A DNA stretch of 64,000 nucleotides from an uncultured Actinomycetota bacterium (GTDB lineage: Bacteria > Actinomycetota > Acidimicrobiia > Spongiisociales > UBA4744), in contig CAVQVN010000005.1 in the NCBI GenBank assembly GCA_963717135.1, positions 126,779 to 190,778 of the forward strand. Direction: 5' to 3'. Of the stretch, positions 1-64,000 are shown one piece after another. Position 1 is the stretch's first letter. Every line of letters begins with the position of its first letter. The position numbers and the translations under genes are program-made. The notes below the pieces were generated by a model, which was not told the origin of the DNA, did not search any database, and saw only the letters and a program-made list of their open reading frames with translations.

Positions 1-641
1 TTGAACGTCAGGTGTGCTTGCCTGGTCGTGGCGTCGAGGGTCGGCACCGCCTCGGCGGTCAAACCCGCGGAGCCGGCCGGCAGCAGGAAGAGACTCAATC
101 CTCCGGGCGTTTTGGCCGCCACCAGCAGCAAATCGACGGCGGCGCCGAACAGCACGTTGGTCTTGTTGCCGGTGAGAACCCACCCGTCATCAGAGGCTTC
201 GGCCGACATGGAGATATTCGAGATATCCGCCCCCGCCGGTCCTTCAAACAATGCCACCCCCACGGTTGCATCTCCCATGGAGATGCCGGGGAGGTATGCC
301 AGTTTCTGCTGCTCGGTTCCGGCGGTGAGGATGGCATCGGCCGCCATCACTACCGTGGATAGGAACGGTCCGGGGAACAATGCTCGACCGAGCTCTTCGA
401 GCACGATGCTCAGTTCGGAAAACGAATACCCGGCGCCGCCGTAGGCCTCCGGAATAGCCAGGCTGTGCCAGCCCAGCTCGGCCCCGGCCTGCCACAGCTT
501 CCGATCGAAACCGTCGTCCGTCTCGGAGATTTCCCTGATTCTGTCCGTCGGCGCCCGATCGGCCAGGAAACGGCGGGTCGTTTGGCGAAGCATCTCCTGG
601 GCTTCGGTCAAGGCGAAGTCAACGGTGATCGGCTCAGCCAC
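1..641 (-). CDS. acyl-CoA dehydrogenase family protein, N-terminal part (3' end runs off the window)
   Basis: Not in the supplied ORF track. Minus-strand translation from GTG 641-639: VAEPITVDFALTEAQEMLRQTTRRFLADRAPTDRIREISETDDGFDRKLWQAGAELGWHSLAIPEAYGGAGYSFSELSIVLEELGRALFPGPF... This is a typical ACAD N-terminal domain, open to position 1. GGAGG lies 6 nt upstream. The start overlaps the upstream stop (GTGGCTGA). Confidence 0.8.
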   Translation of the reverse strand, partial: MAEPITVDFALTEAQEMLRQTTRRFLADRAPTDRIREISETDDGFDRKLWQAGAELGWHSLAIPEAYGGAGYSFSELSIVLEELGRALFPGPFLSTVVMAADAILTAGTEQQKLAYLPGISMGDATVGVALFEGPAGADISNISMSAEASDDGWVLTGNKTNVLFGAAVDLLLVAAKTPGGLSLFLLPAGSAGLTAEAVPTLDATTRQAHLTF

Positions 642-1827
642 GGGGCACCTCCTTCCAGGGCAGGTCCTTGTCGACACGTGGCTCTCCCGGTAGTCCGAGC
701 ACTCGCTCGCCGACGATGTTCTTCATGATCTCGGACGTGCCTCCTTCGATCGAATTGGCCCGGGCCCTCAAGAAGTTGCGCTGCGGGGTGCCTTCCGCTT
801 CGAATTCCGTCGGCCGATGCAGCACGTAACCGCCGGGGTAGAGCGTCCCGTCCCAACCCATCAACTCCACGGTGAAGGCGGTGATGGCTTTGTTGAGGTC
901 GGCCCAGGCCAGCTTGCCGGTCGAACCCTCCGGGCCGGGGGTGCCGGCCTTCCGCATCTGATTGGCCCGCAGGGTGGTCAAACGCAGCGCCTCCCAATCT
1001 GCCCAGAGCCGGGTCAGTTCGTCGCGAGCGCCGGGATCTGAATGGCCGTAGTCCTTCCAAGCCTCGATGGCCGCTTCTATCGATCCTGCTCCGCGCGGCA
1101 ATGCCCGGCTGCCGATCGCGACTCTTTCATTCATCAGGGTGGTCATCGACACCCGCCAACCTGCCCCGACCTCGTCGATGCGGTAGGCATCCGGCACCCG
1201 GACGTCGGTGAAGAAGACCTCGTTGAATTCCGCTTCACCCGTGATCTGGTACATCGGCCTGACGTCGACCCCCTCTGCCTTCATGTCGACGATGAAGTAG
1301 GTGATCCCGGCGTGCTTCGGGACATCCGGATCGGTGCGCACCGGGATCATGCCCCACTTGGCGATGTGGGCCAGCGTCGTCCAGGTCTTCTGCCCGTTCA
1401 TGATCCACTCGTCACCGTCCCGCACCGCCTTGGCCGAGAGGTTGGCCAGGTCGGATCCGGCGCCCGGTTCCGAGAAGAGCTGGCACCACATGTCCTCGGT
1501 GGTGAACATCGGTCTCAACCATCTCGCCTTCTGCTCATCGGTCCCGTGGGCGTCCAGCACCCCGGCCCCCATTCCGATCCCCAGGAGGTTCAACTCCCGG
1601 TTCCAGGTCGGAGCTCCGGCCCCCTCGATGGCTTGCTGGACCACGGATTGGAATCTGGGGCTGATGCCCAGGCCACCAAATCCTTCGGGAAACTGGACCC
1701 AGGCGAGACCGAGGTCGTACTGCTTGCCCCAGAACTCCTGAGGGTTGGTGTCCTGATCGAAGCCACTCAGCAGCTGTTCCAGGCGCCCGGCGACCAGTGT
1801 CTCGGCATGTTCACCCTTGTCGGTCAT
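634..1827 (-). CDS. acyl-CoA dehydrogenase family protein
   Basis: ORF 634..1863 is ACAD-like along its length (GMGAGVLDAHGTDEQKARWLRPMFTTEDMWCQLFSEPGAGSDLA). Start placed at ATG 1827 (GGAGAGGGG 8 nt upstream); 1863 is the alternative. Confidence 0.85.
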   Translation of the reverse strand: MTDKGEHAETLVAGRLEQLLSGFDQDTNPQEFWGKQYDLGLAWVQFPEGFGGLGISPRFQSVVQQAIEGAGAPTWNRELNLLGIGMGAGVLDAHGTDEQKARWLRPMFTTEDMWCQLFSEPGAGSDLANLSAKAVRDGDEWIMNGQKTWTTLAHIAKWGMIPVRTDPDVPKHAGITYFIVDMKAEGVDVRPMYQITGEAEFNEVFFTDVRVPDAYRIDEVGAGWRVSMTTLMNERVAIGSRALPRGAGSIEAAIEAWKDYGHSDPGARDELTRLWADWEALRLTTLRANQMRKAGTPGPEGSTGKLAWADLNKAITAFTVELMGWDGTLYPGGYVLHRPTEFEAEGTPQRNFLRARANSIEGGTSEIMKNIVGERVLGLPGEPRVDKDLPWKEVPRG

Positions 1828-1974
1828 TGGTGGACCCCTCTCCGGTGGTTGACTCCGAGGCATTCTAGTTAATCATCGTTCACATCTCAAAGGGTCGGCC
1901 TCTGGGTCCACGATTCCCTCCAAGGCGCCTCATAGAGAGGCCGATGAAGGACAACGCGGACGGGTCGATACGAT

Positions 1975-1994
1975 TTGTAAACGTCAGTTCACAA
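1975..1994. promoter_or_regulatory. candidate operator: inverted repeat TTGTAAAC-gtca-GTTCACAA
   Basis: Arms are 7/8 complementary with a 4-nt spacer. It sits in the AT-richer spacer about 150 nt upstream of the ACAD start at 1827. Confidence 0.3.
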
Positions 1995-2006
1995 GAAAAG
2001 ACGACA

Positions 2007-3209
2007 TCAGCCGCGCAGATCCACCGATCCGTGTTTCCCGAGCTCGACCCGGGCGACCACGTTGCGGTGCACTTCATCGGCGCCGTCGTAGATGCGGCCG
2101 GCCCGCTCATGGCGGTACCAGAACGCCAGCGGTGTGTAGTCGGTCATGCCCATGCCGCCGTGGACCTGAACGGCTCGATCGAGCACCCGTTGCAGCACGT
2201 TGGCTACGAAGAATTTGATAGCGGAGATCTCTGCGCGAGCTGCCTTATTGCCGCCTTCTTCGAGCTTGCGGGCGGCGTCGAGCACCATCAACCGGGCGGC
2301 GTTGGTCTCGGCCCGGCTGTCGGCGATCCAGTGCTGGACTACCTGACGGGTGGCCAGCGGCCGGCCGGGAGCCAGCTCCCGGTCGATGGCGTAACGGCAC
2401 ATCAGCGCGATGGCTCGCTCGCAAATGCCGATCCAGCGCATCGTGTGGTGAATACGGCCGGGACCCAGCCGCTCCTGCGCCAGCACGAACCCATCGCCTT
2501 CCCCGCCGATGCGGTTGGTGACCGGGACCCGGCAGTCGTTGAACGACACCTCGGCGTGGCTGGCCCATCCCGAGCCGACGTCACCCATGACCGGGGTGTT
2601 GCGCACGAGTACGAATCCTTCGGTGTCCGTGGGGACGATGATTTGACTAGCCTTTCGATAGCGGTCGGCCCCCGGGTTGGTGACGGCCATGACGATGGTG
2701 AAGGCGGCCCCGTCGGCGGCGCTGGTGAACCATTTGTCGCCGTTGATGATGTACTCGCCGCCATCCCGCACCGCGGTCGTCGACATCCAGGTCGGGTTGG
2801 AGCCGGCGTGACCCGGTTCGGTCATCGAAAACGAGCTGCGGATATCGCCGCCGACCAAAGGTTTGAGCCATTGTTCTTTCTGCTCGTCGCTCCCAAACCC
2901 GAGCAGCAGTTCCATGTTCCCAACATCGGGCGCCTGGGCGTTGCACACGTAGTGACCGAGCGGAGTGCGACCCAGTTCCTCGCTCAGATGAGCAAACTCC
3001 TCCAGCGACATCCCGGCACCCCCCACTTCCCTGGGAAGGGCCGGCGCCCACATGCCCATCGCTTTGGCGAGCCCCCGCACCCGGGTGACCTCCGGTTCCA
3101 GTTCCTCATGAGATCCGGTCAGGAAAAGCGGTTCGAGAGGGATGACCTCTCGATTGACAAACTCTCGAGCAGTGGCCAGCAGATCGGAGAGGGAAGACGA
3201 AATGGTCAT
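2007..3209 (-). CDS. acyl-CoA dehydrogenase (FadE-type)
   Basis: ORF 2007..3554. The ACAD sequence begins at MTISSSLSDLLATAREFVNREVIPLEP (ATG 3209). The 115 codons upstream read through intergenic repeats and are rejected. Motifs seen: SFSMTEPGHAGSNP and GGMGMTDYTPLAFWYRHERAGRIYDGADEVH. Confidence 0.85.
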   Translation of the reverse strand: MTISSSLSDLLATAREFVNREVIPLEPLFLTGSHEELEPEVTRVRGLAKAMGMWAPALPREVGGAGMSLEEFAHLSEELGRTPLGHYVCNAQAPDVGNMELLLGFGSDEQKEQWLKPLVGGDIRSSFSMTEPGHAGSNPTWMSTTAVRDGGEYIINGDKWFTSAADGAAFTIVMAVTNPGADRYRKASQIIVPTDTEGFVLVRNTPVMGDVGSGWASHAEVSFNDCRVPVTNRIGGEGDGFVLAQERLGPGRIHHTMRWIGICERAIALMCRYAIDRELAPGRPLATRQVVQHWIADSRAETNAARLMVLDAARKLEEGGNKAARAEISAIKFFVANVLQRVLDRAVQVHGGMGMTDYTPLAFWYRHERAGRIYDGADEVHRNVVARVELGKHGSVDLRG

Positions 3210-3259
3210 GAGGGGATGATAGGAGGACGGGAAAGCGGAATGAGTGGCCAAGGTCTCTG

Positions 3260-3324
3260 CCCCCTCCGCTTCTCGCCTACTCGGCGAGAACCACCTCCCC
3301 CGCTTCACAGCGGGAGAGGACGCC
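3260..3324 (-). repeat. ~65-nt intergenic repeat family, diverged inverted copy
   Basis: CCCCCTCCGCTTCTCGCCTACTCGGCGAGAACCACCTCCCCCGCTTCACAGCGGGAGAGGACGCC aligns by eye to the reverse complement of copy 3351-3415. Shared blocks are CCTCCG, CTCGGC, CACCTCCCCCG and GAGGACGC. Confidence 0.55.
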
Positions 3325-3350
3325 AAGAAACCCAAGCTCGAAGCTCGAAG

Positions 3351-3415
3351 CCCCCTCAACGCGTCCTCCACCGGCGTCAGACGGGGGAGGTGGCCGAGCG
3401 AAGCGAGGTCGGAGG
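3351..3415 (+). repeat. ~65-nt intergenic repeat family, copy 1
   Basis: CCCCCTCAACGCGTCCTCCACCGGCGTCAGACGGGGGAGGTGGCCGAGCGAAGCGAGGTCGGAGG. Confidence 0.85.
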
Positions 3416-3464
3416 AGGCAAAACCCCAACCACCTGCTACACCAATGCCCCCTCCGTCGCCAAG

Positions 3465-3531
3465 CCCCCTCAACGCGTCTTCCACCGGCGTCAGACGGGG
3501 GAGGTGGCCGAGCACAGCGAGGTCGGAGGGG
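3465..3531 (+). repeat. ~65-nt intergenic repeat family, copy 2
   Basis: Differs from copy 1 at 3 positions over 65 nt by my hand alignment. Confidence 0.85.
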
Positions 3532-3557
3532 GCAAGGCGGAGGAGGCAACACAATGA

Positions 3558-3905
3558 TCAGGTTTCGAGAAAGACCCTCACGGTGGCGAGCACATCATCG
3601 AGATGCTTGTCGACTTGTTTGCTGTCGAAATGCAGAACCACCCAACCCTCGCTTCTCAGCCAGTGATCCCTTCTCTGGGCATAGGTGGCATCCCCGTAAT
3701 GGTGGGTCATGCCGTCGACTTCGAGAATCAACCGGCGTGAGCGACACACGAAATCAGCAATGTATGGCCCGATCGGTTCCTGACGTCGGAACCTCACACC
3801 TAGTTTCGATCGCCGCAAGGCTTCCCACATCCGGAGTTTCCCCCAGGTTGGGTTCCTTCGCATCGACCGAGCACGTTCCAGCTGCTGTCGTGTTCTCCTG
3901 GCCAT
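3558..3905 (-). CDS. DUF559 (Vsr-like endonuclease fold) domain protein
   Basis: 115 aa. RNPTWGKLRMWEALRRSKLGVRFRRQEPIGPYIADFVCRSRRLILEVDGMTHH...RDHWLRSEGWVVLHF matches the DUF559 pattern as I remember it. Flanked by the 65-nt repeats. Confidence 0.75.
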   Translation of the reverse strand: MARRTRQQLERARSMRRNPTWGKLRMWEALRRSKLGVRFRRQEPIGPYIADFVCRSRRLILEVDGMTHHYGDATYAQRRDHWLRSEGWVVLHFDSKQVDKHLDDVLATVRVFLET

Positions 3906-3965
3906 CGACTATCCATACCAAGCGAACCCGACCGTTGCTAGAGGTCTGCCCCCCCTCCAAGCTCT

Positions 3966-4031
3966 CCCTCAACGCGTCCTCCACCGGCGTCAGACGGGGG
4001 CAGGTGGCCGAGCGCAGCGAGGTCGGAGGGG
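3966..4031 (+). repeat. ~65-nt intergenic repeat family, copy 3
   Basis: CCCTCAACGCGTCCTCCACCGGCGTCAGACGGGGGCAGGTGGCCGAGCGCAGCGAGGTCGGAGGGG. One 1-nt insertion and a few substitutions relative to copy 1. The lead-in AGGTCTGCCCCCCCTCC resembles 3251-3267. Confidence 0.85.
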
Positions 4032-4039
4032 AAGGGCCT

Positions 4040-4200
4040 GTCCGCCGTCCGCTATCCGCTATGCGCTATCAGCTTTCACTTCGTACTTTGTACCTCGTAC
4101 CTCGTACCGCGACCACCATTGCTGGGAGGTTAGGGGGCGAGCGAAACCTGAAACCTGCAACCTGAAACCTCCCTGCTCGAAGCTCGTGGCTCGTGCTGAA
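4040..4200. repeat. composite heptanucleotide word arrays (four blocks)
   Basis: Blocks: GTCCGCC GTCCGCT ATCCGCT ATGCGCT ATCAGCT (4040-4074); TCGTACT TTGTACC TCGTACC TCGTACC (4081-4108); GCGAAAC CTGAAAC CTGCAAC CTGAAAC CTCCCTG CTCGAAG CTCGTGG CTCGTGC (4141-4196, one register). Confidence 0.9.
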
Positions 4201-4234
4201 GCGGAGAAAGGCCCCCGGAGGGGCCTTTCTCCGC
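4201..4234. terminator. perfect hairpin, 15-bp stem and 4-nt loop (intrinsic-terminator-like, no U tract)
   Basis: GCGGAGAAAGGCCCC-cgga-GGGGCCTTTCTCCGC, 19 nt downstream of the SBP stop at 4253. Confidence 0.65.
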
Positions 4235-4252
4235 TTGCTGGCTTGTTGACGT

Positions 4253-5680
4253 CTACCCGGCGCAGGCCGCGGTGAACGTATACGCCTCGGCGGTCGGGCC
4301 TACGAAGAAGCCCGAGTCGCTCGTCGAAGCATCCTGGATGGTCTCTATTCCGGTCGTCGCCTCTTCGCTGTACTTGCCGATCACCGATGTGCGCGGGTAC
4401 ACCGCCGGATCATTGGGATCACCGGCGAAGGATCGGGTGGGCATCATGCCCTCGTAGTCAACGTCGGTGAGCGCGAAGGCCGCAGTCTCGATGCCCTCAT
4501 GGGACAGGTCACCGAGCTCATAGGCAGACTCCAGGGCCGCCTTGATCGCGTACTGCGACACCCAGCCGGCGGCGAAGAAGTCGTTGGCCGGGAATCCGGC
4601 AGCCTCTACGCCTGCCCGCAGTTTGGCGTGTCCTGCCGAGTCGTAATCCCAGCCCGCCACAAAGGAAGACTGGAAGAAAATCCCGGATTGAAAGGCCGGG
4701 GCGGCCGGCGAACCAAGCAAGGCGACGTTCCAGCTGGGTCCGGCCCCGATGAACAAGGGCACGCTGGCCGCCATCTGCTGGGCGGCGCCACCGACAATGG
4801 CAGCCGTCTCGCTAGGACCCGTCACCACGAACACAATATCGACCGGTTCTGCCACAATCTTGGCGACTGCTTCCGTCTGGGTCGGGTCGCCCCCGGACGA
4901 GGCGGGAATGACCGGCTGTTCCCAGGCAACGGTGATTCCATTGGCTTCAGCGGCGATCTTCACGCCGGCGCCGTAGTCCAATCCGTAGTCATTGGGAATG
5001 AAGGCGATGCCGGCCGTCGTAAATTCCCGGCCAATGGCCGGAATGGCCACCGTTGCCCAGTCGACGGCGTTCATCGCTTCAAAGCAGTAGCCGGTGCCGA
5101 ACTCTAGAACCCGATCCTCGTAGGCCCAGCCGGACCACCAGGACATCGGCGCCGCCACTGTGTGGTCTCGCGCATAATCGGGCAGCACAGCCAGAGTCTG
5201 GGGCGTGCCGAGCGACTGGGCAACGGCCGCCACATCTTCGGCTATCTGGGCATACGATGTCACCATGACGTCGTCCTGGTAGCCGGTGTCCTTCTTCAGG
5301 TCTTCCGGCAAGGCCACGTCGTAGGCACCGCCGATGCCGCCCTGGGCGTTGACCGTCGCCCAGAACAGCGACTGGCCCCCGTAAAGAGCCGGAGCCGCAC
5401 CGGCGAACGGGCCGGACTCGTCGGTAAGGACCCCCAGATAGATGCAGCCGTGATCCGGATTACCGCCCGGGCAGGGCTCCTCGGTCACGCCGGGACCCGT
5501 GATGATCTCCATCATGGCTTCTGTGGTGGTCGTCTCGGCGGCGGTAGTAGTCGTCTGCGCCGCCGTTGTGGTCGTCTCGGCGGCGGTGGTGGTCGTCTCC
5601 TCTGCCTGTTCGTTGCTGCAGGCGGCGGCTACCAGTGCCAGCACGGCCAGCACCACGAGCAGCTTGGTCCATCTCCTCAT
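4253..5680 (-). CDS. ABC transporter substrate-binding lipoprotein (Liv/HAAT type, PBP1 fold)
   Basis: Start at ATG 5680 with GGAGGAGGG upstream. Signal peptide plus lipobox: MRRWTKLLVVLAVLALVAAAC. A Thr/Ala linker (ETTTTAA x4) precedes a LivJ-like body. Confidence 0.85.
   Translation of the reverse strand: MRRWTKLLVVLAVLALVAAACSNEQAEETTTTAAETTTTAAQTTTTAAETTTTEAMMEIITGPGVTEEPCPGGNPDHGCIYLGVLTDESGPFAGAAPALYGGQSLFWATVNAQGGIGGAYDVALPEDLKKDTGYQDDVMVTSYAQIAEDVAAVAQSLGTPQTLAVLPDYARDHTVAAPMSWWSGWAYEDRVLEFGTGYCFEAMNAVDWATVAIPAIGREFTTAGIAFIPNDYGLDYGAGVKIAAEANGITVAWEQPVIPASSGGDPTQTEAVAKIVAEPVDIVFVVTGPSETAAIVGGAAQQMAASVPLFIGAGPSWNVALLGSPAAPAFQSGIFFQSSFVAGWDYDSAGHAKLRAGVEAAGFPANDFFAAGWVSQYAIKAALESAYELGDLSHEGIETAAFALTDVDYEGMMPTRSFAGDPNDPAVYPRTSVIGKYSEEATTGIETIQDASTSDSGFFVGPTAEAYTFTAACAG
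5522..5605 (-). repeat. in-frame 21-nt tandem repeat, 4 copies, encoding the (ETTTTAA)n linker
   Basis: Plus-strand units: TGTGGTGGTCGTCTCGGCGGC / GGTAGTAGTCGTCTGCGCCGC / CGTTGTGGTCGTCTCGGCGGC / GGTGGTGGTCGTCTCCTCTGC. Confidence 0.8.
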
Positions 5681-5720
5681 CAGTTCCCTCCTCCGTTTTC
5701 CTTGCACTTGTCGGGGCCGT

Positions 5721-6830
5721 TCAATAAGAGAACGGCCAGGCTTTCCAGTAGTTGCGGATACGAATCCAGATGCCGTACAAACCGAGCGGTTCAAATATCA
5801 AGAACCCTACGATCAGCAGACCAAAAACGACGCGCTCGAGTTGCGATGTACTCAGCAATCCTGATGACGATACCTCAAAGAAAGGCAACGCACTGCCGAG
5901 GGCATCGATGATGCGCGGCAGCAGAGTCAAGAAGAGAGCTCCCATGATCGAGCCGGCGATACTGGCGGCACCTCCAATCACCACCATGGCGATATAGGTA
6001 ATCGACAACAAGAGATTGAACGAGACCGCGTTGACGAAGCCGGTAACAGTGTAGAGAAGTGCTCCCGCCACCCCGGCATAAAACGAGGAGATGGCGAAAG
6101 CCAGGATCTTGGTGCGGGTCAGATCGATGCCCATGACCTCGGCCGCGATGTCACGGTCGCGCACTGCCGCGAAAGCCCGGCCCACCCGTGAGCGAACCAG
6201 GTTCTTGGCAAAGAACGCCGCAACGATGAGCATCACAAGAGCCACCCAATAGATCTGCTGTTCTCTGGTAACGGTGACGCTCCCAAAAGTGCCGTCCAAG
6301 TCGAAGCGATACCCGAGCAGCTTCAGCTGAGCAGGCTCGCGACCGGTGGTCGAGCCCCCGGTCAGTGAATCCCACTCCCGGAAGATGTGTTCGCCGAGGA
6401 ACACCAAACCAAGGGTGACGAGCGCCAGATAGAGACCTTTGAGCCGCATAGCGATCGGAGCTACGAGAGCCCCCACCAAGGCGGCGATCAAGCCGGCCGC
6501 TGGGATCCAGATAAGCATGTCGAGACCAAGCCCCCATACCTCTTCGGTCCCCTCGCCTCCCAACGCGGCAGCTGCGTAGGCGCCAACGCCCAGAAAGAAG
6601 GCGTGACCAAGCGAAACCTGACCGGCGTAGCCCGTAACCAGGTTGAGACCGATCACCCCGACTGCGGCGATCAAGGCTTGGGCAAAGAGAATCATCCAAT
6701 CGCGGGGAAGCCCGAACGGGAGAACGATGGCGACCAGCAGCAAGATCGCCAGCCACACACGCTGGGTGTTGTTCCGGAGAATCGCCGAATCGGCCTCGTA
6801 GCGGGTGAATAGCTCGGGACGACCTCTCAT
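5721..6830 (-). CDS. branched-chain-amino-acid-type ABC transporter permease (LivM-like)
   Basis: 369 aa polytopic membrane protein with LivM-like sequence. ATGA overlap with the upstream permease gene. Confidence 0.85.
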   Translation of the reverse strand: MRGRPELFTRYEADSAILRNNTQRVWLAILLLVAIVLPFGLPRDWMILFAQALIAAVGVIGLNLVTGYAGQVSLGHAFFLGVGAYAAAALGGEGTEEVWGLGLDMLIWIPAAGLIAALVGALVAPIAMRLKGLYLALVTLGLVFLGEHIFREWDSLTGGSTTGREPAQLKLLGYRFDLDGTFGSVTVTREQQIYWVALVMLIVAAFFAKNLVRSRVGRAFAAVRDRDIAAEVMGIDLTRTKILAFAISSFYAGVAGALLYTVTGFVNAVSFNLLLSITYIAMVVIGGAASIAGSIMGALFLTLLPRIIDALGSALPFFEVSSSGLLSTSQLERVVFGLLIVGFLIFEPLGLYGIWIRIRNYWKAWPFSY

Positions 6831-7723
6831 ACGCGCTCAACCTCGCGGGTCCCGAAGAGTCCGTAGGGACGGACCAACAACACAATCAACATCACGACGT
6901 AGGGAACCACCTGGCTGAAGTTGAAGCCAAGAAACCCCAGGTATTGAGACTGGTAGGTGGCGGTGTAGGCCTCGGCTAGTCCGATTATCAACCCGCCCAG
7001 CACGGCTCCGCCAACGGAGTCGAGACCACCGACCACGATCGCCGGGAGGGCCTTGAGCGCGATGACCCAGGTACTCTGGTTGAGCCCGCTCAGATCGGTG
7101 GAAGCAAACGTACCGGCCAGGGCCGCCATGGCTCCCGCCAGGATCCAGGCGACGGCAAAGATGCGTCCGACATTGATTCCCTGTGCCAAAGCAGTCTCTT
7201 GGTCAAAAGCCGTGGCTCGCATGGCCAACCCAACCCGGGAGTAGCGGAAAAAGGCGAAGATCGCCACGACTACCACCACCGCGGTCACCACCATCGCCGC
7301 CCCGCGCTGCTGAATGATCACCCCCTCCACGTTCCAGGTGTTGAAACCCCAGGGGTCGCCGACGGTGCGGATGTTCAAGCCGATGGCAGTGGTGACCGGG
7401 GTGCGGATGGCGATGTCGAGACCGATGGTGAGGATGGCGATCGCAAACACGGGTTTGCCGATCATCGGACGGATGAAGACCCATTGCGCAGCCAAACCGA
7501 GAAGGGCCGTTGCGATAACGCCGCCCAGCAAAGCCAGCCAGAAGTTCCAACCGCGGTCCAAAGTGAAGTACGACACCATATAGGCCCCAAAGATCATCAC
7601 CGCCGGATGGGCGAAGCTCAGCACCTGCATCGACTTGTAGATGATCACGAACCCCAGTGCCAAGAGGATGTAGATCGAGGCCAGCGACAACCCCGCCACG
7701 GTGGCCTGGAGGAACTGGGTCAC
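6827..7723 (-). CDS. branched-chain-amino-acid-type ABC transporter permease (LivH-like)
   Basis: 298 aa. MTQFLQATVAGLSLASIYILLALGFVIIYKS is a typical LivH N-terminus. GTG start with a GTGA overlap on the upstream stop. Confidence 0.85.
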   Translation of the reverse strand: MTQFLQATVAGLSLASIYILLALGFVIIYKSMQVLSFAHPAVMIFGAYMVSYFTLDRGWNFWLALLGGVIATALLGLAAQWVFIRPMIGKPVFAIAILTIGLDIAIRTPVTTAIGLNIRTVGDPWGFNTWNVEGVIIQQRGAAMVVTAVVVVVAIFAFFRYSRVGLAMRATAFDQETALAQGINVGRIFAVAWILAGAMAALAGTFASTDLSGLNQSTWVIALKALPAIVVGGLDSVGGAVLGGLIIGLAEAYTATYQSQYLGFLGFNFSQVVPYVVMLIVLLVRPYGLFGTREVERV

Positions 7724-9570
7724 GTGTACATCCCCTCGATCAGATCGGCGAACTGTTCCGCCAGCACTTTGCGCTTGATTTTCTGGGTGGCGGTCAGCTC
7801 ACCTTGGTCGTGATCCAATTCCTTGGGGAGGAGCTCGAACTTCTTGATCTGCTCGACTCGAGCAAAGTCGGCGTTGGCCTCATCGACCTGCTTCTGAATG
7901 AGCTTGATCACCTCCGGCTTCTCGCTGAGATCCCGGTAGGTGGTGAAGGTGATGCCCTTGCGCTGCGCCCAATTGGACACCACATCGAATTCGATGCCGA
8001 TCAAGGCACTGATGAATTTCCGACGGTCCCCGATCACCATCACCTCTTTGATGAACGGCGAGACCTTCAGCCGGTTCTCCAATTCCGACGGCGAGATGTT
8101 CTTGCCACCGGAGGTGATGATGATGTCCTTTTTGCGATCGACGATCTTGACGTGGTTGCCATCCCACTCGCCTACATCGCCGGTGTGCAGCCACCCGTCG
8201 GCATCGAGAGCCTCTGCCGTCGCTTCGGGGTCCTTGTAGTAACCCTGGAAGACACCGGGATGCCGGGCGAGGATCTCACCGTCCTCAGCGATCTTTATCT
8301 CGCATCCGTCGAGCGGCTCCCCGATCGTGCCGAGTTTGATGTTGCCCTGACGGTTGACGGTCCCCAGCGCCGAGGTTTCCGTCATGCCCCAACCCTCAAC
8401 GATCGGGACGCCCAGCGCCATGAAGAACTTCAAGAGCTCCGGGGCGATCGGGGCGGCTCCGGAGACGGCTTGCAGACATTTCGACATGCCGATCTTCTTC
8501 TGCAGCGAGCGGTAGACGAGTAACCAGCCGACACCGTGGACCAGGTTGCCGATCAAGCCCCGCGAACCCCGTTCGACGATCCGATCGGCGTTCCACATCC
8601 CGGCTTTCAGGAAAACCCGGTAAAGCAGTTTCTTGGTGGGGGAAGCGTCGGCCATTCGGATCTGCGTGGCGGCGCTCATTCTCTCCCAGATGCGGGGCGG
8701 GGCCGGGAAGTAAGTGGGTTGGATCTCCTGGAGATCCGCCACGACGGTATCGATGGACTCGGCGAAGTTGACCGTCGATCGAAACGCCAACGCACCCAGG
8801 ATGTCGTAAAGCCTGCCGAATACGTGACAGAGGGGCAGGTAGGACAGCTGCTCGCTGCGGTCGGGCATCTTGCCGGCGGCGATGATCGAGATGGCCTCGT
8901 TGGCAGTCCAGACCAGATTGCGATGCGAGAGTATGGCCCCCTTGGGAGGACCGGTAGTGCCTGAGGTATAGACGGTGGTGGCCGCATCGTCGATATCGAT
9001 TGCGTCGACCAGCTCGTCGAAGCGGCGGGGGGTCTCGATCAATTGCTGGCGGCCCAACGCCAGGAACATGTCCCACGACATCAAGCCGGGATCGTCGTAG
9101 GTACGGACCCCGCGCGGCTCGACGTAGATGATCTTCTCCAGGTTCGGCAACCGATCCCGTACTTCGAGAGCTTTGTCGACCTGCTCCTGGTCTTCCGCTA
9201 TCAAAACCTTCGACTCAGAATGCCCCAGCAAGTACTCAACTTCTGGGGCCGGGTTGGTCGGATACAGACCCACCGAGACGGCCTGAATGCCTTGAGCGGC
9301 TAGATCGGAGACCACCCAGGCCAGTCGATTTTCCGAGTGGATCGCGACGCGGTCACCGGGTCGTACCCCCAAAGCCCAGAGAGCCATCCCGGTGGTCTTG
9401 ACCAGCTCCCAGTACTCGAGGTAAGTGGTTTCTTGCCAGATCCCGAACTCTTTTTCCCTCAATCCGATCCGGTCGGGTTCCCGGCGGGCAATGTCGCGAA
9501 GCCAGGCGGGCATGCTGGTGAAGGCCAGGTCGGGTGCGTCGCTCCGGGGTCGCTGTTCGGTGGTAGTCAT
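7720..9570 (-). CDS. AMP-dependent (long-chain) acyl-CoA synthetase
   Basis: 616 aa. AMP-binding motif TVYTSGTTGPPKGA plus GWLHTGDVGEWDGNHVKIVDRKKD. Embedded in the ABC operon with 4-nt overlaps on both sides. Confidence 0.85.
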   Translation of the reverse strand: MTTTEQRPRSDAPDLAFTSMPAWLRDIARREPDRIGLREKEFGIWQETTYLEYWELVKTTGMALWALGVRPGDRVAIHSENRLAWVVSDLAAQGIQAVSVGLYPTNPAPEVEYLLGHSESKVLIAEDQEQVDKALEVRDRLPNLEKIIYVEPRGVRTYDDPGLMSWDMFLALGRQQLIETPRRFDELVDAIDIDDAATTVYTSGTTGPPKGAILSHRNLVWTANEAISIIAAGKMPDRSEQLSYLPLCHVFGRLYDILGALAFRSTVNFAESIDTVVADLQEIQPTYFPAPPRIWERMSAATQIRMADASPTKKLLYRVFLKAGMWNADRIVERGSRGLIGNLVHGVGWLLVYRSLQKKIGMSKCLQAVSGAAPIAPELLKFFMALGVPIVEGWGMTETSALGTVNRQGNIKLGTIGEPLDGCEIKIAEDGEILARHPGVFQGYYKDPEATAEALDADGWLHTGDVGEWDGNHVKIVDRKKDIIITSGGKNISPSELENRLKVSPFIKEVMVIGDRRKFISALIGIEFDVVSNWAQRKGITFTTYRDLSEKPEVIKLIQKQVDEANADFARVEQIKKFELLPKELDHDQGELTATQKIKRKVLAEQFADLIEGMYT

Positions 9571-10400
9571 GAGGGCTCGCCGCCTCCCCCGGTGGCCTCG
9601 GCGGCTCGTATTTCGGCGGCGTGGAGGGATTCGCTCTCGAATTCCTCGCCCAGGTAAGCGCGGATCACTTCCGGATCGCGCTGCACGGTCTGCGGGGCTC
9701 CGTCGGCAATCTTCCGCCCGAAGTCGAGCACCATCACACGGTCGGCGATATCCATCACTAATCCCATGTCGTGTTCGACCAGGATCATGGCGATGCCCAG
9801 CTCTTCTTTGATGTCGAGGATGAACCGGGCCATGTCTTCGGTCTCCTCCAGGTTCATGCCGGCGGCCGGTTCATCCAGCAAGAGAAGTTTGGGATCCATC
9901 GCCATGGCCCGCCCCAGCTCGACCCGTTTCTGAATCCCGTAGGGGAGCATGCCGACCAGGCTCTTGCGGAAAGCCTGGATCTCGAGGAAATCGATGATGT
10001 CCTCTGCCCGGGCGCGGTTCGCTATCTCCTCACGCTTGGCGCGTCCCTGATAGACCGCGGCCGCCAGCGGACCATAGGAGAAATGAATGTGTCGCCCGAG
10101 AAGGATGTTGTCCAGAACGGTGAGGTTCTCGAACAGCTCGATGTTTTGGAATGTTCGGGCTACCCCGAGTTTGGCGATGCGGTTCGGCTTGAGGCCGAGG
10201 AGGCTCGTCCCGTCGAGGCTGATGGTGCCTTCCTGGGGATGGTAGACCCCGTTGAGACAGTTGAAGATCGAAGTCTTTCCGGCCCCGTTTGGCCCGATGA
10301 TGGCAAACAGCTCACCGGGATCGACTTGGAATGTCACGCCGTCCAGAGCAACGACACCTGCGAAGGAAAGTCGAAGGTCTTTGGCTACCAGCAGACTCAT
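9567..10400 (-). CDS. ABC transporter ATP-binding protein (LivG-like)
   Basis: Walker A GPNGAGKTS; LivG-type C-terminal extension. Start set at ATG 10400 (ATGA overlap with the upstream stop); the track ORF starts at 10409. Confidence 0.9.
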   Translation of the reverse strand: MSLLVAKDLRLSFAGVVALDGVTFQVDPGELFAIIGPNGAGKTSIFNCLNGVYHPQEGTISLDGTSLLGLKPNRIAKLGVARTFQNIELFENLTVLDNILLGRHIHFSYGPLAAAVYQGRAKREEIANRARAEDIIDFLEIQAFRKSLVGMLPYGIQKRVELGRAMAMDPKLLLLDEPAAGMNLEETEDMARFILDIKEELGIAMILVEHDMGLVMDIADRVMVLDFGRKIADGAPQTVQRDPEVIRAYLGEEFESESLHAAEIRAAEATGGGGEPS

Positions 10401-11179
10401 GACAACCACCGCTTGCGTCGCTTGTAGTGCTTGACGTCGCGGAAGGACTTACGTTCTCCGGCGTGGAGGCCCAGGTAGAACTCCTGGACATCCTCGTCAC
10501 GCATCAATTCTGCGGCCGGCTTGTCCATCACGATCTTGCCCGTTTCCATGATGTAGCCGTGCTCGGCGATGGAGAGTGCCATGGTGGCGTTCTGCTCGAC
10601 GAGCAGAATGGCCGTCCCCTGCCGGTTGATCTCAACGATGAGGTCACGGATTTGCTGCACCAGCAGCGGGGCCAGGCCGAGGCTGGGTTCGTCGAGAAGC
10701 AGGAACCGCGGGCTTGACATCAATCCGCGGCCTATCGCCAGCATCTGTTGCTCACCTCCGGACAGATATCCGGCCGTTCGTTTGCGGCGCTCCTTGAGAA
10801 TCGGGAACAAGTCGAAGACTCTGGCCAGGTTCTCATCCCGGTGTCCGGGATTACTGTGCGCACCTACCCGTAGGTTCTCTTCTACCGTGAATTCGGCAAA
10901 GACCCGCCGGCCTTCCATCACCTGCGTGACGCCTCGATCGACGATGGAAGCAGGTTTCAGTTTGTGGATGGGTTCGCCGTCGACACGGACCTCGCCTTTG
11001 GTGATGTCTCCTTCGTGAACATCGAGCAGCCCGGAGAGGGCCCGCAACACGGTGGTCTTGCCGGCTCCGTTGGCGCCCAGCAGCGCCACGATTCTTCCGT
11101 CGGGAACCTTGAAGGAGATGCCGCGCAGGACGAGGATGACGTCGTGATATACGACCTCCAGGTTGGCAACTTCCAGCAA
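10397..11179 (-). CDS. ABC transporter ATP-binding protein (LivF-like)
   Basis: Walker A GANGAGKTT, signature LSGGEQQMLAIGR. TTG start with GGAGGA 10 nt upstream. Confidence 0.9.
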   Translation of the reverse strand: MLEVANLEVVYHDVILVLRGISFKVPDGRIVALLGANGAGKTTVLRALSGLLDVHEGDITKGEVRVDGEPIHKLKPASIVDRGVTQVMEGRRVFAEFTVEENLRVGAHSNPGHRDENLARVFDLFPILKERRKRTAGYLSGGEQQMLAIGRGLMSSPRFLLLDEPSLGLAPLLVQQIRDLIVEINRQGTAILLVEQNATMALSIAEHGYIMETGKIVMDKPAAELMRDEDVQEFYLGLHAGERKSFRDVKHYKRRKRWLS

Positions 11180-11276
11180 GCTGAACCGTTCCTCCGTCGA
11201 ATCGCCGGGGTGGCTCCGCCACCCAGCGTGCGCGGACTATATCAATGAGAGGCCCTCCCATGTCGGAAAAACCGCC

Positions 11277-11292
11277 GCTAGCTATAGCTAGC
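11277..11292. promoter_or_regulatory. perfect 16-bp palindrome GCTAGCTATAGCTAGC (candidate operator)
   Basis: Read directly; about 100 nt upstream of the first gene of the ABC operon (start 11179). Followed by the hairpin GCGCAGCC-gga-GGCTGCGC (11291-11309). Confidence 0.35.
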
Positions 11293-11309
11293 GCAGCCGG
11301 AGGCTGCGC

Positions 11310-11414
11310 CGGTTTCGGGTTTCGGGTTTCAGGTACCAGATAGGGCAGCGCTTTCCGAAGTTGGAGGCACGTGTTTTGACCTGGAACCTGCCACCTGAAA
11401 CCCGAAACCGGTTC
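11310..11414. repeat. heptad-phased spacer with inverted GGTTTCN / NNGAAAC arrays
   Basis: CGGTTTC GGGTTTC GGGTTTC AGGTACC ... CCTGGAA CCTGCCA CCTGAAA CCCGAAA CCGGTTC. The two arrays are 70 nt (10 x 7) apart. CCGGTTTCGGGTTTCAGGT pairs perfectly with ACCTGAAACCCGAAACCGG. Confidence 0.9.
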
Positions 11415-11444
11415 TTGAGGCGCACGAAGTGCGCCTCAAGAACC
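11410..11444 (-). terminator. perfect hairpin, 16-bp stem and 3-nt loop, containing the moaE stop codon
   Basis: GGTTCTTGAGGCGCAC-gaa-GTGCGCCTCAAGAACC. The moaE TGA (11436-11438) lies inside the right arm. Confidence 0.65.
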
Positions 11445-11870
11445 TTCCACCCATTCGGCGCCGCCGGGCCAGTGTTCCTTTTTCCAGATGGGAGCGCGTT
11501 GCTTGAGTTCGTCGATCAAGTAACGGGCAGCTTCGAACGCCTCCGCGCGGTGGGCTGAAGAGACTGCGACCCCGACCGAGGCTTCCCCCACCTCGACCCG
11601 ACCTACCCGGTGCTCGACCACAACCCCCCGGAGCGGCCAGTTTTGCAGTGCTTCGGCAACGATCGCGGCGATCTTGGCTTCGACCTGTTCCCGATAGGCC
11701 TCATACTCCAGGTAGGTCACCCCTTCCTTGCCCGGGGAATGATCACGAACCGTCCCGAGAAACACAACCACCGCGCCCGCCGCGGAGTCTCCGACCATCC
11801 CGGCCAGGTCCGCGGCATTGATAGACGCCTCGGAGACCCGGATGCGACTCTCTACCGGAGATTTGCTCAT
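11436..11870 (-). CDS. moaE: molybdopterin synthase catalytic subunit MoaE
   Basis: 144 aa. GAVVVFLGTVRDHSPGKEGVTYLEYEAYREQVE...HRVGRVEVGEASVGVAVSSAHRAEAFEAARYLIDELKQRAPIWKKE is the MoaE pattern. Confidence 0.9.
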   Translation of the reverse strand: MSKSPVESRIRVSEASINAADLAGMVGDSAAGAVVVFLGTVRDHSPGKEGVTYLEYEAYREQVEAKIAAIVAEALQNWPLRGVVVEHRVGRVEVGEASVGVAVSSAHRAEAFEAARYLIDELKQRAPIWKKEHWPGGAEWVEGS

Positions 11871-11881
11871 ACAATCACCTC

Positions 11882-13111
11882 ATGACCAACCACCAGCCCG
11901 CCCCCGGCGCCCGGCTGGCACCCGTGACACCGCCGTTGCCGCCGCAGGTTACACCCGAGGTTTCCCCCCCGGACGAGGCGAAGGTCGCTGCAACCCCTTT
12001 GCCCCGGCGAGCCCGGATCGCCCCGGTGGCCGCGCTCGGGGGATTGATTGGATCATTGCTGACGGTCGGGCTTCTGGCCGGTCTGGGCGTCTTTGCCGAT
12101 CCCGACCCGGCGCCCGCTACCACGACTACGACCGTCGCTTCCGTCCCGGTCACCGTGCAGGTTCCGGTACCCGTCTCCATTGAGGGCGGCACCGCTGTGG
12201 CAATGATCGCCGAACTCGTTCGACCCTCAATCGTTACCGTCGAGATCGGAAGCGGCAACGGGGTCACCGATCAGGCAGCCGGGACCGGATCCGGGGTCGT
12301 GTACAGCACCGGCGGCTACATACTCACCAACAATCACGTGGTCGAAAACGCCGAGTTTGTGCGGGTGATCTTCCTGGATGGGAGGATCTTCCTAGCCGAA
12401 GTCGTCGGAACCGACCCGCTGACCGACGTGGCAGTGCTCAAAGTGAACGCCCCAGGACTGACACCCATCGAGCTGGGCTCTATCGAGGAGGTGCGCATTG
12501 GGGATCCGGCCATCGCCATCGGAAACCCGCTCGGTCTGGGAGGAGGGTCATCCGTCACTTCCGGCATCATCTCCGCATTCAACCGAGAGCTGCGCGTCAC
12601 CGGTACCGAAGAACTGTTTGGCCTCATTCAGACCGATGCCCCCATAACCCGCGGGTCGAGTGGCGGAGCTTTGCTGGACGGACAGGGCCGCTTGATCGGC
12701 ATCACCACCGCCATCGGGGTCAGCGACGTGGGAGCTGAAGGTTTGGGATTTGCCGTCCCGGTCAACATAGTTGTCGGCATCGCCGAGGATCTGATCGCCA
12801 ATGGCGAAGTGGAACATGCGTTTCTGGGAATCACCGGGGAGGACGCCTTCGAACTGACCGACGAGAATGCCCGCTTGCCCACCGGCGCCCATATCGTGTC
12901 CATCGAATCCGAGTCGGCCATCGCCGACGCGGGGGCACAAATCGGTGACACGATCGTTGGCCTCAATGGCGCTCCGATCGCCAACATGAACGAACTCGTC
13001 GCCCTGCTTCGCACCTACCGGGCAGGCCAATCCGTGACTGTCGAAGTGCTCCGGGACACCGAGATCATCGACCTACGGGTAGTCCTGGACAGGCGGCCTG
13101 AAGACCTGTGA
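11882..13111 (+). CDS. HtrA/DegP-family trypsin-like serine protease with PDZ domain
   Basis: Pro-rich N-terminus and a TM segment. Catalytic motifs TNNHVV, DVAVLK and GSSGGAL. C-terminal PDZ (IVGLNGAPIANMNELVALL). Confidence 0.9.
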   Translation: MTNHQPAPGARLAPVTPPLPPQVTPEVSPPDEAKVAATPLPRRARIAPVAALGGLIGSLLTVGLLAGLGVFADPDPAPATTTTTVASVPVTVQVPVPVSIEGGTAVAMIAELVRPSIVTVEIGSGNGVTDQAAGTGSGVVYSTGGYILTNNHVVENAEFVRVIFLDGRIFLAEVVGTDPLTDVAVLKVNAPGLTPIELGSIEEVRIGDPAIAIGNPLGLGGGSSVTSGIISAFNRELRVTGTEELFGLIQTDAPITRGSSGGALLDGQGRLIGITTAIGVSDVGAEGLGFAVPVNIVVGIAEDLIANGEVEHAFLGITGEDAFELTDENARLPTGAHIVSIESESAIADAGAQIGDTIVGLNGAPIANMNELVALLRTYRAGQSVTVEVLRDTEIIDLRVVLDRRPEDL

Positions 13112-14196
13112 GCGACGACCTGTTTGCCCGCCTCATTGAGCTGTTCAGCCAACCGGGACCGGTCAACTGGAAACTGGCGGGAGAAATCTCGCGTCATCTC
13201 GCCGGTCCGGTCGAGCCGATCGAGCCGTGGCTCGCCGAGGAGTACCGGGATCTGACGAGACTCGCCCAGATGAGGATCGCCGAAGTCACCAATCTCGACC
13301 TGGGAGATGCGATTGACGCCGTCCCGGTCGATCGCGCCACCTGGGCAGCCAGGAACCTGGAGAGCTTTCGCTATCTCGTAGAACCCCTGGCCGAAAAAAT
13401 CGGTGTGGACGATGCCGGCGGCCCACTCGAGGGAATGATGGTTCCGCTGGGCCCGGCCATTCTCGGCGCACAAATGGGCACCATGATTGGCTTTCTCAGT
13501 CACCGGGTCCTCGGCCAGTTCGACATCGGCCTCCCCACCGCCGAAGCCGGTGACCTCTACCTGGTCGTACCCAACATCGAAGCTTTCGCAGCCGAGAATC
13601 GTCTAGATACCCGCCAGGTTCGGTTGTGGGTAGCCCTCCACGAAGTGACCCACCAAGCGGAATTTGCCCAGCCGTGGACTCGACCTGAGCTTGTTGGTCT
13701 CATCGCCCGCTATCTCGATGGTCTGGAATTGGATCCAACCTCTCTGTACGAGAAATTGCAGGGCTTCTCGGACCCGGAGCAAATCGAGTCGTTGCTGAGC
13801 GATCCGACCGGTCTGGCAGGTCTCATCACCACTCCCGAACAACGCCCAATTCTCGATGCCATTCAAGCCTTCATGGCGGTGATGGAGGGCTACGCGGACT
13901 ATCTGATGGATCGCGCTGCTCCGAAGATGCTCCCGGATCTGGGGCGAATGAGGGAGGCCATGAACCGGCGACGCGCCGAACCATCGCAAGGTGAACAGAT
14001 CATCAACCGGATGTTGGGCCTGGAACTCAAACAAGAGCAGTACCGAGTAGGTGCCGAATTCTGTTCCGAGGTTGCCCGGAGATGGGGCGAGGATGCCCTC
14101 AACATATTATGGACCGCGGCCGAGTCCCTGCCGAGTCTCAACGAGTTGCGCGATCCCGTCGCCTGGGCCGCCAGGGTGCTCCTAGCGGAGATCTAA
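13108..14196 (+). CDS. zinc-dependent metalloprotease (DUF2342 / TIGR03624-like)
   Basis: 362 aa with HEVTHQ (HExxH). GTG start overlaps the htrA stop (GTGA). Confidence 0.75.
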   Translation: MSDDLFARLIELFSQPGPVNWKLAGEISRHLAGPVEPIEPWLAEEYRDLTRLAQMRIAEVTNLDLGDAIDAVPVDRATWAARNLESFRYLVEPLAEKIGVDDAGGPLEGMMVPLGPAILGAQMGTMIGFLSHRVLGQFDIGLPTAEAGDLYLVVPNIEAFAAENRLDTRQVRLWVALHEVTHQAEFAQPWTRPELVGLIARYLDGLELDPTSLYEKLQGFSDPEQIESLLSDPTGLAGLITTPEQRPILDAIQAFMAVMEGYADYLMDRAAPKMLPDLGRMREAMNRRRAEPSQGEQIINRMLGLELKQEQYRVGAEFCSEVARRWGEDALNILWTAAESLPSLNELRDPVAWAARVLLAEI

Positions 14197-14217
14197 GTGG
14201 GAAGTGGGAGGCCAGGA
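14197..14217. repeat. short heptad array GTGGGAA GTGGGAG GCCAGGA
   Basis: Starts immediately after the stop at 14194-14196. The same GTGGGAA word occurs at 27158-27178 and 44295-44322. Confidence 0.6.
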
Positions 14218-14225
14218 CGGGTTCC

Positions 14226-14438
14226 TCAGACTTCTAATTCTTTCCCCACATCCACGGGGTGAGCCTTCAGGAAGTCGAGGATCTCATCCCGGAAGAATTT
14301 GAACGTGCGGCCTCCCGGCAGACGATAAGCCGGGATGCGACCCTCCCTCGCGTATTTGCGAACCATCTGCACGTTCATGCCGAGCAAATCCGCCACGTGA
14401 GCAGCGTCGAGAATCTGCGGGTAATCGTCGTTGGCCAT
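14226..14438 (-). CDS. excisionase-family helix-turn-helix DNA-binding protein
   Basis: 70 aa. LDAAHVADLLGMNVQMVRKYAREGRIPAYRLPGGRTFKFFRDEILDFL is the MerR/excisionase-type HTH pattern. Confidence 0.75.
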   Translation of the reverse strand: MANDDYPQILDAAHVADLLGMNVQMVRKYAREGRIPAYRLPGGRTFKFFRDEILDFLKAHPVDVGKELEV

Positions 14439-14455
14439 ATCAAACTCCTGAATGG

Positions 14456-14861
14456 TTACCGATAGTCTAGGGAAAAGAGTGTTCTTGGTTCTTGGTTGTT
14501 GGCATCGGTTCGAGAACTTCCACCGATTGACCCGATGAGGGCTCCCGGTTTCCTTTGAACCTCGGTGGTCTGCTCGACGACGGCTTTGACGTCGCTCGGT
14601 CCGATCAGGAGGAGGTCATTGCACAACTGCAATTGTGCTTCGAGTGCAAAGGCAGACCCCAAAGCCATCCGCAAGAACCGCGAGAAATCCTTGCCACCCC
14701 TTCCTGCACCTTCGGCGATGTTGGAGACAATGGAAACCGATGCTCTCCTCATCTGACTCGTCAATCCGAAGCACTGCCGGGAGATCCCGGCTCGCCAAGT
14801 AGACGGCCAACGTGAGCGCGTGTGCTTGCTGATCAACCCGACGAGTTCGGTAGTTCTGCAT
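14456..14861 (-). pseudogene. four-helix-bundle protein (23S rRNA IVS protein / Avd-like family, PF05635), apparently frameshifted
   Basis: N-terminus MQNYRTRRVDQQAHALTLAVYLASRDLP reads in one frame (14861-14778). The conserved core RQCFGLTSQMRRASVSIVSNIAEGAGRGGKDFSRFLRMALGSAFALEAQLQLC reads in the +1 frame (14776-14456). The break is in the CCCGG run near 14777. Confidence 0.6.
14481..14502. repeat. heptad array GTTCTTG GTTCTTG GTTGTTG (left arm of the inverted pair around the 4HB gene)
   Basis: Overlaps the 3' end of the 4HB reading frame. GTTCTTGGTTC is the exact complement of GAACCAAGAAC in the right arm. Confidence 0.85.
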
Positions 14862-14932
14862 ATGTCCGTTGTACTCCGCGCCGGTGACAAACCGACTCTG
14901 AGGATCTCCAGCCATGCAACGGAACCAATAAC

Positions 14933-14969
14933 GAAGAACCAAGAACTGAGAACCAAAAACAAGAACCAA
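14933..14969. repeat. heptad array GAAGAAC CAAGAAC TGAGAAC CAAAAAC AAGAACC (right arm)
   Basis: 72 nt upstream of the 4HB ATG and 16 nt upstream of the divergent membrane-protein start. Confidence 0.85.
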
Positions 14970-14984
14970 TTACCCTTCGTATCC

Positions 14985-15977
14985 ATGAGCCAACAGTCAC
15001 TTCGCCCACTGGGGCTGGGCGAGATCATCGACACCGCCTTCAAGATCTACACTCGCCATTGGCGAGCCTTGATGCTGCTGGTGGCGATCGTGGTGGTTCC
15101 GGCCGGGATCGCCTCATACTGGATCCTGGATGCAGCCATCCCCCCCGATCTGACCCAGCAACTCAACGACCCCACCCCGGTCATTGATGAAGCGTTGCTA
15201 GAGCAGATGCTGGGTTTTATGGGAGCTGCCGTTCTCGCCGCAGTGATCCAATCGGCGGCCGCAGTCCTGGCCTCGGCCGGAAGTGTTCGGGCAGTTGCGG
15301 AGGTCTATCTGGGCACACCACCCGATTGGCGCTCCTCGCTCGCACTTGCCTGGCGTCGTCTGCCGGCCATCATCGCTACCGGACTGCTGATCATCGCCGC
15401 CATCGGCGCCTTGAGCGCCGGCGTCTGGTTGGTGGCGGGCATCACATCCTCGGCGTCGGGCGCCCTGGCGCTCTTGGCGCTGGTCGTTTGGTTGGTGGTC
15501 GTGCCGTGGTTGGCCATCTCATGGGCTCCCGCCATCCCCGTCCTCGTCGTGGAAGGTATCTCTCCTGCCGAAGCACTGGGCCGATCGTTCAATCTCGTGA
15601 GGGGCCGCTGGTGGCCTACCTTTGGCACTTTGCTGACCACGTGGTTGATCGTTGCCGTGCTGGGCGGCGTCGCTTCCCGCATTCTGCAAGCGTTCGTGCC
15701 AGACGGCGGCGGGGTCTTCGCCGGAATGGCGGTATCGGTGGCTATCTCCGTGGTGACGACACCGTTCGTTGTTTTGGTCCTCGCCGTGTTGTATTTCGAT
15801 CTCCGCGCCCGGCGTGAGGTATTCGATCTTGGAAGACTGTCCATGGACATCGGCGCGCCACTTCCTTCGAACCTCGGCGAATCACCCCCATCTCCTCTCC
15901 CCCCAACCCCCGACCGAAGTGACTGGCCTCCTCTGCCGCCGGATACGGATGGGCGGGAGGTCCCGCCCACGGAGTAG
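14985..15977 (+). CDS. polytopic membrane protein with Pro-rich C-terminal tail (function unknown)
   Basis: Start set at ATG 14985 (MSQQSLRPLGLGEIIDTAFKIYTRHWRALMLL). The track ORF from 14820 reads through the heptad array. Several TM helices. Confidence 0.7.
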   Translation: MSQQSLRPLGLGEIIDTAFKIYTRHWRALMLLVAIVVVPAGIASYWILDAAIPPDLTQQLNDPTPVIDEALLEQMLGFMGAAVLAAVIQSAAAVLASAGSVRAVAEVYLGTPPDWRSSLALAWRRLPAIIATGLLIIAAIGALSAGVWLVAGITSSASGALALLALVVWLVVVPWLAISWAPAIPVLVVEGISPAEALGRSFNLVRGRWWPTFGTLLTTWLIVAVLGGVASRILQAFVPDGGGVFAGMAVSVAISVVTTPFVVLVLAVLYFDLRARREVFDLGRLSMDIGAPLPSNLGESPPSPLPPTPDRSDWPPLPPDTDGREVPPTE

Positions 15978-15999
15978 CCTGATTCTGGAGGCAGAAACC

Positions 16000-16461
16000 A
16001 TGACCGAACAGCCCGTCCAACCAGAAATCGTCGGTGCCCCTGCGACCGATGCCGATGAGCCGTCAACGATCAGTCAGCCCACCAAGCTGATAAGGATCGC
16101 CTCGATGACTCGCGCCACCCTCGATGAAGTACGCCAGGCACCACTGGATGAGGCAGGGCGCAAACGACTGCAAGAGATCTACCGGCGGTCCCTCGACGAG
16201 CTGAAAGAGGTTCTATCGCCTGATTTGTGCGAAGAACTCGACGAGGTTTTCCTGCCGCTCACCTCCGACGTTCCGTCCGAATCGGAGCTACGGATCGCCC
16301 AGGCCCAGCTGGTCGGATGGCTGGAAGGCTTGTTCCACGGTATCCAGGCGAGCCTGTGGAGCCAGCAAGCGATGGCCCAGGCGCAGCTGGCCGAGGTCCG
16401 CCAGCGGAAGGCCCTCGAGGGGCATCAAGACGACAAGTCGTACCCGGGCACCTACCTGTAA
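16000..16461 (+). CDS. bpa: bacterial proteasome activator (Bpa/PafE, DUF2587)
   Basis: 153 aa from ATG 16000 (GGAGG upstream). TKLIRIASMTRATLDEVRQAPLDEAGRKRLQEIYRRSLDEL...IAQAQLVGWLEGLFHGIQ. C-terminal GTYL resembles the GQYL proteasome-docking motif. Confidence 0.8.
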   Translation: MTEQPVQPEIVGAPATDADEPSTISQPTKLIRIASMTRATLDEVRQAPLDEAGRKRLQEIYRRSLDELKEVLSPDLCEELDEVFLPLTSDVPSESELRIAQAQLVGWLEGLFHGIQASLWSQQAMAQAQLAEVRQRKALEGHQDDKSYPGTYL

Positions 16462-16482
16462 ACGCACTGCCAAGTCTCAAGG

Positions 16483-18846
16483 GTGGGTGGACCCCTTCCG
16501 ATAACGGTTCTGATGGCTTCGCCTCCCGCGCCCTCTGCCACGGTGGGATTGGAGCACCTGACTAACCGGGTGCTCAATCTTCGCATTGCTGCCTATGCGC
16601 TGACCACTGTTGGTTCGGTGATTGTGGCGACCGCATCCAACTCAGAACGCGCCGCCGTCCTGTCCCTACTGGCAGGCCTGGTTTTGATGTTCTCGGTCGC
16701 TCTGCGTGCATCATTCCGCGGAAGTCTCGAAGTGGTTTTGACGATCGATGCACTCGGGGCAGCAACCCTTTGGTGGATGTTCGGCTCGGTGGCCGCCGTC
16801 GATTTTGTGCTCTTCTATGTCGTTGCCACCGCGGCTCTCCTGCTCCCCAAAGCACCTGCCGTGAGGATCACCGGCATCCTGGTTTTGACGACGCTGATCC
16901 AGCTGGTGCTCCACTTGCCGGATGTTTCTCCAGCATTGCCGCTCTTCCACCTGCCTGAAGGTGGCACGCCAACCGAAGGGATCCTGTCGCGGGCGATCCT
17001 GGTGGTCGGAGCAGGCGTCATGTTCTTCACCATCGCCAGAACGATCCATCGGTCCCAGAAGGCGACCGTCGAGAGCGAGGAACGATTCCGCAATCTCGTC
17101 GAAGCTTCTCCCGATGCAATCCTGGTCCACAACGGATCGGCAATCCTCTTCGCCAATGAGTCGACCGCCGAGTTGGTTGGGGCCCTCAGCCCCACCGACC
17201 TGCTGGGCGCTCCACTCGAGTTCTTCATCCACCCTGACTCTCTCGAGTCTGCCCGGCGCGACATCGCCCGGGTCCTCCATGGCGAAACGGTGGAAGGGTC
17301 GAGGATGACGCTAATCCGCCTCGATGGAGCGGTAATCCATGTTGAGAACGTCTCCCGTCCCATCACCTACAGGTCAGAGCTCGCTTCCCAAGTGATCCTG
17401 CGGGATATCACCGACCACCATCTCGCCCATCAGGCGCTGCTCGAGAGCGAGGAACGCTACAGGAGCCTGTTTCAGGGCATCCCCACCCCCCTTTATCGCA
17501 CCACCCCGGACGGCCGGATCCTCGAAGCCAACGCCGCCCTGGTGTCGCTCCTCGGGTACCCGGATGAAGCCTCCCTTCTCGATCTGGAGGTTCGCGACGC
17601 CTACGCCCGGCCGTCGGACCGCACGGCCAGCCAGGAAATCCTCGAAAGGGAGGGCTCTCTCGAACACCATGAGCATGAGTTGGTACGCCACGATGGCACC
17701 CATATCTGGGTCAGCGACAGCTGCCGGATCGTCTCCGATTCCGACGGCGCGGTCCTGTACTACGAAGGAGCCATGGTCGACATCACCCAGCGCAAGCAAG
17801 CCGAGGACACGACCCGCCGCTTGATCCGTATCCTCGAGGCCACCCCGGACTTCGTGGCCATCGCCGATGAGCGGGGTCACTTCCAATATGCCAATCAGGC
17901 CGCCCGCAGTTTCGCCGGAGTCCCCGCCGACGGGGACGTTCGGGGCTTGAGAGTACGAGAGGTGCTGGCCATCGAAGAAGCAGAAACGATTGCAGACATC
18001 CTGCGAAGCGATGTCTGGAGCGGAATACTGGCGCTCCGACGTCCGGACGGGTCGCACACTCCCGCCTCGACGGTGGTAATCAACCACCGCGACGAACAAG
18101 GCAATATCGAATACTTCTCGGCAGTGGCTCGCGACATCTCCGAGCGAATTGCGGCAGAGGCACGGCTGGAACAGTTGGTTCGTTCCAAGGACGATTTTGT
18201 CGCCTCCGTCTCGCACGAGCTGCGTACGCCACTCACCGCAGTCGTCGGGCTCACTCAAGAACTGCGGGATGGGTGGAATCGTTTCACAACCGAGGAAACG
18301 ACCGAGTTCGTCTCGCTCATCGCCGACCAAAGCGCCGAAGTCGCCAACATCGTCGAGGACTTGCTCGTTGCGGCGCGCGCCGATATCGGCAAGATTGCCA
18401 TCTGCACGATGGAAACCCATGTTGGTCAGCAAATCGATGCGGTTCTGGCCGCCCTTGGCATGAACGACAGCACCAGGATCACCGTCCGATCCGGAGAAGA
18501 CGACCGGGCCCTGGCCGACGCCACCCGGGTACGACAAATCATCCGCAACCTTCTCACCAACGCATACAGGTACGGTGGAAACAAGATCGAACTATCGGTG
18601 CACCGCAATGATGGCACGGTGCTGGTCACCGTCGCAGACGACGGACCGGGAGTGCCGGTCGAACGCCGCGAGTCAATCTTCGAACCCTACGAACGCGCTC
18701 ACACCGTGAGTACCCAACCTGCTTCAGTCGGACTGGGGTTGACAGTCTCGCGCCAACTCGCCCGATTGATGGGCGGCGACCTGACCTATACAGCCGGGTC
18801 GAGTGGAAGCTCCTTCGAGCTTTCGCTGCCCGCCTACTCTGAATAG
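16483..18846 (+). CDS. membrane-anchored multi-PAS sensor histidine kinase
   Basis: 787 aa with N-terminal TM helices and repeated PAS-like segments. H-box SHELRTPLTAV, N-box NLLTNAYRYGG, G-boxes DDGPGVP and GLGLTVS. No response regulator is adjacent. Confidence 0.9.
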   Translation: MGGPLPITVLMASPPAPSATVGLEHLTNRVLNLRIAAYALTTVGSVIVATASNSERAAVLSLLAGLVLMFSVALRASFRGSLEVVLTIDALGAATLWWMFGSVAAVDFVLFYVVATAALLLPKAPAVRITGILVLTTLIQLVLHLPDVSPALPLFHLPEGGTPTEGILSRAILVVGAGVMFFTIARTIHRSQKATVESEERFRNLVEASPDAILVHNGSAILFANESTAELVGALSPTDLLGAPLEFFIHPDSLESARRDIARVLHGETVEGSRMTLIRLDGAVIHVENVSRPITYRSELASQVILRDITDHHLAHQALLESEERYRSLFQGIPTPLYRTTPDGRILEANAALVSLLGYPDEASLLDLEVRDAYARPSDRTASQEILEREGSLEHHEHELVRHDGTHIWVSDSCRIVSDSDGAVLYYEGAMVDITQRKQAEDTTRRLIRILEATPDFVAIADERGHFQYANQAARSFAGVPADGDVRGLRVREVLAIEEAETIADILRSDVWSGILALRRPDGSHTPASTVVINHRDEQGNIEYFSAVARDISERIAAEARLEQLVRSKDDFVASVSHELRTPLTAVVGLTQELRDGWNRFTTEETTEFVSLIADQSAEVANIVEDLLVAARADIGKIAICTMETHVGQQIDAVLAALGMNDSTRITVRSGEDDRALADATRVRQIIRNLLTNAYRYGGNKIELSVHRNDGTVLVTVADDGPGVPVERRESIFEPYERAHTVSTQPASVGLGLTVSRQLARLMGGDLTYTAGSSGSSFELSLPAYSE

Positions 18847-19068
18847 CTACGAGCTGCGGGCCGTCTTGTGAATGGGCCGCAGCATCGCACCGGACAATGA
18901 GCTGACATGCCCGTCGTCCCAGAGCACCTCGACGTTGTCACCATGGACTTTGATCACCTTGCCGGTACGACCCGTCTGACCGACCTTCTTCGTGAGTTCA
19001 CGAACGTGCATTCCACTCCGCAACACGCTGGTCACCTCCTGGATCGAAGTATACGGAAAGAGAGTCAT
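18847..19068 (-). CDS. small SH3-like (DUF1918-like?) protein; start uncertain (ATG 19068 or 19011)
   Basis: GQTGRTGKVIKVHGDNVEVLWDDGHVSSLSGAML resembles small beta-barrel proteins. GGAG lies 4 nt before the internal ATG 19011. The stop abuts the kinase stop (TAGCTA). Confidence 0.4.
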   Translation of the reverse strand: MTLFPYTSIQEVTSVLRSGMHVRELTKKVGQTGRTGKVIKVHGDNVEVLWDDGHVSSLSGAMLRPIHKTARSS

Positions 19069-19120
19069 CAGTCGTCAGTCATCAGTCGTCAGTCGTCAGT
19101 CGTCAGTCGTCAGTCTGAAG
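19065..19120. repeat. heptad array, 8 units: TCATCAG TCGTCAG TCATCAG (TCGTCAG)x4 TCTGAAG
   Basis: Cleanest tandem heptamer array in the window; read directly. Confidence 0.95.
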
Positions 19121-19178
19121 ACCGATAGGAATGCCGCAGGCAGACCGACTGACAACTCAAGGGGCGGACCGCCGACAG

Positions 19179-21302
19179 CTACTCGTCGTCCTCCGGTGGC
19201 TCGACGATCGGGATCTCTGCCGTTGGTTCGTCACCGGTGGCGTTGAGCCGGTCGATAACCGTCCGATGGGCTGCCGGCGTACCAAACGCGGTCAACACAT
19301 CGTCCCGGACCACCTTGGTGTTGCCGGTGGGAACGTAGACCACCCGGCCCCGGCGCACGGACACAATCGTACAACCCTCCGGCCAACTGACCTCCCGGAG
19401 GAACTTGCCGTCCGCCATCGACCCGGGCGGAATCCGAAAATCAAAGAACTCGGCTCCGGGATGGGTACGCCGTCGCAATCGGTCGCGAGCCAATTCGTGG
19501 TGGGTCTTCTGGCTCAAAGCGCGGTGATAGGCACGCACTGCGTCCTCCCGCCGGAACATTCCCACTACCCGGGAAACGTCATCCTGTGCGACCACCGGCA
19601 GGCGCCCTACCCCGAGAGCGGCCATTCGCTCGAGCGCCATGCTGACCGGGGTATTTGGCGACACCGTTACCGGACGGCGGGTCATCACCTCGGCCACTTT
19701 GATCGAATCGGGCGGCCCATGAGCCCGCAGCACGTCGTTGATGCTGACGATGCCGACCAGCCGGTCGTTCTCGTCGAGCACTGCGGCCCCATGCCGCCGG
19801 CCCCTATCGAGAATCTCCTGAACCTGGCGTATCGGCATGCCCACCGGCACCGTCAGGGGATTGAGCGACATGACGTCGCCGACTTTCACCGTATCGAGCA
19901 CGTCCACCTCACTCGATCTCACCAGTTGGATCCCTCGCTTGGCGAGTGGCAACGTGTACACAGATTCGGGGTGGATCACGTCGGTGATCAAGGTGGCCAA
20001 TACGACGGCCAGCATCAGAGGCAGTACCAGACCGTAGTCCTGAGTGATCTCAAAGACGATGAGAATCGCAGTGAGCGGCGCTCTGGCCACCGCCGCGAAA
20101 GTCGCGGCCATCCCGACCACCGCGAAAGCGCCGGGTCGCAGTGGGGAAATACTGGATGGCCAGACCAGAGAGACCAGCTCGCCGTAGGCGGCTCCGAGCG
20201 TCGCACCGATGAACAAGCTCGGCATGAACGCGCCACCGGACGCACCCGAGCCGATGGTCACCGACGTGGCGACGATCTTCATGACTGCCAGGAGCAGCAA
20301 GATCCACCACAACTCCTGCCCGAGCAAGCTGAAGTCCAGCACCTCGGCGACAAAAGCCTGACCGGTGGACAGAATGTTGGGCTCAAATACGCCGATTCCG
20401 GCGACGAGTAACCCGGCGACCACCGGTCGTAGCCACCCACGTTTTCCAAGCCGCTCGCCCAGATTCTCGGTCAAATGAAGCATTTTGAGAAGGCCGTATC
20501 CGGCGATGACGGCCAGCAACCCGACTCCGGCGTACAACAACAATTCGCGGGGATCGATGACGCCGTATCGGGGCGCTCGCAACAGTTCTTCGGATCCGAC
20601 CAGGCTTTCGTTGGTTACAGCCGCGGCCACGGAAGCCACCACCACTGCACTGAGATGCCGTACCGAGAAAGTCCGCAGCATTACTTCCATCGCGAAGAGC
20701 ATCCCGGCTATGGGGGCGTTGAAGCTGGCGCCGATCGCCGCCCCGGCGCCGGCGGCGACCAGGCTTCTGATCTTGTCCTCACCCAAACCGGTTCGGCGGG
20801 CGACCGATGATCCTATCGTTGCTCCGATCTGGACTATCGGTCCCTCTCTTCCGGCCGAACCTCCCCCGCCGAGGGTGAAAGCGGTCGCCAGGATCTTGAG
20901 TGGTATGGAGCGTGTGGGCAGATATCCGGCGTGGACGGCCAGTCCAATGGTTGCTTCGGGTACACCGTCCCCCGCTACCTCGGGGGCGAGCTTGGCGCCC
21001 ACCCACCAGGCTGCCAGCAGACCAAGAGGAACACTCGCCAGAACGGCATACCGGCCGGCACCGGTGCTCTCGGCAGCCCAATCGAAACCGTCGCCAACCC
21101 ATTCGATCGCCCAGATGAGCAACGCAGCGCCGGCACCGACCAGGACACCCACCAGCAGCGACAGGCCCAGAAACCGGGCAGTCTCGAATTGAGCCGAGGC
21201 GAATCTCCTGGAATGCTCTTCACGAAGTTTCTCTGTGGCCATGGTCACCCGAGGCAGAAGACGGTGATCGACCAACTTAGTACTCCCCAGAAGGACAACC
21301 AC
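19179..21302 (-). CDS. ClC-family chloride channel/antiporter with CBS pair and RCK_C (TrkA-C) domain
   Basis: GSAGREGPIVQIG and GGAFMPSLFIG selectivity motifs. Two CBS repeats, then a C-terminal TrkA-C-like segment. Alternative start at ATG 21242. Confidence 0.9.
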   Translation of the reverse strand: MVVLLGSTKLVDHRLLPRVTMATEKLREEHSRRFASAQFETARFLGLSLLVGVLVGAGAALLIWAIEWVGDGFDWAAESTGAGRYAVLASVPLGLLAAWWVGAKLAPEVAGDGVPEATIGLAVHAGYLPTRSIPLKILATAFTLGGGGSAGREGPIVQIGATIGSSVARRTGLGEDKIRSLVAAGAGAAIGASFNAPIAGMLFAMEVMLRTFSVRHLSAVVVASVAAAVTNESLVGSEELLRAPRYGVIDPRELLLYAGVGLLAVIAGYGLLKMLHLTENLGERLGKRGWLRPVVAGLLVAGIGVFEPNILSTGQAFVAEVLDFSLLGQELWWILLLLAVMKIVATSVTIGSGASGGAFMPSLFIGATLGAAYGELVSLVWPSSISPLRPGAFAVVGMAATFAAVARAPLTAILIVFEITQDYGLVLPLMLAVVLATLITDVIHPESVYTLPLAKRGIQLVRSSEVDVLDTVKVGDVMSLNPLTVPVGMPIRQVQEILDRGRRHGAAVLDENDRLVGIVSINDVLRAHGPPDSIKVAEVMTRRPVTVSPNTPVSMALERMAALGVGRLPVVAQDDVSRVVGMFRREDAVRAYHRALSQKTHHELARDRLRRRTHPGAEFFDFRIPPGSMADGKFLREVSWPEGCTIVSVRRGRVVYVPTGNTKVVRDDVLTAFGTPAAHRTVIDRLNATGDEPTAEIPIVEPPEDDE

Positions 21303-21349
21303 CGCGGTCGGGTTTACCCTAGATCCGACTCCAAGGAGGTCAATGGATC

Positions 21350-21826
21350 ATGAGCGACACCGACCTGCATCCGGCCGTGCAACCCCTGGCCTTTTTACTC
21401 GGCCGCTGGAAGGGTGAAGGCAAGGGCCAATACCCCTCCATTGAACCGTTTTCCTACGGCGAAGAGATCGAGTTCTCCCACAACGGCAGGCCATTCCTTT
21501 TCTACCTGCAAAGAACCTGGAATCTCTCCGACGGGTACCCGATGCATTCGGAAACCGGGTACGTACGACCCGTGGCTGAGAGCCAGATTGAAATGGTGCT
21601 CGCTCAGCCGAGCGGCATCACCGAGATTCTCGCCGGCACTCATTCAGGTTCGAATATCGAATTGGCCAGCACCCTGGTAGGGGTCAGCCCGACGGCCAAG
21701 CAGGTTTCCGCCGTCAGGAGGATCATTGAAGTGACTGGAAAGGCCCTCAACTACACATTGGACATGGCCGCGGTCGGCCAGGAGATGAGCATTCATCTAC
21801 GAGCTCAGCTGGAGAAGGTGGATTGA
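21350..21826 (+). CDS. nitrobindin / FABP-family beta-barrel protein (DUF1794)
   Basis: 158 aa. LAFLLGRWKGEGKGQYPSIEPFSYGEEIEFSHNGRPFLFY is characteristic. AAGGAGG upstream. Confidence 0.8.
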   Translation: MSDTDLHPAVQPLAFLLGRWKGEGKGQYPSIEPFSYGEEIEFSHNGRPFLFYLQRTWNLSDGYPMHSETGYVRPVAESQIEMVLAQPSGITEILAGTHSGSNIELASTLVGVSPTAKQVSAVRRIIEVTGKALNYTLDMAAVGQEMSIHLRAQLEKVD

Positions 21827-21945
21827 AGCCATCCCCCCCACCCCGACGAGGAAAGCGAGTCGGGAGGGGGAAATAGACTAGAAACGAGAAACGCATCTTC
21901 CGCCTGACCTCCATCACCGCCCTGGCACGAACCATCAACCCGCGA

Positions 21946-22743
21946 TTGCGCACTCACCAGTTCCACCTGGCGGTCGCAACTCTCGGCGGTTTGATCGTCC
22001 TGGCACTGGAGGTTGAGCGGACCGGTTCGATGTCCGAAGCCGCGCGGCCGGCGTTCAATGCCGCGGTGACCGTGTTCCTGGCCTGGGCAATCGCCCGCGA
22101 AATCGATCCCGACGAGACCCGCACCGCCAATCTGGCCGCCGTCCTGGCAGTAGGCGGACGGTGGCTGACCGGACCCGGCCATCTGGCCGCCCTCGTCATG
22201 TTGCTGCTGGCCACCCGGATTGTGCTGCGCAGCACCGGACTGGCCCCGACCATCCTCGATAGCTTCGTTTTCTTGCCGTTGGCGGCGTTCATTGCCAGCC
22301 AGTCGGTGACGGGATGGATAGCGGCACTGGTTCTCGCCTATGCGGTCGCCCGTGACCACCGACTCCCCGGTCCCGCCGGGTCCCGCAGCCTGATCGCCGC
22401 CTTCGTCATATCGGCAACCGCCTCGGGCGGTGTTATCGCCACCGGCGCATTCGGGTCGGTTTGGTCGGTGCCCGAAGCGCTTCCCCTCGGATTGTCTGCG
22501 GCGGGCTTGGTTGCCGGGCTGGCGCTGCCCGGCTACGTGCCCATGTCGAAATCGGACTACACCGGCGAGATGCTGGATTTCTTCCGGCTGCGCTCGGCCC
22601 GCTGGATCCTGCTGGGCGGGTCTTTGCTGGCAGTCGTGGTGGCCGGAGGAGCGGCCGCCGCCGGTCTCAGCGCGGTGTGGGCGGTTTTGGTGGCAGCTAC
22701 CCTGATAGCCCGTCGATTGGTCCCGGCCTTTGGCCCGGCGTAA
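21946..22743 (+). CDS. hypothetical polytopic membrane protein
   Basis: 265 aa, hydrophobic throughout, TTG start. I recognise no family. Confidence 0.5.
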   Translation: MRTHQFHLAVATLGGLIVLALEVERTGSMSEAARPAFNAAVTVFLAWAIAREIDPDETRTANLAAVLAVGGRWLTGPGHLAALVMLLLATRIVLRSTGLAPTILDSFVFLPLAAFIASQSVTGWIAALVLAYAVARDHRLPGPAGSRSLIAAFVISATASGGVIATGAFGSVWSVPEALPLGLSAAGLVAGLALPGYVPMSKSDYTGEMLDFFRLRSARWILLGGSLLAVVVAGGAAAAGLSAVWAVLVAATLIARRLVPAFGPA

Positions 22744-22785
22744 TCAACCCTCGTCCGGCGGCACCGAGTAGACCAAATGACCCAT

Positions 22786-23901
22786 TCAGCAAAGAGATGT
22801 CTCGAAGCGGACGCCCATGCCGGGTTCGAAGAAATGCAGGTGCTGTGAGTCAACCACCAACTCGATCAAATTGCCCGGCACCGGGAGCCGGTCAGCATGA
22901 AGGTGGGCTTTGACCCGCCAGCCGCCGACCAGCGCCCACACACTGGCATAGGAACCGACGTCCTCAACCCGGTCGACTTTGCCGTGCAGACAGGACGCAA
23001 AAGGCGTCCCCGGCGGGGCGATAGCGAGATGCTCGGGACGGATTCCGACCACGACCTCACGACCGAGGTGCTGGTCGAGTCCCGGTCGGTCGGCAACAAC
23101 CGAGGTATCGAGCCGGAACCGATCGTTTCCCAGCGGCAACCACCACCCGTCACCATCTCGCTCGAGTTGCACCCTCGTGTGGTTCAGTTCTCCCACAAAG
23201 TCGGCAACGAACAGCGACTGAGGATGGCGATAGATCTCCCGGGGAGAGCCCACTTGCCGCAAGGTCCCCCTTTCATCGAGGAGGGCGATCCGGTCCCCGA
23301 GTGCCATTGCCTCCTGCTGTTCGTTGGTCACGTAGACCGTGGTGGTCCCCAACTCCTCCTGGTATCTGGCTATCTCCAATCGGGTCCTTTGCCGGATCTT
23401 CGCGTCTAGCAGCGCCAGCGGCTCATCCATCAGCAACACCCGGCTCTCCCGCACCAGAGCCCGGGCCGTGGCCACCGAATGGCGGTGACCGGCAGAAAGC
23501 TCGCCCGGCATCTTCCCCAGCAGCGCTCTGATCCCGATTTGGGCGGCGGCCTCCTCGACCACCCGGTCACTGTCCTCTTTCGATACCTTGCGCCGGGCAA
23601 GCGGGAATCTGATGTTCTCCCGGGCGCTGAGGTGCGTGTACAGGGCGCCATCCTGTTGCACCAGCGCGACATTCCGCTCGCGGGTCGAAATATCGGTCAC
23701 GTCTTCGCCATCAAAGAGGATCCGGCCCCTGGTCGGTGTCTCGAGACCGGCAATGAGTCGGAGGAGGGTCGATTTCCCGCTGCCGGACGGTCCCAGCAAG
23801 ACCATCAGCTCTCCTGCCCCAATGTTCAGATTGAAGCCATCCAGCACCGTCGTATCCCGGGCGAATACCTTCGTAACATCATCCAGGGTCACCGATGTCA
23901 C
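22786..23901 (-). CDS. MalK/UgpC-like ABC ATPase with degenerate catalytic motifs, no permease partner nearby
   Basis: Walker A GPSGSGKST and Walker B VLLMDEP are present. The signature is LSAGHRHSVA (canonical LSGGQRQRVA) and the H-loop is YVTNEQ (canonical YVTHDQ). C-terminal OB/TOBE-like domain. GTG start overlaps the pabBC stop (GTGA). Confidence 0.8.
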   Translation of the reverse strand: MTSVTLDDVTKVFARDTTVLDGFNLNIGAGELMVLLGPSGSGKSTLLRLIAGLETPTRGRILFDGEDVTDISTRERNVALVQQDGALYTHLSARENIRFPLARRKVSKEDSDRVVEEAAAQIGIRALLGKMPGELSAGHRHSVATARALVRESRVLLMDEPLALLDAKIRQRTRLEIARYQEELGTTTVYVTNEQQEAMALGDRIALLDERGTLRQVGSPREIYRHPQSLFVADFVGELNHTRVQLERDGDGWWLPLGNDRFRLDTSVVADRPGLDQHLGREVVVGIRPEHLAIAPPGTPFASCLHGKVDRVEDVGSYASVWALVGGWRVKAHLHADRLPVPGNLIELVVDSQHLHFFEPGMGVRFETSLC

Positions 23902-25676
23902 GAGAATCTTCCTTCGCGGATCGGCACGGCTGTCGGATTGGCGAGCACGGCAGGGACCCTGAGTCGAACCGCGTTGATGAGCTCTAATCCTTCAGCTCGA
24001 GCCAAATCAGACACAAGGACGGGAGCCTCCTCGATTTCCCCGGCTTCCAAGAGAACCCGCCGCATCACCCCGGGGAGACACCCCGACGCTACTGGAGGGG
24101 TCAACCATTTTCCGTCGAGACGCACGATGACATTGGCAATCGTCGACTCGGTTATCTGACCATTGAGGTTGACCATCAGCACGTCGTCGGCGTCCGGGTG
24201 GCGAAGCCGTGCCTCCTGGTAGCGCCGGCGCATGGACGTCTTGTGGAACAAGCGCCAATCTGAAGGATCGACCGGGAGATGATCGACTGCCACCCGGAGC
24301 GGCTTGTCGGCTTCGACGATGCGGCCGGTCTCGATGTTTGGCTGCCCGCGCTCACCAATTGACAGCCTCACTCGCATCGGGACTTCTGGGAAATCACCGG
24401 CGGTGGCCTGCAATTGCTCTTCAATCCGCGCTCGGTCGAATTCGAAACCGCAGTAATCGGCCGAGTCTTGTAATCGATCCAAATGCTCGTTGAGAAACCA
24501 GTACCCCCGATCGTATTCCCAACGCATCGTCTCGATGAGCACAAAATCCGCCGCCTTCCGGATCAGCACTCGAGCCTTGGCACGGGTCTCCTCGTATTCC
24601 TGATCGATTAGGGAACCGTGAGTGATGCCGCCCCCTACCCCATAAGAGGCGGTGCCGATCTCCCCGTCGATGGTGACTGTACGAATTGCCACGCTGAACG
24701 AAGCAGCAGGGGCGTCCACTCCCGGTGGTGCCAGCATCCCGATCGCTCCGCAATAAACACCACGAGGGGTCGACTCGAGTTCGGCAATGATCTCCATCGT
24801 TCTGACCTTGGGTGCTCCGGTCACCGATCCACACGGAAAGAGGGCCCGGAACAAGTCGACAATGCCGATACCAGGTCGGATTTCGGCCGAAACGGTGGAG
24901 ACGAGCTGCCAGACCGTCTCGTACTGCTCTGCCTGAAAAAGCTCATCCACGTGGACCGTTCCGAAGCGAGCTACCCGGCCCAAATCATTCCTGATGAGGT
25001 CAACGATCATGACGTTTTCGGCCCGCTCTTTCTCGGAATCGAGCAGCGCCGCCAGCAGAGCTCGGTCCTCCTCCGGCCATCGACCGCGAGCCGAAGTTCC
25101 TTTCATCGGCCGGCACATGATGGTGTTGCCTCGCTGACGGAAGAACAACTCCGGTGATGCGCTCAGTATCTGGAAGCGTCCGATGTCGAGGTAGGCACTG
25201 TATGACGCCGACTGGGCAGTGAGCAGATCTGCATAGAAGGCCTGGGGATCGCCACTGAACTGAGCCGACTGCCTATAGGTGTAGTTGACCTGATAGGTAT
25301 CGCCGGCCTGAATGTACGACTGGATTCGACGCAATGATTGCTCGTATCTCTCCGGTCGCTCGACTCCTGCCCAGGGAGTGAGCTCGTACCGGCCGGTGCG
25401 GACCGGTCCTGGTTCCACTCGATCGTCGTACAGAGCGAACCACAGAAGTGGAAGGGCGGGGGCAGTATCGCCCAGCCGGACGGTCAGCACGTCGTCAAAA
25501 GCCTGCGCCGCCTCGTAGGACACGAAACCTGCGGCCCATTGGCCACCCGCAACTGCGGCCTGGATGAATTCGAAAGCCGGGATCACCTGATCGATGGAGT
25601 GCGCTTCGACGACCTCTCGTAACCCGCGAAACTCATAGCTCTCACCGCGCCGCCGATCGTCAAAACGAATCTCCAT
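23898..25676 (-). CDS. pabB: aminodeoxychorismate synthase component I fused to aminodeoxychorismate lyase (PabB-PabC)
   Basis: 592 aa. Chorismate-binding domain (CRPMKGTSARG, GSVTGAPK), then a class-IV aminotransferase-like C-terminal domain. Confidence 0.85.
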   Translation of the reverse strand: MEIRFDDRRRGESYEFRGLREVVEAHSIDQVIPAFEFIQAAVAGGQWAAGFVSYEAAQAFDDVLTVRLGDTAPALPLLWFALYDDRVEPGPVRTGRYELTPWAGVERPERYEQSLRRIQSYIQAGDTYQVNYTYRQSAQFSGDPQAFYADLLTAQSASYSAYLDIGRFQILSASPELFFRQRGNTIMCRPMKGTSARGRWPEEDRALLAALLDSEKERAENVMIVDLIRNDLGRVARFGTVHVDELFQAEQYETVWQLVSTVSAEIRPGIGIVDLFRALFPCGSVTGAPKVRTMEIIAELESTPRGVYCGAIGMLAPPGVDAPAASFSVAIRTVTIDGEIGTASYGVGGGITHGSLIDQEYEETRAKARVLIRKAADFVLIETMRWEYDRGYWFLNEHLDRLQDSADYCGFEFDRARIEEQLQATAGDFPEVPMRVRLSIGERGQPNIETGRIVEADKPLRVAVDHLPVDPSDWRLFHKTSMRRRYQEARLRHPDADDVLMVNLNGQITESTIANVIVRLDGKWLTPPVASGCLPGVMRRVLLEAGEIEEAPVLVSDLARAEGLELINAVRLRVPAVLANPTAVPIREGRFS

Positions 25677-25703
25677 GAGCGATGCGCGGTGTGTCGGGCC
25701 GGC

Positions 25704-27086
25704 TCAGCTCACGGGCTCAAACCGCGCTTGAAAGAACCTCAGTTCGGGCGGTTCGTAGGTGAACTGCAGGCCGTTGATGGTCTCCCGGCCTTCGTAAACG
25801 GACACCACAGACTCCGCCACGACATCCATATGGGCCTGCGTGTAGACCCGCCGGGGAATCGCCATCCGCACCAATTCGAGTTTCGGGTAGTGATGATCGC
25901 CCGTCGCCGGATCACGCCCGGCTGAGACGATTCCTCGCTCCATCCCCCTCACCCCGGCGTCCACATAGAGTGCCGCGGTGAGCGCCTGGGCCGGGAATTG
26001 CTCCTGCGGTAGATGCGGAAGGATCGATGCCGCGTCGAGGAAGATGCCGTGTCCGCCGACGGGTCGAACGATCGGGATCCCGGCTTTGATCAATTTCTCC
26101 CCCAGGTACAACACCTGGCCGACCCGGGCGGCAACATGATCGTCCGTTTCCACCATTTCGCGGATACCGCGAGCCAGGGCTTCCATATCCCGCCCCGACA
26201 TGCCGCCGTAGGTTTGCAGACCTTCGAACGCCACCAACAGTGCCCGGGCCCGGCGGGCCAGTTCCGGGTCACGTAGAGCCAGGAATCCTCCAATGTTGAC
26301 GAGGTTGTCCTTTTTCGAGGAGACCGTCGCCCCATCAGAGTACGAGCAGATCTCTGCCAGGATTTCCTTGATCGACCGGTCGTGATAGCCGCCCTCTCGC
26401 TGCTGAATGAAGTAAGCATTTTCGAGCGCCCGGGTGGCGTCGAGCATGACCAGAATGCCGTGCTGGCGACAGAATTCGAAGACCTCGCGGAAGTTGGCCA
26501 TCGAAGCCGGTTGGCCGCCGGCCAAATTGACGTTCGTCTCAAACGAAACGTAGGGGATCCGCTCGGCGCCGTACTCGTCGACGACCGCTTGCATTTTGGC
26601 CAGGTCGATGTTGCCTTTGAACGGATGTTCGCTGGCGGGTTGGTGGGCTTCGTCGATGATCACATCCACGAAGGATCCACCCGCGTACTCCTGGTGGAAA
26701 CGGGTCGTCGTGAAGTACATGTTGCCGGGGATTACATCGCCCGGCTTGATCAGGATCTGGCTCAGGATGTGCTCGGCGCCACGGCCTTGATGAGTCGGAA
26801 TGAGCTCTTCGTAGCCGTACACCTCGCGCACGGAGTCGACGAGGTGGTAATAGCTCTTCGATCCGGCGTAGGCCTCGTCGCCCAGCATCAGTCCGGCCCA
26901 CTGGTAGTCGGACATCGCCGAGGTTCCCGAGTCGGTGAGCAGGTCGATATAGACATCTTCCGATCTGAGCAGGAACGAGTTGTATCCCGCCTCTCGGATG
27001 GCCTGCTCGCGGTACTCGCGGGTAGTCATGCGGATTGGCTCGACCATCTTGATCTTGTAGGGCTCAGCCCAACTGCGGTTTGACAT
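25704..27086 (-). CDS. beta-eliminating lyase (tyrosine phenol-lyase / tryptophanase family)
   Basis: Start at ATG 27086 (AGGAG upstream); the 85 upstream codons are rejected. AEPYKIKMVEPIRMTTREYRE...YIDLLTDSGTSAMSD...THQGRGAE...SSKKD (PLP lysine)...FTYEPPELRFFQARF is very TPL/TnaA-like. Confidence 0.85.
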   Translation of the reverse strand: MSNRSWAEPYKIKMVEPIRMTTREYREQAIREAGYNSFLLRSEDVYIDLLTDSGTSAMSDYQWAGLMLGDEAYAGSKSYYHLVDSVREVYGYEELIPTHQGRGAEHILSQILIKPGDVIPGNMYFTTTRFHQEYAGGSFVDVIIDEAHQPASEHPFKGNIDLAKMQAVVDEYGAERIPYVSFETNVNLAGGQPASMANFREVFEFCRQHGILVMLDATRALENAYFIQQREGGYHDRSIKEILAEICSYSDGATVSSKKDNLVNIGGFLALRDPELARRARALLVAFEGLQTYGGMSGRDMEALARGIREMVETDDHVAARVGQVLYLGEKLIKAGIPIVRPVGGHGIFLDAASILPHLPQEQFPAQALTAALYVDAGVRGMERGIVSAGRDPATGDHHYPKLELVRMAIPRRVYTQAHMDVVAESVVSVYEGRETINGLQFTYEPPELRFFQARFEPVS

Positions 27087-27157
27087 CGTGACTCCTGCGC
27101 TGCGGTGTCCTCCAAGTCTTGCAGGTCGTAAAGGATGCCGCGGGGGTGTGGAATGGC

Positions 27158-27220
27158 GGGAGGTGGGAAGTAAGAAGTGGGGCGGACGGCAGACAGCCGA
27201 CAGCCGCCAGCCGCCAGCGA
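27158..27220. repeat. heptad array, 9 units in one register
   Basis: GGAGGTG GGAAGTA AGAAGTG GGGCGGA CGGCAGA CAGCCGA CAGCCGC CAGCCGC CAGCGAA. Confidence 0.85.
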
Positions 27221-27560
27221 AAGATTCCCTTCGCAGTCTTGCTTTTCTTTCGCCTACAATGTGCGCACGGCGGTAGACCGATGCCGCTTGGTGAGACAGG
27301 TTCTGAAAAGTTGATTCTTCCCGCCCCTTTCCAATCCCCAACGGCTGCTCGCGGCCCGCGTCCGGATTTCGAGGCCAGTGAAGCTACGCGACTTTCCGGC
27401 ATCCGTCGTCAGGAAAGGAGTGGTTGATGGGTGAAGCGCACCGGGAAACCCGGATGCGTGGTCGAAGACGAAACTACCCAAGTGCTGATATTGGAACACT
27501 CGTGGTCGGCTCTGCACAGATCGGCAGCGAGATGGTGATTGTTGATAGGAAGGTCGAAGG

Positions 27561-27884
27561 ATGAACATCTATGTAGGAAACCTGCCGTGGTCGTACTCGA
27601 ATGAGGACCTCGAGCGTCTATTCGAAGGGCATGGCGTCGTCACGTCGGCCAACGTGATCATGGACCGGGCGACCAACCGTTCGCGGGGTTTCGGTTTCGT
27701 CGAAATGGAATCCGATGAGGATGCCCGCAAGGCGATCCAGGAGCTGGAAGGCACCGATATTGGGGGGCGCAAGCTGACCGTCAACGAAGCTCGCCCGCGC
27801 CAGCCCCGCTCCGGCGGTGGTGGCGGCGGATACAGTGGTGGCGGCGGCGGCTACGGCGGTGGCGGCGGTCGCGACCGTTACTAG
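27561..27884 (+). CDS. RRM-type RNA-binding protein with Gly-rich tail
   Basis: MNIYVGNLPWSYSNEDLERLF (RNP2) and RGFGFVEM (RNP1). C-terminal GGGGGGYSGGGGGYGGGGG. Confidence 0.9.
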   Translation: MNIYVGNLPWSYSNEDLERLFEGHGVVTSANVIMDRATNRSRGFGFVEMESDEDARKAIQELEGTDIGGRKLTVNEARPRQPRSGGGGGGYSGGGGGYGGGGGRDRY

Positions 27885-27907
27885 ATCAAACTGAAGAGAG
27901 GCCACAC

Positions 27908-28534
27908 ATGCTGATGGCCACGGAGGGCTCCTCGCCGGCAGGCAGGGAGCCCTCTTCTATTCGCTATGCCGGCGAACTGCGGATGGCGTTCAGGTTGCTG
28001 AACCGGTTCATGGTTCCGTTGTGGCGCCTGGGGCTGGGCGGTTGGCTGAACTCTTGGCCATCGGTCGGCGGACGGCTGATGGTCCTGGTACATCGCGGAC
28101 GGCGTTCGGGTCGGGAATATCGAACGCCTCTCAACTACGCGATCGTGGATGATCATGTCTATTGCCTGGCGGGATTCGGCGACGCCGCCGACTGGTATCG
28201 CAACGCCCTGGCGGCCTCGGGTGTCGAGGTGTGGCTACCCGACGGATGGTGGGAAGCGGTAGCCGTGGACGTGTCGGACGATCCGCGACGCCTGGCCTTC
28301 ATGAGAGCCGTGCTCATCGGCAGCGGTTTTGCGGCCTACGTAGCCGGAATCAATCCCCGCCGCCTATCTGACCCACAATTGCATGAGAAAACGCGCGACT
28401 ATCGCCTTCTCCGACTTGATCGGACTAACGCCCGCACCGGCCCAGGCGGACCTGGGGACCTGGCCTGGGTTTGGCCGTGGACCACTAGTTTGCTGCTGGT
28501 CTCGGCCTACCGACGCCGACGCCGCGGTTCATAG
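27908..28534 (+). CDS. deazaflavin (F420)-dependent nitroreductase family protein (DDN/DUF385-like)
   Basis: RLLNRFMVPLWRLGLGGW...LVHRGRRSGREYRTPLNY...DWYRN is the PF04075-like pattern. Confidence 0.7.
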   Translation: MLMATEGSSPAGREPSSIRYAGELRMAFRLLNRFMVPLWRLGLGGWLNSWPSVGGRLMVLVHRGRRSGREYRTPLNYAIVDDHVYCLAGFGDAADWYRNALAASGVEVWLPDGWWEAVAVDVSDDPRRLAFMRAVLIGSGFAAYVAGINPRRLSDPQLHEKTRDYRLLRLDRTNARTGPGGPGDLAWVWPWTTSLLLVSAYRRRRRGS

Positions 28535-28710
28535 CAAGGGGCATACGGGCTTTGGCTACTCACATAGGGCCGTTCGGCTCTATACATCCCCGAAGCGAGC
28601 GTGCGATTCTTTGCATGTAACGCGGTCGGGCCGGCCCTCTTTAGGCGGCCGGACCGGCGGAAACTCCCCAACCATCAACCTCCCTCTGAGGGGGGTTTCC
28701 GCGTGGGGGG

Positions 28711-28801
28711 GAAGAAGTACCTCGCACCTGGTACCTAGTACCTAGTACCTAGTACCAAAGAGGCTGCTCGTGGTACTGCGTACTGAGTGCTAGGTAGTGC
28801 C
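28711..28801. repeat. heptad array, 13 units in one register, overlapping the NYN gene stop
   Basis: GAAGAAG TACCTCG CACCTGG TACCTAG TACCTAG TACCTAG TACCAAA GAGGCTG CTCGTGG TACTGCG TACTGAG TGCTAGG TAGTGCC. Confidence 0.9.
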
Positions 28802-29854
28802 GGCCGTCCTCAGTACGTAATCCCCGGCGTCGTCGTCCCACTCGAATTCGATCAGTCCGTGTGTTCGCGCGGCTTTGCAGAATTGCAGGAAGCCTCCGAA
28901 TCCGTAGCGCTTCTCTGAGAAATCCGGTTCCCGTTTGCGAAGCTGATTCTTGAGCCCGGACATGAGCGGATGGCCGTCCTTCTCCAGTTCTGCCACTACC
29001 TCTTGCAGCAAAGCAAAGGCTGCTTCTTCTCCACGCCCTTCGGTGGGGAAACCCACCTCCGGGTCGCCTTTCGCCGCGCCCTCGGTGAGTTCGATGACCT
29101 TCCGTTCTTCGAGATGGTGCAAGAGTTCGCCAAACGCCCGGAAACCGAAATCGGGCTCGCTGAACGTGGGGTCCTTACGTAACAAAGCCCGCTTGACCGA
29201 CGACGCCAGAACCACTCCGCCACTCGTCCGCTGCAATCCGGCCAGGGTCTGGGTGACCAGTTCGGCCAGATCATCGAGGGATGCCGGCCCGGGCGTTTCC
29301 GCTGCCGGAGCCTGAGGCTCGGGGGCGGGAGCCGGTTCGGCGGATCGCTCACGCCGCTTCCGGCGACGCGGAGCATCGACTCCCTCGAGACTGTCGTAGA
29401 AAAGGAATTCGTCGCAGGCGGGCGGCAGCAGCGCCGACGTTGAGCCTTTGATGCCGACTCCAATGACCCGCCGATTGAGTTCTCTCAGTTTGTGCACCAG
29501 CGGGGTGAAATCACTATCGCCGGTGCCGACAACAAAGGTGGTGATGTAGTCCCGCTCGAAAGCCATCTCCAGGGCGTCGACGGCCATCTTGATGTCTGCC
29601 GCGTTTTTGCGGCCCGGGCCCATGCGTTGCGGAATCTCGATCAGTTCCACATGGTGATGGGTCAGGCGTTGTCGATCGTCACTGAAGTAGGACCAATCGG
29701 CGTACGCCCGTCGGACGACCACCCGACCGCGTTCTGCCAGCGCGTCGGCGATCGGCTTCAAGTCGAATTCGAACCCATCCAGGTTGTCGCGCGCCCCGAT
29801 TGCCAGGTTCTCGTAATCAAGGAAGAGGGCGATTCGTTCTTCTTCGGCTGCCAT
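28790..29854 (-). CDS. NYN (LabA-like) nuclease-domain protein with two OST-HTH/LOTUS domains
   Basis: Start at ATG 29854. IALFLDYENL...RRAYADW...KNAADIKMAVDALE...VVGTGDSDFTPLVHKLRELNRRVIGVG is the NYN domain. After a Pro/Ala/Arg linker come two LOTUS-like repeats (...FGFRAFGELLHHLE..., ...YGFGGFLQFCKAA...). Confidence 0.75.
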   Translation of the reverse strand: MAAEEERIALFLDYENLAIGARDNLDGFEFDLKPIADALAERGRVVVRRAYADWSYFSDDRQRLTHHHVELIEIPQRMGPGRKNAADIKMAVDALEMAFERDYITTFVVGTGDSDFTPLVHKLRELNRRVIGVGIKGSTSALLPPACDEFLFYDSLEGVDAPRRRKRRERSAEPAPAPEPQAPAAETPGPASLDDLAELVTQTLAGLQRTSGGVVLASSVKRALLRKDPTFSEPDFGFRAFGELLHHLEERKVIELTEGAAKGDPEVGFPTEGRGEEAAFALLQEVVAELEKDGHPLMSGLKNQLRKREPDFSEKRYGFGGFLQFCKAARTHGLIEFEWDDDAGDYVLRTAGTT

Positions 29855-29954
29855 ATCCGTCAGCGTAGCCGCCGGTGAAAGAGACCTGCCCATTGGGGCC
29901 GGTCGGACGGTCGAAACGGTCTGGTAGGTTGCGTCGAACGACCTCGGGGGGCTC

Positions 29955-30722
29955 ATGACTGATTCCGCGGCGGCCTTTTTTGATCTGGACAGGACGCTGA
30001 TCAGCGGATCTTCGGTGTTCGTGTTCGGGCTGGCCGCGTGGAAATCGGGCCTGGTCCCGACCAGCGATCTCCTCGGTGATGCGCGCAACGCGGTGGGTTT
30101 CCGTCTGACCGGCGCCTCCGACGAAAAGACGGCAGCCGTCCGGGATCGAATTCTGGGAGCGATCGCCGGCACGACGGTTGCCGACCTTCGGGCTCTCGGG
30201 GGTCAAGTCATTCCTCGTCTTCTCAAAGATGTGCGGCTCGAGGCTCGCGGCTTGATCGATTTGCACCATGACGCCGGACGAGATACCTACATCGTCTCCG
30301 CCTCGCCCATTGAAATCGTTGAGGATCTGGCGGCCGCCATGGGTATGACCGGTGGGATCGGGACGGTTGCCGAGACTGTCGACGGTGTTTACACCGGGCG
30401 TCTGGCCCAGCCGTTTTGCTACGGAGAAGGCAAAGCCGAGGCCATCGTGAAACTCGCCGACGAGCGCGGCTACGACTTGCGTCTCTCCTATGCCTACAGC
30501 GACTCGGCCGGCGACCTCCCGTTCCTCGAGAAGGTCGGCCATCCGGTCGCCGTCAACGCCGACCGGGCCCTCCAGTCATTGGCCTACCACCGGGGTTGGC
30601 CGGTGGTCGTTTTCAGCCGCAAGGCCAAACAAGTCATCAGAACAACGACAGCCGCGATGGGGGCGGCCGGCCTGGCCACGGCCACCTTTTTCCTGGGCCG
30701 TCGCCAGGGCCGGCGGGCGTGA
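29955..30722 (+). CDS. HAD-IB family hydrolase (SerB-like)
   Basis: AAFFDLDRTLISGSS (motif I), IVSASP, YSDSAGDLPFLEKVGHPVAVN. Confidence 0.85.
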   Translation: MTDSAAAFFDLDRTLISGSSVFVFGLAAWKSGLVPTSDLLGDARNAVGFRLTGASDEKTAAVRDRILGAIAGTTVADLRALGGQVIPRLLKDVRLEARGLIDLHHDAGRDTYIVSASPIEIVEDLAAAMGMTGGIGTVAETVDGVYTGRLAQPFCYGEGKAEAIVKLADERGYDLRLSYAYSDSAGDLPFLEKVGHPVAVNADRALQSLAYHRGWPVVVFSRKAKQVIRTTTAAMGAAGLATATFFLGRRQGRRA

Positions 30723-30828
30723 GCAATACCATGTCACCAAACCGTTGACCGGCTCGTGAGTGGCCGTTCAGCATGAGCGGATGTAGCGAAGACCCTTCCG
30801 GATACGTGCACGACACAGCTGCCCGTAA

Positions 30829-31761
30829 CTACTCGGACTGAACCCGCGGGTCGATCAGAGCGTGGAGAACGTCCGCGACGAGGCTCGACACGATCACTGT
30901 GAGGGTGACGACCGTCAAGATACCGACCACCAGAGCCTGTTCTTTGAATCTAATGGCGTCAAAAACGACACCGCCCAGTCCGGGGATCTTGAAGACACCC
31001 TCGACAATGATGAGCCCTGAGACGAGCTGACCGGTGCTTGCTGCGATCAGGGTCACGACCGATGCGAGGGCGGGACGAAGGGCGTGAACGCCGACCACCC
31101 GCCGCAATACAATGCCCCGGCCGTGGGCGGCCCGTATATAAGGCTCCCGCAAGTTCGCCGACACCTCGATCTGCGTCAGACGGGCGACATACGCTGTGAA
31201 GGATGCAGCCAGCACCAGGGCGGGGAGAATATAGCCGGACCAACCCCTCGCTGTGAGTCCGTATGCCGGTAGCCAACGAAGCCTGACTCCCAACTCAGCT
31301 TGCACCAAGAACGCTAGGACAAACACCGGAATCGAAATCACCGCTAGGGAAGCCACTCGGATGAGGGTGGCGAGGAAGGAGGCGTTTCGATACGCCGCCA
31401 CTACACCTGCCGTCACGCCGATCAGGGTCTGCGCGACCATCGTGGCCGCCAGAAGGCGCAAGCTGATTGGAAACGCTTCGGCAACAATCGTGGACACTTG
31501 CGCTCCCCGATAAGTCAGACCCCAATCACCACTCACCAATCGACCCACATATCTCAAGTACTGAACGTAGAAGGGTTGGTCAAGCCCGTACTCATGACGA
31601 AGACCGGCGAGCACCTCTGGAGGAGGAGGTCTGAATCCAAACAGCGCCCGAATCGGATCACCAGGGATAAGAAACACCAGCGCGAAAAAGAAGGAAGTGA
31701 CTGCCAGCAGAACCACAACAGTCTGGAGTCCCCGACGGACAAGGAATCTGCCCACATTCAA
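30829..31761 (-). CDS. ABC transporter permease, DppB/OppB-like (orphan)
   Basis: 310 aa. FLVRRGLQTVVVLLAVTSFFFALVFLIPGDP is the canonical DppB N-terminus. No cognate DppC, SBP or ATPase gene is adjacent. Confidence 0.8.
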   Translation of the reverse strand: MNVGRFLVRRGLQTVVVLLAVTSFFFALVFLIPGDPIRALFGFRPPPPEVLAGLRHEYGLDQPFYVQYLRYVGRLVSGDWGLTYRGAQVSTIVAEAFPISLRLLAATMVAQTLIGVTAGVVAAYRNASFLATLIRVASLAVISIPVFVLAFLVQAELGVRLRWLPAYGLTARGWSGYILPALVLAASFTAYVARLTQIEVSANLREPYIRAAHGRGIVLRRVVGVHALRPALASVVTLIAASTGQLVSGLIIVEGVFKIPGLGGVVFDAIRFKEQALVVGILTVVTLTVIVSSLVADVLHALIDPRVQSE

Positions 31762-31816
31762 CCTTCCTTTCTCAAGGCAGCCTACGAGGTAAGGGCGTAA
31801 CGTCCAGCTATCCCGA

Positions 31817-32311
31817 TTGCATTACCCTTCGTCGCCCCATCAGAATGCCGGTGTGATCAATCCTCAACTGCGTCCCATCACCGCGACGGAAGCGTTTCCG
31901 ATGCGCCGTTATCTCCTCCGCCCGATGCTGCCTGCTATGGCTTCAAGATATGCCGGCGATGACCACCCAGAGGCCCTCCATCTGGGAGCGTTCGCCGATT
32001 TGGGAGACGGCGAAGAACTGGTCGGTGTGGTGTCGTTCCTACCCCGAACGGAACAAGGTGAGGCCAGCAACCGAATATTCCAATTGCAGGGAATGGTCAC
32101 CCTGCCGGCCGTCCGTAATCAAGGTATCGGGACCCGGTTGGCCGAGTACGGGTTGGATCTGCTGATCGGGCGGGGCGCCACCCGGATCTGGTGCAATGGA
32201 AGAACCGCCGCCGCCTTGTTCTACCAGCGCCTTGGCTTTTATGCAGTGGGCGACGAGTTCATGACCCCGGGAACCGGACCCCATTACCGATTCGTGAAGG
32301 ATATGAGCTGA
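31817..32311 (+). CDS. GNAT-family N-acetyltransferase
   Basis: LQGMVTLPAVRNQGIGTRLAEYGL (motif A Q/RxxGxG) and FYQRLGF. The start is uncertain (TTG 31817 or GTG 31853). Confidence 0.75.
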   Translation: MHYPSSPHQNAGVINPQLRPITATEAFPMRRYLLRPMLPAMASRYAGDDHPEALHLGAFADLGDGEELVGVVSFLPRTEQGEASNRIFQLQGMVTLPAVRNQGIGTRLAEYGLDLLIGRGATRIWCNGRTAAALFYQRLGFYAVGDEFMTPGTGPHYRFVKDMS

Positions 32312-32435
32312 CCGACGAGTCTTCGAGACCGGGACCGGGCGGAAAGCCACCTCACACCGACGTATTCGCAAGCTCCGACAGTGGAGCGTGGGAATTGATG
32401 GAAGGCATGAGCCGGACTGATGATGTGAGCCCCGG

Positions 32436-34439
32436 TTACCCGGCCATCTCCGCTAGATCACCGGCCTGATAGAACTCGACCAACTCATCAGCCATGGTGC
32501 GAAGGCTGTAGCCGGTCTTCACGAGGCGGCAGGCGGCGTCGCGCCGTACCTCGGAGAACCGAGCTACTTCGGCCCAATGAAGCGCCTTTTGCAGGTTGCG
32601 AACCGAAAGGGTGTCGGCCAGGTATCCGGTGAAGCCGTGATCAACGTAGACGGCCGGTCCGCCCACTTCCGGTGCTACAACCGGCAGGCCCGCGGCTAGC
32701 GCCTCGACTATGGCCAGACCGAATTCCTCCTTGTCACTCGCGCAGGCGTAAATGCCATTCGGTGCGGCAAGGCCGGGAATTCCCATGACGGCGGCGGCCA
32801 AAAGAACTGCCACTTCTTCGTGATTCCGATTCCCAAGCATCAGGAGACCCACTTCCTCAGGTCTCCGCTCGCCCAGCATGGTCCCGATTGTGTCAAGAAC
32901 CCGAAGTTCCTCCCGGCCGGGGTCAACGAGGTTGCCTCCGATTACGGCCAGATTGAACGACTTCTGCAAAGCCGGATCAGTGAGCCACGCTTCCACCAAT
33001 CGGTCGATGCCTTTGATGGGGTGGAGACGGCCGGCCGTGACAATCATCGGCAGACCATGCCTGCCATCCGGGAGGCGCTCGATAGCGCTGCGGAAGTCGG
33101 CCAGCACACCCTGTAGCGGGAGACCGTTCTGAGTGGCTTGCACTTTCCGGCCGGCGCGTTCTGCCACCTGGAAATCCACTCCTTCGGCGATGGATAGGAA
33201 TCGGTCGGGATCGGCCGCGACGTCGATCCCAATCAGATCTCGAAGCTGCTTTGCGTGATCCGGTCGCGGGATGAGGGCCAAACGCCTGGCATGCTCGAGC
33301 ATCCAATCAATCAGCCAAGCCCTGAACACGTAGTGGTGTTCCAGATCAGCGGCTGCGAAATCAGCTCGGCCAAGATGGCCGGATTTCTCGGCAGCGGCAA
33401 TGACTGAGTGAGGATCCGGAGCAAGGGTGAAATAGATTGGAATACCCAGGTCTCGGCCGGCGCGTGCAGCGGCGAAGGTGCCGACATCAGCGAAACGCAG
33501 GTGGAGTGCGTCGAACGGACCCTCGGAAATCAGAAAGTGACGCAATGCGCGTTCCAGGTCCACTCGCCAGGGCCACATCTCCGATGTCGAAAGGTATCGG
33601 GAGGGCCCGAAGTCAAGCCTGGCCAGCGTTCCGTGCCGCCCAATACGCTCCCTGTTTCGGTTGAAGACTCCTTCTGAGGCGGGAAGTCTCCGCGTGATGA
33701 GGAATGCGTCGGCAACGGCGTGATGGTCGGCCAGTTCGCCGGTCAAACCCACCTGCAGGGTGGCCAGTCCGCCTCCGTCACCGGCGCCGGCGGCCGTGAG
33801 ATCGGTATCGACTCTCCCCTGCATCATCACCTGGGCAATTCGCAACCCGGGCGACCTGCGCGTTCCCTGACGCTTCGGCTCGGGTCGCTCGGCCAGCAAT
33901 TGCAGACGAGCGCTCGTCCATGGTCTCGGCGTCGATCGAGGCGCCGCCAACTCGGGTTCCTGTCCGAGCCAGTTCTCCAGGGTCAATTCGGCCATCATCC
34001 GACCAAATCCGCCGTTTTCGGACATTTCTATCAAGTGGGGAACGGCCGGAGCCAAGGGACGGCGGCGGCTCAACGCCCAGGCGGAGTGCTCCCGCAAACC
34101 GGGATGTCCACTTCTCAACAATCGCAACAGTGCTTCGTCGACGATCGGCGAGGCGACCCGGGACGCAGCCTGAAGCGCAAGGTACGCGACCAGGGCATCA
34201 TCCACATGCCGATCGATGATGTCCACCAGCGCTCGGGCAGCGTGGTCGGGCAATGGATGGCGCCGCGCAGAATCAACGAGGGCCGGAAGCGCCCGCAAAC
34301 CATCAAGAACCCCATCGCTGCTGTTCAAAGTCGCGAGAACGGGTTCAAGCCCGGCAACTCCATTGCGCAACGCGGTGACCATTTGTCGTTGTACGGTCCC
34401 ACCGGGAGCTGTGGATGGCGTACCTGTCGCTATCCGCAC
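32436..34439 (-). CDS. GT4-type (sucrose-phosphate-synthase-like) glycosyltransferase with N-terminal HEAT-like repeat region
   Basis: The C-terminal two thirds are GT-B/GT4-like (GGLATLQVGLTGELA..., EEFGLAIVEALAAGLPVVA). The N-terminal ~170 aa is helical-repeat-like. GTG 34439 or ATG 34382. Confidence 0.7.
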   Translation of the reverse strand: MRIATGTPSTAPGGTVQRQMVTALRNGVAGLEPVLATLNSSDGVLDGLRALPALVDSARRHPLPDHAARALVDIIDRHVDDALVAYLALQAASRVASPIVDEALLRLLRSGHPGLREHSAWALSRRRPLAPAVPHLIEMSENGGFGRMMAELTLENWLGQEPELAAPRSTPRPWTSARLQLLAERPEPKRQGTRRSPGLRIAQVMMQGRVDTDLTAAGAGDGGGLATLQVGLTGELADHHAVADAFLITRRLPASEGVFNRNRERIGRHGTLARLDFGPSRYLSTSEMWPWRVDLERALRHFLISEGPFDALHLRFADVGTFAAARAGRDLGIPIYFTLAPDPHSVIAAAEKSGHLGRADFAAADLEHHYVFRAWLIDWMLEHARRLALIPRPDHAKQLRDLIGIDVAADPDRFLSIAEGVDFQVAERAGRKVQATQNGLPLQGVLADFRSAIERLPDGRHGLPMIVTAGRLHPIKGIDRLVEAWLTDPALQKSFNLAVIGGNLVDPGREELRVLDTIGTMLGERRPEEVGLLMLGNRNHEEVAVLLAAAVMGIPGLAAPNGIYACASDKEEFGLAIVEALAAGLPVVAPEVGGPAVYVDHGFTGYLADTLSVRNLQKALHWAEVARFSEVRRDAACRLVKTGYSLRTMADELVEFYQAGDLAEMAG

Positions 34440-34466
34440 TCAAAGGTGCCCTACCATTGCCCGGAT

Positions 34467-34539
34467 GCCCTCGTAGCTCAGGGGATAGAGCAACTGCCTC
34501 CTAAGCAGTAGGTCGCAGGTTCGAATCCTGCCGAGGGCG
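34467..34539 (+). tRNA. tRNA-Arg: tRNA-Arg (anticodon CCT)
   Basis: Hand-folded cloverleaf: GCCCTCG/CGAGGGC acceptor, GCTC/GAGC D stem, ACTGC-CTCCTAA-GCAGT anticodon arm, GCAGG-TTCGAAT-CCTGC T arm, discriminator G. CCA is not encoded. Confidence 0.9.
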
Positions 34540-34580
34540 CCCGGTGAGTCGTCGAACTTGCAGCAACCGAGGAGGATTCC

Positions 34581-35816
34581 GTGGACGACGCAGATGTCGT
34601 GGTCATCGGAGGGGGCATCATCGGCTCTGCCATCGCCTACCAGCTCGCCACCCGGCATATCGGCCGAATTATCGTGGTAGAGCGAGCTGCCGGACCCGGA
34701 GAAGGGTCCACCGGGACCTCTTCGTCAATCGTCCGCACGTTGTACACCAGGCCGGAGACCGTACGCCTCGCCTTACACGGCCAGAACGCCTACCGCGATT
34801 GGGCGGAGTTCACAGGGATTGAAGAACCCCGGTCCCGTTTCAATTCGGCCGGCATGCTCTGGATGATGGGGTACAGCAAATCTGAAGCGGCTGCTGCTCG
34901 AGATCGAGTGCACAGCCAAGGAGGCCGCGTCGAAGTGCTCGACGCCGCCGGCGTACGAGCCCGTTTCCCTGCCCTTTCGACGTGCGGCGCGCCGTTCGAT
35001 CTGACCGGACGTATCCCGCATGAATGCGGCGAGCTAGAGGTTGCTCTCCTGGAACCCGACGCCGGGTTCGCCGATCCGACCGGCGCTAATCAAGATCTGA
35101 TCGAAGCTGCCCGTCGCGAAGGAGCCGAGGTCCAATTCAGATCCGAGGTACGAGGGGTGCGGACCGATGGAAAGAAGGTTTCGGGCCTCGATCTCGCCGA
35201 TGGCCGGACCATCCGCACACCACTCATCGTGAACGCTGCCGGCCCATGGTGCAATCGCCTCAACGACATGGCGGGCGTTCGACTCGGGTGGACGATCAGC
35301 CCGACCCGAGTTCAGGTCGCCTATCGCCTCCGGCCTGCCGAGATCCCGGGACCTATCCCCGTGGTGGCCGACTCGGCAAGCGGGATCTACTTCCGGCCCG
35401 AGGCGTCCGGACGTCGAATTCTGTTTGGTTCGGTCCTCGCCGAGGACGAAAAGGAGCGAGTCGACCCCGACCACTTCAAGAAGGGAGCCGACGCCCCGTT
35501 TCTCGACTCCAAGATCCACGCTCTCCACCATCGGATCCCCGACCTTCCACATCGGGGATCCGTCACAGGCATTGCCGGCCTTTACGCTATCAACGAAGAG
35601 GACGTCCATCCGGTGTTGGGACCGACCGCCCTCGAGGGATGGTGGGTCGCCAACGGCTTCAGCGGCCACGGATTCAAACTCGCTCCAATGATCGGCTCGA
35701 TGATCGCGCAGTCCATAACCGGTATCACTCGACCTTTCGACACCGACGTCCCGATGCATTTCTTGGGAGTTGATCGGGCACCGCTGGTCGTCCGCGAGAA
35801 GACCGTCCTGGCATAA
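34581..35816 (+). CDS. FAD-dependent oxidoreductase (DAO / sarcosine-oxidase-beta-like)
   Basis: DVVVIGGGIIGSAIAYQLA dinucleotide fold with DAO-like body. GTG start. Confidence 0.85.
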   Translation: MDDADVVVIGGGIIGSAIAYQLATRHIGRIIVVERAAGPGEGSTGTSSSIVRTLYTRPETVRLALHGQNAYRDWAEFTGIEEPRSRFNSAGMLWMMGYSKSEAAAARDRVHSQGGRVEVLDAAGVRARFPALSTCGAPFDLTGRIPHECGELEVALLEPDAGFADPTGANQDLIEAARREGAEVQFRSEVRGVRTDGKKVSGLDLADGRTIRTPLIVNAAGPWCNRLNDMAGVRLGWTISPTRVQVAYRLRPAEIPGPIPVVADSASGIYFRPEASGRRILFGSVLAEDEKERVDPDHFKKGADAPFLDSKIHALHHRIPDLPHRGSVTGIAGLYAINEEDVHPVLGPTALEGWWVANGFSGHGFKLAPMIGSMIAQSITGITRPFDTDVPMHFLGVDRAPLVVREKTVLA

Positions 35817-35822
35817 GAGGGT

Positions 35823-36698
35823 TTGATGCGGTACCTCGGCCCCGACGACCTGCGAGCGGTCCTGCCGATGACGGCCGCCATAGAGACGATGGTCACTGCG
35901 TTCGGCGATGATCGGGAGGTGCCGGCTCGTGTCCAGATCCGATCATCCCTGTTCATGCCGGGCAGGGTGGGTGAGATAACCGGTGTCAAGGTGGTATCTA
36001 CGGCCCCGGGGAGTCCTAGCGGTATCGTCGTGGTCTTCGACGGATCCGGCCGCCCTATCGGTCTGGTCGATGGACCGACCTTGACCGCCATTCGCACCGG
36101 GGCCGGGGCGGGTCTCGCCACCCGGCTGCTGGCTCGACCGGAGGCCCACACCATGGCAATGCTGGGGTGCGGATCTATGGCTGCCGATCAAGTGGCAGCG
36201 GTTCGGGACGTGCGCACCATCGAGCGGATCTTGGTCTGGAGCCGGGATTCGGCTCGGGCCGAGGCTTTTGCCGCGCAGATTGGTGGCGTGACGGTCGACG
36301 ACCCCGCTTCGGCGGTGTCGGCAGCAGACATCGTCACCACCGCGACGCCGGCCCTCCAGCCTCTCTTTGCGGATACGGCCGTTCAGCCGGGAACCCACAT
36401 CAATGCGATCGGCTCATTCACACCGCACATGGTCGAGATTCCCCATGAGACCGTCCGCAGGGCGTTCGTGGTCGTGGACGACATGGCGGCGGCAGCCCGC
36501 GAGGCGGGCGACCTCATTCAGGCGGCGCGAAAACCCGACGCTACCCTGGGAGATCTTCTCACCGGTCGGATAGGTTCTTCAGCAGCCCAGGTGACGCTGT
36601 TCAAATCGGTCGGAATCGCCTCCCAGGATGTGGCGGCGGCGGCGGCCGCCCTGGCCCGGGCAGCGGAGATTGGCATCGGCGTCGACCTCACCTCTTGA
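35823..36698 (+). CDS. ornithine cyclodeaminase / mu-crystallin family protein
   Basis: 291 aa. Pattern GVKVVS...PTLTAIRTGAGAGLATRLLA...MLGCGSMA. Confidence 0.8.
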   Translation: MMRYLGPDDLRAVLPMTAAIETMVTAFGDDREVPARVQIRSSLFMPGRVGEITGVKVVSTAPGSPSGIVVVFDGSGRPIGLVDGPTLTAIRTGAGAGLATRLLARPEAHTMAMLGCGSMAADQVAAVRDVRTIERILVWSRDSARAEAFAAQIGGVTVDDPASAVSAADIVTTATPALQPLFADTAVQPGTHINAIGSFTPHMVEIPHETVRRAFVVVDDMAAAAREAGDLIQAARKPDATLGDLLTGRIGSSAAQVTLFKSVGIASQDVAAAAAALARAAEIGIGVDLTS

Positions 36699-36746
36699 CC
36701 GCTACGGGTGGTTTCCCGGTCTGAAGGTCAACTAGCCTATAAAAGA

Positions 36747-38225
36747 ATGCCCGATCACTACTACGAGCGACTCACGTTCCTCGACGGATCGTTTCTGGCC
36801 CTCGAGTCCCCCACGACCCATATGCACGTCGCGGGTGCTGCTCTGTTCGAGGCCGGGCCCCTATCCAATTCCGATGGTGGCATTGACATCGGGAAGATCC
36901 GGACCTTCATAGAGTCCAAACTTCAGTACGTGCCGAGATACCGCCAGCACCTCGCCGAGGTACCTATCGAGAAGAACCCGGTCTGGGTTGACGACGAACA
37001 TTTCGACCTCGACTACCACGTACGCCATCTGAGCCTTCCGAAGCCGGGCAGCGAAGCCCAGCTGAGTTTGATGATGGGACGGATTCTGTCCCAACAGCTG
37101 AACCGGGCCAAACCGTTGTGGGAACTCTGGGTGGTTGAAGGCATCGAAGGAGACCGGTTCGCTCTCGTCTTCAAGATCCACCACTGCATGATCGACGGCC
37201 TCTCCGGCGTCGACCTGATGGCGGTGTTGCTCAACTTCATCCCCACCGATGAGATCGAACCCATCAAGCCGTTCGTTCCGCGGCCGGCACCCAGCGCCGC
37301 GGAGTTGGTGGTCGGCGAGTCTGTTAGGCGGGCCCGCCGAGCCTTCCGGGCAGTCCGTGGACTCCCCCACCTGCTCGAGGAAGCTCAGGCGATCGGTTCC
37401 GAGGTCCAACGCCGCGCCAAGGCCGTTTCCTATTCGCTGACTTCGGGCTGGCTGACTCCAGCCTCACGCACCCCCATCAACGAGAAAATCGGACCCAACC
37501 GACGTTTCGAGTGGCTCCAGCTCCCCCTGGCCGACGTCAAGGAGGTTAAGGACCTGGTCGGAGGAACGGTCAACGATGTGGTGCTCACCACCGTGGCCGG
37601 AGCGGTGCGAAGGTTTTTCATCGAGGAGCGGGGGTTCGCCGTCGATGATGTGGAGTTCCGGGTCATGGCTCCGGTCAGTGTCCGTTCCAAAGACCAGCGA
37701 GGACGGCTGGGCAACCAGGTGGCCATGTGGCTCGTGCAGTTGCCGATCGGCGAGCCCGACTCGCTGCGCCGATATGCCATCGTCCAGGACCGCACTCTGC
37801 GCCTGAAGGCCACAGATCAGGCGCTGGGCGCCTCCACCATCGTGCAACTCAGCTCTGGGACGCCGGCCACTTTGCTGGGCATGGCGGCGCGGCGCGCCAC
37901 CCGAATCCGACCCTTCAACATGACGGTCACCAACGTGCCGGGCCCGCAGTTCCCCATGTATTTGCTCGGCTCCAAGCTGCTCGCCCAATACCCGGCGGTC
38001 CCGCTGTGGGCGGGGCACGGCCTGGGGGTCGCCTTATTCAGCTATAACGGCGAGCTGGCTTGGGGGTTGAACGCCGATTGGGACGTGGTTCCCGACGTCG
38101 CAGCCTTCGCGGAGAACGTAAAGGCAGCCTTCGCCGAGTTGCTCCGGGAGGCGCGACGCGCCGCCGGAGTCGACCCACCCAAGAAGAAGACCAAGAAGAA
38201 CTCGGCCAAGAAGTCGAAGAACTAG
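36747..38225 (+). CDS. wax ester synthase / diacylglycerol acyltransferase (WS/DGAT)
   Basis: HHCMIDGLSG active-site motif; NVPGPQFPMYLLG near the C-terminus. ATG 36747 chosen; GTG 36708 is possible. Confidence 0.9.
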   Translation: MPDHYYERLTFLDGSFLALESPTTHMHVAGAALFEAGPLSNSDGGIDIGKIRTFIESKLQYVPRYRQHLAEVPIEKNPVWVDDEHFDLDYHVRHLSLPKPGSEAQLSLMMGRILSQQLNRAKPLWELWVVEGIEGDRFALVFKIHHCMIDGLSGVDLMAVLLNFIPTDEIEPIKPFVPRPAPSAAELVVGESVRRARRAFRAVRGLPHLLEEAQAIGSEVQRRAKAVSYSLTSGWLTPASRTPINEKIGPNRRFEWLQLPLADVKEVKDLVGGTVNDVVLTTVAGAVRRFFIEERGFAVDDVEFRVMAPVSVRSKDQRGRLGNQVAMWLVQLPIGEPDSLRRYAIVQDRTLRLKATDQALGASTIVQLSSGTPATLLGMAARRATRIRPFNMTVTNVPGPQFPMYLLGSKLLAQYPAVPLWAGHGLGVALFSYNGELAWGLNADWDVVPDVAAFAENVKAAFAELLREARRAAGVDPPKKKTKKNSAKKSKN

Positions 38226-38423
38226 TGGTCTGTCGATGAAACGGTGCCGCGATGTCGGCGGGTCATTCGGCGTACCCGGCAAGGACGCAGGACCAAGGCG
38301 CCCCCGGTGCGTCCAGGACGGTGATCCAGCCAGAGGTGGCGAGGGCCATCGAAAGCGCGCAGGTATTGTTGCGACGGTCTACTAGAACTCCACCTGCAGA
38401 CACGATCAAGTCCTACCTCTACA

Positions 38424-39335
38424 GTGTCTCCGGTGATTCGTGTCATCGCCCTCCTGGGCGTCTTCGCCATTAGCTTCACCGCCATCCTGATTCGACTCGC
38501 CGATGTGAGCCCCCTCACGGCAGGCTTCTTCCGGGCGGCCTACGCCCTCCCGATTCTGACGGTGATGTGGCTCATGACCAGACGGTCTGACCGCCGTCCG
38601 GCCGGCGACCGCCGGTTGGGTTTCGCGGCGGGTTTACTGCTGGCGGTTGACTTGTGGATGTTTCATTCGGCGATCGCTGCCATCGGAGCGGGACTGGGGA
38701 CTCTCCTGGCCAACATCCAGGTGGTGTTCGTCGCGCTGGCTGCCTGGGCGGTGCACGACGAGCGTCCCAGCGCGACTGCTTTTGTGGCGATTCCGGTCGT
38801 CTTCACGGGCGTGGCGTTGTTGTCCGGGTTGGGGCGCGTCGACACGTACGGCAATGATCCCGTCGCCGGGGTCATCCTGGGGGCTACGTCGGGCCTCGCC
38901 TATGCCGCCTTCATCCTCACCTTCCGGGCGGCCAATCGAGCTCGAAGTTCCGCAATTGGCACCCTGCTGGACACCACCGCCGGCACGGCCCTCGGCACTG
39001 CCGTTGCCGGTCTGGCAACCGGAACAATCGATCTCGGTTTTGCCTGGCCGGCCCATCGGTGGTTGCTGATTCTGGCCGTCGTCGCCCAGGTGTTCGGGTG
39101 GCTCATGATCGGTTACGCCCTTCCCCGGCTGCCGGCGCTCACCACCTCTGTCTTGATCATGGTGCAACCCATCGGCGCGCTCATTTGGGGGCGTCTGATC
39201 TTCGCCGAACGGTTATCGGCTCTGCAGGGAGCCGGCGTGGCTCTGGTTCTACTCGGGGTCACCGCCATCAATGTTTGGGGCAGCGTCAAACCGGCGGCGG
39301 CGATGCCTTACCGCCGTGGCAAACCGGCCACCTAG
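38424..39335 (+). CDS. DMT-superfamily (EamA-like) transporter
   Basis: 303 aa with about 10 TM helices and two EamA-like halves. Confidence 0.8.
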   Translation: MSPVIRVIALLGVFAISFTAILIRLADVSPLTAGFFRAAYALPILTVMWLMTRRSDRRPAGDRRLGFAAGLLLAVDLWMFHSAIAAIGAGLGTLLANIQVVFVALAAWAVHDERPSATAFVAIPVVFTGVALLSGLGRVDTYGNDPVAGVILGATSGLAYAAFILTFRAANRARSSAIGTLLDTTAGTALGTAVAGLATGTIDLGFAWPAHRWLLILAVVAQVFGWLMIGYALPRLPALTTSVLIMVQPIGALIWGRLIFAERLSALQGAGVALVLLGVTAINVWGSVKPAAAMPYRRGKPAT

Positions 39336-39361
39336 TGCTGCCCCGGACATATGCTTGAGCG

Positions 39362-40372
39362 GTGACACCCGCCGAAATGAATGCCGTAGTGATGCGCACT
39401 CCGGGTGATCCCGATGTTTTGCGCGCTACTCGCGTCCCGGTTCCCCGCCCGGGCGAGGAGCAGGTCTTGCTACGGGTGCACGCCGCCGCCGTTGCCCAGC
39501 CTGTGATCCGGTCGGGCAAAACGCCGGCAGTCATCCCCACCTTGCCGGGTTCGGAGGCCTCCGGTGAGGTAATCCTGGTGGGCCGGGGAGTAACCCGTTG
39601 GTCCCGTGGTCACCGGGTGGTCGCCGTCGGTGATTCGATCAGCAGAAATCAGCCCGGCACTTATGCGGATTATCTGATGGTCTCCTCCAAGGACTTACAT
39701 GCGATCCCCGACAACGTGTCGTTCCTCGGCGCCGTCAGCGTCGGGAGGGCCTTCGCCACAGCCTGGTCGGCGCTCATCGAAGATGGTCGGCTCGGCATGA
39801 ACGAACGGGCGGTGGTGATCGGTGCCGCTCACCCGATTGGTATCGCGGCCGTCCAGATCTGCCGCTGGAGAGATAGCCCGGTTATAGCCGTGGCGAACGG
39901 TCGCCATGCTCCCCGATTGGGAGCACTGGGAGCAACCCGCACGATCTCTCGGTCGGCCCCGGACCTCGCCGGTCATGTCATCGCCGGGCTCGGGGCGCGA
40001 CCGGCCAACGTCGTATTGAACGTCACCGGGGAAAAGCTGTCCGAGTCGCTGCAGATGTTGCATCGCCACGGACGGCTGGTTCTCACCAGCGGTGGCCATC
40101 CGCAACCGCTTGACCTGAACCTGCTCGTGGATCGAAACGCCCATGTTATGGGCTCATCAGCCCGCGTCGACGAAGCCGACATATCCCACATCCTCAAGCT
40201 TCTCAGTGAGGGAACCTTTATCCCCGTTATAGATTCGATCTTTCCGCTCTCCCAGGCGGCCCGGGCACACCAGCGGACCGAGTCCCCGGGGGTGTTCGGC
40301 GCGGTCCTGCTGATTCCGGACCATCTCTACCAGTCAACTGAGAAGATCACCCAGCTTCGCGAAGAAGGCTGA
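39362..40372 (+). CDS. MDR-family zinc-type alcohol dehydrogenase / quinone oxidoreductase
   Basis: MNAVVMRTPGDPDVLRATRVPVPRPGEEQVLLRVHAAAV..., a typical Qor-like N-terminus. The 3' end overlaps the convergent gene by 39 nt. Confidence 0.8.
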   Translation: MTPAEMNAVVMRTPGDPDVLRATRVPVPRPGEEQVLLRVHAAAVAQPVIRSGKTPAVIPTLPGSEASGEVILVGRGVTRWSRGHRVVAVGDSISRNQPGTYADYLMVSSKDLHAIPDNVSFLGAVSVGRAFATAWSALIEDGRLGMNERAVVIGAAHPIGIAAVQICRWRDSPVIAVANGRHAPRLGALGATRTISRSAPDLAGHVIAGLGARPANVVLNVTGEKLSESLQMLHRHGRLVLTSGGHPQPLDLNLLVDRNAHVMGSSARVDEADISHILKLLSEGTFIPVIDSIFPLSQAARAHQRTESPGVFGAVLLIPDHLYQSTEKITQLREEG

Positions 40373-41062
40373 TCTCGCCAGAACCTCATCGGCCCCCGCT
40401 TGTTGAGCCCGACGAAGACCCGACCGATCGACGTGAGGTCCAAAGGCGATCACCCGAACTCCCCACGCTGTGAGCTGCTCGATGGCCTCGAGTGCCCCCG
40501 ACAGGGTGAGGTCGACCAGCACCAGATCCGGTTTGCGTCCGCCGGCGAGTAGAGAGGCTGTGGCACCGTCGTCCCATACCACGAACTCGGAACCGGACCC
40601 GACCACGAGCGGTTCGACTCGCGATCGATCCATGAGATTGAGAGAACGCAACCCGACCAGGTGAGAACGACCGAGGGCCCTGGCTTTGGCGGCGCCCCAG
40701 GCCAGGTGCGCCATCCATACCTCATCGCCGAGCTCCCGGGAGGAAGCCGGGGCCAGGTCGTAGAGGTCGCCCGGCAATGCCGCCATGGCCGCCGGGTCGC
40801 GGGCAATGGTGCCAATTCCGGCCGCTGCCAAAGCCTCGGTGGGAAACCGCATAGCCTCCTGGAATACCTCTAGCGGTCCGCGTCGCTGCTCGGCAAACGG
40901 AGCAGCCAGCAGCTCATCGAGAGTCTCCAGGAGCCACGAAACTCCTTTCTCCAGCGCATCGTCGAGCGTGTCCGGACGGCTCAACCCCTGCTCCTGAAGG
41001 CGTCCCTCGACGTGCCTCGGGAAGGCTGCGGCGAGAAGTGACGGCAGATCGGTGTTCGACAT
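40334..41062 (-). CDS. hypothetical protein with C-terminal receiver (REC)-like domain
   Basis: Start at ATG 41062 (GGGAGGA upstream). The C-terminus EFVVWDDGATASLL...PDLVLVDLTLSGALEAIEQL...VIAFGPHVD...AGADEVLARS resembles CheY-like DD...D...K topology. The N-terminal ~140 aa is unrecognised. Confidence 0.5.
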   Translation of the reverse strand: MSNTDLPSLLAAAFPRHVEGRLQEQGLSRPDTLDDALEKGVSWLLETLDELLAAPFAEQRRGPLEVFQEAMRFPTEALAAAGIGTIARDPAAMAALPGDLYDLAPASSRELGDEVWMAHLAWGAAKARALGRSHLVGLRSLNLMDRSRVEPLVVGSGSEFVVWDDGATASLLAGGRKPDLVLVDLTLSGALEAIEQLTAWGVRVIAFGPHVDRSGLRRAQQAGADEVLARSAFFAKLGDLLS

Positions 41063-41116
41063 AGAGATCGGTCCTCCCGGTTCTGGCATAGGGTAGAGAA
41101 ACCACCGGCCCGGGCA

Positions 41117-42085
41117 TCAGCCCGAAAACACCTGCACCACCATCAGGCCCAGGGGACCCCGAACAACCCCGATGCCGACCCGGGTGAACTTGGCATCGAG
41201 GATATTGGCTCGATGACCGGGGCTATCCATGAGGCCTTCGTGGACGGTTCGAGAGGTTGCCGCCAGAGCCAGGTTTTCTCCGACGACCCGGAATGGGATG
41301 CCTGCGGCCGCCATGCGGTCGGCCACCGTCCCGGTGACGGCCGAGGTATGGCTGAAATACCCGGCGACGTACATCTCGGTGGCATGGCCGTCCCCAACCG
41401 CGGCGAGCGGCGACGACCAGGCCAAGGGCTCAAGACCCTCCTCAACCCGGGAGCGGTTGACCAGTTCGAAGATATCGTCGGCCGCGGTCTGGTCCGGCCG
41501 CAGGTCTTCGGCATCGGCCGGTGGTAGGGAGAGCGTTGCGTCTTCTTCGAGGATGACTTTCTCGCGTCCAACCAGCTCGTCGAGGTTGAGGAGAGCTTCG
41601 AGCACCCGGTCACCGGCCACGGTGTGGAACATTCGTTGGGGAATCGACTCGGGATCGGTGAGGGCGGAAGCTACGTTGGACTGGTCGATCCGGTCACCGA
41701 CGGCGTCGGGAAGCGGGATCACCACCAGCAGCGACAGCAGCAGCATCGCCACAAACAGCGCCCAGGCCAGCGCTAATCCGCCCCCGAACAGCCGGTTGCT
41801 CAGCACCAATCCGGGCATGGTGAAGACTCTCTGGAGGAAGTGGGCTCCCAGCGACGCTCCCACTCCGATCAGGATGAAGATGGCGATCCCGCCCACCAAC
41901 CGGCCCATCTCCGGAGAGATACCCAGCCAGTCGGCCAGCCCGTCGCCCACCAGGCCGCTGAACCGAAAGGCCAGCGCCAGACCGAGAATCAGGCCTGCCA
42001 GGTCCATTGCTTCGCGCACAAATCCCCGCACCCAGCCCCGTACGAACAAGCCGGCGAAGTAGAGACCAAGCAGGAAGTCGATCAT
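41117..42085 (-). CDS. CvpA-family membrane domain fused to an extracytoplasmic CAP/SCP (YkwD-like) domain
   Basis: N-terminus MIDFLLGLYFAGLFVRGWVRGFVREAMDLAGLILG is CvpA-like with 4 TM helices. C-terminus YFSHTS...GENLA...HEGLMDSPGHRANILDAKFTRVGIGV is CAP-domain-like. Confidence 0.7.
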   Translation of the reverse strand: MIDFLLGLYFAGLFVRGWVRGFVREAMDLAGLILGLALAFRFSGLVGDGLADWLGISPEMGRLVGGIAIFILIGVGASLGAHFLQRVFTMPGLVLSNRLFGGGLALAWALFVAMLLLSLLVVIPLPDAVGDRIDQSNVASALTDPESIPQRMFHTVAGDRVLEALLNLDELVGREKVILEEDATLSLPPADAEDLRPDQTAADDIFELVNRSRVEEGLEPLAWSSPLAAVGDGHATEMYVAGYFSHTSAVTGTVADRMAAAGIPFRVVGENLALAATSRTVHEGLMDSPGHRANILDAKFTRVGIGVVRGPLGLMVVQVFSG

Positions 42086-42087
42086 GA

Positions 42088-42104
42088 GGGAACCTCCGGT
42101 TCCC
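42088..42104 (-). promoter_or_regulatory. hairpin GGGAACC-gga-GGTTCCC sequestering the cvpA-CAP Shine-Dalgarno
   Basis: mRNA sense: GGGAACCGGAGGUUCCCUCAUG. The GGAGG spans the loop and the 3' arm, 7 nt before the AUG. Confidence 0.35.
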
Positions 42105-42216
42105 TAGCTTCGAGCTGCGAGCGGCGAGCCTTCAGCCCCTGGCGGGCAAATACCCGACTCAGCCCCTGATCTGTCTGGTTCGTAGCTGGTTGCTCGTAGC
42201 TCGTAGCTGGTCGCTT
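42105..42216. repeat. heptad-phased spacer, 16 units
   Basis: TAGCTTC GAGCTGC GAGCGGC GAGCCTT ... CTGGTTC GTAGCTG GTTGCTC GTAGCTC GTAGCTG GTCGCTT. The two end blocks are 70 nt apart in the same register. The middle is less regular (TCAGCCCCTG repeated 27 nt apart). Confidence 0.8.
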
Positions 42217-42923
42217 CATTGCACTTCGATGCGGATCCGCTTGTTGGCCTTGCCCTTCGACTCCGTTTTGACGACCCGCACGGTGCCCACTTCGAGTGTC
42301 GACGAGACGTGGGTGCCTCCGTCGGCTTGTTTGTCCAGACCAACGATGTGAACCACGCGAATCGGATCGATGAAATCGGGGAGGAGATTGATCTTGGTCC
42401 TGATCAAGTCCGGATCGGCCAACGCCTCAACACGGGGAAGGAAGAGGATCTCGACCGGGTGATCGGCCTGCAGTTCTTCATTGAGCTTGTCTTCGACCTG
42501 TTGGCCGAACTCAACCGAGATTCCCTCGAGTTCGAAATCCATTCGGGCGGCGCCGGGTTCCATGTTGCCGCCCGTGACCTTGGCGTCGAAGTCCCGCCAA
42601 ATGATGGCTGAGAGCGAGTGCAGGGCTGTGTGCGTGCGCATGAGCAGGTGCCGGCGTTCCCAGTCGATTTCCGCCGTCACCTCGACCCCGACGGGGGGCG
42701 GATCACCCTGGAAAACGTGGAGCAATCTTCCCTGGCGGCGCACCGTGTCGGTGATCTCGACCTGCCCATGGGGCCATCGAATCCATCCGGTGTCGCCGGG
42801 CTGGCCGCCTCCGCGGGGGTAGAACACCGTCTGGGTGAGGATGATGCCGTCTTCGTCCACCCGCTCCACCATCGTGTCGACCGAACGCTGATAGGCGTCC
42901 CGGGCGGCGATTTCGTCGGTCAT
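42216..42923 (-). CDS. AlaX-type alanyl-tRNA editing protein (Thr/Ala-tRNA synthetase second additional domain)
   Basis: 235 aa with HTALHSLSAII (HxxxH) and DGGTHV zinc-site motifs. Confidence 0.8.
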   Translation of the reverse strand: MTDEIAARDAYQRSVDTMVERVDEDGIILTQTVFYPRGGGQPGDTGWIRWPHGQVEITDTVRRQGRLLHVFQGDPPPVGVEVTAEIDWERRHLLMRTHTALHSLSAIIWRDFDAKVTGGNMEPGAARMDFELEGISVEFGQQVEDKLNEELQADHPVEILFLPRVEALADPDLIRTKINLLPDFIDPIRVVHIVGLDKQADGGTHVSSTLEVGTVRVVKTESKGKANKRIRIEVQ

Positions 42924-43029
42924 CTCCTACTCCCGTCTGCCAAGATCCGTGTGCATTTGGCAAGCGTAGACGGCTATGCTGCCGAATCCCCCTTTGGGGG
43001 GTTGGAAGAGCTAACGAGAGGGAAACATC

Positions 43030-44244
43030 ATGAAACGATCGCTAAGAATGCTGGCCGCGGTGGCCGTGTTCGCGATCATCGCGGCCGCTTGCTCCGGTGG
43101 CGGATCAGGCGGGGCGCTCAAGATCGGAACCGACCTGCCGCAAACCGGCGACCTGGCGGTGCTCGGACCGCCGATGGTGGAAGCCGTCAATATGGCCGTC
43201 CGCGATATCAACGAGGGTGGCGGCGTCAACGGTGAAGATGTCGAGTTGTTTGTCGGCGACTCAGGAACGAACGAACAGGTGGCTGCGGAAACGGCCGACC
43301 GGTTGATCAGTTCCGATGAGGTCCACGGCATCATCGGACCGGCCTCGTCACGGATCACCTTGTCGGTGATCGACAAGATCACCGGCGCCGGAATCCCGAT
43401 GTGTTCGCCGTCGAACACCGGTTCGTCACTCACGACCTACGAGTCGGACGTACCCGGGTTCTACTTCCGCACGGCGCCGCCGGACAACCTGCAGGGACCG
43501 GCTCTGGCCGATGTCATCCTGGGCGACGGTCGCAGCAACGTGGCAGTCGTGGCTTTGAATGATGAGTACGGACAGGGGTTTGCGGGCTTTCTCAAGTCCG
43601 CGCTGATTGCAGGCGGTGCCAACATCGCGGTCGACGTGGCGTACGACCCGAACGGCACCGACTTCAGCGCCGATGTCCAGCAGGTGGTTGACGCGGCGCC
43701 AGACGCCGTTGTGTTGATCTCGTTCCCGGACACGGGTACCCGAATCATCACCGGACTGATCGAGAACGGTCTGAGCCCGGCCATCATGTACACCGCAGAC
43801 GGTATGCAGTCCGCCGACGTCATCGGCCAGATCAGCCCCGACGATCCGGCCGGGCTCAACGGCATGAAGGGCACGGCGCCTTCGGCGCAAGGCTCGCAGG
43901 CCTTCACCGATGCCTTCGCTGCGTTCGCACCCGGGGTTGCCACCATCTTCTCGGCCCACGCCTATGACTGCACGATCATCATGGCGCTGGCCGCCGAGTC
44001 GGTTGGCTCGAACGATTCGGCCGAGATCGCCGGAGCCATGGTCGGCGTCACTCAGGGCGGGACCAAGTGCGATACATACGCGTCCTGCAAGGCGCTGCTC
44101 GACGACGATACGGACATCGACTACGACGGCGCTTCCGGTCCCGGTGAATGGGTACCCGAGGGTGAGCCGGCGGCCGGCACCTACGATGTGTGGGAGTTCC
44201 GCGACGGCGAGGTTGTCACGCTCGACATCGTCAACGTCGGATAA
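43030..44244 (+). CDS. ABC transporter substrate-binding lipoprotein (Liv/HAAT type)
   Basis: MKRSLRMLAAVAVFAIIAAAC lipobox with a LivJ-like body (KIGTDLPQTGDLAVLGPPM...). Confidence 0.85.
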   Translation: MKRSLRMLAAVAVFAIIAAACSGGGSGGALKIGTDLPQTGDLAVLGPPMVEAVNMAVRDINEGGGVNGEDVELFVGDSGTNEQVAAETADRLISSDEVHGIIGPASSRITLSVIDKITGAGIPMCSPSNTGSSLTTYESDVPGFYFRTAPPDNLQGPALADVILGDGRSNVAVVALNDEYGQGFAGFLKSALIAGGANIAVDVAYDPNGTDFSADVQQVVDAAPDAVVLISFPDTGTRIITGLIENGLSPAIMYTADGMQSADVIGQISPDDPAGLNGMKGTAPSAQGSQAFTDAFAAFAPGVATIFSAHAYDCTIIMALAAESVGSNDSAEIAGAMVGVTQGGTKCDTYASCKALLDDDTDIDYDGASGPGEWVPEGEPAAGTYDVWEFRDGEVVTLDIVNVG

Positions 44245-44265
44245 GAGAACTCATCCGCCACGAAC

Positions 44266-44291
44266 GAAAGGGGCCCTGCGGGGCCCCTTTC
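44266..44291. terminator. perfect hairpin, 11-bp stem and 4-nt loop
   Basis: GAAAGGGGCCC-tgcg-GGGCCCCTTTC, 22 nt after the SBP stop and between convergent genes. Confidence 0.65.
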
Positions 44292-44294
44292 AAC

Positions 44295-44399
44295 GTGGAA
44301 GGTGGGAAGTTCGACGTGGGAAGTCCGTCGCCCGCAAGGTTCCTGGTTCGAAGGTTGACGCTCGAAGCTCGAAGCTCGTGGCTCGCAGCTCGCAGCTAC
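44295..44399. repeat. heptad-phased spacer, 15 units in one register
   Basis: GTGGAAG GTGGGAA GTTCGAC GTGGGAA GTCCGTC GCCCGCA AGGTTCC TGGTTCG AAGGTTG ACGCTCG AAGCTCG AAGCTCG TGGCTCG CAGCTCG CAGCTAC. The last unit contains the livF-like stop. Confidence 0.95.
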
Positions 44400-45130
44400 T
44401 TCGCCGCCAGTGTTCCCAGGTAGAGCTCAATCACCTTGGGGTCGTGGAGAAGTTCCCTTCCGGTGCCGGTATAGGCGTTCTGACCCTGATCGAGAACATA
44501 TCCTCGGTCCGAGATTTGCAGGCAACGCCGGGCGTTTTGTTCGACCATGATGATCGATACGCCCGTCTGTTTGATCTGGTGGATCCGATCGAACACCTCA
44601 TCCTGATTGGCAGGCGACAACCCTGCCGACGGTTCGTCGAGCAGCAACACGGACGGGTCCATCATCAGTGCTCGGCCCATGGCCACCATCTGTCGCTCGC
44701 CACCCGACATGGCCCCAACCCGCTGGTTCTTGCGCTCAGACAATCGTGGAAAGAGGTTGGCCACAAAATTGGCCCTCGGGCGGAACAGATCCGGGCGCAG
44801 GTAACAGCCCATCTGCAGGTTCTCTTCCACCGTCAACGACGGAAAAACGTTCTCGGTCTGAGGGACAAACCCGACTCCCTTTTGCACGAGTTCGTGGGCG
44901 GCCAGATTGGAGATTTCCTCACCTCGCAGCTTTATCGAACCCGATCGCAACTCCACCAGCCCGAAAATCGTCTTCAGCAAAGTCGATTTGCCTGCTCCAT
45001 TTGGTCCGATGATGCCGACCAGCTCCCCCTCAGCCAGCGTGAGGTGACTCCCCCGGACGATGTCAACGCCCGGCAGGTAACCCGATACCACGTCGCGGCT
45101 CTCCAGCAGAGGTTGTGGGTCAGAGCTCAT
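44396..45130 (-). CDS. ABC transporter ATP-binding protein (LivF-like)
   Basis: Walker A GPNGAGKST, signature MSGGERQMVAMGR. ATGA overlap with the upstream gene. Confidence 0.9.
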   Translation of the reverse strand: MSSDPQPLLESRDVVSGYLPGVDIVRGSHLTLAEGELVGIIGPNGAGKSTLLKTIFGLVELRSGSIKLRGEEISNLAAHELVQKGVGFVPQTENVFPSLTVEENLQMGCYLRPDLFRPRANFVANLFPRLSERKNQRVGAMSGGERQMVAMGRALMMDPSVLLLDEPSAGLSPANQDEVFDRIHQIKQTGVSIIMVEQNARRCLQISDRGYVLDQGQNAYTGTGRELLHDPKVIELYLGTLAAK

Positions 45131-46008
45131 TCGCCACCATCCTCTTCCGAGTGTTCGTCAATAGCGTCAGCGCCGGGATCCGGAACGGCGGCTTCCCCGT
45201 GATGGCGACCCAAATAGGCATCGATGACGGCCGGATTGGCGGCCACGTCGGCGGGACGGCCTTCGGCGATCACCTTGCCCTCACCCATTACCACGATCCA
45301 GTCGCTGATGTCCATGATGACGTCCATGTCGTGCTCGATGAAGACAACCGAAACTCCCTCGTCGCGGAGAGCCTTGATATGGACAAGCAGCGATTCGGTC
45401 AGGACCGGATTGACTCCGGCCATCGGCTCGTCCAGCATGATCAGCGAAGGCTCGACCATGAGGGCCCGGGCGAGTTCCAGCAGTTTTCGCTGCCCTCCCG
45501 AGAGGGTTCCCGCCAGGTCGTCTCGCATGTGCGACAGCGAGAATCGCTCCAGAAGAACGTCGGCGCGTGCCTCGATTTCCTTCTCCTGTTTCCGCCACTT
45601 CCACGGGAGCAGCGCTCCGATGGCCGATTCGCCGGACTGGCCGGTCGCTCCGAGTTTCATGTTCTCCATGACCGATAGTTTCATCAATGCCTTCGTCAGC
45701 TGGAAGGTCCGCACCATGCCCAATCTGGCCACCCGATAGGCAGAAACCCCGGCCAGATCGTGGCCTGAAAAAGCCCAGGTGCCACCGTTGGGGGTGTCGA
45801 ACCCGGTGAGGAGATTGAACAACGTAGTCTTGCCTGCTCCGTTCGGGCCGATCAGCCCGGTGATAGCGCCCCGTTGCACTTCGAGATGCTCGACATCAAC
45901 TGCCACCAACCCACCGAAGCGACGATTGACCCCGTCGGCCACCAACACCGGGTCGGGTTTTGGTGCACCGGGAACCGGTGATACGCCGGTAAACACGTCA
46001 GCGAGCAT
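45127..46008 (-). CDS. ABC transporter ATP-binding protein (LivG-like)
   Basis: Walker A GPNGAGKTT, signature LSGGQRKLLELAR. Confidence 0.9.
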   Translation of the reverse strand: MLADVFTGVSPVPGAPKPDPVLVADGVNRRFGGLVAVDVEHLEVQRGAITGLIGPNGAGKTTLFNLLTGFDTPNGGTWAFSGHDLAGVSAYRVARLGMVRTFQLTKALMKLSVMENMKLGATGQSGESAIGALLPWKWRKQEKEIEARADVLLERFSLSHMRDDLAGTLSGGQRKLLELARALMVEPSLIMLDEPMAGVNPVLTESLLVHIKALRDEGVSVVFIEHDMDVIMDISDWIVVMGEGKVIAEGRPADVAANPAVIDAYLGRHHGEAAVPDPGADAIDEHSEEDGGE

Positions 46009-46993
46009 CGATCAACGTCTCCTCCCGGCTTCCGAAGAGGCCCTGGGGGCGGAAGGTCATCAACAACATGAGCCCGAGTCCCACCAGTATCCAACGGACT
46101 GCAGCCACTTCCTGGGCAGACAGCAGCCAGTCGGGGATATAACCGACCGTGACCGCCTGTCGCAGGATTGCCTCCGTGAAAGACAGCAGGAACCAGAAAA
46201 GGATCGATCCCACTACCGGCCCCATCACCCGGCCGGGACCACCGAGAATGACCACCGCATAAGCCAGGAAGGTGAATAGCGGTTGGAACGAGTCGGGGTT
46301 GACCGACTGTGTCTGTACGGCAAAGAAGATACCGGCCAGCGAACCGATGGCCCCTCCGATCGCCAGGCTCTGCAGTTTGTACCCGAAGACGTTCTTCCCG
46401 AGTGCCCTGGCAGCGTCCTCGTCCTCTCGGATAGCTTTGAGTACTCGTCCCCACGGTGCTCGGGTCAGTGCCCAGACCAGCCAGACAGACAGCGCCACCA
46501 CCAGCCACCCGACGACGATGGCCCACAGCGTGTTGGCGTCCCAGGTGATCCGCCAGATCCCATAGGAACCGCGCGGAAACGGGTTGAGCGAGTAGAACTC
46601 ATCGGCGAATTTCTGGATACCGAACACACCCTGGGTGAGCGGCTCGAGGGCGCTCGACCGAACAAGAAGGCGGAGAATCTCGGCGGCGGCGATCGTCACG
46701 ATCGCCAGGTAGTCCTCACGCAGCCGCAGGGTCGGTAGCCCGTAGATGAGGCCTAGCAATACCGCGGCGGTAATACCGATCAGCACGCCCAGCCAGAGAG
46801 GCCCGCCCAGATTGACCGTGATCGCCGTGCCGTACCCCCCGACCAGCAAGGACCCGACGTGGCCGAAATTGAGGAGACCGGTGTAGCCAAACATCACGTT
46901 GAGACCAACGCCGGCCAGGGCAAACATCACGGCGGAGGTGCCCAACGCAGAGCGCAATGCATCAACGAGTGCGCGGACGACATCGAAGTCCAC
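45998..46993 (-). CDS. ABC transporter permease (LivM-like)
   Basis: Start set at GTG 46993, giving a 1-nt overlap with the livH-like stop (TAGTG). The track ORF extends to 47098 over the upstream gene. Confidence 0.8.
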   Translation of the reverse strand: MDFDVVRALVDALRSALGTSAVMFALAGVGLNVMFGYTGLLNFGHVGSLLVGGYGTAITVNLGGPLWLGVLIGITAAVLLGLIYGLPTLRLREDYLAIVTIAAAEILRLLVRSSALEPLTQGVFGIQKFADEFYSLNPFPRGSYGIWRITWDANTLWAIVVGWLVVALSVWLVWALTRAPWGRVLKAIREDEDAARALGKNVFGYKLQSLAIGGAIGSLAGIFFAVQTQSVNPDSFQPLFTFLAYAVVILGGPGRVMGPVVGSILFWFLLSFTEAILRQAVTVGYIPDWLLSAQEVAAVRWILVGLGLMLLMTFRPQGLFGSREETLIDAR

Positions 46994-48111
46994 TAACCGA
47001 CCCTCTCTTTCTTTCCGAGAATGCCCTGGGGTCGCACCAGCAGCACGATGATGAGGATTCCGAAGGCGATCACCAGCTTGAACTCCGTCGAGAGCCACAG
47101 GCTGGAGACCTGCGTCACTACGCCGATCAGGACTCCCCCGACCATCGCCCCAAAGGCAGTACCCAAACCGCCCAGGATGACGGCGGCAAACATCAGCAGC
47201 AGCAACTTGAAGCCCAGATCCCAGGAGACACCGGCAAATCCGATCCCCTGAAAGACGCCTCCGAGCGCCGCCAGGGCGGCCCCTCCCACCCAGGTGGCGA
47301 GGATCACTTTGCGAACATCGATACCAGAAGCTTCTGCCAGATCCCTGTTGTCGGCAACCGCCCGCATCGCCGTGCCCAACTTCGTCTTCATGAGGAGCAG
47401 ACCGACGAGAGCCAGGACGAGCGCCGAGATGACAATGATGGCCAGCTTCACATCGGTGATCGAAACCGGTCCGTAGTTCTTGGCAACCTGCGTTGCGTAG
47501 TCGCGGTACTTCTGGGTCTGGCTGCCGTACCAGATGAGAATCACATGCCGTACCACCAGAGACAAGCCGATGGTCGTGACGATCAGGGAGATATTCGGCA
47601 CCTTGCGCCTCCGAAGCGGGCCGAAGACACCCTTCTCCAGTCCGGCACCGAGTAACCCACCGGCGATTACGGCAATCAAGGCTGCGACGGCCAGGGTCAC
47701 CTGAAAGCCCCAGTTGCCGGCATTGAAGAACCAGGCCACCACCGCCCCGAAGGTCACCAATTCTCCGTGGGCAAAATTGACCAATCCGGTCACACCAAAG
47801 ATCAGCGAGAGCCCCACGGAGGTGAGGGAAATGATCAGTCCCACGACCAGACCGTCTACGACCACATTCAGGAATCGTTCTCCAAGATTACGCCCGGACT
47901 GGGCAACGAGAGAGCTGCCACCGAGGGGTCCGGTGGCACCAAATGCTTGATCACTCACGACCGCCACCACGATGACTGCGAGCAACAGCGTCACCATTCG
48001 AGGCAAGGTGAGCCGTCGTCTTCCGACAGTCTGTTCATGATCAGGTTCTTGGGCGCGACGCCGAGCCAGAAGCTTGCTTCCTGGTTTCTCGACCACTTCG
48101 CCTCCTCCCAA
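46993..48111 (-). CDS. ABC transporter permease (LivH-like) with N-terminal extension
   Basis: LivH-like core (FLNVVVDGLVVGLIISLTSVGLSLIFGVTG...) preceded by an extra TM segment. The start is uncertain. Confidence 0.8.
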   Translation of the reverse strand: MGGGEVVEKPGSKLLARRRAQEPDHEQTVGRRRLTLPRMVTLLLAVIVVAVVSDQAFGATGPLGGSSLVAQSGRNLGERFLNVVVDGLVVGLIISLTSVGLSLIFGVTGLVNFAHGELVTFGAVVAWFFNAGNWGFQVTLAVAALIAVIAGGLLGAGLEKGVFGPLRRRKVPNISLIVTTIGLSLVVRHVILIWYGSQTQKYRDYATQVAKNYGPVSITDVKLAIIVISALVLALVGLLLMKTKLGTAMRAVADNRDLAEASGIDVRKVILATWVGGAALAALGGVFQGIGFAGVSWDLGFKLLLLMFAAVILGGLGTAFGAMVGGVLIGVVTQVSSLWLSTEFKLVIAFGILIIVLLVRPQGILGKKERVG

Positions 48112-48148
48112 GAGGTCACGACAGGTTAGGCAGATGCCGACCGGTGGT

Positions 48149-49387
48149 CTACTCGCCTGTCGGATCTGGCTCCGGATGGTCTTCCGGTTCGACTCCGTTC
48201 CCTGTTTCGGTAGCGATCGTCACTGTGGCATCCCCCGCCCGGCGCAAGCGGCCGACCAGGCTTTCGGGAGGTTCGTACTTGGTGATCATCGCTTCGGCGG
48301 CCTCATCCCAGGACTCCCCCAACACCCTGGTACGCCAAACATGACCGACGAGAACCTTCAGTGCAGCGGCGACCGGAACCGCAATCAAGAGCCCGAAGAA
48401 CCCGCCGATTGATCCACCCAGGAGCAAGGCGAGCAGGATGAAGACCGGATTCAGTTGGACCCGCGATTTGAGGACGTTGGGGCTGATCACGTGATTGTCG
48501 AACTGCTGAACCGCCGTGAACATGACCACCGACCAAAGTGCAGTGCCGACATCACGAAACACCAGCGACACTATGGCAGCAAGAAGACCGCCGGCGAACG
48601 GACCGATGAAAGGTATCACGTTGAGAAAACCGGCGATCAGCCCTATCAACAACCAGAAGGGAACCCCCAACAGGGCGAGCCCGAGACTGGAAAGCACTCC
48701 AACAATGAGCGCCACCAGCAACTGGCCCCGTACGAACCCGCCCACGACCCTGGCCACTTGCGAAACCACGTGGATGACCTCCGGGCGGGCCGGGTCGGGC
48801 AGCAGGCGCTGAGCCCGCTCCTTGAATCCCGGCAGGTCGACCAGGATGTAGAAGGCAAGTACCGGGCCGAGGGCCAAAATGATCAAGACATCGAGACCTG
48901 TACGCGCAAAGGTCCCCAGCTGACCGAGCATCTGCTGGATGCGTTCCTGATCGAAGAAGTCGACCAGCCACTCTTGCAACGTATCGAGGGCTGAGCCCAC
49001 CCCAACCGAGAGCCCCAGCCTTTCGCCGAGGTCGACCAGGAACACTCCAATATCATCGATCAATTGGGGAATGCGGTCGGAGAATTCGGCCAGCTGGTCG
49101 CCGATGATCGGAACCACGAGAAATCCGAAGAGTACGCCAATCCCAATGAACAGCAGGTAGGAAACGAACGAACCGAGCAGACGGTGGATCCGCCACTTCT
49201 GCATCCGATCGACCAGCGGACTCATCAGATACACGACGGCGCCGGCCAGCACCAACGGCGGCCAGAGAATCCGCACGGAATACAAGGCCCACACGATTCC
49301 GACCAGAACCACAAAGATTCCAACGATGCTCCAAGATGTGATTCCGAGCCGGCGAATCCGCTCGTAGAAGGTGGATGGATCGTTCAT
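48149..49387 (-). CDS. AI-2E family transporter (PerM/UPF0118)
   Basis: 412 aa polytopic protein. FLNVIPFIGPFAGGLLA is characteristic. Confidence 0.8.
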   Translation of the reverse strand: MNDPSTFYERIRRLGITSWSIVGIFVVLVGIVWALYSVRILWPPLVLAGAVVYLMSPLVDRMQKWRIHRLLGSFVSYLLFIGIGVLFGFLVVPIIGDQLAEFSDRIPQLIDDIGVFLVDLGERLGLSVGVGSALDTLQEWLVDFFDQERIQQMLGQLGTFARTGLDVLIILALGPVLAFYILVDLPGFKERAQRLLPDPARPEVIHVVSQVARVVGGFVRGQLLVALIVGVLSSLGLALLGVPFWLLIGLIAGFLNVIPFIGPFAGGLLAAIVSLVFRDVGTALWSVVMFTAVQQFDNHVISPNVLKSRVQLNPVFILLALLLGGSIGGFFGLLIAVPVAAALKVLVGHVWRTRVLGESWDEAAEAMITKYEPPESLVGRLRRAGDATVTIATETGNGVEPEDHPEPDPTGE

Positions 49388-49414
49388 GGACTGGCGTGGA
49401 GTGTAAACGGAAAG

Positions 49415-49519
49415 TCACCAGTTCCCAGTTGCCAGTCGTCAGCGCACGTGTGCGCTATAAGCATGAAGCCCTCGTGCCAACTGGTCACTGGTCACTGGTC
49501 ACTGGCCACTGGTCACGAC
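49415..49519. repeat. heptad-phased spacer, 15 units, inverted CCAG/CTGG arrays around a 16-bp palindrome
   Basis: TCACCAG TTCCCAG TTGCCAG TCGTCAG CGCACGT GTGCGCT ATAAGCA TGAAGCC CTCGTGC CAACTGG TCACTGG TCACTGG TCACTGG CCACTGG TCACGAC. The palindrome AGCGCACGTGTGCGCT is at 49441-49456. The array runs over the stop at 49499. Confidence 0.95.
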
Positions 49520-50398
49520 AACTTCGGCGCCCTCGGCCACCGTGATGATCAAAGACGGGCCACCGAACGGGCTCTGATGTCCATCCCCGGTCTCCACCCA
49601 TCCCCCGGGCACAGTTGCGACTCCGATGACCTCCGCGCCCGTTTCCGCCGGCACGTCGACCCGATACTGCCCCTCGACATTGATGACCACATCGACTTCA
49701 CCCGGAGACGGCACAGCCACCGACCCGGCACCACTCAACGACAGGGACCTCAATCGCAGTCCGGTCAGATCGGCCTGGAGGTCCGGGGAGCCGACGGTCA
49801 GCGACCAAGTCGGTCCGGCACCCAACAAAAGGTCCCAACCAGACGTCTGGAACCACTGCCCCCCCTCCGTTTCGCGCAAAACCACGAAAAACGGCCCATC
49901 CTCGAAGGTGCTTTCGAGGGCCTCGGGAACGCCCGTTGATCCCCCTCTACGGTCGATCTCTACCGCATAGAGGTCGCCCTCCCCCGCCGCTATCGACAGG
50001 CGTCCGCCGAGTTCCAGAACCAACTCAGCATCTTCGATACCGGCGGCCCGCGGGCCGACGACGTCGGCCGAGGCCGAGGGAAGTCGCTCCCACCCGGTGA
50101 GGTGAAGCACCACACTCGCGCCGAGCATCGTCACGAGGAGAAGCGGTAGCACGGCGGATACCCTCGCCGGGCCCCGTTTGCGAAGTGGAAGCAAGGCAGC
50201 CGCGACAAAAAAGGCTCCAACGGCGAGGGGCCACAACGACACAACATCGAGCACCACCGACGGAGCCAGCATGCCACCGACCACGCCGGCGGCTATCGAC
50301 ACGATGGCAACCGCCACCATCAACCACGCCCACAGCGTCCATGCGCTGGCGGGCCTGCGTTTGACCGTATCAGCGGTATGGGTTGTTTCGGTACTCAC
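49499..50398 (-). CDS. hypothetical membrane protein with beta-rich C-terminal domain (LiaF/DUF4097-like?)
   Basis: Three to four N-terminal TM helices, then a repetitive beta-strand-like region. GTG start overlaps the upstream stop (GTGA). Confidence 0.5.
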   Translation of the reverse strand: MSTETTHTADTVKRRPASAWTLWAWLMVAVAIVSIAAGVVGGMLAPSVVLDVVSLWPLAVGAFFVAAALLPLRKRGPARVSAVLPLLLVTMLGASVVLHLTGWERLPSASADVVGPRAAGIEDAELVLELGGRLSIAAGEGDLYAVEIDRRGGSTGVPEALESTFEDGPFFVVLRETEGGQWFQTSGWDLLLGAGPTWSLTVGSPDLQADLTGLRLRSLSLSGAGSVAVPSPGEVDVVINVEGQYRVDVPAETGAEVIGVATVPGGWVETGDGHQSPFGGPSLIITVAEGAEVVVTSGQ

Positions 50399-50967
50399 CC
50401 TCCGTATGATGCCCCAATCACGATGATGATGTCGGCCTGGGCGACTCCCTGGAACAGCTCGACGATGGCGTCGGGTGAAACGTATCTAGCAATCACGGCT
50501 CCCTCGGTCTCGAACCCGGCGGCGTACCAGACCCGAGACACCGAGAACGGCGTCGACCAGTTATCCGGCTCCAGCGTCTGATAACCGGCATCTTCCAGGG
50601 TGTCCGTCAGATCGGCAGCGATGCCCCCGCGGGTGGTTGAGTTCAGCACCAGAACAGTGATCTCCGACGGATCACGACCGCCCAGCGTTGTAGTGGTCGC
50701 CTGGGTAGTAGTCGTGGCCACCGTCGTGGTCGTTTCTGGGGAAACCGTCGTTATTACAGGTTGGGTCGTGGCGGTGGTGGTCGTCGAGGTGCCGCTGGTG
50801 GCTTGGGCTGTGGTGGTCGTAACGTCGCTGTCGTCGGCCGAGAAGACTGCCTGGAACAAGAGCACCGCGCCAAAAACGATGGCGCCCCAGAAGACCACCT
50901 TCAGCGTGAAGATCCCCAGTTCCCGAAAGAATCCGCCGTAGCCGGGAGCAGCATGTCGACCGGCCAT
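50395..50967 (-). CDS. LytR_C domain-containing membrane protein
   Basis: One TM helix, a Thr-rich linker, then ITVLVLNSTTRGGIAADLTDTLEDAGYQ...VWYAAGFETEGAVIA. Confidence 0.75.
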   Translation of the reverse strand: MAGRHAAPGYGGFFRELGIFTLKVVFWGAIVFGAVLLFQAVFSADDSDVTTTTAQATSGTSTTTTATTQPVITTVSPETTTTVATTTTQATTTTLGGRDPSEITVLVLNSTTRGGIAADLTDTLEDAGYQTLEPDNWSTPFSVSRVWYAAGFETEGAVIARYVSPDAIVELFQGVAQADIIIVIGASYGG

Positions 50968-51233
50968 CAGCCGTCCGCCGGGTCCATACCGTCGGCTACC
51001 ACGCGGGGCGCGGCGCGGCGCGAGTTTCGAGCAGAACGGACCCGCAACAACCTCCGGACGGTGAGCGGATCGTAAGCCATGGCTTCGGAGTCATCGAGGA
51101 GGTCGCGGAGAATCTGGTAATACCTACCGGCGCTCATGCCGAGGTGTTCCTGAACGGCTCGATCTTTCGGGCCGGGGACCAGCCACCATGAGCGTTCAAA
51201 ATCCAGCACAGCTTTTTGGCGTTTCGATAACAT
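50967..51233 (-). CDS. DUF3263 domain protein
   Basis: Start at ATG 51233 (GGAGGG upstream). LSKRQKAVLDFERSWWLVPGPKDRAVQEHLGMSAGRYYQILRDLLD. Confidence 0.75.
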   Translation of the reverse strand: MLSKRQKAVLDFERSWWLVPGPKDRAVQEHLGMSAGRYYQILRDLLDDSEAMAYDPLTVRRLLRVRSARNSRRAAPRVVADGMDPADG

Positions 51234-51436
51234 GTGACCCTCCGAAGGGGCCAGGGTATTCGCGAACAGGCCGAAGAACGGGTATTTGCGAGCTGCTGAA
51301 ATGATCAACCCACGGCCTGCGGATCAACCACGGCCCGTTGGTTACGACTCCCGGAACCGTTTGCCGGCCAGGAGCGTTGGCGTTTCCCTCCGCGTTTCTA
51401 CACGGCTGAAGCTCTATATCCGGCCCGATCGGTCCG

Positions 51437-53902
51437 TCACATCCAAACCCGCTCACCGCGCGGATCGTACATGGGTCGGAGCGACGCCCGGGCGGGGATC
51501 AGGTCACCGGCCACCTGGACCTCGTAGCTGCCTTCTCGAATGTACTCGCCGGTTACCCCGCCCTCGTACTCGACGTAGCCGAATCCCATGGCCCCGCCCA
51601 AGGTGTGGCCGTAGTTGCCCGATCGAAGATACCCCACTCTTTCTCCATCTCGGAAAACCGGCTCCTCACCGAACAGGAGAGGCACCGGGTCGCCGAGGAG
51701 AAACTGGACAAGCCGCCGTTGTAGTGGTCCTGCCTCTCGGTCGGCCATGAGGGCGTCACGTCCAACGAATCCTCCCGGTTTATCCAGCTCGACTGCGAAC
51801 CCGAGACCGGCCTCCAGCGGAGAGTCGGTGTTCTCCATGTCCAGCCCGTAGTCCTTGCGTCCGGCTTCGGTCCGGGTGCTTTCCAACGTGACCATGCCGG
51901 CGTGGGCAAGATCGAAATCTTCGCCCTCTCGCTTCAACGCGTCGTACACGCCCAGGGCGAACTCGCTCGGGACATACAGCTCCCATCCCAGTTCACCGAC
52001 GAAGCTCATCCGGAAGGCCCACCCGAGGGCGTACTCCAGATCGATTTGCTGGGCAGTGAAATATGGGAAAGCTTCGTTGGAGAGGTCGGCGTCTGTGATT
52101 CTCGAGAGCAGAGCCCGCGACTTCGGACCCTGAAGGCTCAGAAGGGCGATGCCCGATGTGACATCGTTGATCCACATGCGGTCGTCGGGTTGTATTGCCC
52201 GACGCATCATCGTCTCCACCCGCCGGTGGAAGCCCTCGGCGGCCACCACCATGAACCTTTCCTCGGCGAGTCGGGTGACGGTCAGATCGGCGAGGACTTT
52301 GCCTGCGCGGTTCAGCCACTGCGTGTAGACGCACCGGCCCGGTTCAACCGCGACGTTGTTGCCGCTCAGCCGATTGAGGATGCGCTCGGCATCGGGACCT
52401 TCCACGAGGAAATTCGACATCGAGGACATGTCGTAGAGCGCCACGCCGTTGCGGGTGGCGTAGTGCTCGCCCTCGTGGTATTCCCACCATCCTGGCCGCC
52501 GGTACGTAGCGACGTAGGGGATGTCGGTTCCGGGTGGGGCGAACCACTCTGTGTTCTCCCAGCCAGACGACTCGCCGAAGTGCGCCCCGGCCGCCACGAG
52601 ACGGTCGTGCAGGACCGATCGGCGGGCGTTGCGAGCGCGAGCCGGCTGCGAATGTGGCCACGACCCGGTCGAATGCAGCCGCCCGAGCAACTCGACGGTT
52701 CGCTCCGAGCGAAAACGCCGGGTGGTTTGGAAAGGGTGAATGCGAGCAATGTCCACCTCGGTGACGTCGACCGGTGGGAGCCCCTCGGCGATCCAATGCG
52801 CGATGATCTTGCCGGCCCCGCCCCCGAGGAGGATCCCCAGCGAGTTGTACCCGGCGGCCACCCAGAAGTTCTCCACCTCGGGGGCCGGGCCCATCAGCGA
52901 CCCGTTGTCCGCGGTGAAGCTCTCCGGCCCGGTGAACAGCTTGCGGATCCCCACCTCTTGGAGGATCGGGAGCGGTTCCATCGCTCGCTGCAGGAACGGC
53001 CCGAGCCGATCCCAGTCGCTGGGGATCTCGCCGAAGCTGAAGTCGTCCGGAACGGCATCGATGCTCCACGGCGCGGCAAGCGGCTCGAACAGCCCCACCA
53101 TCAACCCACCCGTCTCCTCGCGGTAGTACGCGAAGCGATCTGGATCCTCGAGAATCGGCATGTCTCGAGAGACGGAGTCGACCTGATCCGAAATCAAGTA
53201 GGCGTGTTCGGCAGCCTGCAGAGGCACTGCCACCCCGGCCATCGCTCCGATCTGTCGAGCCCAGATACCGCCACAGTTGACCACGTGGTCGCATTCGATG
53301 TCACCCCGGGAAGTTCGAACGCCGGTCACACGGCCGTCCTCGAGGTTGAATCCGGTCACAGCCGTGTCCTCGACGATTCGGGCCCCACCCATCCGTGCGC
53401 CTTTGGCAAGCGACATGGCGCAATTGGCCGGGTCGGCCTTCCCCTCGTTGGCGGTATAGAACCCGGCGATCACGTCGCTGGTGTCGAGCATGGGCCACAT
53501 GCCTTTGACTTCCGCCGCCGAGATTTCTTGCCGTTCGATGCCCATCCCTCGCAGAAAGTCGGCTTCCCGGCGGAGCTTGTCGATTCGGTCGGGCGACGAA
53601 CCCGTTTGGATATAACCAACCGGGCGGAACCCGGTAGACAGTTCGGTCTCCTCCTCCAACCTCTCAAAGAGATCGCGCGTGTAGCGCGCCATCCAGGCCG
53701 AGGTCTCGGTGGTCATGCCACCCGAGACGATCAGGCCCGCCGCATGCCAGGTTGTGCCGGAGGTGAGCTTGCTTCGCTCCAACAAGACCACGTCGGTCCA
53801 ACCAAGTTTGGTGAGGTGGTAGGCCACGCTGCAGCCGATCACTCCCCCTCCGACGATCACCACTTGCGCCCGGTCGGGGAACTGTTTCGCTCGGTTCGTC
53901 AT
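51437..53902 (-). CDS. dimethylglycine/sarcosine-dehydrogenase-like protein (FAD oxidoreductase fused to a GcvT aminomethyltransferase domain)
   Basis: 821 aa. N-terminus VVIVGGGVIGCSVAYHL with a DAO fold; the C-terminal half is GcvT-like folate-binding. Confidence 0.85.
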   Translation of the reverse strand: MTNRAKQFPDRAQVVIVGGGVIGCSVAYHLTKLGWTDVVLLERSKLTSGTTWHAAGLIVSGGMTTETSAWMARYTRDLFERLEEETELSTGFRPVGYIQTGSSPDRIDKLRREADFLRGMGIERQEISAAEVKGMWPMLDTSDVIAGFYTANEGKADPANCAMSLAKGARMGGARIVEDTAVTGFNLEDGRVTGVRTSRGDIECDHVVNCGGIWARQIGAMAGVAVPLQAAEHAYLISDQVDSVSRDMPILEDPDRFAYYREETGGLMVGLFEPLAAPWSIDAVPDDFSFGEIPSDWDRLGPFLQRAMEPLPILQEVGIRKLFTGPESFTADNGSLMGPAPEVENFWVAAGYNSLGILLGGGAGKIIAHWIAEGLPPVDVTEVDIARIHPFQTTRRFRSERTVELLGRLHSTGSWPHSQPARARNARRSVLHDRLVAAGAHFGESSGWENTEWFAPPGTDIPYVATYRRPGWWEYHEGEHYATRNGVALYDMSSMSNFLVEGPDAERILNRLSGNNVAVEPGRCVYTQWLNRAGKVLADLTVTRLAEERFMVVAAEGFHRRVETMMRRAIQPDDRMWINDVTSGIALLSLQGPKSRALLSRITDADLSNEAFPYFTAQQIDLEYALGWAFRMSFVGELGWELYVPSEFALGVYDALKREGEDFDLAHAGMVTLESTRTEAGRKDYGLDMENTDSPLEAGLGFAVELDKPGGFVGRDALMADREAGPLQRRLVQFLLGDPVPLLFGEEPVFRDGERVGYLRSGNYGHTLGGAMGFGYVEYEGGVTGEYIREGSYEVQVAGDLIPARASLRPMYDPRGERVWM

Positions 53903-54057
53903 CGATCGCCCTTTCTCCTAGCTGTTGACCTTCACTAGTCCTGCAGGGTCCGGCATCAGTTTGTTCCGGTGGCGCTGCTGGAGGGCGCCGGGGGTTACCT
54001 CTGCAAGGGTAGGCGATGGCGACAGACCTACCGGGACGGAGTCCCGGTTGGTCCTGA

Positions 54058-54133
54058 TGGAGCTGGCGGAGGGAATCGAACCCACGACCTGCTGATTACA
54101 AATCAGCTGCTCTGCCGACTGAGCTACGCCAGC
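54058..54133 (-). tRNA. tRNA-Thr: tRNA-Thr (anticodon TGT), CCA encoded
   Basis: Hand fold of the reverse complement: GCTGGCG/CGCCAGC acceptor, GCTC/GAGC D stem, GCTGA-TTTGTAA-TCAGC anticodon arm, GTGGG-TTCGATT-CCCTC T arm (one U-U mismatch at 50-64), discriminator T, then CCA. Confidence 0.85.
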
Positions 54134-54167
54134 GAGGCTATTCCGGCTTTGCCGCAACCGCAGCTAT

Positions 54168-54265
54168 GAGCCACGAGCTGCGAGTGAACCACACCGGACA
54201 CGAAAGGTTAGCGCTCAACCGAAAACCATTAACGATTGCGAGTCGTTCTCGTCGCTCGTGGCTCA
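54168..54265. repeat. heptad-phased spacer, 14 units, closed by a 12-bp perfect inverted repeat
   Basis: GAGCCAC GAGCTGC GAGTGAA ... AACCGAA AACCATT AACGATT GCGAGTC GTTCTCG TCGCTCG TGGCTCA. TGAGCCACGAGC (54167-54178) pairs with GCTCGTGGCTCA (54254-54265), which includes the rlmB stop. Confidence 0.9.
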
Positions 54266-55018
54266 AAGCTTTTTGCGTACTCGGGCCGCCTCGTAGGTTG
54301 CCAGGGCCGCGGCCACTGAGGCATTCAAGCTCTCCGAGCCGGCCACCATCGGAATGTGGGCTCGGACGTCGACCCGATCTTCAACCAGTCTCCCCAGACC
54401 CCGGCCCTCGCCCCCGACCACAATGGCGATCGGCTCGGTGAGCAGCGGAAGGTCGAACAGGCGTTCGCCGCCGCCTGCAGTCAGGCCCAGTGTCCAGACG
54501 CCCAGTTTCTTGAGTCGCCGGACCGCATCGGCGGTTGACGATTGCAGAGAGACACGAAGCTGTTCGAGTGCACCGGCCGCGGCCTTGAAGGCCGTCGGAC
54601 CGAGCGGAGCCGAACGGCGCGCCTGGAGCACGAGACCCGTGGCGCCGGATGCCAGCGCCGACCGGGCAATCGCTCCAACATTGTGGGGATCTTCCAGATG
54701 ATCGAGCACCACCAGCAGACACGGCACCGGGTCGATCAATGCTTCCAGAGTGTGGTTGACGATCGGTCGGGCCCGGGCAACCAATCCTTGGGGCGCCGCG
54801 GTGACTGCCATGGGGCGAACATCGTCGACCACCTCGATTTGAACTCCGGTCGCCTTGGCACGCTCCAGGAGGGCAGCGATGTCCGGGTTTGCGGTGCGAC
54901 CGGCTTCGACTTGCAGCTTGATCAACCGGCCTGCCCGCAAGGCAGCCTCTACAGCGTGGACCCCTTCGAGATCAGTCCCGATGCCAGCGTGCGCCATCGG
55001 GCGTATCCTCCACGACAA
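54263..55018 (-). CDS. rlmB: TrmH/SpoU-family 23S rRNA 2'-O-methyltransferase (RlmB-like)
   Basis: LEDPHNVGAIARSALASGATGLVL, IVVGGEGRGL and SLNASVAAALATYE SpoU motifs, in conserved synteny after cysS. Confidence 0.85.
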   Translation of the reverse strand: MSWRIRPMAHAGIGTDLEGVHAVEAALRAGRLIKLQVEAGRTANPDIAALLERAKATGVQIEVVDDVRPMAVTAAPQGLVARARPIVNHTLEALIDPVPCLLVVLDHLEDPHNVGAIARSALASGATGLVLQARRSAPLGPTAFKAAAGALEQLRVSLQSSTADAVRRLKKLGVWTLGLTAGGGERLFDLPLLTEPIAIVVGGEGRGLGRLVEDRVDVRAHIPMVAGSESLNASVAAALATYEAARVRKKL

Positions 55019-56372
55019 TGCCCAGAGCCGTCAAGCCATTCCGGACGGCGTCCGCTCTGGCCCATTCGCTCCGGCTCCGGGCTTTGTCGCGTTCGCTCAG
55101 GAGGCGATCGACGTTCGCGCCGGCAGTGGCTTCCGCCGAGATACCGAGGGATTCCATGAGCCCGGCGATCTGGGTCTCGAGCCCGGACAGGTCAGATCGG
55201 GGAGGTTCAAATCCGAGCACCTCAACTATCTCGTCGAAGGCGGCGGCCAGCGGTGCTGGGTCCCTACCCAGGTCAATGCGCCGATTACCTTCCCGGACCG
55301 CTTCGAACAAGACGCTCATTGCGCCCGCGGTGTTGAAGTCGTCGTCCATGGCTGCCACGAAAGCCTCCATCACAGAGGGATCCGATTCGCTGCCTGAGCC
55401 CGCCCGCCGCCGGAAGGCCCAGAGGCGCTCAACGGCCGATTGAGCGTCGGTCAGCAACTCTTCGGAGTACTCCTGAGGGGTGCGGTAATGAGCTCGCAGG
55501 AAGAACAATCGTACCGCCATCGGACCGAACCGCCTGATGGCTTCGGCCAGATCGATCACATGACCGGTCGACTTGGCCATCTTCTCACCACCGAGATTGA
55601 GCATCTCATTGTGCAGCCAGTAGGTGGCGAAGGGTTTCCCCGTGGCTCCCTCCGACTGGGCTATCTCGTTTTCGTGGTGAGGAAAGATCAGGTCTGTGCC
55701 ACCCGAATGTATATCGAAACCGCTGCCTAGATACTGCAGCGCCATCGCCGAGCATTCGATGTGCCAACCCGGCCTACCAAGGCCCCAGGGCGCCTCCCAG
55801 GCAGGCTCTCCCGGCTTGGCGGCCTTCCAAAGTGCGAAGTCGAGTGGGTCGCGCTTGTGCTCACCCGGTTCGACCCTGGCGCCGGCCAGCAGGTCATCGA
55901 GATGGCGCCCGGACAGCTTCCCGTACCCGGGAAGCGAGCGCACGGCGAAATAGACATCGCCACCGGCCGGATACGCCAGTTCTTCTTCAATCAACTTCTC
56001 AATCAGCTGCACCATTTGAGGTATGTGGTCGGTGGCTCGTGGCTCGATAGTGGGAGTCTTGACACCGAGAGCCGCATATGCGTCGCCGAACCGTTGGGCC
56101 ATGATCCCTGCCAGCTCCAATGCCGGAATTCCTTGTTCTATGGCCGCCGCGATGATCTTGTCCTCTACATCGGTGATGTTCCGTACATAGGTGACTCGAT
56201 AGCCGCGCCACTCCAGATAGCGACGGATGGCGTCAAACGCAACGGCGTTGCGACCATGACCCAGGTGAGGCTCGGACTGGACGGTAGCGCCGCAGACATA
56301 CATCGAGATCTCGCCCTGACGGCGAGGAACCAACTGCTCCTTGCGACGGCCGAGCGTATTGAAGACCTGCAT
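54972..56372 (-). CDS. cysS: cysteine--tRNA ligase
   Basis: Start at ATG 56372. MYVCGATVQSEPHLGHGR (HIGH-type) and GEKMAKSTGH (KMSKS-type). Confidence 0.95.
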   Translation of the reverse strand: MQVFNTLGRRKEQLVPRRQGEISMYVCGATVQSEPHLGHGRNAVAFDAIRRYLEWRGYRVTYVRNITDVEDKIIAAAIEQGIPALELAGIMAQRFGDAYAALGVKTPTIEPRATDHIPQMVQLIEKLIEEELAYPAGGDVYFAVRSLPGYGKLSGRHLDDLLAGARVEPGEHKRDPLDFALWKAAKPGEPAWEAPWGLGRPGWHIECSAMALQYLGSGFDIHSGGTDLIFPHHENEIAQSEGATGKPFATYWLHNEMLNLGGEKMAKSTGHVIDLAEAIRRFGPMAVRLFFLRAHYRTPQEYSEELLTDAQSAVERLWAFRRRAGSGSESDPSVMEAFVAAMDDDFNTAGAMSVLFEAVREGNRRIDLGRDPAPLAAAFDEIVEVLGFEPPRSDLSGLETQIAGLMESLGISAEATAGANVDRLLSERDKARSRSEWARADAVRNGLTALGIVVEDTPDGARWHRD

Positions 56373-56383
56373 TCGAGTCGATG

Positions 56384-56863
56384 TTAGTGAGGGCCGGCGG
56401 TGGCGGTTACTACGGCCGTAGCGGCAACTCCCGCCTCGCGACCGAGAAAACCCAGCCCGTCGGTGGTGGTGGCCTTGACCGAGACAACCCCAACGTCGAC
56501 GTGAAGCGAATCGGCCAGAGCGGATCGGATCTGCTCTCGCACCGGAGCTACCCGAACCGTCTCGGCCACGATCGTGACATCGAGATTGTTCACTCGCCAC
56601 CCTGCTGCTTGAAACCGATCAACCACGATCCCCAGCAATTCCATGCTGTCCGCCCCCGACCAACGCGGATCCGAGGAAGGGAAGAAGCTGCCCAGATCAC
56701 CGAGGGCCGAAGCCCCCAGCAGGGCGTCGGCGACCGCATGGGCAACCACATCGGCGTCAGAAGTCCCAAGTAACCCGCGCGCCATGTCGACGGGAATCCC
56801 CGCGAACAACACCGGCGGATCTCCGCCGAACTGATGAACATCCAGTCCCCATCCCACCCTCAT
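56384..56863 (-). CDS. ispF: 2-C-methyl-D-erythritol 2,4-cyclodiphosphate synthase
   Basis: MRVGWGLDVHQF...GTSDADVVAHAVADALLGA...DSMELL. ATGA overlap with ispD. Confidence 0.95.
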   Translation of the reverse strand: MRVGWGLDVHQFGGDPPVLFAGIPVDMARGLLGTSDADVVAHAVADALLGASALGDLGSFFPSSDPRWSGADSMELLGIVVDRFQAAGWRVNNLDVTIVAETVRVAPVREQIRSALADSLHVDVGVVSVKATTTDGLGFLGREAGVAATAVVTATAGPH

Positions 56864-57468
56864 CGAATCATCGCCTCCAGAACCCGCAAATCGTCGGGAT
56901 AGGTGACCTTGAGATTGCCGGGATCGCCTTCCACCCAGGCCACGGCTTCGCCGGCCCATTCGAGGAGCATTGCATCATCGGAGGCGTCGCCATCGTGAGC
57001 CGTATGGGCGGCCCGCAAGGCGGCCGCCTGAAACGCCTGCGGCGTTTGCACGCTGATAAGCGGATCCCGATCGATTGTTGTCAGGACCCTTCCGTAGGCA
57101 ACCTGTTTGAGGGTGTCCCGAACCGCCACGCCGGGTACGACCCCCGCCACATCGCCGACCGCCAAGCGCTCGAGAACCCGGCCCACCAGACTTGGATCGG
57201 CAAGAGGGCGGGCGGCGTCATGGACCACCACCACCGGGATGGACTCGGGAATCGTGGCCAGGCCGGCGGCAACCGAGTCGCGGCGGCGGTCACCTCCGGG
57301 AATGCCGTCCGGGACATCGCCAACCACGACGACCTTGGAAACCCCGCCTTCGAGGAGAGTTCGGCGAGCCCACTCCCAGAGGGGCCGGCCACCCAGGAGC
57401 AGCTCATGCTTTGGGCCTCCGAACCGGGAGCCGCGCCCGGCGGCCACGACAATCCCCCAGGCCATCAT
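56860..57468 (-). CDS. ispD: 2-C-methyl-D-erythritol 4-phosphate cytidylyltransferase
   Basis: GIVVAAGRGSRFGGPK...VVVHDAARPL...VQTPQAF. Confidence 0.9.
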   Translation of the reverse strand: MMAWGIVVAAGRGSRFGGPKHELLLGGRPLWEWARRTLLEGGVSKVVVVGDVPDGIPGGDRRRDSVAAGLATIPESIPVVVVHDAARPLADPSLVGRVLERLAVGDVAGVVPGVAVRDTLKQVAYGRVLTTIDRDPLISVQTPQAFQAAALRAAHTAHDGDASDDAMLLEWAGEAVAWVEGDPGNLKVTYPDDLRVLEAMIR

Positions 57469-58514
57469 GCGATGGGACGGCCAAACAACATCCGACCAAT
57501 TGCTGTGCGAGTGACGCTGACTATCTCGACTTCTTGAGTGAGCCCGATCAACTCGGAGCCGGCTTCGACGACAACCATGGTCCCGTCATCCAGGTAACCG
57601 ACTCCTTGGCCGGGTTCTGAACCGGCTTTGGTTATATCAACGACCAGTCTGTCTCCGGTGGCCACAACCGGTTTGAGAGACTCGGCGAGAGAGTTCGGAT
57701 TCAAAGCCGAGATACCCCTGGCGCCGGCCGCTTTGGCCAGGTTATGGTCCGTAGTGATGAGCGTCGCCTCGGCCCGCATGGCCAGGGCCAGCAATTTGGC
57801 GTCAACATCCTCGAATTCGGGAACAGTTTCTTTGAGGATGTAGACCTGCGAGACATCCGAGCCACGCATGGCTTCGATTATCTCCAGTCCACGCCTCCCC
57901 CGCCGCCGCCTCGTCTTGTCGACGGCATCAGCCAGTCCCTGCAACTCGTCGAGAACGAACTCCGGTACCCAAAGGCGGCCGGGAATCAACCCGGCGCGGG
58001 ACATCTCGAGGATCCGGCCGTCGATGGCTGCCGACGAATCGAGAAGAAACGCCCGTTCCGGATGATCCAGGCTGCGGCTTACCAACGTCCCCCGGCGCCG
58101 GAGACCCGTCACCGCCAACAGGTCGTCGGTCCGGGTGGCAAAGAGGCGGGTCCCCACGCTGGCGGTAATCAGCACAACCAACGAGGCAACGGGCCAAGCA
58201 ACCGCGGCGGGTACGAAATAGATGATGGGGACGGCAACTATCACTCCGACGATGAGCCCGACGATCAACCCAAAAGCCCCTGCGAACAATTCCGGTCCGG
58301 AGGATCGCTCGGCGATCCGCTCGGGCATTACATCCAGGCTCTTGCGGAAGCCGCGCCCGACCACCCCACCCGCCACGTAGCCGATACCGGCCCCGAGGAC
58401 GGCACCCAGCACGGGCGCAGTCTCCGGGCTGGAGGCGTCTACATTGGAGCCGAGCTGGAACCCGACCGCCGTCAGGGCCAACGTGATGAGTAACCGAACT
58501 GCCTCAACGATCAC
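57465..58514 (-). CDS. PIN/TRAM-domain membrane protein (YacL-like)
   Basis: Four N-terminal TM helices, a PIN domain (LLDSSAAIDGR...LITTDHNLAKAA) and a C-terminal TRAM-like beta domain, in the conserved position upstream of ispD. Confidence 0.8.
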   Translation of the reverse strand: MIVEAVRLLITLALTAVGFQLGSNVDASSPETAPVLGAVLGAGIGYVAGGVVGRGFRKSLDVMPERIAERSSGPELFAGAFGLIVGLIVGVIVAVPIIYFVPAAVAWPVASLVVLITASVGTRLFATRTDDLLAVTGLRRRGTLVSRSLDHPERAFLLDSSAAIDGRILEMSRAGLIPGRLWVPEFVLDELQGLADAVDKTRRRRGRRGLEIIEAMRGSDVSQVYILKETVPEFEDVDAKLLALAMRAEATLITTDHNLAKAAGARGISALNPNSLAESLKPVVATGDRLVVDITKAGSEPGQGVGYLDDGTMVVVEAGSELIGLTQEVEIVSVTRTAIGRMLFGRPIA

Positions 58515-58571
58515 GAAGCGAGGTTAGCGGCGCGCCCATCAATTGCCGGGGGTTGTCACCCCTGGCCGAGG

Positions 58572-59402
58572 TCAGCTCTCTTCAAGGGTCTCTACCTTGG
58601 GGAGGGCGCGGTCGAGTTTCCTGGTCGCTTCCTCCTCGTCGACATTGAGCGCGAACCGCAGCTCACTGGTCAGGGTTAGACGAGCCTTGGAAAGCATCCG
58701 CTTGAGGGCAGGTGAGATCCCCTTGGTTTGCTGGGCATATGTCAGATCCCGCACGACTTCGGCAACTTGATAGATATCACCGGAGGTCATCTTCTCGTTG
58801 AGGACTTTGTACCAGCGGCTCCAGTTGCTCCCTGCCTCTTGTGGAGTCTCTTTGAAAAGGGCAAACACCTTCCGCGCCTGGTTCTTGCTGATGACCGGTC
58901 GGATCGTGTCCTCTATGCTGGCGACCGGCACAAAAACCGTCAGCTGGTCGGTGGCTATCTCCAATTGGAAATAATCCTGACGTTGATCGCCCACCGTTTG
59001 TTTCACCTTTTTGACGATGATGGCCGCTCCATGTTGAGGATGCACGACCTTATCGCCGAGTGAGAAGGCTGATGTCTTGCGAACCGTCCGCGGTGAGGCC
59101 TGCTTCACGACCGCTTCCGGAGTGGGCTTGGCTGCAGCCGCCGCTCTCGGTGTTGCCTTCTTGGCTGCGGCGGGTTTGACCACGGGCTTCTCGACGACCG
59201 CCGCCTTGGTGGGGGGTTTCTTGGCAGCCGCCGGTTTCTTAGCAGCCGCCTTCGCAGTGGTCGTCTTCGCGGCTGCCGTCTTCTGCGTTGTCGTGGTCTT
59301 CCGGGCAGGCTTTTTCGCCGCCCCGGCTTCTGCAGCCGGCTTCTTGGCGGCCGCTTGGCTGGAGGCGGATTTGGTGGTGGACGTGGTCTTTTTGGTCGCC
59401 AT
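58572..59402 (-). CDS. carD: CarD-family RNA-polymerase-binding regulator with ~110-aa Lys/Ala/Thr/Pro-rich N-terminal extension
   Basis: Start at ATG 59402. The CarD core begins at FSLGDKVVHPQHGAAIIVKKV...NWSRWYKVLNEKMTSGDIYQVAEVVRDL. It is preceded by MATKKTTSTTKSASSQAAAKKPAAEAGAAKKPARK...AAKKPAAAKKPPTKAA... Confidence 0.85.
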   Translation of the reverse strand: MATKKTTSTTKSASSQAAAKKPAAEAGAAKKPARKTTTTQKTAAAKTTTAKAAAKKPAAAKKPPTKAAVVEKPVVKPAAAKKATPRAAAAAKPTPEAVVKQASPRTVRKTSAFSLGDKVVHPQHGAAIIVKKVKQTVGDQRQDYFQLEIATDQLTVFVPVASIEDTIRPVISKNQARKVFALFKETPQEAGSNWSRWYKVLNEKMTSGDIYQVAEVVRDLTYAQQTKGISPALKRMLSKARLTLTSELRFALNVDEEEATRKLDRALPKVETLEES

Positions 59403-59442
59403 GGATTCCTGCGTCGATTCGGAGGAGCAATAGTAATGCACA

Positions 59443-59554
59443 GACAGCTGATAGTTGCCCCCTGGCTGATGATTGCTCGTTATCAGTCAGCAGTCGGCAG
59501 TTGGCATCTCACCACTGGAAACTGGGAACCGGGAACTGGAAACTGGGTTGCTAC
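59443..59554. repeat. heptad-phased spacer, 16 units, between disA stop and carD start
   Basis: GACAGCT GATAGTT GCCCCCT GGCTGAT GATTGCT CGTTATC AGTCAGC AGTCGGC AGTTGGC ATCTCAC CACTGGA AACTGGG AACCGGG AACTGGA AACTGGG TTGCTAC. Confidence 0.9.
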
Positions 59555-60633
59555 AGCTCCACCGAGTGATCCCAGGCTCGGATCACTTCGATCATGCGAT
59601 CGAACAACCGGCGGAGTTGTGAAGCACGCGCCCTCCCGACGCCGGGTACCTCATCGAGCTCATCTACCGACGCTTTCAACATCTTCTGAAAGTCCTTGAA
59701 ATGTTTGACGATTTCGTCCCGGACGGCGGTAGGAAGACGAGGTACCTGGGAAAGCAGGCGGACCCCCAGGGGACGAGTGTGACTGTCCAGGTGGTCAAAG
59801 CCAAGAGCATCCGCCACCACATCCGGATCGCTCAGGTCAGCGGTAGGAAGTCCCTCCAAGTCAGCCAGGGCCTGCCCCAACCGCTTGGCCGAGACGGGTC
59901 GGACGTAATCTTTGACCACCAGGTCGCGCAATTCGCCGGTTCCGTACAAGAGGTCGGTGAGTTGCAGGTTGATCAGGTCTCCCTCCCCGCCCAGACCCAC
60001 GGCATCTTTCTCGATGTCCTGGCCGATTCGACGCACGAGTTCGGCTCGCTGCACCACCAGGACAACCGCCCGAAAGGTCATGAGGTCGGCTATCTCTTCA
60101 CGAGTCAATCGATCTTCTGCTTCGTCAAGCCGCCGCCGAAAACGTTCCAGGGTCAGCAATTCCTGATTGACTGTTGCAGCCAGCGTCGCCGGACTCTCGA
60201 GTTCGTGTTTGTCGCCTCCCAGGAACAGTGTCGCGACTCTTCGATCCTCACTGACCGCCACCACCGGCCGGCCGGTTTGGCGAGCTACCCGCTCGGCAGT
60301 CCGATAACGAGCGCCGGTTTCCTCAGTTGGCACTGCCGGATCTGGAAGCAGGTGAACGTTGACCCGAAGGATCTTATGCCAGGCATCGTCAAGGACGATC
60401 GCCCCATCCATCTTGGCCAACTCGGTCAACCTGGCCGGGGTGAAATCCGAGTCGGTGAGCGCAAAACCGCCGGAACACAGCGCATCTACCTCCTGACCGG
60501 CTCCGAGAACGATCAGAGCGCCGTTGCGGTGCTGGATGATCCTCCCCAAAGCGTCCCGCAAAGGCGTACCGGGCGCCAGCCGCTGCAAAGTCTCGAGGAG
60601 TTCCGGAGATGTGGAAGGCATCGCACCGATCAT
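59551..60633 (-). CDS. disA: DNA integrity scanning protein DisA (diadenylate cyclase)
   Basis: Start at ATG 60633. DAC domain with the DGA motif (AKMDGAIVLD), followed by a linker and a C-terminal HhH domain. The second motif reads GARYRTAER rather than the RHR I remember. Confidence 0.9.
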   Translation of the reverse strand: MIGAMPSTSPELLETLQRLAPGTPLRDALGRIIQHRNGALIVLGAGQEVDALCSGGFALTDSDFTPARLTELAKMDGAIVLDDAWHKILRVNVHLLPDPAVPTEETGARYRTAERVARQTGRPVVAVSEDRRVATLFLGGDKHELESPATLAATVNQELLTLERFRRRLDEAEDRLTREEIADLMTFRAVVLVVQRAELVRRIGQDIEKDAVGLGGEGDLINLQLTDLLYGTGELRDLVVKDYVRPVSAKRLGQALADLEGLPTADLSDPDVVADALGFDHLDSHTRPLGVRLLSQVPRLPTAVRDEIVKHFKDFQKMLKASVDELDEVPGVGRARASQLRRLFDRMIEVIRAWDHSVEL

Positions 60634-60635
60634 AG

Positions 60636-60676
60636 TGTCCTCGTTGCCTCGTTCCTCGTTCCACGTGCCTCGTTGG
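60636..60676. repeat. heptad array CCTCGTT x4 (mRNA sense AACGAGG) in the disA leader
   Basis: mRNA sense: AACGAGG CACGTGG AACGAGG AACGAGGC AACGAGG ACACU AUG. One step is 8 nt. The last GAGG is positioned as the SD. Confidence 0.85.
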
Positions 60677-60791
60677 CGTCCTCCCTCTGACGAGCGAAGC
60701 TTGCGGGGCTCGTCGACCAGCGAGGGGGAGGAGGGTCGCCCAACCCGCAGGGTCCCGGCGGGGAGTCCCTTCCCACCAAAGAAGGTCAAGG

Positions 60792-62132
60792 TCAGCGATC
60801 TCTCACTATCTGATCTTGCCAATCGGGGAGGGCCTGGTCGAGCGCTTCGAAAATCCCCAGCCGGCTCCCCTTGAGCGGTGCAATCGCCTTCGAAACGCCC
60901 AACCGAGCCGCCTCCTCTCGGCGCCGATCCTCGTGGGCTACTTCCCGCAACTCACCAGTGAGTCCGACTTCCCCCCAGGCAGCCACCGGGCCGAGCGGGC
61001 GGTTCAGGAACGACGAAGCGAGGGCCAGGGCAACCGGAAGGTCGGCGGCCGGCTCGGTCAGTCGTAGGCCTCCGACCACGTTGACGTAGACCTCCTGGTC
61101 CGAAAACGAAAGCCCGGCGTGCCGAAAGAGGACCGCCAGCATCTGGTGAACCCGGGATGCTTCGACCCCTCGCACGCTTCGGCGCGGCTGCGGGGCGGAG
61201 GTCGGTGACACCAGAGCCTGGACTTCTACAAGGACCGGACGGCGGCCTTCCACCGTTGGGAAAGCCAGGGTGCCGGGCACCGCTCCACGCCAGTCGGCCA
61301 GAAAGGCTGCTGAAGGGTCCGCGACCTCGCAAAGGCCCTCCTCAGCCATCTCGAAAAATCCCATCAAATGGGTTGCGCCAAACCTGTTCTTGAGGCTACG
61401 AAGGCCTCGCAATCCCGATTCGCTCTCACCCTCGAGGTACAGCACCACATCAACCATGTGCTCCAGCATTTTGGGTCCGGCGATTCCCCCATCCTTCGTC
61501 ACATGTCCGACCAGCACGGCAGCGGTGCCTGAATCCTTGGCGTGCCGCATAACCCGGGCCGCGCATTCGCGTACCTGGCTCACCGACCCTGGGGCGCTGC
61601 CGATCTCTGCAGCCATCACCGTCTGCACCGAGTCGACCACCAGGAGATCCGGGTGAAGTCGATCTGAGGCGCCGAGGATGTCGTCGATATCGGCCTCGGC
61701 AAGCAGATAGACCTCGTCCTCCGTCAATTCGAGACGTTCGGCCCGCAGGCCAACCTGCTCCGCCGACTCCTCGGCGCTCGCAATGAGCACTTTCGACCCG
61801 CCCGCCGCCAACGCTCCCGCCGTCTGCAACACAAGGGTCGATTTACCCACCCCGGGCTCACCGCCGAGCAGCACCACAGCCCCGGGCACGAACCCGCCGC
61901 CGAGCACTCGATCGATCTCGGCAATTCCGGTAGTGACCCGCGTGACGGCCGTGCCTCCTGCCTTGGCCAGGGAAATGGGATCGGACCCAATCGACGGACG
62001 CCGGTTCCCCTTCTCCGACAGCAAGACCAAGCCTTGAGAGGCGCGACATTGGGGACAAAACCCCATCCACTTGGCGGACCGGTATCCGCAGGCGTCACAT
62101 GAATACGTCATCGAAAGGATGTTATCGATCAC
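60792..62132 (-). CDS. radA: DNA repair protein RadA/Sms
   Basis: Zn finger CDACGYRSAKWMGFCPQC, Walker A GGEPGVGKST, KNRFG motif and a Lon-like C-terminal domain. Confidence 0.95.
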   Translation of the reverse strand: MIDNILSMTYSCDACGYRSAKWMGFCPQCRASQGLVLLSEKGNRRPSIGSDPISLAKAGGTAVTRVTTGIAEIDRVLGGGFVPGAVVLLGGEPGVGKSTLVLQTAGALAAGGSKVLIASAEESAEQVGLRAERLELTEDEVYLLAEADIDDILGASDRLHPDLLVVDSVQTVMAAEIGSAPGSVSQVRECAARVMRHAKDSGTAAVLVGHVTKDGGIAGPKMLEHMVDVVLYLEGESESGLRGLRSLKNRFGATHLMGFFEMAEEGLCEVADPSAAFLADWRGAVPGTLAFPTVEGRRPVLVEVQALVSPTSAPQPRRSVRGVEASRVHQMLAVLFRHAGLSFSDQEVYVNVVGGLRLTEPAADLPVALALASSFLNRPLGPVAAWGEVGLTGELREVAHEDRRREEAARLGVSKAIAPLKGSRLGIFEALDQALPDWQDQIVRDR

Positions 62133-62285
62133 GTGTGACGTAAAAGATGGCTGCGCCGACGGCGAGCAGCCCTGCCAACAACAGGAGCGCTCCCAAAATA
62201 TTGCCGAATGTCCAGGTCTCGGCCGTTCTGATCACAAAGTAGCTCACGCGCGTGGCACAATACCGCCGACGAGGAAGGAAGTCTC

Positions 62286-63191
62286 TTGACGCAGCAAGCC
62301 TGCAGCAATTGCGGGGCAAGATTCGAGGACCAGCAGTTCTGTCCCGATTGCGGCCAATGGGTCGACCCCTTGGACGAAACCCACTTCGAAGAGTTCACGC
62401 TGGGGGACTCGCCACCGGTGGACGACGATGAGCTCACCGTCGGCGGACCGGTCGAAACCTCGATCGCCCAGCTCATCAGCTGTCCGTCCTGCGGAGCCGC
62501 CAATCCCGCCCACAACCGGCACTGTGAAGAGTGCGGAGCTCGCATCACTCAGGGACCACTCCCGGTCGCCCCCCAACCGATGATCAGGACAACGGCCGGG
62601 GCGCGGGCTCTCGCTGTGATCCTGGGCGTGGTGGCGGTGGTAGCCGTCCTGGCCTTTGCCTGGAACGCCATCTTTGGCGGCGACGAAGAGCCTGCCCCGG
62701 AGGAAACCACCACCACCTCCACCACTCAACCGACCGCCAGCCAGCAACTCCTGGTGGCATCGGTGGCCTGCTCTAGCACCCTGGAAGTTGCCGGCGACCG
62801 GTTCGCCTGCGCCAACCTCATTGACGGGACCGACCGTTACTGGAACGACCAATCGGCTCAGGGCCGTGAGGCAGAAATCGTGTTCACGTTTGCCGAGCCG
62901 ATGGCTATAGAGCAAATCGTGTTCAAGAATGTGGTCGATGATGAAGCATTCAACAAGAACTACCGGGTGAAAGGATTCGAGATCGTGACCGACGATCTCC
63001 CCGATCGCCCAACCATCGACCAGCTCGACGACGATAACCGGTCCCAACTCATCCTGCTCGCCACTCTTCGCACCCGCCAGTTGACCTTCAGGGTCACCAG
63101 CACTTATGCGGCTGAAGCCGTCGCGGGCGAGACGCCTTTCAACGAACTGGCCATTGACGAGTTCCAGTTTTTCGGAAGGCCGGCAGGCTAG
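62286..63191 (+). CDS. double zinc-ribbon / single-TM / discoidin (F5/8 type C)-like domain protein
   Basis: CSNCGARFEDQQFCPDCG and CPSCGAANPAHNRHCEECG, TM helix ALAVILGVVAVVAVLAFAW. The C-terminal ANLIDGTDRYWNDQ...NELAIDEFQFFG is discoidin-like. TTG start with GAGGAAGGAAG upstream. Confidence 0.65.
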   Translation: MTQQACSNCGARFEDQQFCPDCGQWVDPLDETHFEEFTLGDSPPVDDDELTVGGPVETSIAQLISCPSCGAANPAHNRHCEECGARITQGPLPVAPQPMIRTTAGARALAVILGVVAVVAVLAFAWNAIFGGDEEPAPEETTTTSTTQPTASQQLLVASVACSSTLEVAGDRFACANLIDGTDRYWNDQSAQGREAEIVFTFAEPMAIEQIVFKNVVDDEAFNKNYRVKGFEIVTDDLPDRPTIDQLDDDNRSQLILLATLRTRQLTFRVTSTYAAEAVAGETPFNELAIDEFQFFGRPAG

Positions 63192-63364
63192 GCGCGCTTC
63201 GCTCGCCAGCCGGTGGCAGTTTCCAGGTTTCAACTCCCCGGCTGTTTGTCTCTTTGAAGGTCTTCGGAACATTGTCGGTGGGCACCCATCCCCCTCCCCC
63301 TGGCTGAGCTCGGGTACTTCCCCCTACTCAACGGGCTCCGCTCGTTCAGGGGGGAGGCGCAGGC

Positions 63365-63441
63365 AAGAACTGAGAACTGAACGGGCGGCCCCGGGGGCCG
63401 CCCGACTGACAACTGACAACCGCGAGCGAAGCGAGCTACTC
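63365..63441. repeat. heptad-phased spacer, 11 units, with an embedded 21-nt hairpin
   Basis: AAGAACT GAGAACT GAACGGG CGGCCCC GGGGGCC GCCCGAC TGACAAC TGACAAC CGCGAGC GAAGCGA GCTACTC. Confidence 0.85.
63383..63403. terminator. GC hairpin GGGCGGCC-ccggg-GGCCGCCC between convergent genes
   Basis: 8-bp perfect stem. Length is exactly 21 nt (3 x 7), in register with the flanking heptads. Confidence 0.55.
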
Positions 63442-64000
63442 CTTCACGTACGGCTGGCCGTCGGCTGCGGGTGGCCGCGCTCTGCCGACTACCCCGGCTA
63501 CCACGACCACCGTGACGAGGTAGGGAGCCATCAACAAGAACTCGCCCGGGATCGGCGTCTGAAGGATGGCCAGCTTCGCCTGCAACGAGTCCGCAAAGCC
63601 GAACACCAGAGCGGCACCGAGGGCCCCAACCGGATGCCAGCGGCCGAAGATCATGGCGGCCAAACCGATGAACCCGCGTCCGGCCGACATGTTCTCATCG
63701 AAGGACCCGGCCGACCCGACCGTGAAATAGGCGCCACCGAACCCGGCGATCATGCCCCCCAGCATGACATTGAGGTAGCGGAAACGAAACACGTTGATAC
63801 CCAGCGTGTCGGCTGCTTTGGGGTGCTCACCGACCGCCCGCGACCGCAAACCCCACCGGGTCTTGTACAGCCCGAAAGCAATGACCACCACCAGCACGTA
63901 CATGCCGTACACGAAGAAGTTGTGGTTGAAGAAGATCGGCCCGATGAAGGGTATGTCTCCCAGTAGCGGGACTTTCCAGGCTCGGAAAATCTCGACCCGA
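63436..64000 (-). CDS. ABC transporter permease (simple-sugar/nucleoside BMP-type, YufQ/NupQ-like), C-terminal part; 5' end off the window
   Basis: The track ORF 63436..63912 continues open to 64000 in frame (my translation: RVEIFRAWKVPLLGDIPFIGPIFFNHNFFVYGM...). GRGFIGLAAMIFGRWHPVGA is typical. Confidence 0.8.
   Translation of the reverse strand, partial: RVEIFRAWKVPLLGDIPFIGPIFFNHNFFVYGMYVLVVVIAFGLYKTRWGLRSRAVGEHPKAADTLGINVFRFRYLNVMLGGMIAGFGGAYFTVGSAGSFDENMSAGRGFIGLAAMIFGRWHPVGALGAALVFGFADSLQAKLAILQTPIPGEFLLMAPYLVTVVVVAGVVGRARPPAADGQPYVKE

Follow-up and report, generated by a model that had tools for sequence, protein, structure and literature searches.

Heptanucleotide arrays, in part arranged as inverted hairpin arms, in the intergenic spacers of an Acidimicrobiia bacterium

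Results

The window, a 64-kb stretch of DNA, comes from an Acidimicrobiia bacterium, and the genomes closest to it are all Acidimicrobiia MAGs. Arrays of 7-nt units occur in about 15 spacers spread over its length, and the genes around them are housekeeping genes (such as disA, carD, ABC transporters and tRNA). The array AAGCTCG ×2.6 (3334-3351, TRF) falls in the 5′ end or leader of an acyl-CoA dehydrogenase ORF and is of the same word class as the units at 44348. TCCGCTA ×3.9 and TCGTACC ×4, which show stepwise unit drift (4037-4113; TRF, direct reading), are followed by GAAACCT ×4 and then GCTCGAA/GCTCGTG units (4139-4197, TRF), and a GC-rich terminator-like hairpin recognized by direct reading (4200-4240) adjoins these arrays 3′ of the stop of the minus-strand gene 4253-5680. 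GGTTTCG ×3.4 (11311-11334) faces an inverted arm, CTGAAAC CCGAAAC (~11381-11412), in a spacer with a fold z of -4.7 (11311-11412), and AAGTGGG ×2.1 (14195-14209, TRF) overlaps the stop codon of the plus-strand gene 13108-14196. A 23S_rRNA_IVP-family gene is bracketed by inverted arrays, with GTTCTTG ×3.1 in the 3′ tail of its ORF (14481-14502) and the inverted partner GAACCAA ×7 in the divergent spacer upstream (14922-14969), both called by TRF. The convergent spacer at 19063-19157 holds AGTCGTC ×7.6 (19063-19115, TRF) and one inverted copy within CCGACTGACAACT (19145-19157), and GGTGGGA-type units followed by GACAGCC ×3.9 (27157-27219, TRF) lie 70-130 nt upstream of the minus-strand gene 25704-27086.

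AGTACCT ×5.9 and its inverted arm GTACTGN (28716-28798; spacer fold z = -4.4) overlap the stop of a minus-strand NYN/LOTUS gene (28790-29854). A modular hairpin with a left arm (CGAGCTN)n and a right arm (AGCTCGT/AGCTGGT)n occupies 42106-42216, reaching from the RBS of the minus-strand gene 41117-42085 as far as the stop of the minus-strand gene 42216-42923. The bidirectional terminator-like hairpin GGGGCCC-TGCG-GGGCCCC (44271-44293), kept in all relatives including the array-less ones, stands beside GTGGGAA units, decayed GGTTNC units and TCGAAGC ×7.1 (44295-44397), the last of which run into the stop of the minus-strand gene 44396-45091. The inverted arms CCAGTTN ×3-4 and ACTGGTC ×5.3 (49415-49516; spacer fold z = -3.1) extend on the right 18 nt into the 3′ end of the minus-strand gene 49499-50323, and weaker arms, NNNGAGC ×3 and TCGTNGC ×3, occupy the spacer between the tRNA-Thr and SpoU methylase genes (54163-54265) with a lag-7 identity of 0.36 and no TRF call. 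CAGTCGG ×3.3 and ACTGGAA ×4.7 (59484-59547) lie directly 3′ of the disA stop, their word family being kept at the compared loci L037 and L032. On the minus strand, (AACGAGG)×5 (60636-60677, TRF) ends 5 nt short of the start codon of disA (60633) and is a repeated SD region, with five SD-like GAGG motifs spaced 7 nt; this is the only array that adjoins a start codon. A minus-strand composite at 63358-63447 consists of a stop codon, GCTTCGCT, (CAGTTGT)2, a GC-rich hairpin and (TYCAGTT)2. Array units take in the stop codon itself at 49499, 44396 and 42216.

The 6.2 kb of non-coding DNA in the window has a lag-7 identity of 0.317 compared with 0.260 in dinucleotide shuffles (z=9.7), with further excesses at lags 14 and 21 (z=7.9 and 5.2, respectively); |z| is <5 at every other lag, and the lag-7 signal is absent from the coding DNA. 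This is the excess over shuffled sequence that the original prediction had proposed to look for. A 15/21 sliding test finds 17 regions of period 7 and at most one each for periods 4, 5, 8, 10, 11 and 13, and the strict period-7 arrays cover 10.9% of non-coding but 0.29% of coding bases, with a coverage of at most 0.4% for strict arrays of other periods. TRF returned 44 rows, of which 23 are period-7 arrays, and together with direct reading it bears out every predicted location as tandem 7-nt units. The predicted 14 of about 25 spacers compares with 15 of 28 counted here (≥60 nt, lag-7 identity ≥0.32), and partner arms confirm the inverted blocks in about six spacers; the statement that arrays fill about half of the spacers is overstated, as strict coverage in array-bearing spacers is 10-49%. 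The described proximity to stop codons is supported, with 26% of arrays at most 10 nt from one compared with 7% of random spacer pieces (P=0.026). Arrays are found in one of six divergent spacers and 14 of 22 others (P=0.056). Unit identity declines with rising unit separation (0.68, 0.65, 0.60, 0.49, 0.47, 0.43), as local duplication predicts.

In one spacer the inverted arms, of the form CCAGY-NN / RCTGG-NN, constitute a modular hairpin; a comparison of six species reveals compensatory changes in it, so that complementarity is maintained over species-level divergence. For the hairpin at 42106-42216, fold z ranges from -2.4 to -4.8 in five of six orthologues and is near 0 in L001, 87.9% of alignment cells are paired compared with 79.8% in shuffles (0/500), and pairing in slid controls is at most 45%. 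RNAalifold finds a compensatory change in 14 of 40 pairs, both sides have changed in nine pairs compared with 3.2 expected, and the unit profile consists of five conserved and two variable positions. The covariation of the arms and the surplus of both-side changes fit the suggestion that the arrays form stems in 3′ regions. Fold energies of the orthologues do not consistently favour the transcribed strand and so do not demonstrate an RNA-level role.

Arrays occur at orthologous spacers in related species and are missing from a sister lineage, and the boundary is sharp: loci with at least 86% marker identity have a lag-7 z of 2.5-9.5, and those at 80-84%, along with more distant Acidimicrobiia, have z <1. 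The spacer at 42086-42215, 98-162 nt long, is missing in the sister lineage, where the flanking genes either overlap (by 7 nt) or are separated by 10 nt; that this reflects insertion in the array clade and not loss from the sister clade is an assignment by parsimony. Where the window has (GCTCGNN)×7, array-less relatives have GCTCGCC GCTAC as a proto-repeat at the stop codon, which suggests a local origin. Between species, unit numbers vary and the words in the same spacer differ, with changes coupled in both arms. Orthologous loci retain their word families over about 77% nucleotide identity (CCAGTTN downstream of disA, AACGAxx upstream of it, and ACTGACA at window 63405 and L038 7424). The unit gain or loss that the original prediction proposed to look for was not seen among close relatives: among three strains 99.2% identical over ~10 kb the arrays show neither unit change nor SNP, and among three relatives at 99.0-99.5% identity there is no 7-nt indel, a test of low power with short, imperfect arrays. 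Any slippage is therefore slow and unlike that of a contingency locus, and phase-variation contingency SSRs were rejected as an identity, since those vary strongly in unit number among strains and sit in promoters or ORFs of surface or restriction-modification genes, the arrays being invariant among strains and the neighbours housekeeping genes. Repeats can mis-assemble in metagenome-type assemblies such as the one that yielded the window, and an artefact or chance origin was considered on that account, with no evidence found in its support. It is effectively refuted and exceedingly improbable: arrays identical to those of the window, and further ones past its end, are present on L030 and L031, independent contigs from a different sample (ENA ERZ25039600), homologous arrays occupy the same spacers in assemblies of several projects, and the z of 9.7 opposes chance.

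The proposal that a vocabulary recurs at unlinked loci is upheld, as word pairs with at most one mismatch between different spacers number 17 compared with 6.1 expected (P=0.0015), and exact 13-mers common to different spacers number 10 compared with 0.82. The 13-mer CCGACTGACAACT is indeed the same at 19145 and 63402, positions 4175-4193 and 44367-44385 hold one and the same 19-mer, a 24-mer of several different units is common to unlinked spacers, and units containing CAGT/ACTG are enriched (7/23 compared with a 3.2% background, P=6e-6). The idea that separated blocks stay phase-coherent is unsupported past about four units and fails when scored blindly. Same-spacer 6-mers 29-200 nt apart give counts of [32,31,18,15,26,24,27] by distance mod 7, and over lags 29-126 the multiples of 7 average 0.2562 compared with 0.2589 for the others (P=0.90). 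In four of the five register examples given in the prediction the blocks are inverted, which makes their register arbitrary; the fifth (63365/63407) is direct, but occurrences of the common AACTGA are spaced by 43 and 36 nt instead of 42.

REP/BIME/REPIN elements are gamma-proteobacterial and have a proposed role in mRNA 3′-end protection; a REP is a palindromic unit of 20-40 nt that recurs in dispersed copies and that a RAYT transposase mobilises. The arrays resemble these elements in their intergenic location, chiefly 3′ of a gene or between two co-directional ones, and in forming imperfect hairpins and inverted pairs, one composite being present in at least two copies; unlike the arrays, REPs lack an internal 7-nt periodicity, and the hairpins of the window mostly share no sequence. 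It is rather improbable that the arrays are dispersed, possibly mobile hairpin elements of a REP/REPIN- or MITE-like kind that would have inserted at stop codons and then undergone slippage, the shared vocabulary then reflecting common descent of copies. Such an origin would account for the ~90-nt composite of arrays and GC hairpin, starting from the stop codon, which occurs at two loci ~6 kb apart in the same genome (the second ~6 kb past the window end, L030 764-856; BLAST identity 91% over 56 nt, E=1e-13; 78.9 bits for the window copy under a covariance model), but the model finds these two loci only in the 296 kb searched. The shared 19-mer and 24-mer, the presence of GTTGTCAGTCGG beside a hairpin at three loci, the bracketing of the IVP-family gene and the wholly missing 42086-42215 spacer of the sister lineage also fit mobility. 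Against it, loops and flanks of hairpins at different loci have no detectable similarity, inheritance is vertical at fixed positions, the proto-repeats of array-less relatives suggest a local origin, and a Pfam scan of ~50 window proteins detected no transposase, RAYT (Y1 transposase) or reverse transcriptase. REP/REPIN identity was rejected, with three inter-locus matches only in an all-against-all BLAST of the spacers and a composite at two loci in 296 kb. Rfam 15 covariance models match two tRNAs only in the window, even at E≤0.1, and a known RNA family was likewise rejected.

Discussion

The STRR (short tandemly repeated repetitive) sequences of heterocystous cyanobacteria (Mazel et al. 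1990) reportedly have the units CCCCAGT, TTGGTCA and CAACAGT. The likeness to STRR drawn in the original prediction is apt, as both have a 7-nt unit in tandem arrays of few copies dispersed over many intergenic loci, and the window words CTGGTCA, YYCCAGT and CRTCAGT are one base off the reported TTGGTCA, CCCCAGT and CAACAGT. The exact reported words are absent from the window, each unit having at least one mismatch, and CCCCAGT ×2 matches are at chance overall (12 compared with 10.2), those in arrays being clear. Differences are the host, an actinobacterial class rather than a cyanobacterium, the many more word types per genome, and arrays that are short (2-8 units), imperfect and often hairpin-forming inverted arms; membership of the cyanobacterial STRR was rejected on host and mismatches.

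Heptanucleotide repeats are over-represented in bacterial intergenic DNA, and of the ten genomes with the most 5-11-nt repeats three are actinobacterial (Mrazek et al. 2007, as relayed in PMC4679880 and PMC4692102). The latter two papers describe the heptamer over-representation, a polymerase-slippage hypothesis, inverted pairs, and related species with same-position arrays of different sequence, and Rehm et al. 2015 (PMC4692102) describe GGGAATC of Xanthomonas and GGGGA(T/C)T of Nostoc. The arrays share with such long simple sequence repeats (LSSRs), as far as Mrazek et al. 2007 is relayed there, the period-7-specific intergenic excess (z=9.7; 17 regions), the bias against coding DNA, the scarcity between divergent genes and a place for Actinobacteria among repeat-rich genomes, and also the occasional inverted pairs and same-position arrays that differ between related species in length and sequence (PMC4692102). 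Unit number differs between species and is constant among the closest relatives, three strains and three others compared at low power. Unlike LSSRs, the window units include no single dominant word and are not G-rich, and thus lack G-quadruplex potential. The novelty claimed for actinobacteria is diminished, as Actinobacteria are already among the repeat-rich genomes, but nothing specific to such arrays in Acidimicrobiia was found in the literature.

In marine Beggiatoaceae, and in some Cyanobacteria and Bacteroidetes, direct repeats of TAACTGA (MacGregor 2015, PMC4679880) likewise have 2-6 copies of a 7-nt unit, interrupted by related heptamers, and lie just before a start codon or across the end of an ORF; GAACTGA, CAACTGA and YGACTGA of the window are one-base variants, and the array in the disA leader stops 5 nt short of the ATG. 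That system has one dominant word in sets almost all direct and upstream of starts, whereas the window arrays are mostly near stops and terminators, with many inverted pairs and diverse words. Membership was rejected, as the window has no exact TAACTGA dimer, with five matches at 2-3 mismatches compared with 1.1 expected, and only the disA leader array adjoins a start codon. The GGACCGG ×4 and MTYCTGA ×5 'global regulator sites' of Geobacter metallireducens (PMC2700814) are similar in having 4-5 tandem copies at tens of loci, mostly in pairs, and a consensus ending in CTGA, comparable to the ACTGA units here; they are near-identical fixed copies, whereas copy number, words and flanks vary by locus in the window.

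MacGregor 2015 (PMC4679880) proposed protein binding for the TAACTGA repeats, and the arrays could by analogy be functional platforms whose 7-nt units, in the transcript or in ssDNA, are bound cooperatively at ~7 nt per protomer, perhaps by RNA-binding proteins of a cold-shock-domain, S1 or HutP/TRAP-like kind. It would serve to adjust the initiation of translation, as at the disA leader, or the stability of the 3′ end, and the inverted arms would mean that both orientations are needed or that pairing masks sites. This account, though unlikely, agrees with the core CCAGY kept beside two free positions across units and species, the word families kept at about 77% nucleotide identity, the invariance among strains, the enrichment of CAGT/ACTG units and the adjacency to start or stop codons. 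A single sequence-specific binder is insufficient because one genome holds many unrelated words (GAAACCT, GTACCTA, GACAGCC, GTGGGAA, others); orientation relative to transcription is mixed, the coupled word changes in both arms fit pairing better than recognition, and no candidate protein was identified.

On balance, and with modest confidence, the arrays are best explained as heptanucleotide simple-sequence arrays of the STRR/LSSR type. They probably arose through tandem duplication in 7-nt steps, were tolerated near stops and terminators, and in part were retained as hairpins. Sequences beside stop codons, terminator hairpins and a few RBSs would duplicate tandemly in 7-nt steps through strand slippage during replication or repair; point mutation would cause units to drift and new variants would be amplified, giving the change of words along an array and the closest likeness between neighbouring units. 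As 7 is not divisible by 3, selection would clear coding DNA of arrays, and largely also promoter-only (divergent) spacers, so that arrays would build up 3′ of genes and between genes of like direction and may there have created or lengthened spacers. The decay of unit identity and the spacer absent in the sister lineage fit the original suggestion that slippage generates spacers. Pure local slippage fails to explain the identical multi-unit strings (the 19-mer at 4175/44367, the ~90-nt composite) and the enrichment of CAGT/ACTG units, and the unit profile, in which five positions are conserved and two vary, points to constraint rather than neutral drift.

In several spacers, the two inverted arms of these arrays would pair into a long stem of 5-bp helices, with the core CCAGY:RCTGG or a derivative, separated by two variable nucleotides. 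Compensatory change between arms, a sharp clade boundary and strain-level invariance are added here, none having been found described. The arrays are best regarded, with the same modest confidence, as a heritable trait of one genus-level Acidimicrobiia clade, in which the stem-loop is most likely a tolerated or useful form of insertion between a stop and the next RBS or beside a terminator and would resemble REP/BIME elements in 3′-end protection or partial transcription termination.

Heptanucleotide periodicity of the intergenic DNA

The spacers of the window carry tandem arrays of 7-nt units, a core claim of the original prediction on which Tandem Repeats Finder (TRF), direct printing of the spacers and comparison with shuffled sequence all agree. 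Period 7 accounts for 23 of the 44 TRF rows in the window, which fall where the arrays had been predicted and include AGTCGTC repeated 7.6 times at 19063-19115, AGTACCT repeated 5.9 times at 28716-28756 and ACTGGTC repeated 5.3 times at 49480-49516. When spacers are printed in sevens, the word changes stepwise along runs of 2-8 similar units. The gene map was drawn from codon usage and refined by Pfam domain limits and a 360-aa DisA cluster representative, and the ORF at 3554-4165(+), which overlaps arrays, was counted as non-coding because Pfam gave no hit for it and it lacks a coding signal. Over the 6.2 kb of non-coding DNA, lag-7 identity (the fraction of bases matching the base 7 nt on) is 0.317 versus 0.260 ± 0.006 in dinucleotide-preserving shuffles (z = 9.7), with z = 7.9 at lag 14, 5.2 at lag 21 and 2.2 at lag 28, and |z| < 5 at all remaining lags. 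The coding DNA of the window shows the usual period 3 only and no lag-7 signal in this test, and across the 64-kb window the excess is present in non-coding DNA only. The 15-of-21 sliding test yields 17 period-7 regions versus at most one for each of periods 4, 5, 8, 10, 11 and 13, and strict arrays occupy 10.9% of non-coding versus 0.29% of coding bases (other periods, at most 0.4%). Lag-7 identity reaches at least 0.32 in 15 of the 28 spacers of at least 60 nt, close to the predicted 14 of about 25; that arrays fill about half of these spacers is a generous description, strict coverage being 10-49% of the array-bearing ones.

Shared words and copying between loci

The predicted recurrence of a vocabulary at unlinked loci is borne out. 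With rotation and reverse complement allowed, TRF consensus words of different spacers lie at most one mismatch apart in 17 pairs versus 6.1 expected (P = 0.0015). Exact 13-mers common to different spacers number 10 versus 0.82 in shuffles and derive from three families, namely GCTCGAAGCTCGTGGCTCG (4175 and 44367), CAAGAACTGAGAAC (near 14936 and near 63362) and CCGACTGACAACT, the 13-mer already predicted to be identical at 19145 and 63402. Units containing CAGT or ACTG occur in 7 of 23 arrays versus 3.2% of background heptamers (P = 6e-6 per array), or in 4 of 12 when counted by spacer (P = 0.006).

All-against-all BLAST of the spacers gives three inter-locus matches, which are a 19-mer, a 24-mer (11379 versus 4146) and a 56-nt match of 91% identity between 63366-63420 and positions 793-848 of L030, a contig of a strain very close to the window. 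Alignment lengthens the last of these to a composite of about 90 nt (window 63358-63447(-), L030 764-856, and 985-1077 of L031, a contig of a second such strain), in which a stop codon is followed by GCTTCGCT, (CAGTTGT)2, CAGTC, the GC-rich hairpin GGGCGGCCC..GGGGCCGCCC and (TYCAGTT)2. Judged from these matches, some copying between loci has occurred; a high-copy mobile family is not demonstrated. Two copies of the composite in one genome, separated by about 6 kb, are what a dispersed or mobile hairpin family would produce, but covariance model R1, built from the composite and scoring its window copy at 78.9 bits, finds no copy beyond these two loci in 296 kb, and Pfam scans of about 50 ORFs in the window reveal no transposase, REP-associated transposase (RAYT) or reverse transcriptase, so that such a family seems quite improbable. 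A known RNA family was also considered as the identity of the arrays and rejected, the Rfam matches in the window at gathering score and at E ≤ 0.1 being tRNAs only.

Position, inverted arms and register

As predicted, arrays are found near stop codons, with 26% lying within 10 nt of one versus 7% of random spacer pieces (P = 0.026). They occur in 5 of 7 convergent, 9 of 15 co-directional and 1 of 6 divergent spacers (Fisher P = 0.056). The ACTGGTC array extends 18 nt into the 3′ end of the gene at 49499-50323(-) (49499-49516), and the last residues of this gene (..TSGQ*) and its TGA stop are therefore repeat-encoded. A complementary partner arm is present in about six spacers and the fold z of spacers is -3.1 to -4.7 at 11180, 28535, 42086, 49388 and 63192, in keeping with the predicted inverted blocks able to pair. 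The further claim that separated blocks share one 7-nt register did not survive two blind tests. Identical 6-mers 29-200 nt apart within a spacer are distributed by distance modulo 7 as 32, 31, 18, 15, 26, 24 and 27, where several of the 32 multiple-of-7 pairs fall within the single long array at 19063, and at lags 29-126 multiples of 7 average 0.2562 identity versus 0.2589 for other lags (P = 0.90). In four of the five examples offered for it the register is undefinable because the blocks are inverted, and in the fifth, direct one (63365/63407) the copies of the common AACTGA are spaced by 43 and 36 nt rather than 42.

Two neighbourhoods of arrays have further features. The loop between the CCAGT and ACTGG arms holds a near-perfect palindrome, AGCGCAC-GT-GTGCGCT (49441-49456), which from its sequence could be an operator-like site. 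A gene of the 23S_rRNA_IVP family (four-helix-bundle, Avd-like; about 14456-14850(-)) is flanked by inverted heptamer arrays, three GTTCTTG units lying within its 3′ tail and seven GAACCAA units upstream of it, and adjoins a 70-aa HTH_17/excisionase-like gene (14226-14438(-)); the region 14226-14990 with these two genes may be a small inserted cassette.

Distribution among related genomes

The closest species representatives of the substrate-binding protein (43048-44244) are all Acidimicrobiia metagenome-assembled genomes, at no more than 90% amino-acid identity, and synteny with relatives spans tens of kilobases. L030 and L031 come from another sample (ENA ERZ25039600) and match window 54058-64000 at 99.17% identity. 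The arrays at 59443-59554, 60636-60676 and 63365-63441 recur in both contigs without a base difference, and more arrays (CAGTTGT, TTCCAGT, TGGCAAC) occur in them about 6 kb past the window end. The arrays are therefore neither an assembly artefact, a reading that the identical copies from a second sample make very hard to credit, nor confined to this window or contig.

One gene caller and the lag-7 test were used on all fetched loci. The signal is present (z 2.5-5.4) in relatives at marker identity of at least 86% (L001, L002, L016, L017, L020, L022, L028), whereas z is below 1 in the sister group at 80-84% (L003, L004, L015, L018, L019, L021, L025), and it is also absent from the more distant Acidimicrobiia loci. 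At DisA-anchored loci, arrays are found in L037 (90%), L032-L036 (87%) and L038 (85%), with traces only in L040 (85%, another lineage). The array trait is clade-specific and graded in intensity inside the clade. The sister clade, just about 5-10% further away in protein identity, has no detectable arrays, a contrast well suited to comparative study.

Several other differences were observed among these loci. L030 has, beside tRNA-Thr (16368-20841), genes for a tyrosine integrase, a TrwC relaxase and an HTH_17 protein, and its similarity to the window ends exactly at the tRNA (54058); this has the appearance of an integrative element that only one strain carries. Two 1-nt indels in L030 radA (window 61564 and 61937) split the gene call and L031 has others, which are probably long-read assembly errors rather than pseudogenisation. 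The CarD homologue (58572-59402(-)) has an N-terminal extension of about 110 aa resembling histone H1-like HC2 (lysine/alanine-rich), present in L040 and absent in the L032 lineage. For an 821-aa protein, a single-sequence look-up returned no record.

A spacer that exists only with its arrays

The spacer at 42086-42215 separates the stop of an AlaX-like gene from the start of the next same-strand gene. In the sister lineage the flanking genes overlap by 7 nt or sit 10 nt apart, whereas every member of the array clade has a spacer of 98-162 nt in which two inverted heptad arms flank a loop. Aligned over six species, the arms stay in register, with a unit profile that reads C-C-A-G-Y-N-N in the left arm and C-T-G-G-N-N-R in the right arm, i.e., five conserved and two free positions, and change in a coupled manner, as CCAGC:GCTGG in L022 and L016, CCAGT:ACTGG in L028 and L020, and CGAGC:GCTCG in the window. 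The stem predicted by RNAalifold is modular, with compensatory change in 14 of 40 pairs; in an alignment of six sequences only, from which the structure itself was derived, 87.9% of cells pair in 22 stem pairs versus 79.8 ± 1.5% in shuffles (0/500), both sides have changed in 9 stem pairs versus 3.2 expected, and slid controls pair at no more than 45%. The count of G-T versus A-C (8 versus 1) was left unused because it is biased by the way the structure was derived. Single-sequence folds have z of -2.4 to -4.8 in five of six orthologues (about 0 in L001), and the fold energies of the two strands show no consistent bias among them.

Other features surround this spacer. A mini-hairpin, GGGAACC-GGA-GGTTCCC in minus-strand sense (42086-42105), encloses the ribosome-binding site of the gene at 41117-42085 and covaries across six species (alignment A1, columns 31-45), pair 32-44 being GC in three and CG in two. 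In the sister-group locus L004 (5300-5340), where the junction has no hairpin spacer, the 11-nt sequence CACTGTGATCG occurs twice in direct orientation (minus-strand sense) across the stop/start region. The adjacent divergent promoter/leader spacer (42924-43047), which precedes the gene for the ABC substrate-binding protein, shares 95% identity among the window, L022 and L028, versus about 88% for coding DNA, and contains a hairpin, CCCCCTTTGGGGGG, without an Rfam match; it may be an undescribed leader element.

Inheritance and turnover of arrays

Alignment of orthologous spacers, which had been proposed to reveal unit gain or loss, places arrays at the same sites in relatives with unit numbers that differ between species. 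The convergent spacer 44245-44395 retains a GC-rich terminator-like hairpin in all relatives, and arrays lie between this hairpin and the minus-strand gene's stop in the array clade only. At this stop codon, array-free relatives show GCTCGCC GCTAC, whose sequence resembles a proto-repeat, two units long, of the (GCTCGNN)x7 in the window, and (AGGTTTC)x7 is expanded in L001 where the window retains three decayed GGTTNC units. Directly after the disA stop, the window has (CCAGTTN)x5, L037 (ACCAGTT)x4 and L032 (NATCAGT)x2-4. The disA leader (60636-60677(-)) contains five AACGAGG units, so that GAGG motifs resembling a Shine-Dalgarno sequence occur five times at 7-nt intervals, and the last unit ends 4-5 nt before the ATG; relatives have A-rich heptads here, of AAGAACG type in L032 and AACGAAT type in L037. 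The ACTGACA of window 63405 also recurs at the matching L038 locus. Their occurrence at orthologous sites across species shows that arrays are inherited vertically at fixed sites, where unit number and variable positions drift.

In regions picked by eye, identity between units separated by 1-6 units falls from 0.68 through 0.65, 0.60, 0.49 and 0.47 to 0.43, with off-register lags in arrays at 0.16-0.26, which is a signature of local duplication and not of independent constraint on each unit. That the arrays are functional protein-binding sites is considered unlikely. Arm lengths differ between species by whole units, as in a 28-nt block of L028 absent from the window. Neither unit gain or loss nor SNPs were found in clear arrays among the three strains at 99.2% (window, L030, L031) or among three relatives at 99.0-99.5% (L002, L016, L017), and array turnover is slow. 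The sole multi-base indel in the three-strain alignment of about 10 kb is a 21-nt insertion in L031, ACAGCGGGGCGTTACCCGAGC, at window 60716 in the radA-disA spacer, outside the array and at a distance of 40 nt from the one in the disA leader; the length is a multiple of seven (3 x 7), but the inserted sequence is no obvious tandem copy.

Relation to known repeats and origin of the arrays

The STRR heptanucleotide repeats of cyanobacteria have been known since 1990, and the window units are one-base variants of STRR units. To our knowledge, neither the reason for the 7-nt step nor a function of heptanucleotide repeats has been established. An excess of heptanucleotide repeats in many bacteria has been known since 2007, and in the work of Mrazek et al. 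(2007), as relayed in PMC4679880 and PMC4692102, heptanucleotides are the most abundant class of long simple sequence repeats in most repeat-rich genomes, three Actinobacteria are among the top ten genomes for 5-11-nt repeats, and 7 nt is proposed to be the DNA segment held by the polymerase, favouring slippage. Rehm et al. (2015, PMC4692102) describe a preference for intergenic DNA, a scarcity between divergent genes, pairs in inverted orientation and, in two Xanthomonas species, arrays of different length and sequence at the same position. Paired five-unit sites of consensus MTYCTGA have been described in Geobacter metallireducens (PMC2700814), and sets of TAACTGA beside start codons in Beggiatoaceae (PMC4679880). 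The window units are one-base variants of the Geobacter and Beggiatoaceae words, and CAGT/CTGG-type cores are common to the window arrays and the repeats of distant phyla. The pattern matches heptanucleotide long simple sequence repeats, which the arrays most likely are. The novelty suggested for actinobacteria goes too far, as the kind of repeat was already known; no report of such arrays for Acidimicrobiia was found in the literature. New here are the Acidimicrobiia host lineage, the sharp on/off contrast between sister clades, the spacer that exists only where arrays exist and the measured compensatory change between heptad arms.

The best explanation, held with moderate confidence, combines a clade-specific duplication bias with selective filtering and arms kept complementary. 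A bias to 7-nt tandem duplication would take local sequence as its seed, selection would filter the products such that they persist near stop codons, near terminators and between co-directional genes, and arms would stay complementary where a stem-loop is the shape that is tolerated or of use. In practice, the arrays matter for calling genes and predicting operons in these metagenome-assembled genomes, since they make spacers longer and run over stop codons and ribosome-binding sites.

A more speculative and rather doubtful reading is that the arrays are the footprint of a specific process or factor that generates or selects heptamers, with a CAGT/CTGA-type preference common to several phyla, gained at the base of the clade. 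If so, the arrays would not be generic slippage debris, and their core would be the same as in the cyanobacterial STRR, the TAACTGA of Beggiatoa and the MTYCTGA of Geobacter. New intergenic spacers would have been built, splitting genes that overlap in the sister lineage, and the products would be retained as modular hairpins in which 5-bp helices alternate with 2-nt loops and both arms evolve in concert. Spacers directly comparable between clades, one existing only where arrays exist, and arms with compensatory change provide a comparative handle; setting whole genomes of both clades side by side could put the slippage hypothesis to the test and also identify a causal factor.
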